Shown here one piece after another: positions 1 to 64,000 of a stretch of 64,000 nt of DNA. A model generated the notes under the pieces. The model had not been told where the DNA came from. It did no database searches and saw nothing but the letters and a program-made list of their open reading frames with translations. Position 1 is the stretch's first letter. Each line of letters begins with the position of its first letter. Where the stretch lies: assembly GCA_963737065.1 (NCBI GenBank), contig CAVTRC010000001.1, forward strand, positions 2,080,001 to 2,144,000. Direction: 5' to 3'. The translations under genes and the position numbers were made by a program. This stretch comes from Candidatus Eremiobacteria bacterium. Lineage in GTDB: Bacteria > Vulcanimicrobiota > Vulcanimicrobiia > Vulcanimicrobiales > Vulcanimicrobiaceae.

Positions 1-338
1 AACGTCGACGCGTGCATGGTCGGATATGTGCCGAGCGCGGAGGTCGCGAACGGGATGAATACGGTTCCGGCAAGCAGCAACAGATTCAAAAAGACCGTTG
101 TCCGGTCGATGCGTTCGATGAGGCGAAAGAGCGCGTGATGGTTCTGCCACATGATTCCGATGACGGCGAAACTCAGCCCATAGGCGACGACGTTCGGCCA
201 TAGCGCGAGCAGCGCAGCACGTAGTTGCGCTTCACTCGGGGGCAGCTTGAATACGGGCAAGGCGACACCGAGAATCAGCAGCGTGATTGCGAACGCAAAC
301 ACACCATCGGAGAAGGCTTCGAAGCGAGGTTTGTTCAT
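1..338 (-). CDS. TMEM175-family potassium channel (DUF1211), runs off the window start
   Basis: Manual translation from ATG 338: MNKPRFEAFSDGVFAFAITLL...WQNHH, matching the RxEAFSDGVFAIAITLL and WxxHH signature. Not in the ORF track because it is truncated. Confidence 0.9.
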   Translation of the reverse strand, partial: MNKPRFEAFSDGVFAFAITLLILGVALPVFKLPPSEAQLRAALLALWPNVVAYGLSFAVIGIMWQNHHALFRLIERIDRTTVFLNLLLLAGTVFIPFATSALGTYPTMHAST

Positions 339-408
339 CGGATGCCCGGCAATGTCACGGTAACCGCGGTGTTGCGCGGCTGCTATCATGGCCCCCTACC
401 GTATCAGT

Positions 409-624
409 ATGTTTGACGTCGGTCGTTCACTGCAACATGGCCTTGATGACGCGCAAAATCGCTTGCGGGAGTCGCAAGCCGCGGTCGCGGAGGCGAACGC
501 GGGTCGTCCGAGACGTTCCACTGATGCCGCTATGGCGGAAACGGCGCGGGCGGCAATCTTCAACGAGGCGTTACTTGGTGCATTGCACGCACGGCTTCAG
601 GAACTCAAGGCCGTCACGCGCTGA
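409..624 (+). CDS. Miniature FlgB-like proximal rod protein (71 aa)
   Basis: N-terminal helix MFDVGRSLQHGLD..QNR and C-terminal DAAMAETARAAIFNEALLGALHARLQELKAV resemble the FlgB terminal helices. Lies upstream of flgC-fliE-fliF. TACCGT-N6-ATG favours start 409 over 388. Confidence 0.55.
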   Translation: MFDVGRSLQHGLDDAQNRLRESQAAVAEANAGRPRRSTDAAMAETARAAIFNEALLGALHARLQELKAVTR

Positions 625-645
625 GCCGTAGAACGCTCGTGTCTT

Positions 646-1088
646 ATGGCGGCAACTGCAGGCGAGTGCGCCGGCGCGAGCGTCACAATCGAAGACTCCG
701 ATCTCGGGCGTTGGACGGCCGCCCGTTGGGCGCCGCCGCGGACATCGCCGTTATTCAATCTGATCGAACGGATCTGGTATTTCGACGGAGCGCTAGCGAA
801 TGCAAAAGAGCGCGTCTTCCCGGACGGTCGTTCGGAACTGATCGTCATGCTGGACGAGCCGCATCGCGACGGCGATACCGCGCTTCCCGGCCGTTTCCGA
901 TCGTGTGCATTAATGGCCTTCGCACGCGACCTTCGGCCGTGATTGCACCGCGCGGACCTTGCCGCGATCTCGGTATCTCGCTTGAAGTCGCGGGAGCGTG
1001 TGCGCTATCCGGGGTCGCCGAGCCTCGCCGAACCGTAACCATTTTTACAAGACACCTGGCCCGGGTTCGGTTTACGATCGGTTCATGA
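646..1088 (+). pseudogene. Truncated AraC-family regulator (DUF6597-like N-terminal domain only)
   Basis: IERIWYFDG...ERVFPDGRSELIV motif. Frameshift near 890 continues as PIVCINGLRTRP..GISL. No HTH follows. Directly upstream of a VOC gene, the usual context. Confidence 0.6.
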
Positions 1089-1486
1089 ATATGACGCAAA
1101 GGCAACCGCTTCAATCGATCTATCCAACCGTTCGCTACGACGACGCTCGCGGCGCAATCGACTGGCTCACGTCTTGTCTCGGCTTCAGCGAACAGGTCGT
1201 CTATCCGGGTGAAGGCGTGACGATCGCCCACGCACAGTTGGCGCTGGGCGGAAATCTCATCATGTTGGGCAGCACGAAAGACGACCGCTTCGGCGTTTAC
1301 ATTGCGCTCGATACTCCGGAGGAGGTCGATGCGCATTACGCGCGCGCGAAGGCAGCCGGTGCGCAGATCGTTCGGGATCTCTGCGACACCGAGTACGGAT
1401 CGCGTGAATTCGGCGTACGCGATCCCGAGGGCCACCTCTGGAGTTTCGGAACGTACCGTCCGCAGGCAGGCGAAACAACGCCGTAA
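1085..1486 (+). CDS. VOC/glyoxalase family protein
   Basis: YPTVRYDDARGAIDWL, HAQLALG, YGSREFGVRDPEGHLWSFG. Confidence 0.9.
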   Translation: MNMTQRQPLQSIYPTVRYDDARGAIDWLTSCLGFSEQVVYPGEGVTIAHAQLALGGNLIMLGSTKDDRFGVYIALDTPEEVDAHYARAKAAGAQIVRDLCDTEYGSREFGVRDPEGHLWSFGTYRPQAGETTP

Positions 1487-1531
1487 CGCCCGCGTCAATC
1501 GTCGCTCACGCCTGCTCCGTATCGTGACCGC

Positions 1532-1864
1532 ATGGATACGGATTTGCTGCAAACGGCCGCGAGCGGAATGGACGCGCAGCGCGCAGCGCTCGATGTCTAT
1601 GCGCGAAACGTTGCCGCCGCTGAAGCGGCCGGACGCGACGGGCACTTCGAGCGCCTCGTTCCTCAGTTCGAATTGCGCGATGACGACGACGGAACGACCG
1701 TCGAATTCACGGGTGCGCAAACGGATCGCGGAAAGAGCGTGGACATCGTGACCGAGATGATCGCGGTAATGAACGCGTCGCGCGCCTATGAAGCCGACGC
1801 ATCACTCTTCGACGTCGGCAAAACGCTGGCACAACGGACGATCGATATGGGGCGGCTGCAATGA
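1532..1864 (+). CDS. flgC: Shortened flagellar basal-body rod protein FlgC
   Basis: AASGMDAQR..LDV.ARNVA and VDIVTEMIAVMNASRAYEA. Lacks the central YDPxHPDA..GYV segment. Precedes fliE. Confidence 0.85.
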   Translation: MDTDLLQTAASGMDAQRAALDVYARNVAAAEAAGRDGHFERLVPQFELRDDDDGTTVEFTGAQTDRGKSVDIVTEMIAVMNASRAYEADASLFDVGKTLAQRTIDMGRLQ

Positions 1865-2127
1865 AGGTGGAATTGCTCCAGCCCGACGTTTCCCCGGCGC
1901 CCGCGGCAAGCGCAGCGAGCGGCTCCGCGTTTTCGCGAGCGTTGGACGGCGTCGGGGCGTTGCTCGACGGCGCCAACGCTGCAGAGGACGCTTTCGCGAA
2001 CCGGGTTGGGTCGTTGCAACGCGCGGTGTACGAACGCGCGCGCGCCGATGTCGCATTGTCTGTTGCAACGGCAGCCGCTCAGCGTAGCGCGCAGGCCCTC
2101 ACGTCGATCCTCAACATGCCGATTTGA
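1861..2127 (+). CDS. fliE: Flagellar hook-basal body protein FliE
   Basis: FSRAL...ERARADVALSVA...LTSILNMPI C-terminus. Lies between flgC and fliF with ATGA overlap. Confidence 0.8.
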   Translation: MKVELLQPDVSPAPAASAASGSAFSRALDGVGALLDGANAAEDAFANRVGSLQRAVYERARADVALSVATAAAQRSAQALTSILNMPI

Positions 2128-2129
2128 CC

Positions 2130-3599
2130 ATGTCGCTCGATTCATTTCTGGCTCGTGTCGCGTCGCTGCCCCAGCGGGTGAAGGCCGCCGCGATCGCGGT
2201 TGGCGCGTGTGCAATCGTCATCGGGATCGTCGTCGGCATTGTAGCGAACGCTCCGCGAACGCCGCTCTTCGCGCAGCCGCTGCATCCCGACCAGCTCGCG
2301 GAGGTCGAGGATCGTTTGGCACAGTGGAACGTCGCGTTCACGCCCAGCGGTGAAAATGTCGTCGTCGATGCCGGCCGCCGGAACGACATACTCTTGCGCT
2401 TGTCGCTTGCCGGTGTGCCGCACGCGCACGTTGCAACGACCGGCGAAGCGCTCGCGAACGTCGGTGTTCTGACCCCGCAAGCGGTCGTTGAGGCGCAAAC
2501 GCGCAGCGGCCTTGCCGGCGAAATCGAACTTGCGTTACGCAGCATCAACGGCGTGGACGAGGCGCGCGTCATCATTGCACCGGGTAAACTCGCGCAATTT
2601 GCTGACCAAGGTTCAGCCGATGCCTCGGCGAGCGTGCGCCTTCAACTGCATCCTGGCGTTCGTCTCTCGCGCGCGTCGATCGCCGGAATTCGCTCGTTTG
2701 TCGCAGCCAGCGTTACGGGCCTCGATCCGTCTCATGTCACGATTCTCGACGATCGCGGCGTCGCGCTGAGCGCGGACGCCGGTACTATCGATGACGGAAG
2801 CGTGCTCCAGACATCGCTACAAACGGCGCTCGATGACGCGCTCGGGGCCGGTGTCGCAATTGTCCGTGTCCACGCTGAATATGCCTCGGCGGAAAACGAA
2901 CAACGTGACGTGCGGCGTACTCCGCTCGGCAACACGCCGATTCAGCGCGACTCGGCGTCCGAATCGTTCGACGGTCAAGGCCGGCGGTACGAGAAGAACG
3001 ACGAGCACGACGATCGCGGAAGCGACGTGCATGAAACCGTCTCGCGCCTGCCGCGCGGTTCACTCGCGCGGATCACCACCGCTGTCTTCGTCGACGCGCA
3101 AAACAGCGTTCCCGTTGAAACGGTGAGCGCACTTTCCGCGGCGACCGTCGGGTACGATCCGCGGCGCGGCGATACGCTCACCGTTGAAGCGGTGAACTTC
3201 CATCACGCGCGCTCGCAGCCCCACGATATCTGGTTTCTGCTCTACGGCGCGCTCGTACCGTTGCTTCCGACGCTCGCGATCGTACTGGGTGTTCTCGTCG
3301 CGGGCCGGCACGCAGCGCCGCACGTTGCATCGATGACCAAGCGATATTTCGAACGTACCTCGCTTGCGCGCATCTCCTCGCGCGCGGCAGGCGTTGAACC
3401 GGCGCAACTCCGCGGCGCGCTTGTCAACGAACCGCCGCATGCTGCCGCCGCGATCATCAGTGCGTTGCCCGCTGCGACGGCGGCGGCCGTGCTCGAACTC
3501 TATCCGCCGCACGAGCGAGAAGCGATCGTGCGACGCATGCAGCGCGCGCATTCGCCGCTCGTTCCGGATGCATCCGAGATCCTCGGGCGCCATGCTTGA
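2130..3599 (+). CDS. fliF: FliF MS-ring protein with C-terminal FliG middle-domain-like extension
   Basis: TM helix, then ring-building motifs LAGEIELALRSINGVDEARVII, ASASV, FVAASVTGL.PSHVTILDDRG, VGYDPRRGDTLTV, a second TM, then EPPHAAAAIISALP..AAAVLELYP..EREAIVRRM. An alternative TTG start lies at 2124. Confidence 0.85.
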   Translation: MSLDSFLARVASLPQRVKAAAIAVGACAIVIGIVVGIVANAPRTPLFAQPLHPDQLAEVEDRLAQWNVAFTPSGENVVVDAGRRNDILLRLSLAGVPHAHVATTGEALANVGVLTPQAVVEAQTRSGLAGEIELALRSINGVDEARVIIAPGKLAQFADQGSADASASVRLQLHPGVRLSRASIAGIRSFVAASVTGLDPSHVTILDDRGVALSADAGTIDDGSVLQTSLQTALDDALGAGVAIVRVHAEYASAENEQRDVRRTPLGNTPIQRDSASESFDGQGRRYEKNDEHDDRGSDVHETVSRLPRGSLARITTAVFVDAQNSVPVETVSALSAATVGYDPRRGDTLTVEAVNFHHARSQPHDIWFLLYGALVPLLPTLAIVLGVLVAGRHAAPHVASMTKRYFERTSLARISSRAAGVEPAQLRGALVNEPPHAAAAIISALPAATAAAVLELYPPHEREAIVRRMQRAHSPLVPDASEILGRHA

Positions 3600-4086
3600 T
3601 CGATTTCTATCCATGCGTGAGTGGCTTGCGCGCGACGGCGAATCGCCGGCTGCCTCGGCCGACGTCGAAACGTACGAAGAACCGGCGGTTGAATCGGAAG
3701 CGTCGCCGGCGCACGCCGCAGACGACGAGATCGACGTGGCGATTGCCGAGGCCCGGCGTTTTCGTGCGTCGCTTGCCGATGCGCTCGCGATGCGAGTCGA
3801 CGAACTGATGCGCGATATCGCAAGCGAAGTGCTCGCACGCGAACTCGAGCTCGCGCCTTGCGATGTAGCGCGCATCGTTGAGCGCGCGGTGCAACGATAC
3901 GGCACCGAACCCGTATGCATTCGCGCCAATCCAACCGACGCAAACGTACTCCGGCGCAGCGATACGATCGTGATCGCGGACGATAGCTTGCGCGGCGGTG
4001 ACGTAGTTCTCGAAGTGCGATACGGCAGCATCGATGCCACGCTCGGCGTCCGGCTCGAACGCGTGCTCGGGGCGCGTACGCAATGA
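3592..4086 (+). CDS. fliH: FliH/SctL-like ATPase stator/regulator
   Basis: IRANPTD, IADDSLRGGDVVLEVRYGSIDATL are the FliH C-terminal domain pattern. Lies between fliF and fliI. Confidence 0.8.
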   Translation: MLDRFLSMREWLARDGESPAASADVETYEEPAVESEASPAHAADDEIDVAIAEARRFRASLADALAMRVDELMRDIASEVLARELELAPCDVARIVERAVQRYGTEPVCIRANPTDANVLRRSDTIVIADDSLRGGDVVLEVRYGSIDATLGVRLERVLGARTQ

Positions 4087-5330
4087 TCGCGCGGGGAACG
4101 GTCCGCAACGTGCGGCGCGGCTGCCTCGACGTTGCGATCGCGCCGCTCGCTGCCGGAACGGCGGTACGCATTGCGTTACGCGACGGTTGGAAGCGCGGCA
4201 CGGTAACGTCGAGCGAAAACGGCTTGGTAAGGGTCGCGCTCATCGGAAGCACGGACGGCGTCGTGCCGGGCGCACGCGCGGAAGAGGATCGCACGGGTCA
4301 GACGCTCGTCCTGGGAACGGCGGCGCTCGGGCGCGCGATCGACGCGTTCGGAAGACCGGTTGACGTTGGTGCGTCGCTGTGCGGCGTGCGCGTTCGCATT
4401 CCGGCAGCGCGCGTGCCACCACCGGATCGCATCGCGGTCGATGCGCCGCTTTGGACGGGCGTTCGCGTGATCGACGCGCTGCTGACGATCGGCCGCGGAG
4501 CGCGCATCGGACTCTTCGGTTCACCGGGCGCAGGCAAGAGTACGTTGCTCGAAACGATCGTTGAAGGCGTCCGTTGCGACGCGGTGGTCGTTGCGCTCGT
4601 CGGCGAACGCGGACGCGAAGCAGAACGATGGATCGCGCGGCGCAGCGCGCGCACAACGGTTGTCTGCGCGACGAGCGATTGCCCCGCGCGCGAACGCGTC
4701 GCTGCGGCGCACACCGCGCTCGCACAGGCGCGCGCGCTCGCGCAACGGGGGTTGCACGTACTCGTGATTCTCGATAGCCTCGCTCGCGTGGCGTACGCGT
4801 TGCGCGAAGACCGCGCCGACGAGCCGGCCGGGCGTGCGGGCTATCCGCCGAGCGTCTTTGCAGATCTTGCGCAACTCGTCGAGTGCGCAGGTGCCTTCAC
4901 GCGCGGTTCCGTTTCGCTACTCGCGACCGTCTTGAACGACGGCGAGGAGCGTGACCCGGTGAGTGAAGCGGCGCGCTCGCTGCTCGACGGGCACATCGAG
5001 CTCTCGTCGAAACTCGCGCAAGCGGGGCGGTTTCCAGCCGTCGACGTGCCGGCGAGCGCGAGCCGGACGATGGCCGCCGTTACGACGCCCGAACATCAAC
5101 GCGCTGCAACGAGGGTTCGGGCGGCATTGGCAGCGTTGCGCGACAGTGAAGATCTGCGCTCGCTCGGGATTGACGTGCGTGAGCCGCTCGCCGTCGCCGC
5201 GGTCGCCCAGCAACGCAAATTGGAGGCGCTGCTGCGCCAGGGACGGTCGCCCTGCCCTCCGCGACAGACCCTAACCCTCCTCTTCGAAATCGCCGATACC
5301 TTGGGAGAGCCCGATGAATATCACGTCTGA
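4083..5330 (+). CDS. fliI: FliI/SctN type III export ATPase
   Basis: Walker A GSPGAGKST, VGERGRE, ATSD, Walker B VLVILDS, GYPPSVF, LDGHIELS, FPAVDV..SASR. Confidence 0.93.
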   Translation: MIARGTVRNVRRGCLDVAIAPLAAGTAVRIALRDGWKRGTVTSSENGLVRVALIGSTDGVVPGARAEEDRTGQTLVLGTAALGRAIDAFGRPVDVGASLCGVRVRIPAARVPPPDRIAVDAPLWTGVRVIDALLTIGRGARIGLFGSPGAGKSTLLETIVEGVRCDAVVVALVGERGREAERWIARRSARTTVVCATSDCPARERVAAAHTALAQARALAQRGLHVLVILDSLARVAYALREDRADEPAGRAGYPPSVFADLAQLVECAGAFTRGSVSLLATVLNDGEERDPVSEAARSLLDGHIELSSKLAQAGRFPAVDVPASASRTMAAVTTPEHQRAATRVRAALAALRDSEDLRSLGIDVREPLAVAAVAQQRKLEALLRQGRSPCPPRQTLTLLFEIADTLGEPDEYHV

Positions 5331-5940
5331 TCTTGCCGCGGTCGAGCAGCGCATCACGCAAATCACCGGATCGACCGTCGAACTGCCCGGCTTCTCGCAC
5401 GCGCAGGATGAATCCGCATCCTTTAGCGACATGGTGCGTGCGCAGCTTTCCGCGCAAAACGGGCAGCAAGGCGATGGCAATGATATCGCCGGCACCGCGC
5501 CCGGCGCCCCGCTTGGGATGAGCCCACCGGCAATCGTTCCTCCCGCGCAAATCGACCGGCTCGTGCACTCGAACGCATCCCAGTGGAACGTGGATCCCGC
5601 GCTTGTAAAGGCAATCATTGCAAACGAGTCCGGATTTAACGTGAATGCGACATCGAATGTCGGTGCGCAAGGGCTCATGCAGCTGATGCCCGGCACGGCA
5701 GCCGGTCTCGGTGTCACAAATGCGTACGATCCTGCGCAGAACGTGTGGGGAGGCACTCGGTACATCAAGGGACTGCTCGACCGATTTAACGGCGACGTGC
5801 GAAAAGCGGTCGCAGCCTACAATGCGGGACCGGGTGCAGTAGAGAAATACGGTGGCGTACCTCCGTATGCCGAAACGCAAAACTACGTCGAAAACGTTCT
5901 CGCCAGTTACGAAAAGTACCGCAGCCCGAACACTCCGTAG
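5314..5940 (+). CDS. Lytic transglycosylase (SLT domain)
   Basis: AIIANESGFN (catalytic Glu), GAQGLMQLMP, AYNAGPG, ETQNYV. No obvious Sec signal. Confidence 0.93.
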   Translation: MNITSDLAAVEQRITQITGSTVELPGFSHAQDESASFSDMVRAQLSAQNGQQGDGNDIAGTAPGAPLGMSPPAIVPPAQIDRLVHSNASQWNVDPALVKAIIANESGFNVNATSNVGAQGLMQLMPGTAAGLGVTNAYDPAQNVWGGTRYIKGLLDRFNGDVRKAVAAYNAGPGAVEKYGGVPPYAETQNYVENVLASYEKYRSPNTP

Positions 5941-5956
5941 TGTCTTGCTTGCGGCG

Positions 5957-7513
5957 ATGGGTTGCGCGCTGGTCGCGCAAACCGCACCGTCGCATCCTTC
6001 CGTCGAAACGATTCTCAAGAACCACGCCGCCGCGCTTTCCGCGATGCGTTTGCGCGTACCGCAGACGCATGAAACGCAAGGCAGCATCGAAGGTCTCGGG
6101 TTGCAAGGAACCTTCCACGAATGGCAGGCGGGAAACAAACAACGTCGAGACGAGCGTCTCGGCTTTCGCGTGCAGCGCGAGCTGCGGGTCGGCGACAATC
6201 TCTGGATCGAGAACACCAGCGGCGAGATTCGCGAACTGCACGGCTTGCTCGCGCGCCGGCAATTGACGGATGATTTCATCGACACCGGCGTCTTCGCGAA
6301 GCATCCGGAGAGTGCGCGCTATATCGAGCGCGCAACGCTTCCGGACGGGCGGGTCGTTTACCGCTTGTCCATTGCGCCCCCGCAGGGCGAGCGGTTCGTC
6401 ATCGGGATTGATGCGAAGACGTGGCTCATCGACCAGAAGTCGTACATTGAAAACGATGCGCCTCAGGTGTCGACGTATTCCGACTACCACGTCGTCGACG
6501 GCCTGTTGATTCCGTACACCGAGGTTGATTCGACCGGCGATACAAAATTCGACGTGACGTCACACGTCACGAACGTAATGGTCAATCAGCCCATCGCCGA
6601 TTCGATCTTTGCGCCGCTTGCGCCTGAAGCGGTCGGAGCCGATACACCGGTGCGCGTGCCGCTTGAGATTCATAACGGTCTGCCGATGGTCAAGGTCACG
6701 ATCTCCGGACACACGTACCGGTTCCTGATCGATTCGGGCTCGCAAGGCAACGTGTTGGATCCGCACGTCTCGAAAGAACTCGGCTTGCATCCGGAGGGAA
6801 CGCTCGAGATTCGGGGAGCCGAACGGACGCCGAGCCTCGGGGTCGTTGAAACACCGCCGATGGAAGTGGGCGGCATGCAATTGCCGTCGCGGATTGCGAC
6901 GGTCCTCGACCTGAGCAAAATTCTACGCGGGCCATATCCGCTCGACGGCGTGCTAGGCTATCCGTTCTTCGCGGCGGCGGAAATCCGCTTCGATCCGGAC
7001 ACCAATGAATTGATCGTTGCCAAGCCCGGATTGCTGCCCGTGCTCGGCGAGAAGCTCCAGGTCGATACGGATCGCGAGCTCGTCGAGGTTGAGGCCACGA
7101 TCGACGGAACCGCGAAGACGCGGCTGCTCGTCGATACGGGAAACTCGAACGAATTATTGCTTTTCCAAAGTTTCATCAACGCACATCAAGGCCTCATTAT
7201 GTTCGCGGGAAACCCTTCGGTCGCAAACCGGGGCGCAGGCGGTTCCGCGCCGGCTGTGACGGCGATGGTCGACGAACTGCAAATCGGCAGCCAGCGTCTC
7301 TTCAATCGCTACACGGACGTTATTCTTGCAAGCGCTGGTGCGTTCGCCGACCGCAACGACGGCGGTAACGTCGGATATGGCGTGCTGCACAACTTCGTTG
7401 CGACGTTCGACCTTGCAGACCGTTCGATCTACTTACAAAAAGCGAGAAATTTCGATGATGGCCGCTTTCGTCAACGGACCGAGAGCGGCCAAATCTTGCC
7501 GTGGCGTTCATAA
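5957..7513 (+). CDS. Secreted aspartyl protease with two retropepsin-like domains
   Basis: FLIDSGSQ and LLVDTGNS motifs, each followed by a DGVLG or GGNVG motif. Hydrophobic N-terminus. Exact start uncertain (5852-5957). Confidence 0.8.
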   Translation: MGCALVAQTAPSHPSVETILKNHAAALSAMRLRVPQTHETQGSIEGLGLQGTFHEWQAGNKQRRDERLGFRVQRELRVGDNLWIENTSGEIRELHGLLARRQLTDDFIDTGVFAKHPESARYIERATLPDGRVVYRLSIAPPQGERFVIGIDAKTWLIDQKSYIENDAPQVSTYSDYHVVDGLLIPYTEVDSTGDTKFDVTSHVTNVMVNQPIADSIFAPLAPEAVGADTPVRVPLEIHNGLPMVKVTISGHTYRFLIDSGSQGNVLDPHVSKELGLHPEGTLEIRGAERTPSLGVVETPPMEVGGMQLPSRIATVLDLSKILRGPYPLDGVLGYPFFAAAEIRFDPDTNELIVAKPGLLPVLGEKLQVDTDRELVEVEATIDGTAKTRLLVDTGNSNELLLFQSFINAHQGLIMFAGNPSVANRGAGGSAPAVTAMVDELQIGSQRLFNRYTDVILASAGAFADRNDGGNVGYGVLHNFVATFDLADRSIYLQKARNFDDGRFRQRTESGQILPWRS

Positions 7514-7525
7514 CATCGTAACGGC

Positions 7526-7560
7526 ATGATGATTGCGCGGTGATGCACCGCGCGCATCAT
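7526..7560 (+). promoter_or_regulatory. Imperfect palindrome overlapping putative -10 of the fliK-like gene
   Basis: GCGCGGTG-ATG-CACCGCGC core (7535-7553) plus outer ATGATG/CATCAT arms. CATCAT lies 6 nt before ATG 7567. Confidence 0.45.
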
Positions 7561-7566
7561 CGGCCA

Positions 7567-8100
7567 ATGATGACGCAGCAACTCGGATTCAGCGTTCTGA
7601 CCGCGCCGATCGCCGCAATCGATCGCCGCGCGCTTTCGCAAGCTTGGTATTCAGCGCTCCATCTCGCGCAGCAATCACCAAAGGCCGAAACGTCGCCAGT
7701 GTACGCGACGGTCGCACGACGCGAGCCGCGTGATGCCCACGTTCTCGCCGGCCGGCGCAGCCGCGCGGTTCGGAGTGCACCTTCACCTCACGTATATCGC
7801 GAGAAAACGTCCGATCGCCGGGACGCGGTGGCCATCGAGCGGCGGTCATTGCGCTCACCGCTTGCGCGCAAAATCGAACGCGCGTTTTTGCGCCCGAACG
7901 TTCCCGCCACGCGCGCTGCGTTTACGATCGACGGAACGTCCGCACGCGTCCACGTTACGATGCAGCGAACGCGCTCGGGATTGCAACTCGTCGCCGTCTG
8001 TCCGCCGCATGCGCGCCCGCGCGTTGCGCGAGCACTCGAACAGGCGCGGTACGCGCTCGCCGAACGCGGAATCGCTGTCGACGCGCGGGTCGCGGAGTAA
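7567..8100 (+). CDS. Short FliK/SctP-like protein (C-terminal substrate-switch domain)
   Basis: C-terminus ARVHVTMQRTRSGLQLVAVC...RVARALEQARYALAERGIAV fits the FliK C-domain pattern. Low-complexity middle region. Lies upstream of a rod/hook-like gene. Confidence 0.45.
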   Translation: MMTQQLGFSVLTAPIAAIDRRALSQAWYSALHLAQQSPKAETSPVYATVARREPRDAHVLAGRRSRAVRSAPSPHVYREKTSDRRDAVAIERRSLRSPLARKIERAFLRPNVPATRAAFTIDGTSARVHVTMQRTRSGLQLVAVCPPHARPRVARALEQARYALAERGIAVDARVAE

Positions 8101-8104
8101 GCCG

Positions 8105-8827
8105 ATGTTCGTCAACTCCGCAACTGAACGCTCCTTAGACTTGATCTCCCAGCGCGCGGCGGACGTGTATAAAGCGTTTATTCCGGGCGCGCTACCCGAG
8201 CGCAGCGACGTCGAGACGAACGCGCCGCAGTCGCGCGTGGTATTCGATCCGCTTGCCGTCAGTGCACCGGGCGATGACTATTTCGTGACGTCCGACGAAC
8301 GCGGGCGAACGACGTATACGCGTGACGGTCAAATGCAGCTCGTGAACGGAACGCTGCTCGGAGCCAACGGGCGGCCGATGCTCGGATACACCGCGGACGG
8401 CGAGACCGCTTCGGAGTTGAAGGTCGATCCCGTGGACGAGGCACTCGGACGCATTCGCAACATGCGTGTCGAGGTGAATGGCAGCGTCGTATACGACCGC
8501 CGCACGGTCGATCCGCGCAGTGGGTATATGCAGGTTCAGCGCGTGCCCATCGGACGGCTTGCGCTTGCGCGTTTTCCGGCCGCAACGAAGTTCACGAATG
8601 CGGTCGATGGCACGGTTACGCCGCCGCCGGGTGTTGCGCCGCATCTCGGACGTGCCACCGACGGAAATTTCGGCGCGCTCGCGCCAATGCGGCGCGATGA
8701 AAGCCGCGTCGATCTCAACCGCAGCCTGGATCGGCTTCACGACGCGTACGTTGCGTTCGATGCGCTGGAAGCAGTACATAAGGCGCAAGGTCAAACCGGT
8801 AAAGTCGCAATGGATCTGCTGAAGTGA
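8105..8827 (+). CDS. Divergent FlgG/FlgF/FlgE-family rod protein (240 aa)
   Basis: DPLAVSAPGDDYFV, YTRDGQMQLVNGTLLGANGRPMLG, IGRLALARF, ESRVDL C-terminal helix. Confidence 0.75.
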   Translation: MFVNSATERSLDLISQRAADVYKAFIPGALPERSDVETNAPQSRVVFDPLAVSAPGDDYFVTSDERGRTTYTRDGQMQLVNGTLLGANGRPMLGYTADGETASELKVDPVDEALGRIRNMRVEVNGSVVYDRRTVDPRSGYMQVQRVPIGRLALARFPAATKFTNAVDGTVTPPPGVAPHLGRATDGNFGALAPMRRDESRVDLNRSLDRLHDAYVAFDALEAVHKAQGQTGKVAMDLLK

Positions 8828-9598
8828 TGCGCCGCGTTCGACCGATGGTCTTTGAAACGCGCACCGCGTTTCCGGTTTCCGCTGCCTGCGTCGTCGCAAA
8901 TGGAGTGCGCGAGACGCTTTGCGCGCTATTGCAGTCGACGGTCGAACTGCGCCTCTTCGAACCGACGGTACCATCGAAGAACGGCTGGCGCGCGATCGTC
9001 GACGGTGCGCGTCTCTATCGCGTTGCCGGAACGCGCGCGAACGCGGCGATCGTCATACGCCCGGCTGCCTGCATTGCGCTCGCGACGGCGGCGTTCGGAG
9101 AAACGGGAAGCGGTGCGCGTCCGCTCTCGAGCGTGGAAACGACCGTTCTCGATCGTATCGTGAACGCCGTAGCGGCAAATTTCGCCGCCGTCTGCGGCGC
9201 GCGTCCCGAGGGAGTCGTCCCCCAACCGGTCACCGACATCGACGGATTCCTTACATATTTCGAACTCGCGCTCGAACGGCCGGTGCCGGCTTCGATCGGC
9301 GTAGCGGTTCAAACCTACGCTCAGCGCCGAACGCAACGGCGGCCTCCGTGTCGAGGATTTGCTCGACGTCGAGATCGAGTTGCGCGTTTGCACCGAGGGA
9401 ACGATCGTTCCGATTGGGGAGCTAGCGGCAGTACAGCCTGGCGTAATCGTGCCGATTACTGTATCAACCGGCCTAACCGCCGTCGCAACCATCGCTGGGA
9501 GGCCACTTGCCCGTGGGGAATGCGGCGTCCGGGGCAACCGGTTTGCTTTGGCGATCGGACTCTCGCCATGCATTGAAAGGGGAAGCGAACCGGAATGA
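8824..9598 (+). CDS. fliM: FliM-like C-ring protein, frameshifted near 9305-9340
   Basis: [14 protein letters not shown] (FliM middle domain) in one frame. SpoA domain [10 protein letters not shown]...[16 protein letters not shown] in the next frame, ending at fliN. Confidence 0.65.
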
Positions 9599-9870
9599 TG
9601 ACTGTCGATACAAAGAAAGTGAAGGACCGCGCTAACCTTGACGTGCTGATGCACGTGCCGCTCACCGTGACCGCCGAACTTGGAACATCGAAGATGTCCG
9701 TCGCGGAAGTCCTCAAATTGGGCACCGGTTCGATCGTCGAACTCGACCGCCTCGCCGGCGGCCCGGTCGATCTTCTTGTAAATAATAAGCTGATCGCGCG
9801 CGGCGAAGTCGTCGCGGTCGATGAGAACTTCGGCGTTCGCGTCACCGAGTTGATTTCGCGACCGATTTAA
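9595..9870 (+). CDS. fliN: C-ring protein FliN
   Basis: [10 protein letters not shown]...[44 protein letters not shown]. Confidence 0.95.
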
Positions 9871-9909
9871 CGGCACGCGCGTTCACGCCGTTGCAATAAT
9901 GGGTTCACG

Positions 9910-9937
9910 CAAGGGTGACGCGTACGCGTCACCCTTG
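9910..9937. promoter_or_regulatory. Perfect 28-bp palindrome between fliN and fliP
   Basis: CAAGGGTGACGCGTACGCGTCACCCTTG is its own reverse complement. It ends 4 nt before the fliP ATG. Confidence 0.6.
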
Positions 9938-9941
9938 TTGC

Positions 9942-10598
9942 ATGGATGGACTGTTCGCCCTTGCCCATCACGCGGGAGGGACTCTTCCGCTAGACATCCT
10001 CGTCAGTCTGACGCTCCTTTCGGTCGTTCCGTTTTTGTTGATGATGTGCTCGTCGTTCGTGCGCATCGTCGTCGTCCTCTCGCTCGTGCGCTCGGCGATC
10101 GGAACGTCGTCGCTTCCTCCAAACGCGGTTCTTTCGGGACTCGCTCTCGTGCTCACGTTCGTCGTCATGGCGCCGACATTCAGGCAGATTACACGCGACG
10201 CAATCGATCCGTACGCGCACGGCCGGCTTTCGCAATCGCAAGCGCTCGATCGCGCGACGCAGCCGCTTCGTGGCTTTATGTTGCGTCAGACACGCGTGAG
10301 CGATATCGAACTCTTCGAACGCGTTGCCCACGAACGTAGCGGCCCTCCGTCCACGGCGCCGCTGCTTGTCCTCGTGCCGGCGTTCGTGGTCGGCGAACTG
10401 CGCAGCGCGTTCGCGATCGGTTTCGCGCTGTATCTGCCGTTCGTCGCGATCGATTTGGCGGTTTCCGCAATGCTGATGGCACTCGGCATGATGATGCTCA
10501 GTCCGCCCGTCGTTTCATTGCCGGTGAAGCTGCTGCTTTTCGTCATGGTCGACGGCTGGGCGCTCGTGTGCGGAGGCGTGACCGCCTCATTTCGGTAA
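9942..10598 (+). CDS. fliP: Export gate protein FliP/SctR
   Basis: SFVRIVVVLSLVRSAIG..PPNAVLSGLALVLT, PAFVVGELRSAFAIGF, LGMMMLSP..VSLPVKLLLFVMVDGW. Confidence 0.95.
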   Translation: MDGLFALAHHAGGTLPLDILVSLTLLSVVPFLLMMCSSFVRIVVVLSLVRSAIGTSSLPPNAVLSGLALVLTFVVMAPTFRQITRDAIDPYAHGRLSQSQALDRATQPLRGFMLRQTRVSDIELFERVAHERSGPPSTAPLLVLVPAFVVGELRSAFAIGFALYLPFVAIDLAVSAMLMALGMMMLSPPVVSLPVKLLLFVMVDGWALVCGGVTASFR

Positions 10599-10607
10599 AG
10601 AAAGCCC

Positions 10608-11504
10608 ATGCGAATCTCCGATGCGCTCGCGACGGTCCGGCCGTTCTTTTCGTTCGAATTCTTTCCGCCGAAGGACGATGCCGGATCGCAGCAACTCTTT
10701 GCCGCGATTGAAGCACTCGCGCCGCTTCGGCCCGCGTTCGTTTCGATCACGTACGGCGCGGGCGGATCATCGCGCCACCGTACCGTCGCGCTTGCGAAAC
10801 AAATTCAAGCCGAAATCGGACTGACGGTCATGGCGCATGTCACGTGCGTCGGCTCGTCACGCGCGGACCTGCGCGAACTCTTTGACGATCTCGCTGTCGC
10901 CGGCATCGAAAACGTCCTTGCTCTTCGCGGCGATCCGCCAAAAGGGGCAACCGAATTTAAAACGCCGCCCGGCGGCTTCTCGCATGCAACGGAACTGATC
11001 GCGATGCTGCGCCGCAACTACGATTTCTGCATCGGCGCCGCGTGTTATCCGGAAGTCCACGTGGAAGCGCCTGACGCAGACACCGATCTGCGCCATCTCA
11101 AAGAAAAAGTCGACGCGGGCGCCGAGTTCCTCATCACCCAACTGTTTTTCAACAACGACCGATTCGCCGCGTTCGACCGCCAAGCGCGGTCGCTCGGCAT
11201 CAACGTTCCGATTCTCCCGGGCTTGATGCCGATCACGAACTCCCAGCAAATCTCACGTTTCACGTCAGCGATTGGCGCAACAATTCCACCGAAGCTCCTA
11301 CGCGAGCTCGAGCTGCGCGCGCAAGACGGCAAAGCGGTGGAAGATCTCGGCGTGGCATACGCGGCGTTACAAGCCACGGAACTGCTGCAGCACGGCGCCG
11401 CCGGTATCCATTTCTACACGCTTAACCGCTCACCGGCGACACGCGCTATCGTCTCAGCACTGATAGCAGGCAGCGCGTGGCGTCCGCTATTCGCGCTTCG
11501 CTAG
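10608..11504 (+). CDS. metF: 5,10-methylenetetrahydrofolate reductase
   Basis: SFEFFPPK, SITYGAGGS, LALRGDPP, CYPEVH, KVDAGA..ITQLFF, HFYTLN. Confidence 0.96.
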   Translation: MRISDALATVRPFFSFEFFPPKDDAGSQQLFAAIEALAPLRPAFVSITYGAGGSSRHRTVALAKQIQAEIGLTVMAHVTCVGSSRADLRELFDDLAVAGIENVLALRGDPPKGATEFKTPPGGFSHATELIAMLRRNYDFCIGAACYPEVHVEAPDADTDLRHLKEKVDAGAEFLITQLFFNNDRFAAFDRQARSLGINVPILPGLMPITNSQQISRFTSAIGATIPPKLLRELELRAQDGKAVEDLGVAYAALQATELLQHGAAGIHFYTLNRSPATRAIVSALIAGSAWRPLFALR

Positions 11505-11523
11505 TTCGCAAGACCGCACGCGC

Positions 11524-12207
11524 TTACTCGATGTGAATGCCGAGCTCGGTTCGCAGCGTCATGTTTCCGTCTGACGTAATGTCGAGCGACCGGTCTCGCG
11601 GATTACGGCGGACCCACTGGTGTGCGACAAATCCATCCAGCAGCGCCGCGCCGAGCGCGCCGGCGACGTGGTGACGCCGCTCGGTCCAATCCATGCACGC
11701 GCGCGCGAAATGTCGACGGCTCGTCCGTACGCTGTCCAGATCGATTCCTATGTTGGCGAAGAACGATTCGCCGTTGCGCGTGATGGTAAACGTGTCGTCA
11801 CGCGGCGACAGGAAGCGGCGCCCGGTGAGCGCCTCCGTGACCGCAACGCCCAACCGCCCCGCGAGGTGATCGTAGCACGAGCGAGCGCGTCGAAGACGCT
11901 GCATTGCGGTGTGTTGGTTCAGCGAAGTCACCGGTGCGGCGGGCGCAATGGATGCAAGTACTTCGATGGCGTGCGCGATGTCGGGCGACGCTAAACGGAA
12001 CAGCCGCTGACGACCCGCGTTGCGCGCGGAGATCAACCCGCCGTCATTGAGTTTCGCAAGATGTGCGCTCGCCGCTTGCGGCGATGCATCGCCGCGAAAC
12101 GCCAGCTCGGAAGCGGTTCGTTCGCAGCCGTCCAGAAGTGCGAAGAGCATCTTCGCACGCACCGGATCGCCGATCAACGCCGCAACTTTCGCCACGTTTG
12201 GTAACAT
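11524..12207 (-). CDS. ArsR/SmtB-family wHTH regulator
   Basis: IGDPVRAKML..TASELA..ASAHLAKL, ARSCYDHLAGRLGV, CMDWTERRHHVAG. Confidence 0.9.
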   Translation of the reverse strand: MLPNVAKVAALIGDPVRAKMLFALLDGCERTASELAFRGDASPQAASAHLAKLNDGGLISARNAGRQRLFRLASPDIAHAIEVLASIAPAAPVTSLNQHTAMQRLRRARSCYDHLAGRLGVAVTEALTGRRFLSPRDDTFTITRNGESFFANIGIDLDSVRTSRRHFARACMDWTERRHHVAGALGAALLDGFVAHQWVRRNPRDRSLDITSDGNMTLRTELGIHIE

Positions 12208-12219
12208 GGCGCGATTGTA

Positions 12220-14931
12220 TCATGTCAATGCTTCAGGTCTGCGTGAAACGAGAGGTTCGCGAGCTTTCGATTTGCCGCCCCCGATCGCCCGGCGCGCGAG
12301 TTGGAAAACCGCCGTCGGATCCAGTTGCGCGCCACGCTGATGCTGTTCTTCGAACCATGCGTGCGAGTGACGCTCGGTGACGCTGCACACCACGTCCGCG
12401 CGCGCATCGCGCTCGGTCTCGATCAACGGGAACTTTAGGCGCAGCCGCAACGCGTCCACCCCGCCGAAGAGCTGCGCCGCGAGCTCGTCATCGCCGCGAT
12501 GGCAGAGCAGTCGTGCAGCGGCTTCAAGCGCGTCCGGCAGTTGCAGCGATAAATTGTGCTCCCGGATGATCGTCAGACTTTCGTCGATGCACCGTTCGGC
12601 TTCCGCGTAGTTCCCGTCGAGCAACTCGACCTCGGCAAGGTGATTCAAACCGCTCGTGATCAAGAAGTAGTATTGCATCGACCGTCCGATCGCAATCGAT
12701 TGTTTGTATTCATCGCGTGCGAGAGCGAGTTCGCCGCTCTGATGCGCGACGTTTCCGAGAGCGCCATGCGCCCACATCAACAGGAGACGATTGCCCGTTC
12801 GCTCGCACAACGTTATCGCTTCACCGGCCGCGTCGCGCGCGGAATCATACTCTCGCAAAGCCGTGTTGCAAAAGCTTAGGTTGATCAGGCACTTCGCGGT
12901 GGTGACGTGATCCGATCCTTCTTCGAAGATGTCAAGCGCGCGTACGAGCAACGACCGGCCGCGCTCGTGATCTCCGGTATTCATGACGATGCCGCCGAAC
13001 GCAACGAGTGCATCGGCCAGTCCGGCGCGATCGGGCAACAGTTCTCGAAGTCGGACGCTTTCTTCGCCGTCGCGGAGCGCGGCATCGGTTTCACCGTGCG
13101 CTTTGCGCAGATCTGCTGCGCGGCTGAGCAGCAGTGCGCGGACGCTTTCATCGGCAATTCCGGCCCGTTCGATCGCCTCGAGAATATCGGCGCCCTCGCC
13201 GTAAAAGCTGCGCACGAGCCAAAACGGCATGAGCTCGAGCGCGAGCGCGACGCATTCGTCGCGGCGCTGGACGACGGCCCACGATAACGCCCCAACAACG
13301 TCGGCATGCGACGTCACGAGTTCTTCGATACACGTCGAACGGCTTTGCGCGTCCGCCCGAGCAAACGCATCGATCTTGCGCGAGAAGTAACGGAAGTACC
13401 GTTCCTCGAGTTCATCTCGACCCGCTGAACTATCCAGTTGTTCGAGCGCGTAGGTGCGAATTACGTGCAGCAGACGGAAACACGCATGTTCCTGATGCGC
13501 GTCTTTCGTGACGAACGACTTCTCCACGAGCGCGGTCAACGTATCGAGGACTAGCGCGGCGGGAAGCCGCTCGTCTGCGCAAACCGCTTCGACGGCGTCA
13601 ATGCCGAACGCAGCGCGGAAGATCGCAAGCCGTGCAAAGAGCAGCCGCTCGGGCTCATCGAGCAGGTTGTAGCTCCATTCGATTGCCGCGCGCAGCGTGC
13701 GGTGGCGTCCGTCTTCCTTCTTGTCGCTGACCAGCAATGCGAATTGCTCGTCGAGACGCTGAACGACTTGACGCGGCGAGAGCGTACGAAGCCGTGCGGC
13801 CGCAAATTCGAGTGCGAGCGGAATGCCGTCGAGCCGTTCGCAAATTTTGATGAGGTCCGGTGCATTTTTTTCGGTGATTTTGAATGTGTCGTCGTGCGCC
13901 TTGGCCCGGTCGAAGATCAACCGCATGGCGTCGGAGCGGCGCACTTCTTCGAGCGGCATGTTGTCGCGCGGCAGCTGAAGCGGCGCAATGGAATAGACTT
14001 GTTCGCCGGGCAGATAAAGTCGTTCACGGCTGGTGACGAGAAGCTTGACGAATGAGGCAACCTTCAATATCTGCGAGGCGAATTCGGCGATCGCTTCTAG
14101 ATATTGCTCGGAGTCGTCCAAGATCAGGAGCGTTTCGTGACCGCCGAGGTGCTGTACGATCGTTTGGAGTGGGTCGCGTCCGGCGATCTCCAAGCTCATC
14201 GTGTTTGCAACGGCGACCGCGACGTCCGTCGTCAGCGCTTCGCTGACCGGTATGAACCATGTTCCGCCTGGAAAGTTCGGCAAGACGTTGTTCGCGAGTT
14301 GAATCGCGAGCCGTGTCTTTCCAACGCCGCCCGGGCCGACGATCGAAAGAAGGCGCTTCGCGCGCAGCACCGATTGCAGGTGCTTGAGTTCGCTCTTTCG
14401 TCCGACGAACGTGGAGAGCTGATTCGGAATATTGTTCGGAGCGATCTCGCCGAAGCGCGAACGGCGCGCGTCGCCTGCGCGCTGATCGATTGCCTCGATG
14501 AGCGCCGCCATATGGACGTCGAAATCGCGCGCTTCATCGACGCGCGCAGCATTCAGTGCTGCGAACCACTCCAGGCCTGCGGGAAGATCGCGCTCTGCCG
14601 GCATGCGAGCGTTGTGCACCAATACCGGTAGAATGGCGGTTCCCGCGGCGGCGGCCGTTTCGATCTCGAGGCGAACGGGGTCGTCCGCCTCGTGAATTCG
14701 GGAGAGCTGCTTACCGCGCGGACCGCGCCATTTCGGGCCCACGACGACGAGCAGAACGTCGGTTTTCTCCAGCGTGTGCGCGATGTAGTCGTGAAAATTT
14801 TCGCCGAACGGAATACGGTCGATGTCGATGAACACCGATTCGCTTCCGTAATTCTGCGTGAGCCGGTCGAAAATCGCGCGGCAAATCGCCGCGGAGTCGG
14901 CTCGCCGGTACGATATCGCGATGCGCCTCAT
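12220..14931 (-). CDS. TIR - STAND (NB-ARC-like) NTPase - TPR protein
   Basis: N-terminal TIR (ISYRRADS, VFIDID, VRLEIETA), GPGGVGKTRLA, LLILDD, LDGIPLALE, then a helical TPR-like C-terminus. Confidence 0.88.
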   Translation of the reverse strand: MRRIAISYRRADSAAICRAIFDRLTQNYGSESVFIDIDRIPFGENFHDYIAHTLEKTDVLLVVVGPKWRGPRGKQLSRIHEADDPVRLEIETAAAAGTAILPVLVHNARMPAERDLPAGLEWFAALNAARVDEARDFDVHMAALIEAIDQRAGDARRSRFGEIAPNNIPNQLSTFVGRKSELKHLQSVLRAKRLLSIVGPGGVGKTRLAIQLANNVLPNFPGGTWFIPVSEALTTDVAVAVANTMSLEIAGRDPLQTIVQHLGGHETLLILDDSEQYLEAIAEFASQILKVASFVKLLVTSRERLYLPGEQVYSIAPLQLPRDNMPLEEVRRSDAMRLIFDRAKAHDDTFKITEKNAPDLIKICERLDGIPLALEFAAARLRTLSPRQVVQRLDEQFALLVSDKKEDGRHRTLRAAIEWSYNLLDEPERLLFARLAIFRAAFGIDAVEAVCADERLPAALVLDTLTALVEKSFVTKDAHQEHACFRLLHVIRTYALEQLDSSAGRDELEERYFRYFSRKIDAFARADAQSRSTCIEELVTSHADVVGALSWAVVQRRDECVALALELMPFWLVRSFYGEGADILEAIERAGIADESVRALLLSRAADLRKAHGETDAALRDGEESVRLRELLPDRAGLADALVAFGGIVMNTGDHERGRSLLVRALDIFEEGSDHVTTAKCLINLSFCNTALREYDSARDAAGEAITLCERTGNRLLLMWAHGALGNVAHQSGELALARDEYKQSIAIGRSMQYYFLITSGLNHLAEVELLDGNYAEAERCIDESLTIIREHNLSLQLPDALEAAARLLCHRGDDELAAQLFGGVDALRLRLKFPLIETERDARADVVCSVTERHSHAWFEEQHQRGAQLDPTAVFQLARRAIGGGKSKAREPLVSRRPEALT

Positions 14932-14995
14932 GTCCGAGTCCGCTAGAAAACGAGCACAGACGAGTGATACGACAGAGGGGGCGCGGTACTCTTTG

Positions 14996-16225
14996 TTAGA
15001 GTGACGCGGCCCCTAGCGCGATGTTCTCAGCGAAGAAGACATCCGTGCGCGGGCACGCGTTCTGTCCCTGGACGCAGCCTACGATGCCGAGCGGATTTCC
15101 GCGGGTGGTCACCCGGAGAATCGTCAGTTGAAGCGTCGCCGGCGTAACGTAGCCGACCCGCTTGCCGTCTTTCTCGGTGAACCACATGCGACCAATACTA
15201 TCCGGCGTAATGCTTACAGGTGTTTGCCCGTTTCCATTGTTCGGCAACGCAATGAGCGACGGACTATTTCCGCCGGTCGGGACCTCACCGATCGAATTGA
15301 GTCCATCGTCGGTGAACCAAATTGCGCTCGAGCCGGCCGCGATTGCGCTAATGTGCGATTTATTCGGGAGCGCGAAAGAATGAACGATCTGGCCGGTGGA
15401 TGGGCTCACGGCGTAGAGAATCGACGGATTGTTCGCGGTGCCGTTTTTGCTTCCGTTGAGCGAGGGATCCGTCGCGACCCAAAGATTTCCGTCGGGTCCG
15501 ACCGCGGACGCGCCCAGCGGATGCGTGAACACCGGTGAGACGCACCCGACGCCGATGCCCAACAAGAAACCTTGCCACCCGGCGGGCGTAAAATGATCGC
15601 CGACGACGAACACGCTCGTGCCGCCGGCCGAAGCGAGTGAAACCCATTTATCGCCGTAGTTTCCGCTACGGAGCAGGCTCCATGTTTCCGTCGGAATGTT
15701 GTATTGCTCAAGCAGCGGCTGCGATGACGGCGTCGGCACCGGTCCGGCCGCGAGCGGCATCTCCAAGGCCGAGGCCGTGGTTCCATTCGTCGTCGTTCCG
15801 AGCGCCGTAACGGTCGATCCGGCGGCGATCAGCACGCCCGAGGGGCCGCTGTTTTTCGGAACCGAGGTCCACGTTTGACGGGTACGCGACTGAGCGGCTG
15901 GGCTCGGCGATGGGAGCAAATCCAGGTTCGAGTCGAAAATGTCGACGCCCGTTGCCGTCGTCGCATAGATCTTCTGATCGGAACCGACCGCGATGCCGCC
16001 GAGCAGTTCGTCTTTTGTGGTCTTCTCTCGAATGGTATTGCAACCGCACGGACTCGATGACGGCGTGGCCGTCGCCTCGGCACCGGGTGCCGGATTGCCG
16101 CTCCCGGATCCGCCGTTGTTTGAGTTCACGGGCGCGGGCGGTGCCGGTGAACCGCCGCCGCATGCAACTAACGAACAAGATACACCCGCAATGAAAAGAA
16201 AAAGGACCAGAGCACGTCGGGACAT
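14996..16225 (-). CDS. Lipoprotein with Vgb-like beta-propeller repeats
   Basis: GGAGG RBS before ATG 16225. Lipobox LVAC. Repeats GPDGNLWV, AIWFTD, GRMWFTE. Confidence 0.75.
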   Translation of the reverse strand: MSRRALVLFLFIAGVSCSLVACGGGSPAPPAPVNSNNGGSGSGNPAPGAEATATPSSSPCGCNTIREKTTKDELLGGIAVGSDQKIYATTATGVDIFDSNLDLLPSPSPAAQSRTRQTWTSVPKNSGPSGVLIAAGSTVTALGTTTNGTTASALEMPLAAGPVPTPSSQPLLEQYNIPTETWSLLRSGNYGDKWVSLASAGGTSVFVVGDHFTPAGWQGFLLGIGVGCVSPVFTHPLGASAVGPDGNLWVATDPSLNGSKNGTANNPSILYAVSPSTGQIVHSFALPNKSHISAIAAGSSAIWFTDDGLNSIGEVPTGGNSPSLIALPNNGNGQTPVSITPDSIGRMWFTEKDGKRVGYVTPATLQLTILRVTTRGNPLGIVGCVQGQNACPRTDVFFAENIALGAASL

Positions 16226-16334
16226 GGGACGAGCCTCCGTCAAATAGACTGCCATGCTAACCGTAGCCCGCAGTGTACGCGTGCGTATCGTAACGAACGT
16301 CCCGATAGGTATAGGGCCTAAGGGGAACCGCTTG

Positions 16335-17888
16335 CTATGTGTCCGGCATCTCTATCGGGCGTTCGCGATGCGCGAGCAGCCAATCGGCGTTCTCGGATAA
16401 CGCTTCACGTGCAAGCGAACGGAATAGTGCGCGCGCGGCCTCCGGCTCCTGGTCTTCCCGCTGCAACATCTCCCGCAGCTCTTTCGCGGCCGAGCGGTAG
16501 AGGTCCGACATGCGCGCGTATTCGCGCGCGTGGTACGCCCATGCCGACCGATCGGCATACCCATGAATCAAGGCAGACAACGCCGCGAAAACCGATATAA
16601 AAAATATGATGAATTCGCGCGCGTGATCCACACGCAACGGCACCAGCTCGTTCGCGACCAGCGCGAGCGTTAAAATGCTCACCGCGAGAATCAATACGCC
16701 GCTCGCGCGCTGTGTGAGCGCGACGCGAGTTTCGTCACGCCTTTTCGCGCGCGCAAAAAAGCGCTGCTGATCTTCAACCCACGCCTCACGCGCATCGCGT
16801 GCGCGCTCGACCCATTGCTGCTCCTTCAGGTGACGTTCGGCATGCCACCCGTCATAGCGCGACGACGAGCGCAATGCTTTACGCACCCACTCGAGCTCCA
16901 CTTCATGCTTGCGTTCGTACAGCGCGCCGAGGTCGCTGCCGAGATCGAGTGCATTCCAAAATCGCTGGATTCGCAGCGCTTCGCTCAACGCCCGGTAGTC
17001 CTGACTTTTTGATTCATAGCGTCGAGCGCGCGCAGACGCCACGACGAAGAACGCGGCGGCGAACGAAATGAGGTTCGCGATGAGAAAGATAATGGGCGGA
17101 GCGCCCGAGCTCAGCGAGACGTCTAATTCGTATCCGAGGAGCGCTAACACCGCGGCCCCGATGAACGCAAAGGTGCAATCCAACGCGCGGTTCTGTTCTG
17201 CATGGAACCGCATCGCGAGTTCATCGGCAACTGCGAAAAGCGTTGGACGCGGCTGCACCGGAAAGTCGGCCTCGGCATCACGGTTGAATTCGTCGACACG
17301 CGACCACGTTGCCGGTTGCGGCATATGATGGGTTCGCGATATGCGCTGCTCGACGTTCGTCGAGCCGTTGCGTGAGACGATGATCCAATCAATCGGTTCG
17401 GTATTTGCGATGCGCGCGTCGACCACGTCGGCCGTCCCGCCCGCGCCGCGAGCGGGCAGACCGTCCCAGAGCGCGATCAGTAAATCGCTCGTACTCGCGA
17501 TAAAAGCGCCGAGTTCTGCATAGCGCTCGTCGTCTCCGATCGGCCCCGACGCGGTCGGTACGACGAAACTCGTCTTTGCTTGCGCAAGAAGCGCATCGAA
17601 CGATTCCAACGACCCCGGCGTCGTGAAGTCTTTTCGGTATTCATCAACACTCACCGGCAGCGGAACGATAAGTTCGAGCTCGAGCGCGAGCGCTGCCTCC
17701 GCGACGATCCGGTCGGCGCCCTCCGCGAGCGGTGAAAGCACAACGATCGGCGTGTGCGGATAATCGCGACCCAGTTGGCGTAGCCGCTCTGTCACTAAAT
17801 CTCGCGCCGCATCGACGTGCGCTTCCGCGACGTCCCGATGGCCGGTGACGCCGACAAGCAAGGGGATTGCGCCGTCTGAACTGGCCAT
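16335..17888 (-). CDS. SLOG (YspA-like) domain fused to two SLATT-like 2TM modules
   Basis: VGVTGHRD, LSPLAEGADRIVA, DLLIALWDG..GGTADVV. Two TM pairs are followed by DYRALSEALR and EALSENADW. Confidence 0.72.
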   Translation of the reverse strand: MASSDGAIPLLVGVTGHRDVAEAHVDAARDLVTERLRQLGRDYPHTPIVVLSPLAEGADRIVAEAALALELELIVPLPVSVDEYRKDFTTPGSLESFDALLAQAKTSFVVPTASGPIGDDERYAELGAFIASTSDLLIALWDGLPARGAGGTADVVDARIANTEPIDWIIVSRNGSTNVEQRISRTHHMPQPATWSRVDEFNRDAEADFPVQPRPTLFAVADELAMRFHAEQNRALDCTFAFIGAAVLALLGYELDVSLSSGAPPIIFLIANLISFAAAFFVVASARARRYESKSQDYRALSEALRIQRFWNALDLGSDLGALYERKHEVELEWVRKALRSSSRYDGWHAERHLKEQQWVERARDAREAWVEDQQRFFARAKRRDETRVALTQRASGVLILAVSILTLALVANELVPLRVDHAREFIIFFISVFAALSALIHGYADRSAWAYHAREYARMSDLYRSAAKELREMLQREDQEPEAARALFRSLAREALSENADWLLAHRERPIEMPDT

Positions 17889-17960
17889 TGATTCCTCGCG
17901 GACGTGAGGACGCGATATTCGCGCAATATTTTCGAAACGCCCGCACGATAGCGTCGGCGC

Positions 17961-18230
17961 ATGGATGGGTTTGCGGGACTGCTACGCGAGGCAATGGTTT
18001 TGGCGGCGGTGCTCTGCGTGCCGGTGCTCGGTGTTGCGGCTCTCGTTGGAACCGCGATCGCGGTCGTGCAAGCCGCAACGCAAATACAGGAGCAAACGTT
18101 GACACTGCTTCCCAAGATGCTTGCCGTCGGCTTCACGATCGCGCTCTTCGGCGGCTTTGCGATGCACGCGTGCGAAGCGCTCTTCCACCACGCGCTCGAT
18201 GCGATTCCCGCACTCGTGTACGGCCCGTGA
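17961..18230 (+). CDS. fliQ: Export gate protein FliQ/SctS
   Basis: LVGTAIAVVQAATQIQEQTLTLLPK. Confidence 0.95.
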   Translation: MDGFAGLLREAMVLAAVLCVPVLGVAALVGTAIAVVQAATQIQEQTLTLLPKMLAVGFTIALFGGFAMHACEALFHHALDAIPALVYGP

Positions 18231-18937
18231 CTGCCGCGTCGTTACTCGTTTTCGCGCGCTGCGCCGGCTTCGTCTTTCGCGCGCCGGGCTTTTCGCATCC
18301 GAGCGTTCCGCGCGCGCTTCGTGCCGGTCTCGCACTGGCGCTCGCCGCAGCGATCGCTCCCGGCGTTCACGTTCGAACGTTGGACGGCGCCGCCCTGATC
18401 GTCGGTGTCGCGACCGAATTTGCGCTCGGGACGGCGATCGGCATAGCGGCCTCGCTGTTGTATGACGGTGCGTATGCCGGCGGACGGATGTTGGACGACT
18501 ACGTCGGGGTGAAAGCGATTGCGCCGAACGTCGATCTTGTCGCGCCGAGCGGGTTCGGGCGGCTTTGGTCACTGGCATTTACCGGCGGATACTTTCTCTT
18601 CGGCGCATATGGCCCGGCCATATCGACGTTCGCCGCGAGTTTCGACCACATCGCACTCGGTGCGCCGTTCGACCCGCATGCATGGGAACCGTTTGCGATC
18701 TCGGTTGCAACGACGATCGTGACCGTAGCGGTTGCGGTTGCTGCACCGGCAGTTGCGCTCGCGTTCGTTACGCAGATTGCGCTTGCGGCGCTCGCGCGGA
18801 CGGTCCCGCGGTTCGCGACCTTCTCGCTTTCCTTTCCGGTCGTCTTCGGCGTCGTGCTGATCGTGACGGCGCTCTCCATTCCGATCGCCGTATCGCAGGC
18901 AGCGCATCCGTTCGTTCTCATTCCGGGCGTACGATGA
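18227..18937 (+). CDS. fliR: Export gate protein FliR/SctT
   Basis: GTGA overlap with fliQ. LVFARCAGFVFRAPGF, EFALG, LARTVPRF..FSLSFP. Confidence 0.88.
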   Translation: MTAASLLVFARCAGFVFRAPGFSHPSVPRALRAGLALALAAAIAPGVHVRTLDGAALIVGVATEFALGTAIGIAASLLYDGAYAGGRMLDDYVGVKAIAPNVDLVAPSGFGRLWSLAFTGGYFLFGAYGPAISTFAASFDHIALGAPFDPHAWEPFAISVATTIVTVAVAVAAPAVALAFVTQIALAALARTVPRFATFSLSFPVVFGVVLIVTALSIPIAVSQAAHPFVLIPGVR

Positions 18938-19944
18938 GCGACGCATCAGAGAAGCAATTCGATGCCACACCGTCCCGCGTCGCAAAAGCACGCCGCGAGG
19001 GCAACGTTCCGCGCTCGCAAGAACTTGCGGCGAACATCGCATTCATTGCTGCGGCACTGTGCGTCGCAGCAGTCTCGCCTTTGTTCAACGCTGCGGCACA
19101 GCGCGCGCTCGCGCGGGCGGCGGGCGGTATGGATGCCGTGGCCGATACGCTCGCAATGCTGGCATGCGCAGTTGCGGTTGCAGCCGGCAGTGCAGCCGCA
19201 GCCGCCGTTGCCGGCGTCATTCAGACCGGGGGTGTTACAATCGTCGCGCCATCGTTCAACGTCTCTCGTCTCGCGCCGGGCGAGGGCATCAAACGCATGT
19301 TGTCCGGTGAAACGGTAACGCACGCGGTTCGCGCGCTGTTCGCATTTGCGGTCGCCGGAGCCGCGACCGTTGCGTCGATGTGGTCGCTCTTCGGAGTCGC
19401 GCGAGAAAGTTCACATATTGACGCGGTGGCCGCGACGGCATGGAACGGTGCAGAACACGTCGTGTTTGCAGCCGCGGCCGTCGGTATGGGCTTTGCAACG
19501 ATCGAATACGCCGTCGCGCGGCGTTCGTGGCTCTCGAAGCTCAAGATGAGCCTGCATGAGCTGAAACGGGAACTGAAAGAGAACGACGGTGATCCGGCGG
19601 CGCGAGCGCGCCGGAAGGCATTGCATCGCAGCCTCATTCGCGGCGCGATCGCGAAGGTCAAAGACGCCTCGTTCGTCGTCGTGAATCCGACGCACGTTGC
19701 GGTTGCGCTCGAATACCGTCCGCCTGCCGTACCGGTGCCGGTCGTTCTCGTGCGCGCTGCAGACGAGATGGCGTTGCGCGTTCGCGCGCTCGCGGCGCAA
19801 AGCGGCATTCCGATCATCGAAAACATCGCGCTCGCGCGTGCACTTTTCGCCCAGACGCAGCCCGGCGAAGCGATACCGCATGAGTGCTACGTCGCGGTCG
19901 CGGAAATCGTCGCGTCGCTCATCCGCAGCGGAGCGTTCGAATGA
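18934..19944 (+). CDS. flhB: Export switch protein FlhB/SctU
   Basis: EKQFDATPSR..KARREGNVPRS, LKMS..ELKRELKENDGDP, intact NPTH autocleavage motif, IENIALARALF. Confidence 0.95.
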   Translation: MSDASEKQFDATPSRVAKARREGNVPRSQELAANIAFIAAALCVAAVSPLFNAAAQRALARAAGGMDAVADTLAMLACAVAVAAGSAAAAAVAGVIQTGGVTIVAPSFNVSRLAPGEGIKRMLSGETVTHAVRALFAFAVAGAATVASMWSLFGVARESSHIDAVAATAWNGAEHVVFAAAAVGMGFATIEYAVARRSWLSKLKMSLHELKRELKENDGDPAARARRKALHRSLIRGAIAKVKDASFVVVNPTHVAVALEYRPPAVPVPVVLVRAADEMALRVRALAAQSGIPIIENIALARALFAQTQPGEAIPHECYVAVAEIVASLIRSGAFE

Positions 19945-21992
19945 CGAAACTCCCTGTTTATGCTTTTGCGGCGTGTTTGCTCGCAATCGTGGCGATTTTG
20001 ATCGTGCCGCTGGCGCCCTGGCTGCTCGACGTGCTGCTCGCCATCAATGTGTTCGGTTCCGCGCTTGTGCTGTTGCTCGCCGTGACGATTGATGACCCGC
20101 TCGAGTTCTCAGCCTTTGCGCCGGCATTGCTGGTCGCGACGCTCTTCCGCCTGTCGCTCGACGTGTCGGCGACGCGGCTCATCTTGACCGATGGAGCAAC
20201 ACCGGGCGCAGTCGGTGCAATTATCCCGGCTTTCGGCGCGTTCGTCGTTCACGGGAATCTCGTCGTCGGTTTGATCGTCTTCGCCATTCTCATCACGATT
20301 CAATTCATCGTGATCGCGAGCGGATCGCAGCGAGTTGCCGAAGTCGCCGCGCGCTTCACGCTCGACGCGATGCCCGGCAAACAGATGGCGATCGATGCGG
20401 ACGTGCACGCCGGCGTGCTCGATGCCGACGGCGCGCGGCGCAAACGCGCGCTCGTGCAGCGCGAAGCCGATTTCTACGGCGCGATGGACGGCGCCGGAAA
20501 ATTTGTGAAAGGCGATGCCGTCGCTGCACTGGTCATCGTCGGCTTGAACCTTTCGGGCGGCATCGTCGTCGGCATTGCGTATCACGGAATGCCGCCGCTC
20601 GACGCACTCAACACCTACGCGTTGCTCTCCATCGGCAATGCGCTCGTGACGACGCTGCCGGCGTTTCTGATTTCGACCGCGATGGGCATGATGGTCACGC
20701 GCGTCGCTTCGGACGGCGCGCTCGGTGCCGATCTCGCCGCGCAGCTTTTCGCGCGTCCCGACGTATTGCGCAGCGCGGGTGCGCTGCTGATCGTCCTCTC
20801 GTTCGTTCCCGCATTGCCGCGGCCGGTGTTTTTCATGCTCGGCGGATGCGCGTTCGTTGCAGCGCAGCTCGCGGCGCGCAAACAACGCGCGCGCGTCCGG
20901 CAGGCGACGGCGGAAAGCGAGCGCGCAAAGCGGCAGGCGCTCCGGCGACCGGAACTTGCGCTCGGACTCGTGGGCGTGGATGCGATGTCGATCGACATCG
21001 GCTCGGAGATCGCGCACCTCCTAGTGCCGCCGCTGGCGGACGCGCTATTGGATCGTATCGGCGAAGTCCGTCGCGCGCTTGCAACGGAGATCGGTATCGT
21101 GCTTCCGGGCGTGCGGCTGCGCGACGATCTCGCGCGCGACGCACAGACGTATGCGATCCGCGTTCGCGATCGGATTGCCGGAGAAGGGCGGTTGCAGCTT
21201 GAGCGCGTCCTTGCGGTCGCCGACGTCTCGGTGCTGTCGCGCTTCGGCCTCGATGTGCAGCCGGAACCCGTCTACGGGCTTCCGTCCGCGTGGATCGATT
21301 CGGCGCAACGTACCGCGCTCGCCGATGCGGGCGCTTTAGTGTTCGATCCCATTTCGATCGTCGGATCGCATGTCGCGGAAACCGTACGGCGGTATGCAAG
21401 CGAACTCGTCGGCCGCCAAGAGCTACAGACGATGCTCGAACATCTGCGCGCAACGATGCCGGCTCTCGTTAAAGAAATCGGCACGGACGCGTTCCCACTT
21501 GGCGTATTGCACCGTGCGTACGTGTATCTGTTGCGCGAGGGCGCCTGGCCGCGCGACCCCGTCGCGCTCTTGCAGGCGATGCTCGAGGCGCCGACGCGCG
21601 ACCCACGCGAACTTGCGGAGGCGGCTCGTCGCGCGATCGTTCCCGATCTGCTGCGCCGGCGCGGTGTGAGCAAACTCGAGCCGCTCTTGCTCGACCCCGA
21701 ATACGAGCGCGAACTGACGCGAGCTTGGGTTAGCGCTACGGTTGAAATCGCTCCCGATCCCGACCGCGCGCTCTCACTGCGAGACCAAGTAGCGTCGTAT
21801 TCGGCTCGAGTACCGCGCGAGCGAGCGGCCGTCGTCTGTATGCCGCCATTGCGGCCGGTGCTCGCGGACTTCCTTATGCGGAGCGGAGTCCGGACGGAAG
21901 TATTCGCGTATGGTGAACTGCCCCCGGAGTTGCAGTTAGTTCCGGCCGGAGTGGTGAACCATGAGCCGCGGCCCTTGGCGGCATTTGTTTGA
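19941..21992 (+). CDS. flhA: Export gate major subunit FlhA/SctV
   Basis: RVAEVAARFTLDAMPGKQMAIDAD, EADFYGAMDGAGKFVKGDA, and a full cytoplasmic domain. Confidence 0.96.
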   Translation: MTKLPVYAFAACLLAIVAILIVPLAPWLLDVLLAINVFGSALVLLLAVTIDDPLEFSAFAPALLVATLFRLSLDVSATRLILTDGATPGAVGAIIPAFGAFVVHGNLVVGLIVFAILITIQFIVIASGSQRVAEVAARFTLDAMPGKQMAIDADVHAGVLDADGARRKRALVQREADFYGAMDGAGKFVKGDAVAALVIVGLNLSGGIVVGIAYHGMPPLDALNTYALLSIGNALVTTLPAFLISTAMGMMVTRVASDGALGADLAAQLFARPDVLRSAGALLIVLSFVPALPRPVFFMLGGCAFVAAQLAARKQRARVRQATAESERAKRQALRRPELALGLVGVDAMSIDIGSEIAHLLVPPLADALLDRIGEVRRALATEIGIVLPGVRLRDDLARDAQTYAIRVRDRIAGEGRLQLERVLAVADVSVLSRFGLDVQPEPVYGLPSAWIDSAQRTALADAGALVFDPISIVGSHVAETVRRYASELVGRQELQTMLEHLRATMPALVKEIGTDAFPLGVLHRAYVYLLREGAWPRDPVALLQAMLEAPTRDPRELAEAARRAIVPDLLRRRGVSKLEPLLLDPEYERELTRAWVSATVEIAPDPDRALSLRDQVASYSARVPRERAAVVCMPPLRPVLADFLMRSGVRTEVFAYGELPPELQLVPAGVVNHEPRPLAAFV

Positions 21993-22017
21993 CCGTCGCG
22001 CGGCGCCTGAGTATACT
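21989..22017 (+). promoter_or_regulatory. Sigma70-type promoter for secDF
   Basis: TTGACC-N17-TATACT. Confidence 0.7.
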
Positions 22018-22071
22018 CGTAGGGTTGTCGCCGGGCTTTGGCCTGGCGTTCCTTCTTTCATAGTGAAGCCG

Positions 22072-23445
22072 ATGAGCTGGAATACGATTAAACCGTTTGT
22101 CAAAGCGCTCGTGATCATCGCGGTCGTCGCCTATTCGATTTGGACGATTCTCCCGGTCGACCAACGCATTCACCTAGGTCTGGACTTGCAAGGCGGTTCG
22201 CGTTTGCTGCTCCAGCTCTCGCCCACTAACGACGTGACGAAGATCACGCCCGAAGTTCAGGCGCAGACGCGCCAGGTGATCGACCAGCGCATCAACTCGC
22301 TCGGCGTGACGGAGCCGCAGATCAGCAACGTCGGCAGCGATCGCATTCTCGTCGAAATTCCGAACCTCAAGAATCCCGATCAAGCCGAACAACTGCTCAA
22401 GCAGGTCGCGGTTCTCGACTACAAGATCATGCCGCCGGACGTCGAGTCGAAAGCCGAGCGCGCCTTGGAGATCGTCAGTGCACCCGCCAATGCGCCCGGG
22501 ATCACGGCGAAGCAACGCGCGGAAGCAAAGCAGTACGTCGAACGAGGCGCATACGACGCATCCGGTCCGGTCGTATACACGGGTAAAGAATTGAAGGCCG
22601 CCCAGGCGAGCTTCGATCAATCGGGCAACCCGAACATCACGTTTCAGACAAAGGATCCGTCGAAGTTCGGACGCATGACGACCGCGAACGTCGGCAAACT
22701 GCTCGCGATCTTCCTCGATCATCGCTATGTTTCCGCCGCTACCATTCAGAGCCCGATCTTCGACAGCGGTCAAATCACGGGTCAGTTCACGCAAGACTAC
22801 ACGGTTACGCTTGCCAACGAACTCAATGCCGGCGCGCTTCCCGCGCACATCGACATCATCGAGAAAGAGACCATCGGGCCGACGCTCGGTAAGATCGATC
22901 TGGAGCAGTCACTGAGGGCGTCGATTCTTGGTCTCGTGCTCGTATTGATCTTTATGATCCTCGTTTACCGCCTTCCGGGCTTTCTCGCGGACATCGCGCT
23001 CGCGATCTACGTGCTCGTCATGCTAGCGATTCTCTCGCTCTCCCACGCGACGTTGACGCTCCCCGGTATCGCGGGTTTCGTCCTCTCGATCGGTATGGCC
23101 GTTGACGCCAACGTTTTGATCTTCGAACGTATCAAAGAAGAACTGTGGAACGGCAAATCGTTCCGCTCCGCCGTTCGGGTCGGTTTCGCGCGCGCGTTTT
23201 CCGCGGTGTTCGACAGCCACTTCACGACGATCGTCGGCGCGGGCGTGCTCTACATGCTCGGCACCGGCACGGTGAAAGGCTTCGCGTTCACGCTGTTCTG
23301 GGGTACCGTCGTCTCGCTCGTCACCGCGGTCTTCGTTACGCGTTTCTTCGTCGACACGCTGGTCGACAACAACGTGCTCACGTCACCGGAGCTCTACGGC
23401 GTCAAATCCGACGACGTCGGCATCTTCGCGAAAGCGGGGGCATAG
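22072..23445 (+). CDS. secD: Protein translocase subunit SecD
   Basis: LGLDLQGG, IGPTLG, TLTLPGIAG..IGMAVDANVLIFERIKEE, GTVKGFA. Confidence 0.96.
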   Translation: MSWNTIKPFVKALVIIAVVAYSIWTILPVDQRIHLGLDLQGGSRLLLQLSPTNDVTKITPEVQAQTRQVIDQRINSLGVTEPQISNVGSDRILVEIPNLKNPDQAEQLLKQVAVLDYKIMPPDVESKAERALEIVSAPANAPGITAKQRAEAKQYVERGAYDASGPVVYTGKELKAAQASFDQSGNPNITFQTKDPSKFGRMTTANVGKLLAIFLDHRYVSAATIQSPIFDSGQITGQFTQDYTVTLANELNAGALPAHIDIIEKETIGPTLGKIDLEQSLRASILGLVLVLIFMILVYRLPGFLADIALAIYVLVMLAILSLSHATLTLPGIAGFVLSIGMAVDANVLIFERIKEELWNGKSFRSAVRVGFARAFSAVFDSHFTTIVGAGVLYMLGTGTVKGFAFTLFWGTVVSLVTAVFVTRFFVDTLVDNNVLTSPELYGVKSDDVGIFAKAGA

Positions 23446-23454
23446 GACCGCACC

Positions 23455-24714
23455 ATGCTATTTCGCAGATTGAACTGGAACATCGTCGGATGGTTCCGCA
23501 CCGTCTCGGCGATCTCATATCTCGTCATGGCCCTCGGTGCCGCGGCCATGATTTACCACGGTTTCCAAGGCGGCGACGGATTCCACGCCAACCACATGTT
23601 GCGCCTTGGCCTCTCGTTCACCGGTGGTACGGACGTTAGCGTTTCATACGATGGGCCGACGCAACCGCAAGCGGTGAAAGACGCGCTCGCGCCGCTGAAC
23701 CTCTCGGACGAGCGCATCACGACCGCGGGAAGCGACGGCAAGAACTTCCAGATCCAAACGCAGACGTCGTTCGCAAATAACTCTGTCCCGCTCAAGGACG
23801 CGCTTGCAAAAGCCGGACCGTACGATGCGAGCAAGTTGAGCATTACGGCGCTCGGACCGACGCTCGGCGCCGAGTATCTTCGTCTCGCGCTATGGGCGCT
23901 CTTGATTGCGCTCGGCATCCAGTTCATCTACATCGCGTTCCGCTTCAATTGGAACTACATCTTCGGCCTCGTCACCGTCATCGCGCTCGTTCGCGACGCG
24001 CTTGTGATGATCGGTATCTACGCGATCGCCAATCGCCCGGCGGACGACGCATTCCTCGCGGCTGTGCTGACCGTCATCGGCTACTCCGTCATGGATACGA
24101 TCGTCATCCTCGACCGGATCCGTGAGAACACGAAGATCATGGGCGGCGCGCGGTACGAGACGATCGTCAACGAGTCGATCAAGCAAACGATGACGCGCTC
24201 CGTGAACACGGTCGCGACGGTCGTTATCACGCTCGTTGCGCTGTTGCTACTCGGCGGCGGCAGCCTAAAGAACTTCGCGTTCGCACTGCTCGTCGGTATC
24301 CTCTCCGGCGCATATCACTCGATCTTCTTCTCGGCACCGCTCGTCGTGATCTTCCGCAAGCGTCAAATCGCGGCGGCGGAACGCAAGCGCCGGACCAGCC
24401 TCTCGGCGCCCGCGGCCGTGTCGACGTCGAAGGCGGCCACAACCGTGAGCCGCGGAGCGTCGCGCGAAGACATCGTTGCCGCGCGTCGCGCACGCCGGGA
24501 GAAGCAAAAAGCAACGCGTCCTACCGCGTCGACGTCAGCGCGCTACCGGCGTAAAGCAGCGACCGCCGACGTCGCGGAAATCGATCCGCTCGACGCGCAA
24601 GTCTCCGGCTTGCACGAAGAAGCATTCGACGCGGGGCACGAAGAGATCAATCTGAACCTCGACGGTTTCGACACGCCGGAGCATGTCGAGTCGCACATCG
24701 ACCGCGAAGAGTAA
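23455..24714 (+). CDS. secF: Protein translocase subunit SecF with long charged C-terminal tail
   Basis: GLSFTGGT, LGPTLG, LTVIGYSVMDTIVILDRIREN, QTMTRSVNT. Confidence 0.95.
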   Translation: MLFRRLNWNIVGWFRTVSAISYLVMALGAAAMIYHGFQGGDGFHANHMLRLGLSFTGGTDVSVSYDGPTQPQAVKDALAPLNLSDERITTAGSDGKNFQIQTQTSFANNSVPLKDALAKAGPYDASKLSITALGPTLGAEYLRLALWALLIALGIQFIYIAFRFNWNYIFGLVTVIALVRDALVMIGIYAIANRPADDAFLAAVLTVIGYSVMDTIVILDRIRENTKIMGGARYETIVNESIKQTMTRSVNTVATVVITLVALLLLGGGSLKNFAFALLVGILSGAYHSIFFSAPLVVIFRKRQIAAAERKRRTSLSAPAAVSTSKAATTVSRGASREDIVAARRARREKQKATRPTASTSARYRRKAATADVAEIDPLDAQVSGLHEEAFDAGHEEINLNLDGFDTPEHVESHIDREE

Positions 24715-26743
24715 ACGAGCGCTTCCGCCTCCCACCGCGTCGGAACGTCTGTTTGAGCGCGCCTTAGCTGCGCTCAAAGAGGGTTTCAACGCTGCAACGC
24801 GACCGAGTGCGCCACCCGATCCGACGGAGCCCGATGCGTCTCCGCAAGCTTTAGCGGACTTTGTAGATCGTGCCTTTGCACATAGCGGCGCGTATCTGCG
24901 TGACCGCTATGCATCGATCGGGGATGCGTCGCAATTTCATACAAAACTTGCCGGCGTCTCGTTCGAGGGCCGGCAAGATGTTATTGCAGGCTTGCGCGTC
25001 GGCGCAGCGGTGCAACTCCAGCGCCAGCCCGAGAATCGGTTCGATGAAAACGCGATCGCCGTGTTCTTCGGTGCACTGCAACTCGGCTTCATCAACAAGG
25101 GCATCGCCAAACATCTCGCGCCGCTCATCGATGCCGGCGCGCGCTACCAAGCGCGGATCGAGTCGCTCACCGGAGGAACCCCTTCGGCAAGCTCAGGGCA
25201 GGCTCAACGAAACCGCGGCGTCAACATCTACGTGTGGCGCGATGCCGCCGCGTCGATTGCGCACCGAGCCGTGCAGTCGGCGGAATTGCGTGCGCGCGTT
25301 CGCACCACCGGCGACGACTTGGAAGACTCCGTCCGGCGCGCATTGATCGGTGACGCATATCCGCACAAAGCGCAACTCGACGTGCTCGAACGCGTCGAAG
25401 CGGGAAGCAACACGTTGGCCGTACTCGCGACGGGGCGCGGAAAATCGTTGTGTTTTCAGTACCCTGCGACGCTCCGGGCGCTACGCGGTGGCGGCAAGAC
25501 GCTCGTCATCTATCCGCTGCGCGCGCTCGCGAACGATCAATACGAAGCACTGTTACGCAAACTGGACGCTTTCGGCCTACGGACCTATCGCGCGAACGGC
25601 TCGATCTCGCACGATGAACGCGAAGAACTGTTCGAAGCGTTGCAGGAGGGAGCGTGGGACATCATGCTCGCGACGCCCGAGTTTTTGGAGTTTCACCGCG
25701 TAGAGTTCGCCGCGGCTAGCGCGCCGCGTTTCGTGGTCGTCGACGAAGCGCATCATCTCTACGAATCGAAGCATCGCGCCGCGTACGGACGCTTAGGCGA
25801 AACAATTGCGTCGCTCGGCAATCCGCAAGTTCTCGCGCTAACTGCAACGGCGAACGATGAAGCCTTCGCCCATATCGTGCGCGCGCTGAAGGTCGGCGCG
25901 TGGGTGATCGATCCGACCGTGCGAGACAACCTGCAGGTCGTCGACGCACGTGGCGCACGCGATAAAGCCGAGTATCTCCGCGTGCTCTTGCGCAGCGGCG
26001 AGAAGGCAATCGTCTACTGTAATTCGCGCACCGAGGCAACGAAAGTCGCGCAGGCGCTGCGCAAGAACCTCGGCAACCGCGTGATGTTTTATCATGCGGG
26101 CATGCCGACGCCCGAGCGCCACGAGGTTGAACGGTTCTTTCGCGACGGAGAACTGCAGGCCGTCGTCGCAACCTCGGCATTCGGCGAAGGCATCGATCTG
26201 CCCGACGTGCGTCATGTCGTACTCTATCACTTGAACTTCGACTTCACCGAGTTCAACCAACAAGCAGGGCGCGCCGGACGCGATGGCGGCGAGGCGAAGA
26301 TTCATTTGCTCTTCGGCGAGCAAGACCGCGCGCTCAATGAATTCATCATCGACCGCGAGGCGCCGACGCTGAATGTTTTACGCGCCGTTTATCGCGGGAT
26401 CCGCGGCATCGCGCGCGACGGTGAACTCCGCATGAACTACGTCGACATCGCACGCACGCTGGAACTCGACAAGGTGAACGAACGCACCGTGAGCCGCGCG
26501 TTGCGCATCTTCGAGGATGAGGGTCTGGTGGAGATCGCCGAGGACGATGCCGGGCGCTACATTCGCTTTCGGAAAGTCGACGGCAAAGTCGATCTCACGC
26601 AAAACGAGCGATTCGCCGAAGGAGAAGCGGAACGTGAGAGCTTCAAACGGTTCTGCGATCTCGTGCTCAGTGCGAGAAGCGATGCATTGGAGCGCATCAT
26701 CAATCGTCCAATTTACCCGTCGAAGGTTGAACTGCTTCGGTAG
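24683..26743 (+). CDS. HIRAN-domain RecQ-like DEAH helicase with RecJ-C-terminal-like tail
   Basis: HIRAN: TKLAGVSFEGRQ..QRQPENRFDENAIAV..LGFI. Helicase: ATGRGKSLCFQ, DEAH, LTATA, QQAGRAGRDG. Tail: ALRIFEDEGLV..KVDL. Confidence 0.85.
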   Translation: MSSRTSTAKSKRALPPPTASERLFERALAALKEGFNAATRPSAPPDPTEPDASPQALADFVDRAFAHSGAYLRDRYASIGDASQFHTKLAGVSFEGRQDVIAGLRVGAAVQLQRQPENRFDENAIAVFFGALQLGFINKGIAKHLAPLIDAGARYQARIESLTGGTPSASSGQAQRNRGVNIYVWRDAAASIAHRAVQSAELRARVRTTGDDLEDSVRRALIGDAYPHKAQLDVLERVEAGSNTLAVLATGRGKSLCFQYPATLRALRGGGKTLVIYPLRALANDQYEALLRKLDAFGLRTYRANGSISHDEREELFEALQEGAWDIMLATPEFLEFHRVEFAAASAPRFVVVDEAHHLYESKHRAAYGRLGETIASLGNPQVLALTATANDEAFAHIVRALKVGAWVIDPTVRDNLQVVDARGARDKAEYLRVLLRSGEKAIVYCNSRTEATKVAQALRKNLGNRVMFYHAGMPTPERHEVERFFRDGELQAVVATSAFGEGIDLPDVRHVVLYHLNFDFTEFNQQAGRAGRDGGEAKIHLLFGEQDRALNEFIIDREAPTLNVLRAVYRGIRGIARDGELRMNYVDIARTLELDKVNERTVSRALRIFEDEGLVEIAEDDAGRYIRFRKVDGKVDLTQNERFAEGEAERESFKRFCDLVLSARSDALERIINRPIYPSKVELLR
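25180..25198 (+). repeat. Short palindromic element copy 1 (intragenic)
   Basis: CCCTTCGGCAAGCTCAGGG, 18/19 identical to the copy at 32068-32086. Confidence 0.6.
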
Positions 26744-27282
26744 TGTCGCAACCGCGCAAAGCAGCGATCGTCCTCGCAATTTTCTCCGCACCGCCGCATG
26801 GTGTCGTGTTCCTCGAACGGGCTGCGCATCTGCGCCATCACGCGGGCGAAATCGGATTGCCCGGTGGCGCGATGGATCCGGAAGACGGCGATGATCCCAC
26901 GCGCACGGCATTGCGAGAGATGGAAGAAGAGGTGGGTGTTACGCCCGATCGCGTCGAGTTCGTGTGGGCGTTTCCGGACCTGCACCCGCGCGTGAGCAAC
27001 TTCATCGCGACGCCGTACGTCGCGATCGTGCAACCCGGGCCGCTCGCGATTGATCCCCGGGAAACCGCCGGCATATTCAGCGTTCCACTGAAGACTCTTC
27101 TCGAAGAGGTCCGTGATGGCGTCATGGAGATCGGTGCAATGCGCATCGAAACGACGGTGCTCGATTTCGACGGACGCCGGATCTGGGGACTCACCGGACG
27201 AGTCTTACGCATGTTCGTCGACGAGTGGAACACCAGCAGCAGTGAACTGCGCACGCGGGTCGAGCGACGATTGTGCCGCTAA
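26743..27282 (+). CDS. Nudix hydrolase, CoA pyrophosphatase family
   Basis: RAAHLRHHAGEIGLPGG...ALREMEEEVG, RIWGLTG. Confidence 0.9.
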   Translation: MSQPRKAAIVLAIFSAPPHGVVFLERAAHLRHHAGEIGLPGGAMDPEDGDDPTRTALREMEEEVGVTPDRVEFVWAFPDLHPRVSNFIATPYVAIVQPGPLAIDPRETAGIFSVPLKTLLEEVRDGVMEIGAMRIETTVLDFDGRRIWGLTGRVLRMFVDEWNTSSSELRTRVERRLCR

Positions 27283-27285
27283 CGC

Positions 27286-27729
27286 TTACGGAAGCGGCGC
27301 GTTGTATTTGTAGAAGCGCGCTTCGCGTGACCATCCGTTGCGTTCGTACACGCGTTGCGCCGCGGTATTCTCGATCGCGGTTTCAAGGAACATCCCCGAG
27401 GCGCCCGATTGACGTGCATACTGGATCGCTGCTTCAAGCAATGCGGAAGCGGTTCCGCCGCCTCGCGCAGGGGGCGCAACGAAGAGATCCTCCAGGATCA
27501 GCGCTGAACGCAGATGCACCGTGCTGAACGTTTGGAAGAGCTGCGCGAAACCGATCGCTTGTTCCAAATCGTCGCACGCAAGAAACACGATACTGCTTCC
27601 GGCGCTCAAATGCCGGTGCATAAAGTCTCGCTCCGCCGCCGGGTCGTGCGCCTGCTTGTAGAACTCGCGATAGCCGCGCACCAGCGGCAGCAGAGAATCT
27701 AGATCGTCGAGCGTCGCGCGGCGGATCAC
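27286..27729 (-). CDS. GNAT N-acetyltransferase
   Basis: GTGA overlap start MIRRATLDD. LEDLFVAPPARGGG, NTAAQRVYERNGW. Confidence 0.9.
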   Translation of the reverse strand: MIRRATLDDLDSLLPLVRGYREFYKQAHDPAAERDFMHRHLSAGSSIVFLACDDLEQAIGFAQLFQTFSTVHLRSALILEDLFVAPPARGGGTASALLEAAIQYARQSGASGMFLETAIENTAAQRVYERNGWSREARFYKYNAPLP

Positions 27730-28214
27730 GAATTTGAGCGCGCGGTCGCCGTTTGAACCGAAGGCTCGCAACGCACGGCAAAATTCACGGAGCGCGCGAT
27801 GAAACATTTTTCGTGCGCTTTGTGATGCAGTTCGTTCGCGGTACCGGCCTGCGACGGATCGTCGAGCGTGACAACTGGTGAAAGGAGGACTTCGGTGAAT
27901 TGCCCGCTGCCGTCAGCGTTGAGCACCATCGTGCCCTTCGCCGCGTCCTCATACGCGGTGACGACCACGCCGGCATCTGCGCACAAGTGCAGATATGCCA
28001 GCATATGGCAGCTCGAAAGCGCAGCGATGAGCAGCTCTTCGGGATTGTAGCGAGCCGAATCGCCGTGGAACGTACGGTGCGACGATCCTTCGATCGAATG
28101 CGATTTTTGCGGCGCGGAGAGCTCATGATCGCGCGCGTACGCGCGATATCCACTCGTTCCCGTTCCGTGATTTCCCGTCCAGCGCAAGTCGACTGCGAAG
28201 TGGTGCTCGTTCAT
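27726..28214 (-). CDS. OsmC/Ohr family protein
   Basis: NPEELLIAALSSCHML and AHEKCFIARSV, two catalytic Cys. Confidence 0.92.
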   Translation of the reverse strand: MNEHHFAVDLRWTGNHGTGTSGYRAYARDHELSAPQKSHSIEGSSHRTFHGDSARYNPEELLIAALSSCHMLAYLHLCADAGVVVTAYEDAAKGTMVLNADGSGQFTEVLLSPVVTLDDPSQAGTANELHHKAHEKCFIARSVNFAVRCEPSVQTATARSNS

Positions 28215-28224
28215 CGAAGTTCTC

Positions 28225-28941
28225 CTATCTCAGCAGCGAGCGCCGCGCCGGACGCAGACGCAGGTTCTCGAGGCTAACGATTCCTTCGACAACAGCCGGA
28301 ACGAACCGTTCGTGAACGATACGTTGACATTGCCCCAAGTCGTCGAGCGAACCGCACAGCCCGCATGCGACGAACGCGTATTCGTTCTCACGAACGGGAA
28401 GCTTCGGAAAATCGTTTCGGCGTTCTTCCGTGATGAAATACGAAACGCCGTTCGCCGCAGTCGAAATAAGCGGAAGGGCGTCACGTTCGAAGGCGGTAAC
28501 GGTTGCTTCGCTCGCGGGCATTTCGAGCATCATCACGCAGACCCAAAGAAATCCTTGCACCTGGTCGTGCGCCGAGCGTTGGGGACGGACCATTCCGCGC
28601 AGATCAAAACCGCTTCTTTCTCGCGCGGGCCGCAAGAGCAACACATCGTCCGAATCGATCATGGTATCGTTTGCCGCATCGCGGTTCGCCCGCCATGCAT
28701 CAGACTCCACATAGAATGCCGTCAATGCAGCCGCGCGATCTTCGAATCGCGGAAAACCGCGGAGCCAGACGAATGCATCATCATTGTCGAGATCACGGTA
28801 GTGCCCGAGCGGGACCATCCCGCACGCCTCTTGAGTTTCGATGAAGTGCTCCTCGAAGAGCGCGACCAGATCGTCACGGCGGCCGGGCTTCATCCGGTAA
28901 CGCCGTAGTTCGATCGTCGCGAGCGCTGCGCCCGTAATCAT
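28225..28941 (-). CDS. NIPSNAP family protein
   Basis: IELRRYRMKPGRRD..LFEEHF, FVWLRGF, ANDTMIDSDDVLLLRP. Confidence 0.85.
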   Translation of the reverse strand: MITGAALATIELRRYRMKPGRRDDLVALFEEHFIETQEACGMVPLGHYRDLDNDDAFVWLRGFPRFEDRAAALTAFYVESDAWRANRDAANDTMIDSDDVLLLRPARERSGFDLRGMVRPQRSAHDQVQGFLWVCVMMLEMPASEATVTAFERDALPLISTAANGVSYFITEERRNDFPKLPVRENEYAFVACGLCGSLDDLGQCQRIVHERFVPAVVEGIVSLENLRLRPARRSLLR

Positions 28942-29426
28942 GGGCGCGTGAACTCCATGACCCAATTCGTTTGCCACGTCGCACGCGCGTCGGTAGAAAA
29001 TGCTTGCTCCCAGCGGCAGCCGGCGTTCCACGCTTTAGTCCATCGGTATCGGCAGACGATCGGGGTGCCGTCGTACTCTTCGTTGCTGAAGAAATCACCA
29101 ACGCCGTCGTCGTCGAACGCGCCGACGTTCGGCACGGTCACGAGTCCGCGCGGCGCGCTTGCCCAATAGAGGCTCCACAAGCCCGAATCGCGGTCGTACA
29201 GGCGCAGTGTCATGCCTTCGAAGGGGCCGTCGGGCGAGTCACCGTTGAATTCGTCGATGTTGCCCTTTCCGCCCCACAGCGGTCGTGCAACGGCTGACGT
29301 TTCGAACGTGTACCATACGTCTGTTCCCGAGAGCGGTTCGCGCAAACGGCGGTGCGCGACGCGCCACGCGCCATAGAGAAAGTCAAAGTCGCGCTGACCT
29401 TCGCGCGCCAAATGCGGCTTCATCAT
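28938..29426 (-). CDS. DUF1579-like conserved protein
   Basis: DFDFLYGAWRVAHRRL, WEQAFSTD..TWQTNWVMEF. Confidence 0.75.
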   Translation of the reverse strand: MMKPHLAREGQRDFDFLYGAWRVAHRRLREPLSGTDVWYTFETSAVARPLWGGKGNIDEFNGDSPDGPFEGMTLRLYDRDSGLWSLYWASAPRGLVTVPNVGAFDDDGVGDFFSNEEYDGTPIVCRYRWTKAWNAGCRWEQAFSTDARATWQTNWVMEFTRP

Positions 29427-29449
29427 ACGCTCAGGGTAGCCGCGGGCAG

Positions 29450-29468
29450 TGGCCCTAGGAAAGAGCCA
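29450..29468. promoter_or_regulatory. Putative MocR operator in the divergent intergenic region
   Basis: TGGCCCTAGGAAAGAGCCA, an imperfect TGGC..GCCA palindrome next to a MocR gene. Confidence 0.4.
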
Positions 29469-29494
29469 CGAACCGCTAAAATGACGGTACCACT

Positions 29495-30994
29495 ATGCCG
29501 TTGATCGTCGTCGACCGGAACTCGAACGTCCCGTTGCATCGCCAGGTCGCCTCCGGTTTGCGCGACGCTATCCTGCGCGGCCGGCTTGCCGCAGGCGAAC
29601 GTATCGTTTCCAGCCGCGAGCTGCAATCCGAGCTCGGCGTTTCGCGCAACACGATCGTCGACGCGCTCGGACAGTTACATGCCGAGGGGCATCTCGTTAC
29701 CGTGCGAGGCGTCGGTACATTCGTCAGCGACAATATTCCCCGCGCGCAAACGAATGGTCGCGCGGCACGTCGATTTACACCGTCATCGGATGCGGAACGC
29801 TACCTGGACGTCCGTGAGCTTGCGAGCAACGCAAGCATCACACGCCCGTTCCGTCCTTGCATTCCCGCATTGGATGCATTTCCGGTGTCCGACTTCAGAC
29901 GTTCCCTTACGCGCGCTGCGTCCGACACTGCGCTGCTCGACTATCCCGATCCGCAGGGATATGCGCCGTTGCGCGCACAGATCGCGAGCCGCGTCGCCCA
30001 GACCCGTGGCGCGTTTTGCTCGCCCGATCAAGTGTTCATTACAAACGGTGCTCAGGCCGCGTTTATCCTCATCGCGGACGCGTTGCTCAAGCGCGGTGAC
30101 CGTATCGTTATGGAGGATCCCGGGTATCCGAATGCACGCGCCGCCTTCGTCGCTCGCGGCCATCGCGTGATTAGCGTGGCAGTTGATGATCACGGTATCG
30201 ACGTTGAGGCGTTCGCTCGCCGAAACGCGAGGATCGCCTATGTGACGCCGTCGCACCAGCTTCCGTCCGGCGCCGTTCTCGCGCTCGAGCGGCGATTGAA
30301 ACTGCTCGACTGGGCGGAAGCGCGCGACGCATGGATCGTGGAGGATGACTACGACAGCGAGTTCCATTACACGAGCCGCGCCTTACCGTCGCTCTACGCG
30401 TTGAGCGAGCGCCAGCGCGTCGTCTACGTGGGGACGTTCAGTAAAGTACTCTCGCCCGCGCTGCGCATCGGATATGTAATCGTGCCGCCGATTCTGCGTG
30501 ACGTGTTTTCTGCTTGCCAAGCGGTAACGGGAGGCGTGCCGAGCGCGTTGCTGCAAGCGGCGCTCGCGGATTTTATGGAGCGCGGGCACTTCGCGCGCCA
30601 TATCCGCAAGATGCGGACGCTGTATAATGAACGTCGCGCGCACGTACAGGAACTGTTGCGAAAGACCGCGCTCTTCTCCGTTGCAGATACCGGCGCCGGA
30701 TTGCATTTTGTCGCGCTGCTCAACGCGCAGGTCGAGGACCGCGTTCTCAGTGCCGAAGCGCGAAAGGCGGGCATTGTGGTACCCGCGCTATCGACGTTCT
30801 ATTTCGAGCAGCCCGCTCAAAACGGATTGATCTTCGGATACGCGGCGACGGCGCTCGCGCAATCACGGCGCGCACTCGCAGAACTCGTCTCGCTAACCCG
30901 AAGCCTCGCCACGATGCGCTGCTGCACGGACGGTTGCGCTCATTCGAATCCCGAACGGCATCGGGCTGAACGATGCCGCTGTGCGCAGCGTTGA
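29495..30994 (+). CDS. MocR/GabR-family GntR regulator with PLP aminotransferase domain
   Basis: GntR HTH (SRELQSELGVSRNT), YVTPSHQLP, IVEDDYDSEF, GTFSKVL.PALRIGY. Confidence 0.94.
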   Translation: MPLIVVDRNSNVPLHRQVASGLRDAILRGRLAAGERIVSSRELQSELGVSRNTIVDALGQLHAEGHLVTVRGVGTFVSDNIPRAQTNGRAARRFTPSSDAERYLDVRELASNASITRPFRPCIPALDAFPVSDFRRSLTRAASDTALLDYPDPQGYAPLRAQIASRVAQTRGAFCSPDQVFITNGAQAAFILIADALLKRGDRIVMEDPGYPNARAAFVARGHRVISVAVDDHGIDVEAFARRNARIAYVTPSHQLPSGAVLALERRLKLLDWAEARDAWIVEDDYDSEFHYTSRALPSLYALSERQRVVYVGTFSKVLSPALRIGYVIVPPILRDVFSACQAVTGGVPSALLQAALADFMERGHFARHIRKMRTLYNERRAHVQELLRKTALFSVADTGAGLHFVALLNAQVEDRVLSAEARKAGIVVPALSTFYFEQPAQNGLIFGYAATALAQSRRALAELVSLTRSLATMRCCTDGCAHSNPERHRAERCRCAQR

Positions 30995-31007
30995 CGGCGA
31001 ACGGGAT

Positions 31008-32252
31008 CTAAGCAATCGCGTGCGCGAACGCGTCCTGATCGGTGGCAACGTAAAAGCGGTTTTTCGTCTCGCTCACGGCGGGCGCCCACGGATCGATTTG
31101 CTTGCGCGTGACGGGATCGTGAATCGTGGGTCCCGCCGCATCTTTATAATTCGAACCCCCAAACGGATCGAACGACGTACTCTCACGATGGGCCAGTACG
31201 AGGCTGTTAACGGCCGCCGACGCTTTCGCGGCATCGGTACGAACCGCGTCGCTCAACCGCGCGTCGCTTGCGATCCGGTCGTAGACGGCAATCGCGGGAC
31301 GATCGGCGTGCCACGGCATGTCGGGCGTCGCATCGGGAAAACGAACCATCCCTTGCACATCGCCGACGTCGCCACGCAACGCGCTGCGAGCGCTGGAATC
31401 TTTCGCGGCCGATGTCGCATCATCGTTGAACGTTCGGATGGCACGTTCGGCGGTCGCGAGTTTCGCGGGCGCGAGGTCGAGTACGTCGAACGCCGCAGCG
31501 GGCGCGAACGGTTCGAACCCCGGCCCGGCGTAGCGCGTGTTCATTACGGTGTCGACGACCGCACTTGCCATCGCTTTCCCGTCGCCCGTATTCCGTGCGA
31601 TCGCCTCGGCAACGGTCGTCGGAACGCCGGGTGAGACCATCGTTTCGGGGCTTGCTGCGAGATACTTGACGCCAGCGTGCGAGAGCGCGTCAGCGAAGCC
31701 GAGCGTGGACATCAAGCATTGATTCGCAACGACACCGTCGACGTTGCGATTGGCGTCTTCGGGATGCTGCTTGGCGTGGATCGCTTCGCCGTTGGCGATC
31801 GCGTTAGCGATCGACTGCATTGGCATGATACCGCCGTAGGAGTCCGCTTCAAGTCCGCCGCCGTCCCCTGCGCCATGATCGACGAGATCGATCCACGTTT
31901 GTTTGGCGCCGCTCCTTTCGGCATTGTCGAGCGTTTGCGCGACGAACTTCGCAAGATTCTCCGGGTCCGCCATATCCGCCGCCGAACCACGATGGAGCTG
32001 GCGCTTCGCACCACCGTCGAGCGTGTACGAATCCGTAACGGCGTCACCCCGAGTGAGAACCGTGTCACCCTGAGCTTGTCGAAGGGCGCTCGTCGTGTTT
32101 TCAACCGTGAACTGAATCGACCCGTCTGCACGACTCACGTCCCGCGCCTGCGTCAGAACGTTTGTTTGAGAATCGTCGAGATTGTTATCGCCGTCGCGAT
32201 AGATTCCAAATTCAAGCGCGCGCCCTGTCTCTGGCGCCAGCGTAACCTGCAC
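31008..32252 (-). CDS. Clostripain-like (C11) cysteine peptidase, no signal peptide
   Basis: YRDGDNNL, DHGAG (His), NQCLMS (Cys), YLAASPE. Confidence 0.7.
   Translation of the reverse strand: MQVTLAPETGRALEFGIYRDGDNNLDDSQTNVLTQARDVSRADGSIQFTVENTTSALRQAQGDTVLTRGDAVTDSYTLDGGAKRQLHRGSAADMADPENLAKFVAQTLDNAERSGAKQTWIDLVDHGAGDGGGLEADSYGGIMPMQSIANAIANGEAIHAKQHPEDANRNVDGVVANQCLMSTLGFADALSHAGVKYLAASPETMVSPGVPTTVAEAIARNTGDGKAMASAVVDTVMNTRYAGPGFEPFAPAAAFDVLDLAPAKLATAERAIRTFNDDATSAAKDSSARSALRGDVGDVQGMVRFPDATPDMPWHADRPAIAVYDRIASDARLSDAVRTDAAKASAAVNSLVLAHRESTSFDPFGGSNYKDAAGPTIHDPVTRKQIDPWAPAVSETKNRFYVATDQDAFAHAIA
32068..32086 (-). repeat. Short palindromic element copy 2 (intragenic)
   Basis: Minus strand CCCTTCGACAAGCTCAGGG(TGACA), read in frame as LRQAQGD. 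Confidence 0.6.
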
Positions 32253-32746
32253 GTTTTTCTCCTTAAGGAAGGCTTTGTGCGAAGCTACTGCGCGAAAACG
32301 ATATGGCTACAATACCCGGAGCATTCGCGTCGGTGCGGTCCCAACTGCTCGAAGCCGAAGTATTTCATTGCGGATCACCTTCCACGCTGTGATTGAGCAG
32401 GCTGATAATTGCAGTCGCAAGCCTGCTGGGGTCGGATTCCCTGACGACCTTCGCGATTGGCGGAACAACGTACAAGCTTGCTGGTGGATCTGCTTCCGCA
32501 TGTGCTTGTTCATAACGGCCTGGAGACTGCTTTCGGATCCGCCGAAGCGCGCGGCCGGATCTGAGCGACTGGGTGCCGCAAGGAATCCGCCATGACGACG
32601 CCGGTTCGACGAAGCGCCATCACCGCTTACGAATGGAAACGCTATCGCGAAGCTTCCACCGCTCTCGTGGATGTGTAGATTCGATTCAGCGCGCGCCAGA
32701 ACGAATGTACCTTGCCGGCGGTTCGTATGTTGACTCTCGCTAGCGG

Positions 32747-33265
32747 ATGCACATTAATATCGATATGAAGACCGCGAGAGTCACTGATGGTCCTCGACGG
32801 GCCGTGCCGCGCTTGGCTTCGGCTCTGACCTTGCTCACAGTTTCCCTCGCATGCTCGCAGATGAGCATGCCTGTAGAAGGCGCGCAAAATAGCCCGAAGT
32901 ATGTGTATCCTACAGATCATATCTACGCATACCTCGACCCTCAAAGACCAAGCGATGCATCAAAGCTCAGGATCGCGAATGGTGTCGTGGAGAATTTCGG
33001 CTATAACGACGTCCCGCCGTTTATGCTACTTGCGATCAGAACGCAAGGCAGTGTCCTACACTACTTCGTATCGTCGGCGGCCACGATAAACGGGGAGCGT
33101 CTGCAGTGTGGCTCATCGGTTGTCGTCGCGGGCAGAAAATTATGCAAGACTATTCCGATCCTCGCTCCAGGCACCACGGTGGCCTTGCTATGGTGGTCGC
33201 CCGGCATCTCTGGATGGGACAATGTTCTCGCAACGGACGCAATTGTTATAGTTTCCGCGCAGTGA
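32747..33265 (+). CDS. Hypothetical exported protein
   Basis: 172-aa ORF with a hydrophobic signal-like segment in a compositionally atypical stretch. No family recognised. Confidence 0.4.
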   Translation: MHINIDMKTARVTDGPRRAVPRLASALTLLTVSLACSQMSMPVEGAQNSPKYVYPTDHIYAYLDPQRPSDASKLRIANGVVENFGYNDVPPFMLLAIRTQGSVLHYFVSSAATINGERLQCGSSVVVAGRKLCKTIPILAPGTTVALLWWSPGISGWDNVLATDAIVIVSAQ

Positions 33266-33393
33266 ACAGTGGCGGAGTTGCCCCGGTTTCGCGGATAAGT
33301 CTGATTTGGACATCAAGCGGCGGTTGAGCGTCACCCAGTTAGTAGACCGGCGCGGCGCGATCCTAAGTAGCCTCACAAGCCGATCTCAGTAAT

Positions 33394-34185
33394 TTAGTGC
33401 GGTCCGGGCGTTGCGACCGGCGGAATGTTCGGACAGTCGTCGTGCAGTTTCGTAGTGCCCGTCTCACGGCTGTAGCGCATGATGTACTGAACCGTATCCG
33501 GCTCCGATGCGCGTTGAGCGGGCGGCGGAAATTGAAACAGCATCGGCGCGGAAGAGCTGTGGAACGGATCGTCGATCTCCGATTTGAAGTGCCATGTCCA
33601 ATCGAGATCGACCGTTTGAGAACTGCCGTCGGCATAGTGGACGATCGCCTTGACGTTGTTGCGATCCCACGTACGCGTTGCATCATCGTACGCGGCGTCG
33701 CCGTTCGAAATAAAATCGACGGCGCCGCACGGCGCGCCGCCTCCGCCGGCCCCGTTACCGGCGTTGCCGGTGCCCGTTCCGTTGGTTCCATTGCCCAAGC
33801 TTCCGGCGCCGGCGATGCGTCCCGCGCCCGCGCCTTGCGCGCCGGTCGGCACATCCCAAATCGGTTTCGTCTGATAGTGCACCTTGGGCGGCTTGGGCCT
33901 CGCCGCACCGGCATGTTTAATCGCTTCTTTGCGCGCGGATTTCCCCTCCGGCTTCGGAATAATCGGCGCGAGCGTCGGCGTGACGTTGTTCTTCGTAACG
34001 GCCACGGCATGCGGCGGTGGCGTCGGTGTCGGCCGAGGAGTCGGCGTCGGGGTCGGCTTCGATACCACGCGCATAATCGCCACGCGCTCGATGACTTCTT
34101 TTTTGTCCGGAAGCGGTCTGAGAAAGGGCGGAATCACACCGGCGACAATTTCGTGCAATGCGATCGAGCACGCAATCGCGACCAC
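33394..34185 (-). CDS. Membrane-anchored Pro/Gly-rich (TonB-like architecture) hypothetical protein
   Basis: N-terminal SIALH anchor, PTPTPTP linker, Gly-rich GNGTNGTGTG. Start uncertain. Confidence 0.6.
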   Translation of the reverse strand: MVAIACSIALHEIVAGVIPPFLRPLPDKKEVIERVAIMRVVSKPTPTPTPRPTPTPPPHAVAVTKNNVTPTLAPIIPKPEGKSARKEAIKHAGAARPKPPKVHYQTKPIWDVPTGAQGAGAGRIAGAGSLGNGTNGTGTGNAGNGAGGGGAPCGAVDFISNGDAAYDDATRTWDRNNVKAIVHYADGSSQTVDLDWTWHFKSEIDDPFHSSSAPMLFQFPPPAQRASEPDTVQYIMRYSRETGTTKLHDDCPNIPPVATPGPH

Positions 34186-34361
34186 AATGCGCCGGGTATA
34201 CGTATGTCCGAAAACCGAGGCCAGCCATCCGATTGATGACTCGGCATCGTGGAGTGTTGCGCGTCTACTCAGGGTGCGTTGCCTATCCTGCGTTTTCGAC
34301 TATAGCACCTGGTTGATGAACGAAGAGGCTGATCCCGCCGTTGCTCGAATCCCCGTTCCCC

Positions 34362-34874
34362 GTGAACCTCGAGGATTTGATTCGCGCGATTCCGGATTTT
34401 CCGATCCCCGGCATTCTGTTTCGCGATATCACGCCGCTTCTAAAGGATAAGCAAGGCTTTAAGGAAGCGATCGATCTTTTCGTCAGCCGGTTCAAGGATA
34501 AAGGAATCGATTATGTCGTCGGTGTCGAGGCGCGCGGGTATATGATCGGCGCGCCCCTCGCATATGCGATCGGCGCCGGATTCGTGCCGATTCGCAAGCC
34601 CGGTAAGCTGCCGTACAGCAAGCTTTCCGAATCGTACGCACTTGAATACGGTACAAATTCGCTTGAGATTCACGCAGATGCGCTCAACCAGGGCGAGCGC
34701 GTCTTGGTCGTTGACGATTTGCTCGCGACCGGAGGCACCGCTGCCGCCACGTGCCGTCTGCTCAAACGTCTGGGCGCGCGGGTCGAAGCGTTCGCGTTCC
34801 TCATTGAACTCGACGCCCTCAAAGGGCGTGCGGCTCTAACCGACGTCGATGTTGTCTCGTTCATTCATTATTAG
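34362..34874 (+). CDS. apt: Adenine phosphoribosyltransferase
   Basis: IPDFPIPGILFRDITPLL, EARG, RKPGKLP, VDDLLATGGT. Confidence 0.96.
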   Translation: MNLEDLIRAIPDFPIPGILFRDITPLLKDKQGFKEAIDLFVSRFKDKGIDYVVGVEARGYMIGAPLAYAIGAGFVPIRKPGKLPYSKLSESYALEYGTNSLEIHADALNQGERVLVVDDLLATGGTAAATCRLLKRLGARVEAFAFLIELDALKGRAALTDVDVVSFIHY

Positions 34875-35295
34875 CGTAGTTGCGGTCCTCGCAATGATTG
34901 CCGCCATGCCTACCGGCGTCGATGCGCGCGGGAAGCCCGCGCCGGCCGCGTCACCGTCGGCGCCGCCGGAAGATCCGGCGATTACCGCGGTGGCTCGGCG
35001 CGAATTCGTCGCGTGGCAGGCGGGCGTGGTTACGGCCAGTCGCTACGCGGAGCAAGCGCAAAGCGGCCTCACCGCCGACCACATTGCGACGACGTCGAAA
35101 GAACTCGGTCAAGCCGGAACGCTTGAAAAAACCGACTGGATCGGTCCCGTGATTGTCGACGACGCGCCGCCCGGTACGCGCGGCTATTGGTACAAGATGA
35201 CGTGTGAAAACTCGGCCGTGTGGGAGCGTCTCATCATCGGTCCCGACGGAAAAATCGACGGGATTGTCTTCCGCGACAAACCGCCAGCGCAATAG
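34849..35295 (+). CDS. Hypothetical secreted protein
   Basis: Signal peptide and Pro-rich linker. Co-oriented between apt and rel. Confidence 0.6.
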   Translation: MLSRSFIISVVAVLAMIAAMPTGVDARGKPAPAASPSAPPEDPAITAVARREFVAWQAGVVTASRYAEQAQSGLTADHIATTSKELGQAGTLEKTDWIGPVIVDDAPPGTRGYWYKMTCENSAVWERLIIGPDGKIDGIVFRDKPPAQ

Positions 35296-35398
35296 TGTCG
35301 TTTAGCAACTTCACAAGCCGCCACGCGAAGCGAGTGAAACCCTTGAGCCGCGGCGTCGCGATATGAGAGTATAGACCGATACTGAAGACACGCCGAAC

Positions 35399-37570
35399 AT
35401 GACCATCGCTCAACTTATCGCCGCCGTTCAAGCCTACGATCCCTCGATGGAGGGAGAGTGGCTGCGGCGCGTCTACGAGGTTGCGGATCGCGCCCACGAA
35501 GGGCAGCGGCGCGCTTCGGGCGAGTCATACATCGAACATCCGCTTGCCGTCGCCGGCATCCTAGCCGAGCTCGAGATGGACCGCCACACGATCGCCGCGG
35601 CACTGTTGCACGACGTGGTGGAAGATACGTCGATTACGAGCGAACAAGTTACCGCGGAGTTCGGCGATGAGATCGCGACGCTCGTCGACGGCGTTACAAA
35701 ACTGACGCGCATTCCGTACCAATCGAAGGAAGACGCGCAGGTCGAAAACCTGCGGAAAATGTTCATGGCGATGGCGCGCGACATCCGCGTGATCATCATC
35801 AAGCTTGCCGATCGCCTCCACAACATGCGTACGCTCGCGAGCCTGCCGCCGGCGAAGCGGCAAGCGATCGCGCGGGAAACGCTCGACATCTATGCGCCGA
35901 TCGCACATCGCCTCGGCATCTGGAAGATCAAATGGGAGATCGAGGACGAGTGTCTCAAATACCTTGATCCCGATTCCTATCGCGAGATCGTCGAGCGGGT
36001 TGCAAAGACGCGGCGTGAGCGCGAGAACGACGTGCGCGACGCGATTGCGCGCTTGCGTGACGAGTTCAAAGAACTGAGCGTCAACGCCGAGATCCAAGGA
36101 CGGCCAAAGCACTTTTATTCGATCTATTCGAAGATCAAGAAGGGCCGCGACTTTTCCACGATCTACGATTTGACTGCGATCCGCATCATCGTCGATTCGG
36201 TCAAGGATTGTTACGCCGCGCTCGGTGCCGTCCACGCGATGTGGACGCCGCTGCCCGGACGATTCAAAGACTACATCGCCATGCCCAAGCCGAACATGTA
36301 CCAGTCGTTACATACGACGGTCGTCGGGCCGCACGGCGAACCGCTCGAGATTCAGATTCGCACGTGGGAAATGCATCGCACGAGCGAATACGGCATCGCC
36401 GCGCACTGGCGCTATAAAGAAGGCAGCAAAGCGGATCAGTTCGAGAACAAACTCTCGTGGCTGCGCGCCCTGCTCGAATGGCAAAAGGACATGCGCGATT
36501 CCCGCATGTTCATGGAGAATCTCAAGCTCGACCTTTTCGATTCGCAGGCCTTCGTCTTTTCACCGCGCGGCGACGTATTCTCGATGCCCGCGGGCGGTAC
36601 GCCGCTCGACTTTGCGTATCTGGTGCACACCGACGTCGGCAACCATTGCGTCGGTGCGAAAGTAAACGGCCGGATCGTTCCACTCGACTACACGCTGCAA
36701 AACGGCGATATCTGCGAGATTCTCGTCAATAAATCGAGCGGCCGTCCGTCGCTCGACTGGCTCTCCGTCGTCAAGACGTCGAGCGCCAAGCACAAGATCA
36801 AACAATGGTTCCGCAAAGAGCAGCGAGAGGAGAACGTGCTCGCCGGCCAAGAGGCGGTCGAGACGGAGCTCGCGCGCGCACATCTGCGTCCCGATCTCGC
36901 GCGCGGCGAATTGATCGAGCGCATCGCGCATCGGATGAATCACGTTTCGCCGACGGATCTCTTCGCCGCAATCGGTTTTGGCGACGCTTCCGCGCAAGCG
37001 GTCGTCAATCGCATCCGCGACGAGGCGAAAGTCGACAACGTCGTCGATTTCTCCCAAGTTCGCAAACCGGTCGCGCGCAAAGCGACGAAAAAAGCGACCG
37101 GCGTGCGCATCGCCGGCGTCGACGACGTGCTCGTGCGGCTTTCGAAGTGCTGTTCGCCGGTGCCGGGCGATCCGATCATCGGGTACGTAACGATCGGACG
37201 CGGTGTGAGCGTCCATCGCGCCGATTGTCCGAATGTCGCATACATGACCGCAACGCCGGAACGCATTCTCCAAGCACAGTGGACCGACAACACCGACATG
37301 ACGCACGCGGTCGACGTGGAAGTGGAAGCGGAAGACCGCTCGCAGTTGCTGCAAGACATCATGGCCGTCTTTGCCGAGCTGAAGACGACCGTCTCGTCGG
37401 TTACAGCGCGCGTTCGCCGCGACGGTGGCGCGGTTACGTCGCTTACGATGCAGATCCGCGATTTGGACCACTTGCACAAAATTCTTACGAAACTCGGCGC
37501 CTTGAAAAACGTGCGCCGCGTCTACCGCGTTACAAAGCGCGAAAAAAGCGCCTCCGGCGTTTCATCCTGA
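35399..37570 (+). CDS. relA: Bifunctional (p)ppGpp synthetase/hydrolase (long RSH)
   Basis: HD domain LLHDVVEDT, KLADRLHNMRTL, RFKDYIA.PKPNMYQSLHT, TGS, CCSPVPGD, ACT. Confidence 0.97.
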   Translation: MTIAQLIAAVQAYDPSMEGEWLRRVYEVADRAHEGQRRASGESYIEHPLAVAGILAELEMDRHTIAAALLHDVVEDTSITSEQVTAEFGDEIATLVDGVTKLTRIPYQSKEDAQVENLRKMFMAMARDIRVIIIKLADRLHNMRTLASLPPAKRQAIARETLDIYAPIAHRLGIWKIKWEIEDECLKYLDPDSYREIVERVAKTRRERENDVRDAIARLRDEFKELSVNAEIQGRPKHFYSIYSKIKKGRDFSTIYDLTAIRIIVDSVKDCYAALGAVHAMWTPLPGRFKDYIAMPKPNMYQSLHTTVVGPHGEPLEIQIRTWEMHRTSEYGIAAHWRYKEGSKADQFENKLSWLRALLEWQKDMRDSRMFMENLKLDLFDSQAFVFSPRGDVFSMPAGGTPLDFAYLVHTDVGNHCVGAKVNGRIVPLDYTLQNGDICEILVNKSSGRPSLDWLSVVKTSSAKHKIKQWFRKEQREENVLAGQEAVETELARAHLRPDLARGELIERIAHRMNHVSPTDLFAAIGFGDASAQAVVNRIRDEAKVDNVVDFSQVRKPVARKATKKATGVRIAGVDDVLVRLSKCCSPVPGDPIIGYVTIGRGVSVHRADCPNVAYMTATPERILQAQWTDNTDMTHAVDVEVEAEDRSQLLQDIMAVFAELKTTVSSVTARVRRDGGAVTSLTMQIRDLDHLHKILTKLGALKNVRRVYRVTKREKSASGVSS

Positions 37571-38307
37571 ACAACGCACTCGTTGCGATTGGCGCCGCGT
37601 TTTTTGCCGGAGCGATGAACAGCGTCGCCGGCGGCGGCAGTTTTCTTAGCTTTCCGTCGCTCATTTTCGCCGGGGTGCCCTCCATACCGGCGAATGCGAC
37701 GAACAACGCCGCGATGTGGGTCGGCACGTTCGGGTCGGCGCGCGCGTATTGGCCGGACGTCAAACCGCACAAACGCATGCTGTATTCCGTTGTCGCGGTC
37801 AGCGGCATCGGTGCGCTGATCGGCGCATGTCTGCTGCTGCTCACGCCCGCGGCCACGTTCAATCGATTGATTCCGTGGCTGTTGCTCTTTGCGACCATTG
37901 TGTTTGCGCTCAGCCCATTCTTGACGAAGCGGCACGAGCGCGATCCGGAGTATCACGGATGGCAGCTGATCGTCCAGTTCATCGTGTCGGTCTATGGCGG
38001 CTATTTTGGCGCCGGCATGGGGATTTTGATGCTCGCCGTGCTCTCATTCTCCGGGCTGCCGTCCTTCAATGCGACCAATGGAATGAAGAACGTGCTGAGC
38101 GTCGCGATCAACGGCGCTGCGCTCATTCCGTTTTTAGTTGCTCGCGTCGTTGACTGGCGATTTGCGATTCCGATGTGCGTGATGGCACTGCTCGGCGGAT
38201 ACTTTGGCGCGAAATTTTTTCGACGCGTTCCGCAACGCGTTGCGCGCGCAATCGTCATCACGATCGGTGTCGCGATGACGATCGTATTCTTCCTGCGCGC
38301 AGCTTAG
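37567..38307 (+). CDS. TauE/SafE sulfite exporter family protein
   Basis: AGAMNSVAGGGSFLSFP, YGGYFGAGMGIL. The apparent CTG start overlaps the relA stop. Confidence 0.88.
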   Translation: MNNALVAIGAAFFAGAMNSVAGGGSFLSFPSLIFAGVPSIPANATNNAAMWVGTFGSARAYWPDVKPHKRMLYSVVAVSGIGALIGACLLLLTPAATFNRLIPWLLLFATIVFALSPFLTKRHERDPEYHGWQLIVQFIVSVYGGYFGAGMGILMLAVLSFSGLPSFNATNGMKNVLSVAINGAALIPFLVARVVDWRFAIPMCVMALLGGYFGAKFFRRVPQRVARAIVITIGVAMTIVFFLRAA

Positions 38308-41300
38308 ACTTCGACCGGCGCGGGCGGGTGGAGCGCGCTTTCCGGTCCGGTACGGTGCGCGCCGCGCGAGAAGCCGCCCATCCGCGGCTCGATCACCTTC
38401 GCGACCCACAGATAGAGCGTCGGAACGACGATGAGCGAGAGCATCGTCGAGCACAGCAGTCCGCCGATCACCACCGTTCCGAGCGGCGCTTGCGTTTGAC
38501 TTCCGGCTTCGATACCGAGCGCGATCGGCATCATCCCGCCGACCGACGCAAACGTCGTCATGAGAATCGGCCGTAACCGCAGCGGTGCCGCGTGAAGCAC
38601 CGCATCGCGCGGCGAGTAGCCGCGCTCGCGTAATTGATTCGTGAATTCCACCACGAGGATCGCGTTCTTCACCACGATACCGACGAGCATCAATACGCCG
38701 ATGAAGGCGGTCAGCCCGAAGGCACGCTGCGTGATTACGAGCGAGAGGACGATACCGGCGAGTGAAAGCGGTACGGAGCACATAATGACGAGCGGATGCA
38801 GCAGCGACTCGAATTGCGCCGCGAGCAGCATGTAGATAAGCGCGATCGCAAGTATCACGATCAATCCGAGGCTGCCGAAGGTGTCGCTCTGCTGCGTTAC
38901 CGACTGTCCAAACTGCCAGTAGTATCCCGGCGGAAGCGTTACGCCGTTCATGATCTTCGTTGCATTTGCGACCGCTTGACCGAGCGGAATACCGTTGAGA
39001 CCGGCATCGATTTCGATCTCTCGCTGCTTGTCTTGACGCGTGATCTCCGATGGACCGCTCCCGAACGTAATCTTCGCCAGTTCGCCGAGCGGCATCACCG
39101 GCAGCGTCGCTAACGCACCATCGGTTTGCCCCGCACTTTGAGTGAGCGCCGTGGCCGAAGGCGTAGTATTTGCGCCGATCGGTACGTTGAGCTGCTCGAT
39201 CGCCTGCAGCGAACGCCGTTCATCGGGCGGTAGCTGCACGATGATCGGATACTGCGTGCCGTTCATCTGCATGTAGGACGCAATCGATCCGGCGGTCGCC
39301 GTGTCGATCACATTTGAAATGACGGACGTCGACAGACCAAGTTGTGCTGCCTTAGAACGATCGACCGCGATGTCGACTTCCGGTTGCGAATTCGTAATGT
39401 TCGTATTTGGAGCTTGAATGCCGGGAATTTGGCTCAGCTTCGGAATAACGGCATTCCACGCGGTGTTGTAGAGCGTGTTGATGTCGGGGCCGTAGATCTG
39501 CAGCGACAATGCGTCTTGTCCGCGTGAGATCGTTCCTTGGACGATGTCGACGGTTCGGCCGAATACGAGTAAGCCGGGAATCGGCGCACCGAACCGTTGA
39601 CGCAGTTTCGCGATTTGATCCGGCGTGAGCGTTGGTCCGCCGCGCCGCCCCATGGACCGTCCGGTCAGCGCAGCTTGCCATTGCGCGACGAATCGGGCCG
39701 CTTCGCTGCTGCTCACGTTATCCTTGAGCGTCACCGAAAGATTTGCTTGATTCGTGACCTGCACGCCTCGGCCGGAATAGCCCGGCCGTGCCGACTTGCG
39801 AGCCGACGTTGAGTATGCGCGGATCCTTCAACATGCGCTGCTCGATGTCGTTCGCAATGCGGTTCATCACGCTAATCGCGGTTCCGGTCGGCGCCTGAAT
39901 ATTGAATCGCGCATAGCGTGAGTTCGATGGCGGGAACATTTCGGTTTGAACCGCGCCGAACTTGAGGGCGACGAGCGTTGCACCGAGCACGATCGCCGCA
40001 ATTGCGGTGACGAGCCCGGGCCGATCCACAGCGGCGCCCAGCACCTTCTTGTACCACGCCGCGAACCGTTCGTACGTCCGGTCGAAGGCGGCGCTGAACC
40101 GGGCGTAGGGGCCGCTCCGCGTATGACCGTTCGTTGAAACAGCATGCGCCGCACCGTTGCCGGACACGCCGTTCGATGAAGCAGGCTCGACGGTGTATTT
40201 GTTCTTCACGAGCACCGAGGCGAGCATCGGTACGGTGGTGACGGCGACGACGAACGAAAGCGCGACGGCACCCATTACCATAACGGCAAACGGCGCGAAG
40301 ATCAGGCCCTGAAGTCCCGGAATAAGGACGAGAGGAACGAACACCGTCACAACCGTCACCGACGACGCAAGGACGGCCGTGAAAATTTCCGTCGTTGCGG
40401 ATTCCGCGGCATTGCGCGGATTCTGACCCAGCGCCATATGGCGGTAGATGTTTTCGATAACGACGATGCCGTCGTCGACGATTAAGCCGACCGCCAGGGC
40501 GAGGCCTCCGAGGGTCATGATATTGAGCGAATAGCCGGCGATATAGCCGACGAACAATGCGCCGAAGACCGAGATCGGCAGTGCGATCGCGACGATGAGC
40601 GTCGTGCGCCATGAATGTAAGAAGAGCAGAATGATGAAAATCGCGAGAACCGCGCCGTAGATTGCCGTGTGCTCTAAGGCCTTGATCGACTCTTCGATGA
40701 AGCCTTGCTGGTCGAAGACGAGATCGATCTTCATCCCCGGATAGCGCGATTCTATTTCTTTGACTTTCTTCTCGACGCCGACCGCAGCCGAGACGATGTT
40801 CGCGTTCGGCTGCGCGTTGACGATGAGGCCGAGCGCCGGTTTACCATCGAGGCGCTGGAAGCTGCGCTGTTCGCTAATCGAGTCGCTAACTTTTGCGACG
40901 TCGCCGATACGGATCGGCGAGCCGTTGCGCGTCGCGACGACCAATCGCGAGACTTCTTGCGCGGATTGCAGCAGCGCGTTGCTGCGCACTTGGTATTCGT
41001 TTGGACCGACTTGCACGATACCGGCGGGAAGATTGAGGTTTTCCTGCGCGACTCGCGACGAGATTTGCGCGAGCGTCAAGCCGTTGGCCGCGAGCAGGTT
41101 CGAGTTCGGCTCGATCATGATCGCACGCTGTTGGTCGTTGTTCACGCTTGCTGCCGCGACACCGTCGACCGACGCGAATTCGTCGGCGAGCGTATTCGTA
41201 AAGAGGTCGCCGAGATCGCGCAACGTCATGTTCGGATCGGTCACGTAGAACCGGACGATCGGGAAGGCGTTCGAGTCGAACTTCGAGATTTGCGGCGTTT

Positions 41301-41676
41301 GTAGATTCGGATCGTTCGGCAACTGATCGCGAATGCTATCGACTTGCTGCTGCACGTCGACGGCTGCCGTATCGATATTCGTTCCGTAGTAAAACTGCGC
41401 CGAGACTTGTGTCTGCCCTTCGGACGAGCTGGACTGGATGAGCTGGATGCCGTTCACACGGCTGACCGCGTTTTCGATCGGGCGCGTCACGAGCGCTTCC
41501 ATTTGCTCGGGCCCGACGTTCGGGTACGTCACGCTGACGTTAACGACCGGGTAGGTGAAATTCGGCAGCAGCGCCACCGGCAAGCGAGGAAGCGCAAAAA
41601 CGCCGAGCACCACGATCGCCAACGCGATCATCGATACGGCGATTCGACGGGAGACGGCGAATCGTGCGATGGGCAT
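38304..41676 (-). CDS. AcrB/AcrD/AcrF-family RND efflux permease, one frameshift near 39765-39780
   Basis: LPVALLP, NIMTLGGLALAVGLIVDDGIVVIENI in the first ORF. AAQFES, GIVVKNAILVVEF, RLRPILMT in the second. Confidence 0.92.
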
Positions 41677-41702
41677 GCTAGTTCCGATTAGACCGCGCAG
41701 GC

Positions 41703-41732
41703 TTGAAAAGCGGCTGAGCCTTAGTGTAAAAT
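41703..41732 (+). promoter_or_regulatory. Sigma70-type promoter of rpsF-ssb
   Basis: TTGAAA-N18-TAAAAT. Confidence 0.5.
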
Positions 41733-41837
41733 CCCGAAGGCCTTTCGTCTATGACGTCGGGCTACCAGCTGCCCATCGCACGCGGCGATGGGCCACCAGC
41801 CTGGCGCAGGCCGGTGTCCGCAGATTGGATACGAGAA

Positions 41838-42176
41838 GTGAACGACTACGAAGTGACTTATATTCTCCGGCCGAATCTCGAAGAGGCCGACGTCGATGCG
41901 CGTTCGAGCGCGATCGGCGAGATCATCAAAGGGCAACGTGGCGAAGTCGTCGCTATCGAGAAGCTCGGCAAGAAGCGCCTTGCGTACGAGATCAACGACC
42001 TTCGCGAAGGAAACTACGTCGTGATGCAGTTCCGCAGCACGGGCGATACATCGAAAGAACTCGAGCGCCAGCTCAAGCTCCACGAAGACGTCCTGCGTGC
42101 GCTCGTGATCCACCTCGATAAACACGCGCTTGCGGCCATGGCCCAAGCTGCGCAGGCCGTCCCCGTCCAAGCCTAA
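41838..42176 (+). CDS. rpsF: 30S ribosomal protein S6
   Basis: GTG start. YEVTYILRP, GKKRLAYEI, ELERQLKLHEDVLR. Confidence 0.95.
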   Translation: MNDYEVTYILRPNLEEADVDARSSAIGEIIKGQRGEVVAIEKLGKKRLAYEINDLREGNYVVMQFRSTGDTSKELERQLKLHEDVLRALVIHLDKHALAAMAQAAQAVPVQA

Positions 42177-42276
42177 AATTTCACAAAGTCACGTACGGGC
42201 CGTGCCGCACAGTTGGCACAGGCCCGTATTAGCATTCAGTGCATTAGCTTAGCGACATTGCGAAAGAGAGTTTTAC

Positions 42277-42714
42277 ATGGCAGGTTCATACAATCGAATC
42301 ATTCTGGTCGGCAACCTCACGCGCGACCCCGAGATCCGCTACACGCAATCCGGCAAAGCCGTAACGAAGTTCACGCTCGCCGTCAACAACCCGCGCAACA
42401 AAGAAGAGACCACATTCGTCGACATCGTCGCGTGGGACCGTCTTGGTGAAACCTGCAACACCTACTTAAAGAAAGGCTCGAACACGCTCGTCGAGGGGCG
42501 GCTCGTCATCCGAAACTACGACGACAAAGACGGCAACAAGCGCAAAGCCACGGAAGTCGTCATCGACAACATGCAAATGCTCGGCGCGCGTCAAGGCGGC
42601 GCGGACGACTGTCGGCGGCGGAGGCGGCGGCTTCGCCGGCGCACGCAGCGGCGCTCGAACGGCTCGTCAAACGACGCATTCGGCGACGAATTGGACGACG
42701 AAATCCCGTTCTGA
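42277..42714 (+). CDS. ssb: Single-stranded DNA-binding protein
   Basis: NRIILVGNLTRDPEIRYT, YLKKG..VEGRL, acidic tip DDEIPF. Confidence 0.96.
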   Translation: MAGSYNRIILVGNLTRDPEIRYTQSGKAVTKFTLAVNNPRNKEETTFVDIVAWDRLGETCNTYLKKGSNTLVEGRLVIRNYDDKDGNKRKATEVVIDNMQMLGARQGGADDCRRRRRRLRRRTQRRSNGSSNDAFGDELDDEIPF

Positions 42715-42805
42715 CGCTGTCTCGTCCTAACTCACGAAGAAACGCGAGTTAGTTGCAGATGTCTCTAAAAGTCCAAATGCCTTCGAGGCATCAGTACATA
42801 CAGCG

Positions 42806-42835
42806 AAAAACGCCCCGTATTTACGGGGCATTTTT
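42806..42835. terminator. Intrinsic (possibly bidirectional) terminator after ssb
   Basis: AAAAA-C-GCCCCGT-ATTT-ACGGGGC-A-TTTTT. Confidence 0.7.
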
Positions 42836-43495
42836 CTTGCGCTGCGCCGATCGATTTTGCGAAATAGCTGATGCCACCGAGGACGGACATTTGGACGTAA
42901 CTCAGCCGCTCTCACGGCAGTATTTGCACCTAACTCGGTGAAAATGAAAAAGGCCGAACTCTGCCCCGCGTTTTGATTGGTGCCCATCGACTACGCGATC
43001 GACGACTTGGCGTAGAGACTACGCGGAATGAGCGGTTCTTCGGGCGGCGGAAACGCCCCGGCACGAGATAATCAATCATCGTGACCGTCTCTTCTTCGAG
43101 GGTGACGGTCGCGCGAAGGTTGAGGTAGATGAACTTCGCGAGCGCATGGCGTGTTTCACTTTTTCGCGCCGTTTCTTTTCCGGTTCGATGACGTGAATTT
43201 CACCGCGCTGCAGTTGTTCGGCGAAGATGTATTTGCACGGGCGCACGTTGGACGCAACGCCTCCGGCACGCAACCGAGGCCGCTCCTCGGATGACAAACT
43301 GCGCAGTACGCGGAACGTAGATCGGTAGCCGTCCCTTTTGCGGGGCCGGCGCGTTACCCTATTGTCTTCGGGATGTCGGACGCCCCGGCGAATTAGCTGG
43401 GCTCCGGCTCGATGTTGTAATTTGTGAGAACAGCCACCGGTTCGACCGATAGCTATCTCCAAAATTGCCAACCCAGGAAGGCTGACCGCTTCGTC

Positions 43496-44486
43496 GTGGC
43501 AATCAAAAAGTGCGGATCCCTACTCTTCGCTGTGGGCCAGTTGCGATGAACTTCGCGGCGGCATGGACGCGAGTCAGTACAAGGATTACGTCGCTCGTTC
43601 TGCTTTTCATTAAGTATGTCAGCGAAAAGTACGCGGGCAAGAAGTACCCGGTAGATTAGGTCCGGCGGGCGTCATTATTCAACGACATGTGACCCTCAAG
43701 GGCCAACCTGACATCGGCGACCAAATCAATAAGAAAATCATCACGCCGCTCGCCGCAGCCAATGGTCTGGCGAATATGCCGGACTTCAACGACGAGTTGA
43801 AGTTGGGCAGCGGCAAAGACAAGATCGATCGTCTCACCAACCTTATCGCGATTTTCCAAAGCCCCGCCCTCGACTTTTCGAGCAACCGCGCCGACGGCGA
43901 CGACCTCCTGGGCGATGCCTACGAGTACCTCATGCGGCATTTCGCGACTGAGAGCGGCAAGAGCAAAGGCCAGTTCTACACGCCGTCGGAGGTCAGCCAG
44001 ATCATGGCTAAACTCGTCGGCATCCGCCAAGCGAACACGAACGCGCAAACCACGATTTATGACCCGACGTGTGGTTCGGGTTCTTTGCTCCTGAAGATCG
44101 CCGACGAAGCCAAGAGCGACGTCAGCATCTACGGTCAAGAGAAGGATGCAGCAACGAGCGGCCTCGCTCGCATGAACATGATTTTGCACCGGCAGCCGAC
44201 GGCTGAAATCGTGCAGGGCAACACGCTTGCGAAGCCGAGTTCAAAGACGGCGAGCGCCTCAAGACTTTTGACTCGTCGTTGCCAATCCGCCTCTTCCGAC
44301 ACGCGCTAGAGCAACGGCGTCGATACGCAGAATGACCCCTACGAACGCTTTTCAACTTTCGGTGTTCCGCCGGATAAGCAAGGTGATTTCGCCTACCTCC
44401 TCCACATCGTCGCGTCACTGAAGAGTACCGGGACCGGGGCGTGCATTTTGCCGCACGGCGTATTGTTTCGCGGCAACTCGGAAGCG
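43496..44486 (+). pseudogene. hsdM: Type I restriction-modification methyltransferase, frameshifted and 3' truncated
   Basis: LWASCDELRGGMDASQYKDY, GQFYTPSEV, YDPTCGSGSLL, (V)ANPP, ILPHGVLFRG across several frames. No hsdS or hsdR follows. Confidence 0.88.
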
Positions 44487-44890
44487 TGCGATCGGCAACG
44501 ACATGACGCGCAGCGCCTATGCCGGCCTTGGCGACGTCTTCGACTCTTGCGGGTGGACCCGCACGGATTCAGGCGCGCTACGCGCGGGATGGGGCGAGCT
44601 AAGCGTTCGGCATCAATCGTTTGCACGAGACGGCGCAACGACCAGCATAATTGGGGTTCCGCATTTCAGTCACTTCGAGACGCGCGATCCGGCAACAATC
44701 AAGTGGATTGCCGACCAACTTCCCTTAAGGCGCTGAGTTAGGCCCAAATATCGCATTTCAAAGTGAGTTAGGCCAAAATACCGTGAGAAAACGAGTCAAC
44801 GCCGTTCTAGGACCGCAAGTAAAATCGTGAACTGCACTTAGAGCCGCTTCGAGCCGATTTCGCGAATACAAATCAGTCAGAATTAAGACG

Positions 44891-44933
44891 GAAAGGGTCG
44901 AGATTCTTCTGTGGCCCTTTCTTTTATTTTTTT
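44891..44933 (+). terminator. Intrinsic terminator
   Basis: GAAAGGGTC...GGCCCTTTC stem followed by TTTTATTTTTTT. Confidence 0.65.
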
Positions 44934-45437
44934 GACTCGTGCCGGTTAACGCTATCAAGTCCCATCTGCCAATCGATTCACTGCTCTTTCGGCCGGCGTC
45001 GCGGTGGATCGATACCTCGCAACCATACGACACTCAAGCAACAGCCCGGCGAAATCTCCATCAAGCCACGCGCAATCCAGATCGATCGAACGTGAGTCGA
45101 GCGCCATTGCGGCAGTACGGAGGTCAACCGACGCAAACGAGATGCGGCCTCTACGATTGCTGAGGTCGCAACCATTTGCGTCCCTCAGGGTTCATGCGCT
45201 TTGCGTCAGGCACGACTTCGTGCGACGCTGCGGCCCTCTACAGCGCCATGTTCCGAATGGCCGATAAGTCGTGCGACCACAGATCGGTCGACCGCTATCA
45301 AGCGGGCGCAAAGCACCCGCGATGAAATCGTTCCGGCCTATTAGCGAAGGCATCACAGTGTTTCGACGTTTATGCGTTCCAAGTACTGGCGAGTCCGATG
45401 ACCACAAAAAGAACAGAGAGAGTTAGGAGACTCGTTC

Positions 45438-45753
45438 ATGTACAGAGATGAAAATTTAAATTGCGTCGATTGCGGACGCTCGTTCCCGTTCACGGTAAGC
45501 GAACAGGAATTTTTCGCGAGCAAGGGATTCACGAATAAACCAAGCCGCTGCGGCGATTGTCGCGCCGCACGTAAAGCATCGGGAGACGGGCGCAGCGGCG
45601 GCAACCGGGGCGGCGGTTACAGCGGGCAGCGCGAAATGTTCAAAGCGACGTGCAGCTCAGTGCGGCGGCGTAGCAGAGGTTCCGTTTCAACCGCGCGGTG
45701 ATAAGCCTGTGTACTGTCGCGACTGCTTTTCGGCTCGTCCGAGCTACCGCTAA
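45438..45753 (+). CDS. Zinc-ribbon / CxxC-x17-CxxC domain protein, one frameshift near 45657
   Basis: CVDCG..FTVSEQEFF..KGF..P.RCGDCR, then ATC(S)QCG..EVPFQPRGDKPVYCRDCF. Confidence 0.88.
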
Positions 45754-45756
45754 CCG

Positions 45757-46599
45757 GTGAACGGTAGAACTCGCGCTTGGATCAACCGCGTTGGTCTGAG
45801 CGCGATCCATATTGGTGCGCTCGCTGCGTTTCTACCGGCCATGTTCCATTGGACCGCAATTCTGGCTGCCGCGAGTGTTGATGTACTTCACCGGTGGCGC
45901 TTGGCATTACGTTGTGCTACCATCGCGCGTTAACGCACCGTGGATTGCGCCTGCGGAAGTCGTTGGAATACGTTCTGGCGATTTTCGGTGCACTGGCGTT
46001 GCAAGGCGATCCAATTCGTTGGGTCGCGACGCATCGCAAGCATCATGCGCATTCGGATGAACAGGGTGATCCGCACGGACGTAACGTCGGCTTTCGTTGG
46101 GCGCACATGCGCTGGCTCTACAAGCAGAACGATGCGATGCCGACGGAAGAAGAATTGCAGAGGTTCGCGCCGGACCTTTACGCACAGCCCTTTTATCGAG
46201 CGTTGCGATACGTTCACGGACCCGTTGCAGTTGGCACTTGCTGTCCTGCTGTTCGCATTCGGTGGATGGTCATGGGTTATCTGGGGCGTTTTCGTTCGAT
46301 TGGTCGTGAGCTATCATGCGACATGGCTGGTCAACAGCGCGGCACACTCATCGGGCTATCGCACGTATCGGACGCAGGATTTGTCGACCAACTGCTGGTG
46401 GGTCGCGCTCATCTCATGGGGTGAGGGATGGCACAACAATCACCACGCGTTTCCCTATTCGGCGCGCCACGGGCTTCGCTGGTTTGAGATCGATCCCACG
46501 TGGTGGAGCGTCAAAATTTTAGCGCTGCTGCGGCTTGCGGACCGCATAAAGCTTCCCCCTGCGAAGCCTTTTCAGCAACGCACCAGCGCTAGGCTATAG
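45757..46599 (+). CDS. Delta-9 type fatty acid desaturase, several frameshifts
   Basis: His boxes HRALTH, HRKHH and GEGWHNNHH are spread over different frames. Confidence 0.88.
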
Positions 46600-46614
46600 C
46601 TCGGCGGGCAAGTA

Positions 46615-48207
46615 ATGCGCGTGCTCGTTACTGGAGCGACGGGGTACATCGGCGGCCGGCTTGTCCCGCGCTTGCGTAAGCGCGGTTATGAGGTGCGTTG
46701 CTTTGCGCGCGCCGCGGAACGTTTGCGCGGTCGCTTTGATGACGGTGTCGAAATTGTTGAAGGCGACGTCAAAGATGAAGCATCGCTTGTCCGCGCTCTG
46801 CGCGGATGCGACGCCGCGTATTACCTGATCCACTCGATGGGCTCTACAAATGCGTTTGCCGCCGCCGATCGGGAAGCGGCACGCCGCTTCGCCGAGGCCG
46901 CACGCGCCGCAGGAGTTGCTACGATCATCTATCTTGGCAGGCCTCGGCAATGATCGTGATGCGCTCTCAACGCATCTCCGAAGCCGTCACGAAGTCGGCG
47001 ACGTGTTGCGTGCAAGTGGTGTTCGAGTCATCGAGTTTCGTGCCGCGCTCATCATCGGCAGCGGTTCGATCAGCTTCGAGATGATGCGTTATCTTACCGA
47101 ACGGCTTCCGGTGATGATTGCACCTAAATGGGTCGCTACTTGCTGCCAGCCGATCGGGATCAACGACGTACTCGCATACCTCATCGCCTCGCTCGAACTC
47201 GAGCGCGCACGAGAATCGAATCTACGAAATCGGCGGAAGCGATGTGCTGACCTATCGCGATATGATGCTGCGCTATGCCGCAATTCGGATCTGAAGCGCG
47301 AATCATCATCGTTCCATTTTTTACGCCGCAACTTTCGTCGTACTGGGTGCATCTCGTTACGCCGATTTCGGCCCGGCTTGCCCAACCGCTGATCCGCGGC
47401 TTGTACAAGAAGTCGTCGTGCATGATTCTGCGGCCGCTTCCAGATTTTCCGCAGATCGTCCCGAGTGGATTTGACGACGCCGTGAAAAAGGCGTTGGAAC
47501 GCGGGACGGGCGCCGAGACGGCCTGGTTCGATGCATTCGATCTCCACGCGCTCCCGACCGATTTTGCCGGCGTCAAAGAAGGAATGCTGATCGACATGCG
47601 CGTCCGGAACGCAGCTGCTTCAGCTGACCGTGTTGCGGCGGTATTTAGCTCGCTTGGCGGTCGCCGCGGATGGCTTTCTGCGGATGCATTGTGGCGTTTT
47701 CGCGGATGGCTTGACCGCATGGCGGGCGGCGTTGGATTGCATCGTGGCCGGCGCTCGCCAATCGAACTGCGTGCCGGCGATGCGCTTGACTTCTGGCGAG
47801 TCGAAGCATATCAGCCGGGGCGGTTGCTGCGATTACGTGCCGAGATGAAGTTGCCGGGCCGCGCGTGGTTACAGTTTGAAGCTGAACCGCGCGGAAGTGC
47901 GGCTGCAACGCTTCGTCAAACGGCGTTCTTCGAGCCGCGCGGACTTGTCGGTTTTCTCTATTGGTACGGTGTCGCGCTCTTTCACCAATGGGTGTTCGGA
48001 AGGATGGCGACGTGCATCGCACGCGAGGCGGAAAAGACTGCACGAGACGCAGCCGGCCCTGCGCCGCCTACGGGATTCGTATCGACGCTTCAGCCGAAAA
48101 GCGAAACGCTTGCAAGAAGCGCAATCGGTTGTTGTATTCCTCTAGCCTGGTCCTTTGGCTTATCACTCGGTACTGTATTAAATATGATGCAGCGTCTGAG
48201 GACGTAA
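46615..48207 (+). CDS. YbjT-like NAD(P)-binding oxidoreductase with DUF2867 domain, several frameshifts
   Basis: VLVTGATGYIG, HLRSRHEVG, GSGSISFEM, DFWRVE..LRLRAEMKLPGRAWLQF. Confidence 0.85.
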
Positions 48208-48324
48208 GTCTCCGAACCCAGTCGTTCGGATCGCGCTTGTTTACGCGCGTGGCGGTCGTTGCTGCGACTCACTTGTTCGTCGCATACGAAACATCGTGGG
48301 GCGAGTCGCTTGTTTGGAACATGA

Positions 48325-48900
48325 CGCGCTGAAGTTCTAGTGCAGCATGTATCGGCAGCCGTCGGGCTTAGATATGGCGAGACCGCGCTCCCGAACTTCA
48401 TCGTCTATGTGCTGATTCCGGGAAGCCTTCTGCTCTTCGCGCTCGGAGCAAAACCGATAGAATGAGGCCTTACGGCGTGGCGAAGGGGCAGTTGGTACGC
48501 TCTATTAGGCGCATCTGTTTTGCCGGCGATTTTCATCGGCATTTGGTTCGCGAAAGGCCACGGGACGATCGGCCTTCTCGTCTTTATGCTTGTACGGAAT
48601 TTCTTGAGCAATGGCTTCAGCGAAGAGTTCTTGACACGTGGCATGGCAATGAGCCACCTAAGAGCCTTTTTTACGAAGGATTGGAGCGTTGTGCTTCAGG
48701 CCTTCCTATTCGGGTTTTTGCATTTAGGAGGGACCATCACTGAGAAGCATGGGAATTTGATTTTGGCCTTTGCCAACGTGATCGCGCTAAATTTGCCTAC
48801 CGGATTCTTTTTGGGCCTCATCGCGCTTCGAGCACGTAGCATTGTTCTGCCCGGCCTAATCCACATGACGTTGGACACGCTAAAAGACGTGGTTATATAG
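48325..48900 (+). pseudogene. CPBP (CAAX/Abi) intramembrane protease pseudogene
   Basis: SEEFLTRG, FGFLH, LIH motifs. In-frame TGA at 48463 and no intact 5' end. Confidence 0.7.
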
Positions 48901-49276
48901 CCGCTATATCGCCCTTCGCCCAGCTGCGTCGAAGGCCGTTGCTTTGCTTAAAGTCCCATGACACCGAAGCGCATACAAGATATCGAGCTATACTGAAGAC
49001 GAACCCACCGGCAATCTCGCCAAGTCTATTGGCCTGCGAACGATGGAGGCCCTCATACAATTCACCGAAACTGCCAGCAGCGCGTTAAAGTCCAAACTGC
49101 ATGCTAGAGTCGGCACGTTGTTGGCTGTCACTCGACCGGCGCAGACTAAGCGCGTACCTCGCGATCGCTATCACCGAGGGCACGCGACGCGATAACGCGA
49201 GGAGGGAAAACACGCATTATGCCGGGACCCTCAACAGGTCAGGTCTCAACTCCCTTCGCTATTAAGAAGCAATGCA

Positions 49277-49489
49277 ATGGAAAGAAGCCGCCGAAACCGC
49301 ATGAGAATCAACGCCTCTAACGACGAACGGCGACGGCGCTCATTGATCATGGCGCTGCAACGCAGTAGAGCGACTGGACTCTTCTGCGTGCGAGATTCGA
49401 AGCAACAGCGAACCTTGGACCGACCAACGCCCCCAGTCCGTGGCCGAGGCGATCGCCCTGTCGGACGAAATCGAAGCCTCCATCCGTGA
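49277..49489 (+). CDS. Small basic hypothetical protein
   Basis: 70-aa ORF abutting the nucleotidyltransferase start. Confidence 0.35.
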   Translation: MERSRRNRMRINASNDERRRRSLIMALQRSRATGLFCVRDSKQQRTLDRPTPPVRGRGDRPVGRNRSLHP

Positions 49490-50221
49490 ATGGAACACCG
49501 ATCCTTGAAGGCCCACGACGTCGTGCGCCGACTCGCCGCGCAACGCCGGGTCATCGTCCTCGGCGGCATTGCCGTCGTGCTGCACGGCCTTCATCGGACG
49601 ACGAAGGACGTCGATCTCTGGATCGATCCGCTCGAGGACGAGCAGCATTGGGCCGCTTTTTTGCGCGAATTCTTAGAATCCGAGGCGCTCACCGCGGCGC
49701 GTGTCGGCAACGAACTCGGTGAGTTCATCGACATCCCGATGAGCGAGATCGCTTCGGCTGTGGCCGACGACAGGTTCGTGCGCGTCGTCGGCGCAGACCG
49801 TCCGATCGACGCGTTCCGCGTTCCGAACTACATGAACGTCGAAGAGTTCGATGACGTCTGGAACCGCTCCGGACCGCTGAAAGACGGCACCCGGTTGATG
49901 GACGAAATCGATCTTATCGTCACCAAAATGGGGACTGGACGCCCCCATGACGCGGCTGACATGCGGTTTCTGCAGACGAAGGTCGAGTCCGCGTATCGTG
50001 AACGGCTGCGCACGTGTTCGGCCGGTGAAGCGGCCGAACTGTTCGAGCGCTTTGCGACACCCGACCTCGCGTTGTTCGCGGCGACGCAAGAGGAAAATCA
50101 GTCCATCCGTTCTTTCGGGCTGGCGGCTCTGCGAGCTTTAAGCGACAACGGCGATCTGTACGCACGACAACTCTTCGAAGAACTCAATAGAAGCGGAAGC
50201 ACCGAACCGAACGGGCGCTAA
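49490..50221 (+). CDS. Nucleotidyltransferase (DUF6036/AbiEii-like)
   Basis: LGGIAVVLHG..RTTKDVDLWI and LIVTK..TGRPHD..D. Confidence 0.75.
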   Translation: MEHRSLKAHDVVRRLAAQRRVIVLGGIAVVLHGLHRTTKDVDLWIDPLEDEQHWAAFLREFLESEALTAARVGNELGEFIDIPMSEIASAVADDRFVRVVGADRPIDAFRVPNYMNVEEFDDVWNRSGPLKDGTRLMDEIDLIVTKMGTGRPHDAADMRFLQTKVESAYRERLRTCSAGEAAELFERFATPDLALFAATQEENQSIRSFGLAALRALSDNGDLYARQLFEELNRSGSTEPNGR

Positions 50222-50541
50222 AGCCGTGAACGAGCGCGGCTTGCTAGGATTGCGCTATCTTGTGTTTGCGAACGCCAAGCTGGGATCTTCATGGCGGTGC
50301 TTGGTATCATGACGAATCAGGAGAAGAACGTGACTGATGAATTCTACTCAACGCTGGACTCATGCAGCGTTTGCCGCGCCGGCGCGAGCGACGTCGGTAG
50401 GCTCACGCCTTCTGACGCTCCTGACGGCGCGAATCGCCGAAATACTGCAACACGGACCCCTTGAGCTGATTCGGACACAACGGTTCGGGGAGGGAAAGAG
50501 CAGGCGGGTAGCCTAACGGTCACGACAATATTTCGGAGGTT

Positions 50542-52668
50542 GTGATGAAATTTCGTCTCGTCGCGTGCTTTTGCGTTCTAGCGTTTGCTGTTGCTGTATT
50601 ACCCATGGGCGCGCGCGCATTCGGCGTGGCAGACGTTTTGGCGGCACCGTTTCCGGATGCTCTTGTTGGCTCGTTCGATGGCACGGTGCTTGTATGGAAA
50701 GTCGACGCGAGCGGGATCCGGAATCTATATACAAACGCGGGAGGCAAGGTTCACGTACTTACGCATTTCGAGCAAGACGACGGTCAAGACGTCTTCGCTC
50801 CGGCCGTGACTGCGGGGAACGATGCGGTAATCTTTTTTCGTGGAAACGCGGGGGACGAAGGCACCGCTGATAACGCGAACCCGCTCTCGCTGCTTCCGCC
50901 GCCGCAACGCACGCTCTATGTCGTGCCGATCGCCGGTGGAGAACCAGTGAAGCTGGCTGAAGGCAGCAACGCCGCGTTTCTCTCACCGAAACGCAACGCG
51001 GTAGCGTTCACGACCTCCGAGGGGCAGCTCGGCGTTGTCACGTTTTCGAAGGACACAAGCGGCGCGTTCACGGCAGGTAAACCGGATATGCTCGCGATTC
51101 GCGGAACGGTCGGCGACGTCGCATGGTCGCCTGACGGCGCGAAGATCGCCTTCACGAATTCGCGCGGCGATCACTCGTTCGTCGTCATCTATACGCCGGA
51201 AAAAAAATCGTACATCTACGCGACGCCCGCCTTTACAAACGACTCCGTGCCGGCATGGTCGCCGGACGGTTCGCGTGTCGCCTTCGTGCGCTCGCCCGGA
51301 ACCAAAATAGGCGAGACGGTGTACGACAGCGCAAGTTTCAGCGGGGGCGGTAACGCGCCGTTTCCATGGTCAATCTGGGTGGCGAACGCAAATAGCGGCA
51401 GCGCACATCACGTCTGGAGTGCACACAAAGGCACCGGCGAGGAATTCTATCCGACGATGAGCGCGGCGCAGCTCTGGTGGCTCAAAGGCGATGAAATTGC
51501 GTTTCCATGGGAAGGCGACGGTTGGAATCACATCTACGCTGTATCCGCGAATGGCGGCGCGGCCAAGCGTCTGACGACCGGCGGTTACGAAGTTGAGACC
51601 GTTGCGTCGTCGCTCGACGGCACGAAACTGTTGCTCGCTTCGAACGAAGGCAATCTCGACGTGCGCCACATCTGGAGCGTTGGGCGCGACGGAACACCGA
51701 CGCAATTAACGCGCGGACCGAACAACCAGTGGTATCCGACGCCGCTCGCGCACGGAGGACTGGCATACATCGACGCTGGTTACGCGAATCCGCCGCAAGT
51801 GATGATCGCCGGCAATCCGGAGAAGACACTGATTGCGGTCGCAACACCGCCAAACTATCCAGCGACGCAAATGGTAAAGCCGCAGCTTATCACGTATACG
51901 ACGCCGGACGGCTACACGATCCACGCGCAGTATTTCTTGCCGCGGCACGTCAGTGGCAAGGTGCCCGCGATCGTCTTCGATCACGGTGGTCCGCCGCGTC
52001 AGATGCTCGGTGGCTTTCACTACATGGAGCCGTACACGCATCTCTACGAGATGAACCAGTATCTCGCGAGTAAAGGCTTCGCGGTACTGTCGATCAACTA
52101 TCGACTCGGGATCATGTACGGTTACAAGTTCCGCAATCCGCCGAACGCCGCGTGGCACGGGGGCTCCGAGTACAACGACGTTCTCGCAGGCGCGAAGTGG
52201 CTCCAGAAACAGCCGAACGTCGACGCGAATCGGATCGGGATCTACGGCCTCTCGTACGGCGGTCTGCTGACGGCTCTGGCGCTTGCAAAAAATTCCGACA
52301 TCTTCAAAGTCGGTGCCGATTTTGCCGGCGTACACGATTGGCCGACGGACTTCGATCACGACTACGGCAAGCCCGTCGGTACGCCGAAACAACGTCACAT
52401 CGCAACGATGTCGACGGCCGAAGGATATTTGAAAAGTTGGAAGTCGCCCGTGTTCATCGAGCAGGGTGACGACGATCGCAACGTCCCATTTTCGCAGAGC
52501 GTCGATCTGGCGACGAAGTTGCAGGCGCAAGGCGTCACCGTAGAGACGCAAGTGTTCCCAAACGAAACGCACGAGAACTCAGTGTGGGCACACCTCGTCG
52601 AACAGTACCGCGCGACGGAAGCCTTTCTCTCAAAGTATCTGCATCCCATCGAGCCGGCATCTCACTAA
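50542..52668 (+). CDS. Secreted S9 family (prolyl oligopeptidase-like) peptidase
   Basis: Signal peptide, WSPDG propeller repeats, HGGP, GLSYGG, GDDDRNV, ETH triad. Confidence 0.93.
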   Translation: MMKFRLVACFCVLAFAVAVLPMGARAFGVADVLAAPFPDALVGSFDGTVLVWKVDASGIRNLYTNAGGKVHVLTHFEQDDGQDVFAPAVTAGNDAVIFFRGNAGDEGTADNANPLSLLPPPQRTLYVVPIAGGEPVKLAEGSNAAFLSPKRNAVAFTTSEGQLGVVTFSKDTSGAFTAGKPDMLAIRGTVGDVAWSPDGAKIAFTNSRGDHSFVVIYTPEKKSYIYATPAFTNDSVPAWSPDGSRVAFVRSPGTKIGETVYDSASFSGGGNAPFPWSIWVANANSGSAHHVWSAHKGTGEEFYPTMSAAQLWWLKGDEIAFPWEGDGWNHIYAVSANGGAAKRLTTGGYEVETVASSLDGTKLLLASNEGNLDVRHIWSVGRDGTPTQLTRGPNNQWYPTPLAHGGLAYIDAGYANPPQVMIAGNPEKTLIAVATPPNYPATQMVKPQLITYTTPDGYTIHAQYFLPRHVSGKVPAIVFDHGGPPRQMLGGFHYMEPYTHLYEMNQYLASKGFAVLSINYRLGIMYGYKFRNPPNAAWHGGSEYNDVLAGAKWLQKQPNVDANRIGIYGLSYGGLLTALALAKNSDIFKVGADFAGVHDWPTDFDHDYGKPVGTPKQRHIATMSTAEGYLKSWKSPVFIEQGDDDRNVPFSQSVDLATKLQAQGVTVETQVFPNETHENSVWAHLVEQYRATEAFLSKYLHPIEPASH

Positions 52669-52754
52669 CCGAGAAAACGAGTTGCGCCAAGAGCCGTGCT
52701 TTCGTTGACGGACGCGATTGCGACATAGTGAGAGCATTTTTCGGAGGTTGAACC

Positions 52755-54308
52755 GTGTGCAAAGTGTTCTGTGTCGCGCTTCTCATCAGCGCACTGCTCC
52801 CATTGTCCGTAAGATCGGAAACGCTCGACGCGCTGATGGCGCGCGCGCAAGCGAGACATGCGATTGCAGGCGGCGAAGTGTATGATCTGGATACGCAAAA
52901 GGTTCTCTACGCACACAATGGGCAGCAGTACATGGAAGCGGCTTCGAACACCAAATTGCTGACAATGGGCACGTCGCTCGCGCTGCTCGGTCCTGATTTC
53001 AAATTCACCACGCCGGTCTATCAAACGGGCGCGCTCGACCCTTCAGGAACACTGCACGGTGACGTCGTGCTGGTCGCGAGCGGCGATCCGAACCTTTCTC
53101 AGCGCGTGCGGCCCGACGGCACGCTTGCGTTCATGAATTCCGATCACGAGGACGCCGGTTTTCCAGATGCCGCCGCAGTTCCCGGCGATCCGTTGCTCGT
53201 GCTGCGCGAGCTTGCGAATCAAGTTGTGAAGTCGGGAGTGAAGCGTATCGAAGGCCGGGTCATCGTTGATGCCTCGCTGTTCCAAGCTCAAGGAATCGAA
53301 CTCGAATCGTCGGTTACGCTCACGCCGATCGTGGTGAACGATAACCTTGTCGATATCATGATGAAACCGGGTGCAAGGCCCGGCGATCCTGTTTCGATAT
53401 CGGTCTCGCCGCAAACGCCGTACGTCACCTTTGTAAACAAGATCACGACCGGCGACGAGGGATCCGAATTCCTCGCCGGCCAGGACGACGTTGCGAACGC
53501 CGACGGAACGCGTACCGTAACGTTGACCGGTACGATTCCGCCGCATACGCCGATGCTGCAAGTCTACGCGGTCGCCGATCCGACGCGGTTTGCAGAAGCC
53601 GCCTTTGCGATGGTCCTCAAAGACGCAGGGGTGGTCATCGACACTCCGGCGTCCGCGAAGCCGTTCTCGCATGACGAAGCGATGGCATCGTATGTGGCGG
53701 CCAACCGCATCGCCGAGCACGTCTCGCCGCCGCTTTCAGAAGACGTGAAAGTTACGCTTAAAGTCAGTCAGAATACTCACGCCGCAATGCAGATCCCGTT
53801 GTGGGCGGTCTACGTCGCGCATGCGAGAACCGACTTCATGAAGGCCGGGTTTGCGCAAGAAGCGGGGGTGATTGCGAAGGCCGGACTGGATCTGAATTCG
53901 GCGGCTCAGCAGGACGGTGACGGATCCGCAAGTTTTTATACGCCGGACTTCCTCGTGCACTGGCTCGCGTGGATTTCGCGTCAGTCCTGGTATCCCGCGT
54001 TCCACCGCGCGCTCCCGGTTCTGGGTGTCGACGGCACAATCTACGACGTACAAACCAGTTCGCCCGCGAAAGGAAAGGTCTTTGCAAAAACGGGCACGAC
54101 GGGACCGACGGATTTGCTGAACGATCGCATGTTGATGACCAAGGCGCTCGCGGGGTACACGACGACGCGCAACGGCCATCACGTTGCCTTCGCATTTTCG
54201 GTCAATCGGCTCCCGGGACGCATGAGCTTGTATGCGAACAAAGACATCTATCATTTTGCCGCGGAGCTCCTCGGTTCGATGGCAACCGCAACGTATGTCA
54301 ATTACTAG
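52755..54308 (+). CDS. dacB: D-Ala-D-Ala carboxypeptidase/endopeptidase (PBP4, S13)
   Basis: SNTK (SxxK), SGDPNL, SQN (SxN), KTG. Confidence 0.9.
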   Translation: MCKVFCVALLISALLPLSVRSETLDALMARAQARHAIAGGEVYDLDTQKVLYAHNGQQYMEAASNTKLLTMGTSLALLGPDFKFTTPVYQTGALDPSGTLHGDVVLVASGDPNLSQRVRPDGTLAFMNSDHEDAGFPDAAAVPGDPLLVLRELANQVVKSGVKRIEGRVIVDASLFQAQGIELESSVTLTPIVVNDNLVDIMMKPGARPGDPVSISVSPQTPYVTFVNKITTGDEGSEFLAGQDDVANADGTRTVTLTGTIPPHTPMLQVYAVADPTRFAEAAFAMVLKDAGVVIDTPASAKPFSHDEAMASYVAANRIAEHVSPPLSEDVKVTLKVSQNTHAAMQIPLWAVYVAHARTDFMKAGFAQEAGVIAKAGLDLNSAAQQDGDGSASFYTPDFLVHWLAWISRQSWYPAFHRALPVLGVDGTIYDVQTSSPAKGKVFAKTGTTGPTDLLNDRMLMTKALAGYTTTRNGHHVAFAFSVNRLPGRMSLYANKDIYHFAAELLGSMATATYVNY

Positions 54309-54498
54309 ATCTCGATTCCAGCAATAACGACGGCACGAGCCTGACCGCTCCGAGGACGCTGGCTTAGCGCGTTGCCGCGGCGCGAGCCGATGACATCCAT
54401 GTTCACCCGCAATAGTGACGGGCAGCGCTCCAGGAATCGAAACGTAGGGGTTCCCCCCCATGCGAGCCGCGCACGATGAACGCTATCATGGGGTCGCT

Positions 54499-55842
54499 AT
54501 GACCGTTCACTTTCGCACGCTGATTGCAGCGCTCGTACTCTGTGCGTTATCCGCGCTCGCGTCGCCGCGTTGGGCCTTCGCCACAACGAATTCTGCGTTC
54601 CAAACTACGGCAAATCCCGGCGGCGGCACGATCGTTACGGGAACGTTGGGCCGTTCGTCTCTGCCCGCCGCGACTGCCGCGTTGATGCGACGCGTCCATG
54701 CCGAACTCGGTACGCGACCCGCGATCGTGCAAGTCGCGCTGGACCCGCGCGATCAGTCCGTTGCGCTGCTCTTCACCGCCGCCCGAAACAGCACGCGGTA
54801 CACCGGCGTGGCCATTGTCACGACGAACACCGGCGGACAAGCCGCAGGCGCGGCGTTATATGACACCGCGTCGCGCTTTCACACAACGGTCGGCCCAATG
54901 ATGCATCGCCTCCAAGGAATAACCGTCCCCAGCCAGCCGAATACCTCGAACGGCAATCAACGGCTCGCGCCGGCGGAACAATTGATCGCGCACAGTTTTC
55001 CGGATGGTACGGGAAGCATCAGCATTCCCGCCGATTGGGCGCTGAGCGTCGCCGGCGGCGGCAGTGCATCGGCGAACAGAACGTCCGGCGGTGCACAAGT
55101 TTCGTACAACATGCACTTCACGGGGATCGATCCTTCGAATCCGCGCGCGCAATGGTTTCTGCGCAGCGCATCACCGCTCGCGCGTCAAAACCTGCACGGT
55201 GCAATCTTGCAATATACGACCGATGCCGCACAAGCTTGGGTAGCGATGTATACCGCGCTTGCGAAGCAGCGCGGGATGCAGGCTCCGCAGATCCGCATAA
55301 CGAGTTCGACATCCGCGGGATCGGGCGTGGCTGACATCGCCGGAACGCTCGGCGCCGGTGCGAAAACGATCGACTTCATCGCGCACGTGTTTGTTCTGCC
55401 GCCCAATCCCGACGGGATGTGGACCCTATCCGACAGCCACATTTTCTTGAGCCGCGCGCAGTTTGCGCAGCAGGCTCAGACGGCGAATGCGGTATTGAAC
55501 AGCGTGCGTATCGACTTCGGCGCGGTCGCCGCACAGCAGGACGCGATCCGCAAGAGCTTCCAGAAGAAATTCGAAGATGAGATCGCCAATGACCGAGCGC
55601 TCGATGCCGCGCGAGCGGAACGAACCGATGAGGCACTCGCCAGCGACCGCGCAGCCCAAGAAGGCATGCATAAACAAGCCGTTGCGATGGAGAACTATTC
55701 GCTAGACCGAGCCGTCGTCATCAATACGACCAACGGCGTGCACAGCACGGTCGACTCCGACTTCGCGGATACGCTCGTGCAGGCGAACCCAAACTACCAG
55801 AAGGTACCGGCAGCAGATCTTCTGCGCGGCGTCGACTACTAA
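54499..55842 (+). CDS. Hypothetical secreted protein
   Basis: Signal peptide ending AFA. C-terminal coiled coil. No family recognised. Confidence 0.7.
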   Translation: MTVHFRTLIAALVLCALSALASPRWAFATTNSAFQTTANPGGGTIVTGTLGRSSLPAATAALMRRVHAELGTRPAIVQVALDPRDQSVALLFTAARNSTRYTGVAIVTTNTGGQAAGAALYDTASRFHTTVGPMMHRLQGITVPSQPNTSNGNQRLAPAEQLIAHSFPDGTGSISIPADWALSVAGGGSASANRTSGGAQVSYNMHFTGIDPSNPRAQWFLRSASPLARQNLHGAILQYTTDAAQAWVAMYTALAKQRGMQAPQIRITSSTSAGSGVADIAGTLGAGAKTIDFIAHVFVLPPNPDGMWTLSDSHIFLSRAQFAQQAQTANAVLNSVRIDFGAVAAQQDAIRKSFQKKFEDEIANDRALDAARAERTDEALASDRAAQEGMHKQAVAMENYSLDRAVVINTTNGVHSTVDSDFADTLVQANPNYQKVPAADLLRGVDY

Positions 55843-56541
55843 GTGACGTTGCCGGTGGATACTACGAAGACGTGGCGGTTCGGTATCGCGACGCGCGTTG
55901 TCCTCGGATTCTTGTCAGTATTCATGTTTGCAATCGCCACACTGTTATTCAGTTTGCCGCCGATGTTCGGTCAGGACATCGGCGGTGACTCGATCGTCGT
56001 GGTTGTCGCGGTTATAATCACAGGATTCGGTATCTTCGCGACGTTCGCGCTTGTCGCTTCCGTCCGGACCCACGTTACGCTTGGTGCATCGACGCTAGAG
56101 GCGACGGTCGTCGACGGACACAGCTGGTTCTTGATGCCGCACTTTCGTGAAGTTCGGCTGCCGTTGTCCGACATTCGTTCGATCGAGCGACGCACCGAGA
56201 TATTCCGCACGCTCGGTCTGCTGACGATGCGCGATGCGTTGTCCATCGTGACGGTCGACGGCGAGCGCATCGGGTTGTTCAGCAACACGCTAGGAAACGC
56301 GAGCACGCTGCCGCTCGATGAGGTTGCGTACGCGATCGCTGGTGCTATCGGCGTCGCGGTGACCGACGACGGCACCGTGCTAACGAAGGGATCAGGGCTC
56401 TACGGGCAAGCGTCGTCATCGTGGACGGAAACGCCGCTCGGCGAATTGGCTGCAAAGAAAGAGCGCCGCATAGTGATTGCCACGCTTCAAATTTGCACGA
56501 TATTATTGCTGCTTACGTTCGCAGTTCGCGCGTTCATTTGA
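55843..56541 (+). CDS. Hypothetical membrane protein
   Basis: Two N-terminal TMs, a soluble domain and a C-terminal TM. Abuts the upstream gene. Confidence 0.65.
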   Translation: MTLPVDTTKTWRFGIATRVVLGFLSVFMFAIATLLFSLPPMFGQDIGGDSIVVVVAVIITGFGIFATFALVASVRTHVTLGASTLEATVVDGHSWFLMPHFREVRLPLSDIRSIERRTEIFRTLGLLTMRDALSIVTVDGERIGLFSNTLGNASTLPLDEVAYAIAGAIGVAVTDDGTVLTKGSGLYGQASSSWTETPLGELAAKKERRIVIATLQICTILLLLTFAVRAFI

Positions 56542-59212
56542 TTGTCGTGGATCGATTTCTCAATCCTCTGCGCGACGAGATTCCAAGCTTTCCAAAGATC
56601 GAGGCCAGATGTTTTTCGACGGTCTTGTGACTGATTGAAAGGTCGCGTGCAATTTCGAGATTCGAGTCGCCGCGCGCGGCGCGATTCGCGACCTCTCGCT
56701 CGCGCTCTGAAAGAATTTCGGACTCGCTGGCGCCGTTTGCTCCGCTGAGACGCTGCACGTGATAGACAGCACCGCACCGCCGGTAGATCGCCTCGGCGGA
56801 CGCGATCTCTCCCGCTAATTCCCATGCAGCAGCTTCCAGCAGCGGCAAACGCAGCCGGTGAAAACCTTCTGCTGCAGCACGCGCGAGCAGCGACGTTTCG
56901 CCGTCGTCGCCGCGACGTTGATGTTCAAACGCGTCGAAAAGCGCGAGCGCCGGACGTTCCGGTAACTCGGTAGGCGCTTGCGCAGCCCGGGACAGGTACG
57001 TGCGTGCCGTTTCGCGATCCTCCGGTCTTCCGTATCGCCCAATCGCGAGTAACGTTAGCACGTTCCCGCGCATGAGTTCGCATTCGGGAAGCACGTCGTG
57101 AAGAAGCGCTGCAGCCTCGTCCTGGCGATTACGTCGGACAAGGATCTCTGCGACTCCAGCGCCGGACTCGATTTCGAGTTTTCTGACTTTTGAATCAATG
57201 CCGTCAAACCACTTTCGCATCATCTCGTCGTCGCCGAGGTGAGCAGCGACGATTGTTCCCCAAGCGGTCGCAAACGTAAAGTTGACGTGGTTCTCAGTCG
57301 AAACCGGAATCGCTTGAACGCTCGCGCGCGCACGTGCAAGATCGCCTCTCATGAGATGGCAGAGCGCCGCAAACGCGTTGCAGTTTTCCTCGGCGTACGG
57401 GTTTCGCGCCGTTTTCGCGTCTCGGAAAGCAGCGTCGAGGTGCTGGAGTGCCAACTCGTGCATTCCGAAAAAAGAGAAACACATCGCGCCATTGAGATGC
57501 GCGGCAACAATGCCGCGGACCGACTTCATTGCGCGTGCCCTTTCAACCCACGCCGTATGCTCGCGCACGAAGCGCTCAACGTCACCAAACGTCATGGCGA
57601 CCCATGCGGAGATGTTGTGAAAGCGCAGCTCGATGTCGTTGGCCTCGGCAATCGCGCGGGGATCGACGTGCTCGAGATGCTTCGAAGCCCGGCTCGGAAA
57701 CCAAAACGTTGCCGCAAGCCATGCCAAACCGAGATGGACCCGGCTTCGAGCGAGGTAATGGCGTTGATCCAACCGCGCGAGCAACGCTTCCAGCGGTGCG
57801 GTCGGCTCCGGCATGCCGGACGTGTAGGCCATGATAGCAGCTTGGACGCGACACGTGGCCTCGCGCTCATAGTCTCCGGCTTCGCTGAAGAACTCGGCGG
57901 CCGCAGCGTACGTTCGCTGTGCCTCGTCGGTCCAGGTAAGCGCGATACGCGCTTCGGCAATCTTCTCCAAAAGCGAACCACGCGTTTTCGAACCCAAACA
58001 CTTCGCATCGAGCGCGCGTTCATAAAACGCGATAGCAGCTTCATGAGCATACACGTGGGCCGCTTCATCGCCGGCCAACTCGTTATAGTGCGTCGAGCGG
58101 GCGTCATCGCCGCACGCCCACCAATGATAGGCAAGCTGTTCGATCGATCGTTCCGCTTCCGGTGCGCGCTCGAGTGCGATTGCGAGCGTTTTGTGCATCG
58201 GGCGAAGCTCAGAATCGAGAAAGCCGCCATAGATCGCTTCTCGTGTGAGCGCATGACGAAAACGGAAGCGCATCGGCGCAACTTCTTCGATCAACTGGTA
58301 GTCACGGGCGCGGCGCAAAGCCGAAAGCGTATACTCGCCGTCTGTCGCAATGGTCGAAGCGAGCAGCTCGAGGCTGAACGTTCGGCCGATTACCGCAGCT
58401 TGAGCGATAATACGGCGCTCATCATCGTCGAACGGACGCAATCGTTCGAGCAATGTTGCCCGGAGCGTCTTGGGAATGTCGATGGGCGCTGAGTCGTTTC
58501 TCGTGCTTCGCTCAACGGCGTTCTTGAGAAGTTCTTCCGTAAGATAGGGATTGCCCTCCGCGACCCGCGCGATCGCACGCCGAGCCGTATCGGGGAGCGA
58601 GATGCCGGAGAGCGCTCCGTCTATGAACGCGCGTAATTCGACTCCCGCGAGAGGCGCGAGCTGTATCGTACCGGCGCTCGCGTATCGCGTGAGGGTTGCA
58701 ATTCGTGTAGTCGCAAAGTGTTCCGGCGTAAGGTCCTCGAGACGATACGACGCGATGAGCAATGCGCGCATGGACTGCAGTTTTGTTCCGAGTGATGTGA
58801 GTGCATCTAATGTGGCTGTGTCCGCCCAGTGCAGATCCTCCACAATGATGATCGTGCCTTTCCGCGCCGACACGGCTTCAAATCGCTCGACAAGAGCATC
58901 GATTTGTTGCTGTCGCGACGCGGCGGGAACGATGCCTGAAAACTGTGGATCAATGCGCGAAAGCGTTTCCGATACCGCGCCATACGGCTGCCCGCCGAAC
59001 TCGCGACAGGTAGCTTTGGCGATGAGCCATCGTGAGTATGCAAGAGGTGCGCAGAATTCCGAAATAAGACGCGATTTGCCGACGCCGGCATCCCCGGCGA
59101 TCAGAACGCAGCCGCCATGGGAGGACGCAGCCTCGCGCCGGCGCTCGTGAAGATATGCGAGCTCGTCGCGACGGCCGATGAACGCTCGGCATAGCACCGG
59201 ACGCACGATCAC
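56534..59212 (-). CDS. Large ATP-binding LuxR-family regulator (AAA - TPR - HTH)
   Basis: GDAGVGKSRL, IVEDLHWAD, GNPY, LSEREREVA..SNLEIA..ISHKTVEKHL. Confidence 0.93.
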   Translation of the reverse strand: MIVRPVLCRAFIGRRDELAYLHERRREAASSHGGCVLIAGDAGVGKSRLISEFCAPLAYSRWLIAKATCREFGGQPYGAVSETLSRIDPQFSGIVPAASRQQQIDALVERFEAVSARKGTIIIVEDLHWADTATLDALTSLGTKLQSMRALLIASYRLEDLTPEHFATTRIATLTRYASAGTIQLAPLAGVELRAFIDGALSGISLPDTARRAIARVAEGNPYLTEELLKNAVERSTRNDSAPIDIPKTLRATLLERLRPFDDDERRIIAQAAVIGRTFSLELLASTIATDGEYTLSALRRARDYQLIEEVAPMRFRFRHALTREAIYGGFLDSELRPMHKTLAIALERAPEAERSIEQLAYHWWACGDDARSTHYNELAGDEAAHVYAHEAAIAFYERALDAKCLGSKTRGSLLEKIAEARIALTWTDEAQRTYAAAAEFFSEAGDYEREATCRVQAAIMAYTSGMPEPTAPLEALLARLDQRHYLARSRVHLGLAWLAATFWFPSRASKHLEHVDPRAIAEANDIELRFHNISAWVAMTFGDVERFVREHTAWVERARAMKSVRGIVAAHLNGAMCFSFFGMHELALQHLDAAFRDAKTARNPYAEENCNAFAALCHLMRGDLARARASVQAIPVSTENHVNFTFATAWGTIVAAHLGDDEMMRKWFDGIDSKVRKLEIESGAGVAEILVRRNRQDEAAALLHDVLPECELMRGNVLTLLAIGRYGRPEDRETARTYLSRAAQAPTELPERPALALFDAFEHQRRGDDGETSLLARAAAEGFHRLRLPLLEAAAWELAGEIASAEAIYRRCGAVYHVQRLSGANGASESEILSEREREVANRAARGDSNLEIARDLSISHKTVEKHLASIFGKLGISSRRGLRNRSTTIK

Positions 59213-59334
59213 AACTTCTAAAGTTGGCCGCTTTTCGTGAAGTGCCTACACGGACGGGATAGTCAGCGCCTCCCAAAGCTTGCGCTAGCTTGCCGATGCA
59301 ACGGGCACCGCTGCAAGGCTTTGCGAGACGCGGA

Positions 59335-59784
59335 TTACATCGATCCCTGCTTGACCGGGAGGTTCGTCTGTGGACCTTCGCCGGCTACTTCCTCTATCGT
59401 TTCGCCTTTAGCCATCGACCAATGATGCACACCAGCTGGGACGTTGATGAACGACCCCGCAGGAAAGACGCGTGCTTTGCTCTTGTCGATCTTGTCACCG
59501 GTCCCGAACAAGAGCGTCCCTTGCATTACGGTGATGTATTCGGGATGCGCATGATAGTGAGGCGGATTGCTGTAACCGTCCGGCATCTTCACGCGTACGA
59601 TCGCAAAGCCGGTTTTATTCGGATCTCCGGTAAGCGCCGCCGCGGAACTGCCTTTGCTCGTACCCGTTCCGGGCACCCAATTGAGGCTATTCGGGGTGTA
59701 GTAAGACGGCGCGCTTGCCGCCATTACCACGCCTCCGGCGGCTATCAGCGACAGCACGAAAACCATTGGAGTATAGCGTGACAT
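59335..59784 (-). CDS. Secreted cupin (DUF4437-like)
   Basis: PPHYHAHPEYITVMQG, GSFINVPAGVHH. Signal peptide and GGAGG RBS. Confidence 0.85.
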   Translation of the reverse strand: MSRYTPMVFVLSLIAAGGVVMAASAPSYYTPNSLNWVPGTGTSKGSSAAALTGDPNKTGFAIVRVKMPDGYSNPPHYHAHPEYITVMQGTLLFGTGDKIDKSKARVFPAGSFINVPAGVHHWSMAKGETIEEVAGEGPQTNLPVKQGSM

Positions 59785-60033
59785 CAGTCCCTCCTCAAAA
59801 CGGCATGAACCCGTGTCAAGATGGTAGAGCGCAAGTGAGGAATTTCTGGGGAACGGCACGAGCACGTTGCCCATCACCTCGTAGCGCGCCGAGGAGCAGG
59901 CTCGATTTCAAATGCACGCGATCTGATTGCTTTGCCGTCACTACACCGGGTCAAACGACAGCACAGCTTGTCGCGAGCACGCCTTCCGACCGCTTGCAAT
60001 GAAAGCAGCGGCTACCGGTAAACCGGAGACTCG

Positions 60034-61164
60034 ATGCTCGATCGTGTCGTTATTGCGCCGGACAAATTCAAGGGCAGTCTAACTGCTATGCAGGCCGCTC
60101 AAGCCATTCAACGCGGTGTATCGACCGCTGCGCCGGAGACGCAATGTCAATTGTGTCCGATGGCGGACGGCGGCGAAGGGACCGTCGACGTTTTTTTAGA
60201 GCGCGGCGCGCAGCGCCGTGTCGCGCGCGTTCGCGGGCCGCGCGGGGCTGCGATTGATGCGACGTTTGCTTTCACCGGTGACACGGCCGTGCTGGAAATG
60301 GCGAGCGCGTCGGGGCTCGCACTGCTCGAACCGTCGGAATACGATCCAACGCGGACCAACACGTTTGGTACCGGGGAACTCGTGCGTGCGGCACTCGATG
60401 CGCAAGCGCGGCATCTCATTATCGGTATCGGCGGTAGCGCGACGAATGACGCGGGGACCGGGATGCTCCGCGCGCTCGGTGTTCGATTCCTCGACGGGTC
60501 AGGTTGCGAAATCACCGATGCGATTCTTGCGTACGAACGGCTGCAATCGATCGATCTGCGAGGCATAGACGAGCGAATCGCTCGCGTGCGAATCGACGTC
60601 GCGGTTGACGTCGATAATCCGCTTTGCGGCGAGAACGGCGCGTCGCGAACGTTTGCTGCGCAGAAGGGAGCGACGCCGCAGGACATCAGAAAACTCGACC
60701 GGGTGCTCGCGCACATTGCCGACGTTGCAGAGCGCGAACTTCACCACGATTACCGCAACGCCCCGGGCGCCGGTGCAGCGGGAGGACTGGGTTTTGCGCT
60801 CGTCGCGTTCCTTGGTGCAAAACTCGAACCGGGCGTCGCGATCATCGCGCGGGAGTGCGGACTGGATGACCTATTGGACGACGCATCGCTCTGCGTGACG
60901 GGCGAAGGGAAGATCGATGCGCAAACGCTTCACGGAAAGGTGGTCGACGGTGTCGCAAAACTCGCCGCTGTGCGCGGCGTGCACGTCGTCGCTTTTGCCG
61001 GAGCGGTCGAAAAAGACGCCGCTGATACGCTGGCGGATCGAGGAGTTGACGTCGTACAGATCGGCCCGCCCGAAATGATGCCTGAGGAGTCAATCCGTTC
61101 CGCGTCGACGTTGTTGCAATCTGCGGCAGCGGCGGCAACGCGACGCGTGTTAGCGGCGCGCTAG
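60034..61164 (+). CDS. glxK: Glycerate kinase
   Basis: IAPDKFKGSL, MADGGEGT, GIGGSATNDAG, GAGAAGG, TGEGKID.QTLHGK. Confidence 0.93.
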   Translation: MLDRVVIAPDKFKGSLTAMQAAQAIQRGVSTAAPETQCQLCPMADGGEGTVDVFLERGAQRRVARVRGPRGAAIDATFAFTGDTAVLEMASASGLALLEPSEYDPTRTNTFGTGELVRAALDAQARHLIIGIGGSATNDAGTGMLRALGVRFLDGSGCEITDAILAYERLQSIDLRGIDERIARVRIDVAVDVDNPLCGENGASRTFAAQKGATPQDIRKLDRVLAHIADVAERELHHDYRNAPGAGAAGGLGFALVAFLGAKLEPGVAIIARECGLDDLLDDASLCVTGEGKIDAQTLHGKVVDGVAKLAAVRGVHVVAFAGAVEKDAADTLADRGVDVVQIGPPEMMPEESIRSASTLLQSAAAAATRRVLAAR

Positions 61165-61544
61165 CTTTCCTTCGTTCGCGAATCCATTCGCCTGAGCGTC
61201 TCTGCTAAGACGACGGCTTGATTGTACTCTCGATCTTTCGCGCCGAAGACAAGCGTGATCGTGCGCGATTTGGCGGCAAGCCGCAAAATAGCGCGCAACC
61301 CTTCACGGGTGTCGGGATCGCGCAATTCTTCTTGGTAACGCGTCTTGAATTCCGGCCATCGACTCGGGTCGTGCGCGAACCATTTGCGCAGGCTCGTGCT
61401 TGGCGCAACGTCTTTCGCCCAAAGCTTCAGGTGAAGATCTTCCTTGCTCACGCCGCGCGGCCACACGCGATCGACGAGTACGCGCACGCCGTCGCCTTTC
61501 TCGACCGGATCGTATGCGCGTTTAATCCGAATCGTGTGCTTCAC
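61161..61544 (-). CDS. DUF488 (YeaO-like) protein
   Basis: IKRAYD, RVLVDRVWPRGVSKE, APSTSLRKWF.HDP. Confidence 0.92.
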   Translation of the reverse strand: MKHTIRIKRAYDPVEKGDGVRVLVDRVWPRGVSKEDLHLKLWAKDVAPSTSLRKWFAHDPSRWPEFKTRYQEELRDPDTREGLRAILRLAAKSRTITLVFGAKDREYNQAVVLAETLRRMDSRTKES

Positions 61545-61675
61545 CGTCTCAAGGTATCCTCGTTATGGCCTCAGCGGCCGGGGCGGCGTTGAGGCGGGCG
61601 CGAACAGTAGGTCGTTTGGCGTTCATCCCGGTATTGATTGCTTCATACGCTGCGGCGTGAGCGAAGGAGTTTGGC

Positions 61676-62140
61676 TTGACTTGGATGCCGCGTCCGGGCA
61701 TTGATTCGATCGACGACGTCGTTTGGCTGCCGCGAATGATTGACAAGGCGCGCCGGGTGGAGCAACTCGGAAATGGTACGCGTCTCGTCGATGGATACTG
61801 CTACGGCGATAACGACTTCATCGACAGCAAAGTCTTACGATTTTTGCGTACCGACGATCGAACGGTGTCGGAGATCGTTCGGACGCATCCCGAAGACGAT
61901 GAAGCGGCACGTATCATCATAGAGCGCAGCGGGCGCACGCCGGACGAATGTCGTGAGTTCAGTAGATCCATCACGCGAACGTTCCAAAACTTCGCACTCA
62001 TGGCCGCAGACGAAGGCACGTTACCGCCCGGTTTCAAGACGTCGGCGCTTCGTTTCTTTTACAATCGCCTGATGATGCCGATCGCATATTCGGCGTTCCG
62101 GCGTGCCGAGCAGAAGCGTCGTTCGACAAAGAGAGAATGA
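61676..62140 (+). CDS. DUF5069-like protein
   Basis: WLPRMIDKAR..Y.YG..D..VLRFL. Confidence 0.65.
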   Translation: MTWMPRPGIDSIDDVVWLPRMIDKARRVEQLGNGTRLVDGYCYGDNDFIDSKVLRFLRTDDRTVSEIVRTHPEDDEAARIIIERSGRTPDECREFSRSITRTFQNFALMAADEGTLPPGFKTSALRFFYNRLMMPIAYSAFRRAEQKRRSTKRE

Positions 62141-62156
62141 CGGCACCGTCGGCGGA

Positions 62157-62825
62157 TTAGCACTTACGCGTGAGGTTGTATTGGCCGCTCAGGTGCTTGC
62201 CGTCCGATGAAAGTTTCTCGCTGTGATTGCCATAGTACGTCAGCGTCGCCGTGAGCCCACTCAGCGCCCAGTTGCCGGAAACGCCGTCGCTCGCTTCGAG
62301 ACCGCCGTTTCCGTCCAGCTTCATCGTAAGAGAAGGATCGCTATCCGACTGCCATGTGCCGGCAAGGCTTTGCGTGTTGCATCCGGTGGGAACGACGACC
62401 GGTGTGGGTGTCGGTAACGGCTTTTGCCCTTTGCCGGAAAAGTTGTGCGCGAGGTCGAGGCACAAACTGTCGGCATCGTAGGGACTGTTTGGCGTTTCTA
62501 CCGCGCAGGTGAACGTTACGGCATAGCCTTTACCTGACGGAAAGCAATGGATCGTCCCCGCTGCAGCGTTCGCAGATTGTCCCGTTCCGCCGATCGGACC
62601 GGTCGCGACGTACTCATGACTTCCCGACGCGGATTCCGCCGGGTTTTGAAGATATTTGCTGAGCGCCGCCTGCGCCTTTGTGCCGCATTCGTCGAGCCTG
62701 CCCGTCGGAATCACGTAGCGAATGCCGGTCGAAAGATCGACGGCTGCGGGCGCAACCGTACCGCTCGCGACGATACACGAAAGAAGAAGAACGGCGAAGA
62801 GTGCACGATGTCTGCCTAATGCCAT
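62157..62825 (-). CDS. Secreted Cys-rich hypothetical protein (paralog B)
   Basis: Signal peptide, 4-Cys domain shared with the neighbour, PTPTP linker, small C-terminal beta domain LAGTWQS. Confidence 0.7.
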   Translation of the reverse strand: MALGRHRALFAVLLLSCIVASGTVAPAAVDLSTGIRYVIPTGRLDECGTKAQAALSKYLQNPAESASGSHEYVATGPIGGTGQSANAAAGTIHCFPSGKGYAVTFTCAVETPNSPYDADSLCLDLAHNFSGKGQKPLPTPTPVVVPTGCNTQSLAGTWQSDSDPSLTMKLDGNGGLEASDGVSGNWALSGLTATLTYYGNHSEKLSSDGKHLSGQYNLTRKC

Positions 62826-63238
62826 GACGGAACTCCACTCACCGCGCCTGCCGTCGCAGCATTGAATGCGGTCGTGATTTTCGTGCACAACGCATTGGCG
62901 GAATCCGCGTTCGGCGGCACCTGTACCGCACAGGTAAACCCGGTGTGGTATCCGCCGGCATCCGGATGACATTCGATCACCGCGGTTGCGGCGATCGACC
63001 CTTCAAGCTTTTGGACGCCGACCCATTCGCCCGAACCGCTCGCCGTTTCGTTCGCATCCTGCATGACGCTTGTGAGCGCATTCTTGGCGCGCGTCTCGCA
63101 GTCGCTGAACGGCTTGTTCGTAACGGATGCTTGCGGGGCGACGACGAGATCCAGTGCGGCGCTTGCAGGCAAACTGGCAAGGCCGACGTTCAGCGCGAAC
63201 GCACCGATTATAAGCGCGCCGCGATAGCGGGAGATCAT
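62816..63238 (-). CDS. Secreted Cys-rich hypothetical protein (paralog A)
   Basis: Signal peptide ending ASA. 4-Cys domain with FTCAV. Confidence 0.7.
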   Translation of the reverse strand: MISRYRGALIIGAFALNVGLASLPASAALDLVVAPQASVTNKPFSDCETRAKNALTSVMQDANETASGSGEWVGVQKLEGSIAATAVIECHPDAGGYHTGFTCAVQVPPNADSANALCTKITTAFNAATAGAVSGVPSWH

Positions 63239-63275
63239 AATGCTGGCGGACCCTCCTTGATCCGGGGATTTTGCG

Positions 63276-64000
63276 CTATGGGCCTCCTCGTCCCGCCGTC
63301 GCTCCGAAGACTTGTCCGGTCGAATAACTCGTTGTGTCAGCCGCGAGTGTCACGTAGAGCGGCGCGAGTTCCGCCGGTTGTCCCGCGCGTTTATACGGCG
63401 TATTTGCGCCGAACTGCGGAAGCGCGGACGTGGGTTGGCCGCCGCTGACCTGCAGCGGCGTCCAAATCGGGCCGGGTGCAACGGCGTTCACGCGGATGCC
63501 CTTCGGTGCGAGTTGCTTGGCGAGTGCCTTCGTCCACGCGACAATAGCTGCTTTCGTCGACGCGTAGTCGAGAAGATTCTCACCGGGCTCGTATGCTTCG
63601 ACCGATGCGGTGTTGATGACGCTGGAACCCGGTCCCATATGCGCGACGGCAGCCTTCGTGATCCAAAACATCGCGTAGATATTCGTCTTGAACGTCCAAT
63701 CGAACAGTTCGGTCGTCAGTTCATCCAATGAGTCGAGCGAATGTTGTCGTGCCGCGTTGCTAACGAGAATGTCCAATCCACCCATGCGTTGCGCCGCCGT
63801 GTCGACTAAACGGCGGCAGAACGCTTCTTCCCGGATGTCGCCCGGAATCGCAACCGCGTTGCGTCCTGCTTCACGAACCAATTGCGCGACTTCTTGTGCG
63901 TCGGGTTCTTCAGCCGGAAGGTAATTGATTGCCACGTCTGCACCTTCGCGTGCGAATGCGATTGCCACCGCCCGTCCGATTCCGGAATCGCCTCCCGTGA
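63276..64000 (-). CDS. SDR oxidoreductase (YghA-like), 5' end outside the window
   Basis: TGGDSGIG at the window end, YASTK, GIRVNAVAPGPIWTPL. Confidence 0.92.
   Translation of the reverse strand, partial: TGGDSGIGRAVAIAFAREGADVAINYLPAEEPDAQEVAQLVREAGRNAVAIPGDIREEAFCRRLVDTAAQRMGGLDILVSNAARQHSLDSLDELTTELFDWTFKTNIYAMFWITKAAVAHMGPGSSVINTASVEAYEPGENLLDYASTKAAIVAWTKALAKQLAPKGIRVNAVAPGPIWTPLQVSGGQPTSALPQFGANTPYKRAGQPAELAPLYVTLAADTTSYSTGQVFGATAGRGGP

Follow-up and report, generated by a model that had tools for sequence, protein, structure and literature searches.

What does a flagellar-type gene cluster do when its export gate is complete and no motor, hook or filament genes are recognized beside it? 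Such genes are collinear at positions 388-21992 of a 64,000-nucleotide stretch (the window) from a soil bacterium of phylum Eremiobacterota. An initial annotation, made from the letters of this stretch, proposed a minimal flagellum-derived type III export machine, unable to rotate and independently repurposed. On balance we favor a related reading, in which the cluster would encode a flagellum-derived type III export machine with a basal body, its rotation lost, that selection has maintained throughout the class Eremiobacteria. Judged from its genes, the product is most likely a non-rotating export or rod-building machine. Its job is probably something other than swimming, and a secretion function we can only infer.

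To assign genes, 35 ORFs were scanned with Pfam and 24 with NCBIfam, and hhalign was used for comparison with 22 E. coli proteins (Table 1); a further 41 ORFs at 26-64 kb were scanned for missing parts.

Table 1. Features of the cluster in window order, with lengths and principal matches.
Feature	Position	Strand	Length and matches
FlgB-like protein (tentative)	388-624	+	78 aa, small helical protein; no Pfam match
Break in cluster	646-1486		
FlgC-like proximal rod protein	1532-1864	+	110 aa; Pfam Flg_bb_rod, Flg_bbr_C
FliE	1861-2127	+	88 aa; Pfam FliE E 4e-4, below cutoff
FliF MS-ring protein	2130-3599	+	489 aa; Pfam YscJ_FliF, YscJ_FliF_C, FliG_M
FliH	3592-4086	+	164 aa; Pfam FliH E 1e-9; hhalign to E. 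coli FliH E 2.5e-6
FliI/SctN ATPase	4083-5330	+	415 aa; Pfam ATP-synt_ab, T3SS_ATPase_C
SLT-family lytic transglycosylase	5314-5940	+	208 aa; Pfam SLT E 1e-29
Aspartic protease, two retropepsin-like domains	5867-7513 or 5957-7513 (start uncertain)	+	Pfam Asp_protease_2, two stretches
FliK/SctP-like protein	7543-8100	+	185 aa
FlgF/FlgG-like distal rod protein	8105-8827	+	240 aa; Pfam LlgE_F_G_D1 weak; TIGR03506 and FlgF below cutoff
FliM (middle and SpoA domains)	8827-9598	+	frameshifted in window
FliN	9595-9870	+	91 aa, SpoA domain only; Pfam FliMN_C E 3e-26; TIGR02480 102 bits, above cutoff
FliP	9915-10598	+	Pfam FliP E 5e-73; TIGR01103 229 bits, above cutoff
metF (methylenetetrahydrofolate reductase)	10608-11504	+	Pfam MTHFR E 1e-91
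Insertion, second break in cluster	11524-17888	-	6.4 kb
FliQ	17961-18230	+	Pfam Bac_export_3; TIGR01402 66 bits
FliR	18227-18937	+	Pfam Bac_export_1
FlhB	18934-19944	+	Pfam Bac_export_2 E 3e-73
FlhA	19941-21992	+	Pfam FHIPEP E 6e-189

The export gate, the ATPase with FliH, the MS ring and the FliM/FliN pair named in the initial annotation are all recovered by these scans. The NPTH autocleavage motif is visible in the FlhB translation, and FliI retains Walker A, Walker B and the GERGRE segment. Among the core genes, only FliP and FliN exceed NCBIfam equivalog cutoffs. FlhA scores 580 bits with TIGR01398 (FlhA) versus 473 with SctV, and FliI scores 308 bits with SctN versus 303 with FliI clade 1, all below cutoffs. 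The metF gene lies between fliP and fliQ in all 47 loci showing both and is a conserved passenger within the cluster. It was overlooked in the initial annotation, as were the lytic transglycosylase, aspartic protease and FliK/SctP-like genes.

FliF residues 426-474 match positions 1-49 of the 76 in Pfam FliG_M (E 3.4e-7), indicating that a remnant of the FliG middle domain, about 55 residues long, is fused to the FliF C-terminus. PF14841 is carried by 117 of the 120 FliF homologues listed, and the fused FliF is encoded in 225 species genomes. The C-terminal segment is nearly invariant among 23 sequences and is the most conserved part of FliF, though its hhalign match to E. coli FliG 90-161, EHPQ region included, is weak (E 0.16). 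The claim that a full fliG is missing thus needs qualification: no FliG_C is found, but part of FliG_M persists within FliF. FliM lacks the long N-terminus of its E. coli counterpart (about 80 residues missing), and FliMN_C is present in 28 of 29 family members. Its AF2 model (pLDDT 78.5) best matches Salmonella FliM in the C ring (Foldseek E 1.8e-13), with FliM middle domains at E 5e-8 to 2e-6, and this predicted fold confirms a genuine FliM.

Scans of the window ORFs return no match to FliG_C, FliJ, FliO, FliL, FlgD, FlgE, FlgK/L, flagellin, MotA/B, FlgH/I, sigma-28 or Che proteins, nor to the injectisome secretin, SctD, needle protein, SctJ, inner rod, tip or translocon; the gaps described initially, in flagellar and injectisome parts alike, hold for the ORFs scanned. 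We also searched the window and 80 related loci (1.45 Mb, of which 1.39 Mb are related loci) by tblastn with FliG, MotA/B, FlgD/E/H/I/K/L, flagellin, FliD/S/J/L/O, FliA and Che proteins. No match at E <= 0.01 is obtained for 44 of the 46 reference queries, in a search of low sensitivity (as positive controls, E. coli FliM matched 0 loci and FlgG 3). The other two, both FlgE, hit only the FlgF/G-like gene, and no hook gene was recognized in the related loci either. The upstream flanks of 10 loci contain 67 ORFs, all of them housekeeping genes.

An inability to rotate fits the anatomy of the loci, with FliG reduced to a remnant, no FliG_C or stator recognized in the window and related loci, and a short FliM N-terminus; missing genes could still lie elsewhere in the genome. 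The cluster might then belong to an ordinary rotating flagellum whose hook, filament, stator and full-length FliG are encoded at a distance. Flagellar genes are often scattered, and our searches cover a 64-kb portion of a contig of 2.5 Mb and, for every relative, a region of about 21 kb. We nevertheless regard an ordinary flagellum as very unlikely. The fused FliG_M remnant occupies the place expected for the FliG_N docking peptide, FliM is truncated, most core genes fall below equivalog cutoffs, and a very long stem branch (1.65 in the concatenated tree described below) leads to the clade. Furthermore, the sole cultured relative, Vulcanimicrobium alpinum, is described in the accessible part of its report (PMC9758169) as a diderm with no flagella by electron microscopy and no flagellin gene, which moves by type IV pili. 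Table S8 of the same report gives fliN as the sole flagellar entry, yet it also includes che genes, a point in favor of a flagellum.

The gene order of the cluster is identical in all 80 related loci (about 21 kb sampled around each), and the lineages that have the system include Baltobacterales-type and Eremiobacteraceae-labelled ones. Every gene tested has a dN/dS of 0.04-0.33 (window versus L002 and L001), and medians for 17 genes range from 0.06 to 0.32 (60 of 133 eligible locus pairs). The initial annotation had argued against simple decay and had proposed dN/dS and synteny across relatives as checks. Because the fused FliF occurs in 225 genomes, the loci are collinear and dN/dS is low, decay does not account for the cluster, and maintenance of the trimmed gene set by selection across class Eremiobacteria is well supported by these sequence comparisons.

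A functionless relic drifting neutrally would explain the frameshift in the window fliM, the foreign genes inserted at two places and the shortening of several proteins, but is highly improbable and for the family largely refuted. The fliM lesion is a 1-nt insertion near 9307 relative to all five aligned relatives; the segment downstream still has a dN/dS of about 0.2, and FliM is intact in 65/65 related loci, where one uninterrupted ORF of 236-327 aa encodes it. The window could carry a broken copy or an assembly error. An AcrB gene is likewise split in the window, as is one in locus L003, which suggests indel errors of long-read assemblies.

Where the initial annotation counted three shrunken axial proteins, we count four, and the FlgF/G-like protein is close in length to E. 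coli FlgF and FlgG (251 and 260 aa; FlgC and FliE have 134 and 104) and is not shrunken; "minimal" is likewise imprecise. By hhalign it matches FlgG (E 7e-7, 151 columns), FlgF (2.6e-5) and FlgE (5.5e-5). The FlgC-like protein scores 55 bits with TIGR01395 (FlgC), below cutoff, and aligns to E. coli FlgC over 106 columns (E 1e-9). FliE is borne out as the best hhalign match among the 22 E. coli proteins (E 0.003). We tentatively call the 78-aa protein FlgB-like. Its gene sits immediately upstream of flgC in 73/73 loci showing both flanking genes, with a dN/dS of 0.09-0.12. Its ESM Atlas lead is a FlgB family cluster (score 0.86), and hhalign matches it best, though weakly, to the N-terminus of E. 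coli FlgC (E 0.023). A FliJ-like role is possible instead.

The lytic transglycosylase scores best in NCBIfam with the BB0259 family of flagellar assembly transglycosylases (86 bits) and occupies the same position in 60 of 67 loci; by eye, no signal peptide is evident on its hydrophilic N-terminus. The aspartic protease carries DSG and DTG motifs, and its N-terminus, basic at first and then hydrophobic, is likely a Sec signal. It is limited to the window's clade (23/67 loci) and has a dN/dS of 0.07-0.13.

In the FliK/SctP-like alignment, the N-terminus and the C-terminal domain are conserved and flank a variable linker; AF2 models the C-terminal domain at pLDDT 79-91. There is no Pfam match, no PDB sequence match and no Foldseek match at E <= 0.001. 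The top two Foldseek PDB entries are nonetheless the C-terminal domain of FliK (2rrl, E 0.011) and the switch domain of PscP (5cuk, E 0.015), hhalign pairs the protein with E. coli FliK 269-318 (E 0.034), and the ESM Atlas leads are HpaP/SctP clusters (0.92-0.94). With these three weak, concordant lines and their marginal scores, the model suggests a probable T3S4 fold, and the cluster probably encodes a switch or ruler protein.

This protein bears on a structural role, in which the apparatus would span the envelope as an anchor, or carry some other surface structure as its platform, and export would serve self-assembly only. No cargo genes or chaperones are recognized in the cluster, and the rod set and lytic transglycosylase are kept, which speaks for such a role. 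An outer-membrane component is likewise not recognized, which counts, as does the lack of recognized cargo, against the favored export machine. The switch protein and FlhB NPTH, in contrast, would imply a second substrate class, and we consider the structural role rather unlikely, if worth some weight.

The phylogenetic position is less clear-cut. Two quick FlhA trees (70 rows) join Eremiobacterota to the SctV clade and set the pair apart from all 55 rows of flagellar FlhA (SH-aLRT 98 with LG+G4 and 95 with PMSF). FliI and FlhB score slightly higher on Sct than on flagellar models, the switch protein resembles HpaP/SctP, and the gene losses agree with the first step of the scenario in the accessible part of Abby and Rocha (PMC3459982). 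The system could be sister to the injectisome (NF-T3SS) or belong to its stem lineage, as a surviving form of the non-motile intermediate that those authors proposed. Eremiobacterota FlhA lies outside the SctV clade in the two FlhA trees and in the concatenated one, which favors independent repurposing. Against an injectisome stem, placement in an AU test with the T. roseum/Arthrobacter (Terrabacteria flagellar) clade has a log-likelihood 31.4 above the free quick tree (p-AU 0.885). The concatenated FliI+FliP+FlhB+FlhA tree sets Eremiobacterota among flagellar rows (SH-aLRT 80), and in it Listeria branches between Eremiobacterota and Sct. Both the Eremiobacterota and Sct clades are long-branched, so mutual attraction is likely. 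FliE, FlgC, FlgF/G and FliF are also kept, with no SctD, SctJ, SctF or SctI. We give the injectisome stem little probability; a very divergent flagellar offshoot, separate from injectisomes, is favored by these trees but not settled, and the same holds for independent repurposing.

For the favored export machine we can sketch a mechanism, every step of it drawn from homology. The FliF membrane ring would house the FliPQR-FlhB-FlhA gate, and the FliG remnant on its C-terminus would dock FliM. FliM and FliN would form a cytoplasmic ring whose sole function is to give the FliH-FliI ATPase a sorting platform; the ring would produce no torque because the FliG C-terminal domain and stator are missing, and no CheY switching because FliM lacks the long N-terminus. 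The gate would export FliE, FlgB-like, FlgC and FlgF/G subunits to build a rod, the transglycosylase, which has no evident signal peptide, would open the peptidoglycan, and the FliK/SctP-like protein with the FlhB NPTH site would switch export to later substrates. In the end, the machine might export into the periplasm or envelope, or form a structure that spans the envelope.

Like an injectisome, this system would combine the gate, an ATPase, a ring of SpoA-domain proteins, a probable T3S4 switch protein and the NPTH switch in a non-rotating, flagellum-derived device. Unlike one, it has FliF as its MS ring and flagellar rod proteins as axial parts, and neither a SctC secretin, SctD or SctJ nor a needle, inner rod, tip or translocon is recognized among its window ORFs. 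Buchnera, a reduced and non-motile endosymbiont, keeps filament-less basal bodies under selection, with fliG, hook and ring genes, and these have been proposed to act as exporters. A basal body that likewise lacks a filament appears to be kept under selection in Eremiobacterota, which live freely in soil and have genomes of 2.5-3.5 Mb.

FliF is also covalently joined to FliG in engineered or mutant Salmonella and Vibrio, where, according to the accessible text of PMC11481574 and others, FliG is full-length and rings can still form; those fusions come from laboratory strains or constructs, whereas in Eremiobacterota the fusion occurs naturally and keeps no more than a portion of the FliG middle domain. 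The Myxococcales "Myxo" NF-T3SS, proposed to translocate proteins or build a periplasmic structure (Abby and Rocha 2012, PMC3459982), resembles our locus in being secretin-less, needle-less, non-motile and conserved in free-living bacteria. As presented in the available portion of that paper, it lacks FlgBCDEK and FliEG and belongs to the Sct lineage, whereas Eremiobacterota keep FliE, FlgC, FlgF/G and FliF, with FlhA outside the SctV clade. Finally, non-flagellated Lysobacter enzymogenes OH11 moves by type IV pili and secretes non-flagellar proteins through its flagellar T3SS in a FliI-dependent manner (PMC7688988; PMC7277350). Eremiobacterota resemble it in keeping a flagellar export apparatus, and their cultured member V. 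alpinum in having no flagella and moving by type IV pili. Lysobacter retains most flagellar genes, chiefly without fliC (available part of PMC7688988); Eremiobacterota differ in lacking, at the loci searched, FliG_C, stator, hook, junction proteins, cap, FliJ, FliL and FliO, and in a reduced FliG fused to FliF, a state common to a class and not a genus. By analogy, FliI-dependent secretion in Lysobacter offers a precedent for an export machine of this kind in Eremiobacterota.

Scanning those ORFs of the window (G+C ~61%) that show coding-like codon-position G+C against Pfam and NCBIfam yields the gene order collected in the table below. Every component of the export apparatus (FliP, FliQ, FliR, FlhB, FlhA, FliH and FliI) has a Pfam match, and the translations retain NPTH in FlhB and the Walker A, Walker B and GERGRE segments in FliI. 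The MS-ring protein FliF and the rod proteins FliE, FlgC and FlgF/G are present as well, with FlgB tentative, and most adjoining cluster genes overlap by a few bases. NCBIfam equivalog cutoffs are reached by FliP and FliN only; the other flagellar proteins fall well below them, which indicates that the system is divergent. The 41 ORFs between 26 and 64 kb of the window are housekeeping and include no flagellar family.

Coordinates of the export cluster in the window and of a conserved upstream gene in Cybelea-type related loci
Feature	Coordinates	Strand	Basis or remark
FlgB-like 78-aa ORF	388-624		tentative
FlgC-like rod protein	1532-1864	+	Pfam/NCBIfam scan
FliE	1861-2127	+	Pfam/NCBIfam scan
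FliF	2130-3599	+	Pfam/NCBIfam scan
FliH	3592-4086	+	Pfam/NCBIfam scan
FliI/SctN ATPase	4083-5330	+	Pfam/NCBIfam scan
SLT lytic transglycosylase	5314-5940	+	Pfam/NCBIfam scan
Two-domain retropepsin-like aspartic protease	end 7513	+	Pfam/NCBIfam scan
FliK/SctP-like protein	7543-8100		conserved ORF
FlgE/F/G-D1-like protein (FlgF/G-like)	8105-8827 (start refined)	+	Pfam/NCBIfam scan
FliM	8824-9576	+	ORF without family match in the scan
FliN	9595-9870	+	Pfam/NCBIfam scan
FliP	9915-10598	+	Pfam/NCBIfam scan
metF	10608-11504	+	Pfam/NCBIfam scan
FliQ, FliR, FlhB, FlhA	17961-21992		followed by SecD, SecF
Cybelea-type conserved gene, L017	7805-9067	-	
Cybelea-type conserved gene, L031	7765-8928	-	
Cybelea-type conserved gene, L052	7691-8836	-	
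Cybelea-type conserved gene, L062	7812-8990	-	

The initial annotation spoke of three shrunken axial proteins, a description that does not fit the FlgF/G-like protein, which has a normal size of 240 aa and finds FlgG as its best E. coli match (hhalign, E 7e-7). The FlgB-like ORF lies directly 5' of flgC in 73 of 73 loci and gives weak rod-like signals in hhalign and ESM Atlas comparisons. Between these two genes, at 646-1486, the window carries a glyoxalase-family gene and a fragment similar to the N-terminal part of AraC proteins (DUF6597, weak), an insertion that among the 73 loci is common only to the window and the related locus L002. A window-specific insertion of five minus-strand genes separates metF from fliQ (11524-17888); it includes an ArsR/Csa3-like HTH protein, a TIR-NB-ARC-TPR protein of 903 aa (PADLOC ThsB-like TIR, E 2e-8), a beta-propeller protein resembling Vgb lyase and a membrane protein that weakly matches SLATT, and looks like a defence islet. 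Both interruptions of the cluster are local. Elsewhere in the window, a HIRAN-domain DEAD/DEAH helicase with strong PADLOC DpdF-like matches (E 6e-69) is located 3' of secDF (24683-26743), a candidate for either defence or repair. The region 42700-49500 has low coding density and holds a CAAX protease fragment and a fragment of a type I restriction-modification methyltransferase (43689-44309, which aligns with positions 66-251 of an 810-position model); the stretch is possibly what remains of a mobile or defence region after degradation.

FliF residues 426-474 match positions 1-49 of the 76-position Pfam FliG_M domain above the gathering score (E 3.4e-7). In an alignment of 23 homologues this segment at the C-terminus hardly varies, against an average column identity of 73% in the remainder of FliF. 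Comparison of the segment with E. coli FliG residues 90-161, which include the EHPQ region, is weak (hhalign, E 0.16). No Pfam match to FliG_C or FliG_N was obtained among the ORFs scanned, and the E. coli and Arthrobacter FliG queries have no tblastn match in the 1.45 Mb of window and 80 related loci. The proposed absence of a full fliG thus stands for a full-length FliG with a torque domain, which was not found in the window or the loci, and needs amending for the FliG_M part, which is fused to FliF.

The ORF immediately upstream of fliN encodes FliM. In all 65 related loci compared, one uninterrupted ORF of 236-327 aa encodes it and ends at fliN, and 28 of 29 members contain a C-terminal FliMN_C domain. 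The AlphaFold2 model (pLDDT 78.5) is ordered from residue 18 on, and Foldseek aligns it with Salmonella FliM in C-ring structures (E 1.8e-13) and with the FliM middle domains of FliG-FliM co-crystals (E 5e-8 to 2e-6). At ~250 aa in the 65 loci versus 334 aa in E. coli, the protein is ~80 residues shorter, all of them N-terminal. FliM of the E. coli type binds CheY through a motif in its N-terminal segment; judged from length and model, this segment is missing here. Relative to five of five aligned relatives, the window's fliM contains a 1-nt insertion near 9307, and the SpoA part 3' of it is highly conserved (dN/dS ~0.2). An AcrB-type RND pump gene in the window (38304-41676, minus strand) is similarly split into two overlapping ORFs, as is a similar pump in related locus L003 (4962-8310); related loci L001 and L013 have intact versions of ~1,090 aa, which suggests that the split AcrB genes are indel errors of long-read MAG assemblies. 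The fliM insertion is therefore as likely to be an assembly indel as a recent real lesion.

The search for further flagellar parts used 46 reference proteins from E. coli, Arthrobacter, Thermomicrobium and Listeria (FliG, FliJ/K/L/O, FlgA/D/E/H/I/J/K/L/M/N, MotA/B, FliD/S, FlbD, FliA, FliW, FlhF, flagellin and CheA/W/Y) as tblastn queries against the window and the 80 loci. No match at E <= 0.01 was obtained for 44 of the 46, and both FlgE queries matched the FlgF/G-like gene alone. The sensitivity of this search is low (among the six queries used as positive controls, E. coli FliM matched 0 loci and FlgG matched 3), and its blanks are weak evidence of absence. For MotA and MotB, there is no Pfam match in the window, and eight queries from four organisms were blank in the window and all 80 loci. 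ORF scans and tblastn likewise reveal no gene of its own for any hook, junction, filament or cap protein (FlgD/E/K/L, FliC, FliD) in the window and 80 loci; overall, stator, hook and filament genes were found neither in the cluster nor in 1.39 Mb of related loci. Nor do the ORFs scanned yield a Pfam or NCBIfam match to the injectisome components SctC, SctD/SctJ, SctF or SctI, and FliF scores 69 bits with the FliF model versus 35 bits with that of SctJ. The initial annotation had listed hook, filament, stator and injectisome-specific parts as absent, and the window scans agree for all of them, as do the blank tblastn results in 80 loci for the flagellar parts. According to its description (PMC9758169), Vulcanimicrobium alpinum WC8-2, the only cultured member of the phylum, is a diderm without flagella by EM and without a flagellin gene that uses type IV pili for movement. 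In Table S8 of the same paper, fliN is the sole flagellar gene listed; the strain is a putative carrier of the cluster.

One conserved ORF of the cluster probably encodes a T3S4 switch protein, the FliK/SctP-like protein. An alignment of 28 sequences, from which the L025 row was dropped because of a stop codon, shows the layout of a ruler-type protein: the N-terminus (35 residues) and the C-terminal domain (~80) are conserved, and the linker between them (~70) is variable. The structural model follows the same division, with pLDDT below 50 at residues 45-97 and 79-91 in the C-terminal domain. Foldseek ranks two PDB structures first, 2rrl (FliK C-terminal domain, E 0.011) and 5cuk (PscP switch domain, E 0.015), and no match reaches E 0.001. 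Among 22 E. coli flagellar proteins FliK is the best hhalign match (E about 0.035, residues 271-315), and ESM Atlas look-alikes outside the protein's own clusters belong to HpaP/SctP families (scores 0.92-0.94). None of the 28 members matches the FliK/HpaP families PF02120 and PF09483 at E <= 1, and a PDB profile search returned one irrelevant match (E 2.4).

At E <= 0.001, 1045 of the 8000 candidates scored are relatives of the fused FliF. Among the 120 matches listed, which are 57-100% identical and ~489 aa long, 117 contain FliG_M, and the named sources are Candidatus Eremiobacterota/Vulcanimicrobiota MAGs. When one genome per GTDB species was scanned, 225 genomes proved to encode a relative; the best 80 loci were kept, and all 80 are collinear with the window. 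The FliK-like gene is found between fliI and flgF/G in 66 of 66 loci, and metF between fliP and fliQ in all 47 that show both. With dN/dS of ~0.08, metF is a housekeeping gene stably set in a flagellar-type operon, and several loci of the window's clade have extra DNA around it. The lytic transglycosylase occupies its place in 60 of 67 loci and is not universal to the system; seven loci (L053, L056, L061, L063, L070, L073 and L075) lack it between fliI and the FliK-like gene. The aspartic protease occurs in 23 of 67 loci, all of the window's clade. On the 5' side, a reading of 67 of 96 candidate ORFs from 10 loci identifies housekeeping neighbors (GreA, LysS, TruA, L13, S9, DUF3810, RND pump, TMEM175), which points to vertical inheritance. 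Just 5' of the FlgB-like gene, Cybelea-type loci share a conserved minus-strand gene of ~380-420 aa whose family matches are almost nil, with a single weak WXXGXW repeat.

The sequences are under purifying selection and not in neutral decay. When the window is compared with related loci L002 and L001, each of the 15 gene segments from FlgB-like to fliP has a Nei-Gojobori dN/dS within 0.04-0.33, values that are rough since dS is near 1 (and undefined in one comparison). Of 133 pairs whose FliF proteins are 78-97% identical, 60 were sampled; they give median dN/dS values of 0.06-0.32 for 17 genes (fliQ, fliR and flhB among them), and the largest individual value, 0.67, was obtained for the FliK-like gene. 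These ratios and the collinearity of the 80 loci bear out the earlier proposal that the cluster is not the product of simple decay. In Lysobacter and Buchnera a flagellar type III secretion system is kept under selection in filament-less organisms, and dN/dS, synteny and the unflagellated cultured relative show the same pattern here.

The phylogenetic position was assessed principally with FlhA. Only two 50%-identity clusters are close to the window's protein, at 61% and 46%; the others among 8701 matches are at most 43% identical. The 46% cluster, P0123, bears the labels Eremiobacteraceae and Eremiobacter antarcticus, which means that the system is present in both main orders of the class. 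The best named plasmid-borne relative, the FlhA of Thermomicrobium roseum (40.6%), comes from a locus with a complete motor set. The nearest outgroup FlhA, P0124, is 39% identical to that of the window and 66% identical to a protein labelled Vulcanimicrobiota, which hints at descent within the phylum. P0124, P0367 and P0373 are FlhA proteins of a lower-G+C lineage with one member labelled Vulcanimicrobiota, and this lineage might retain a fuller flagellum.

An FlhA tree of 70 rows was calculated (5 Eremiobacterota, 53 unnamed representatives, 6 named flagellar FlhA and 6 named SctV, the injectisome counterpart). The quick search separates Eremiobacterota plus SctV from all 55 flagellar rows, with SH-aLRT of 98 under LG+G4 and 95 under PMSF. 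Such a grouping would allow the cluster to represent, in a living lineage, the long-postulated initial step on the way from flagellum to injectisome, a non-motile, rod-bearing derivative of the flagellum that is sister or stem to all NF-T3SS; we regard this as a long shot. A tree constrained to unite Eremiobacterota with the T. roseum/Arthrobacter clade lies 31.4 log-likelihood units above the free tree (p-AU 0.885), so the quick search had overlooked a better topology, which leaves the Sct grouping unsupported; the AU comparison favors the flagellar placement and does not reject the grouping with SctV. A concatenation of FliI, FliP, FlhB and FlhA (15 taxa, 1569 columns, PMSF quick search; FliQ and FliR were left out, since tblastn did not detect them in distant references) recovers the Sct rows as a clade (SH-aLRT 100). 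It places Eremiobacterota, on a very long stem of 1.65, with E. coli, Arthrobacter and T. roseum (SH-aLRT 80), and Listeria between them and Sct. The grouping with SctV was not adopted, because the constrained tree is likelier and the concatenated tree disagrees. Furthermore, the SctV clade (SH-aLRT 100) leaves out the Eremiobacterota rows in every tree. On our reading of these trees, the system would have branched from flagellar systems independently of the injectisome and diverged strongly.

Taking the parts list together with its conservation and with what is missing from the regions covered, we infer a possible mode of operation. FliF would form a membrane ring around the FliPQR-FlhB-FlhA gate, and the fused FliG_M remnant would replace the FliF-FliG_N-FliG_M chain and dock the FliM middle domain, through the contact present in the FliG-FliM co-crystals to which the FliM model aligns. 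A FliM and FliN ring would then recruit FliH and FliI. With neither a FliG C-terminal domain nor a stator, there would be no rotor-stator interface, and the truncated FliM N-terminus would leave no CheY input. The gate may export FliE, the FlgB-like protein, FlgC and FlgF/G, which would build a rod. Since no signal peptide is evident in the transglycosylase, this enzyme probably leaves by the type III route, as FlgJ does, and would open the wall. The FliK/SctP-like protein, together with the FlhB NPTH motif, would switch export to a later substrate class. More speculatively, exported proteins could be periplasmic substrates of the Sec-targeted protease found in the window's clade.

If this picture is true, the cluster is a natural experiment that parts the export and assembly role of the C-ring from torque generation, and a second, probably independent, exaptation of the flagellum to set beside the injectisome. 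It would also be an unstudied envelope machine in a phylum abundant in oligotrophic soils, for which the cultured V. alpinum opens the way to cryo-ET and genetics.

The re-use of a flagellum without motility is of a known kind. The injectisome is one such case, and Buchnera is another. The same is described for the Myxococcales loci of Abby and Rocha (PMC3459982) and for Lysobacter (PMC7688988). What we have not found described is the combination of traits in this variant: a natural FliF-FliG_M fusion, the loss of FliG_C, the retention of rod, switch protein and transglycosylase, and an embedded metF. The searchable literature, with subscription-only papers outside its scope, contained no description of the Eremiobacterota cluster and no natural truncated FliF-FliG fusion. 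In the genomes compared, a class of soil bacteria, free-living and diderm, conserves the variant throughout. Known conversions of flagella are those in injectisomes and in a small number of bacteria that are reduced or lack flagella; this free-living class as a whole keeps one defined, strongly conserved reduction.
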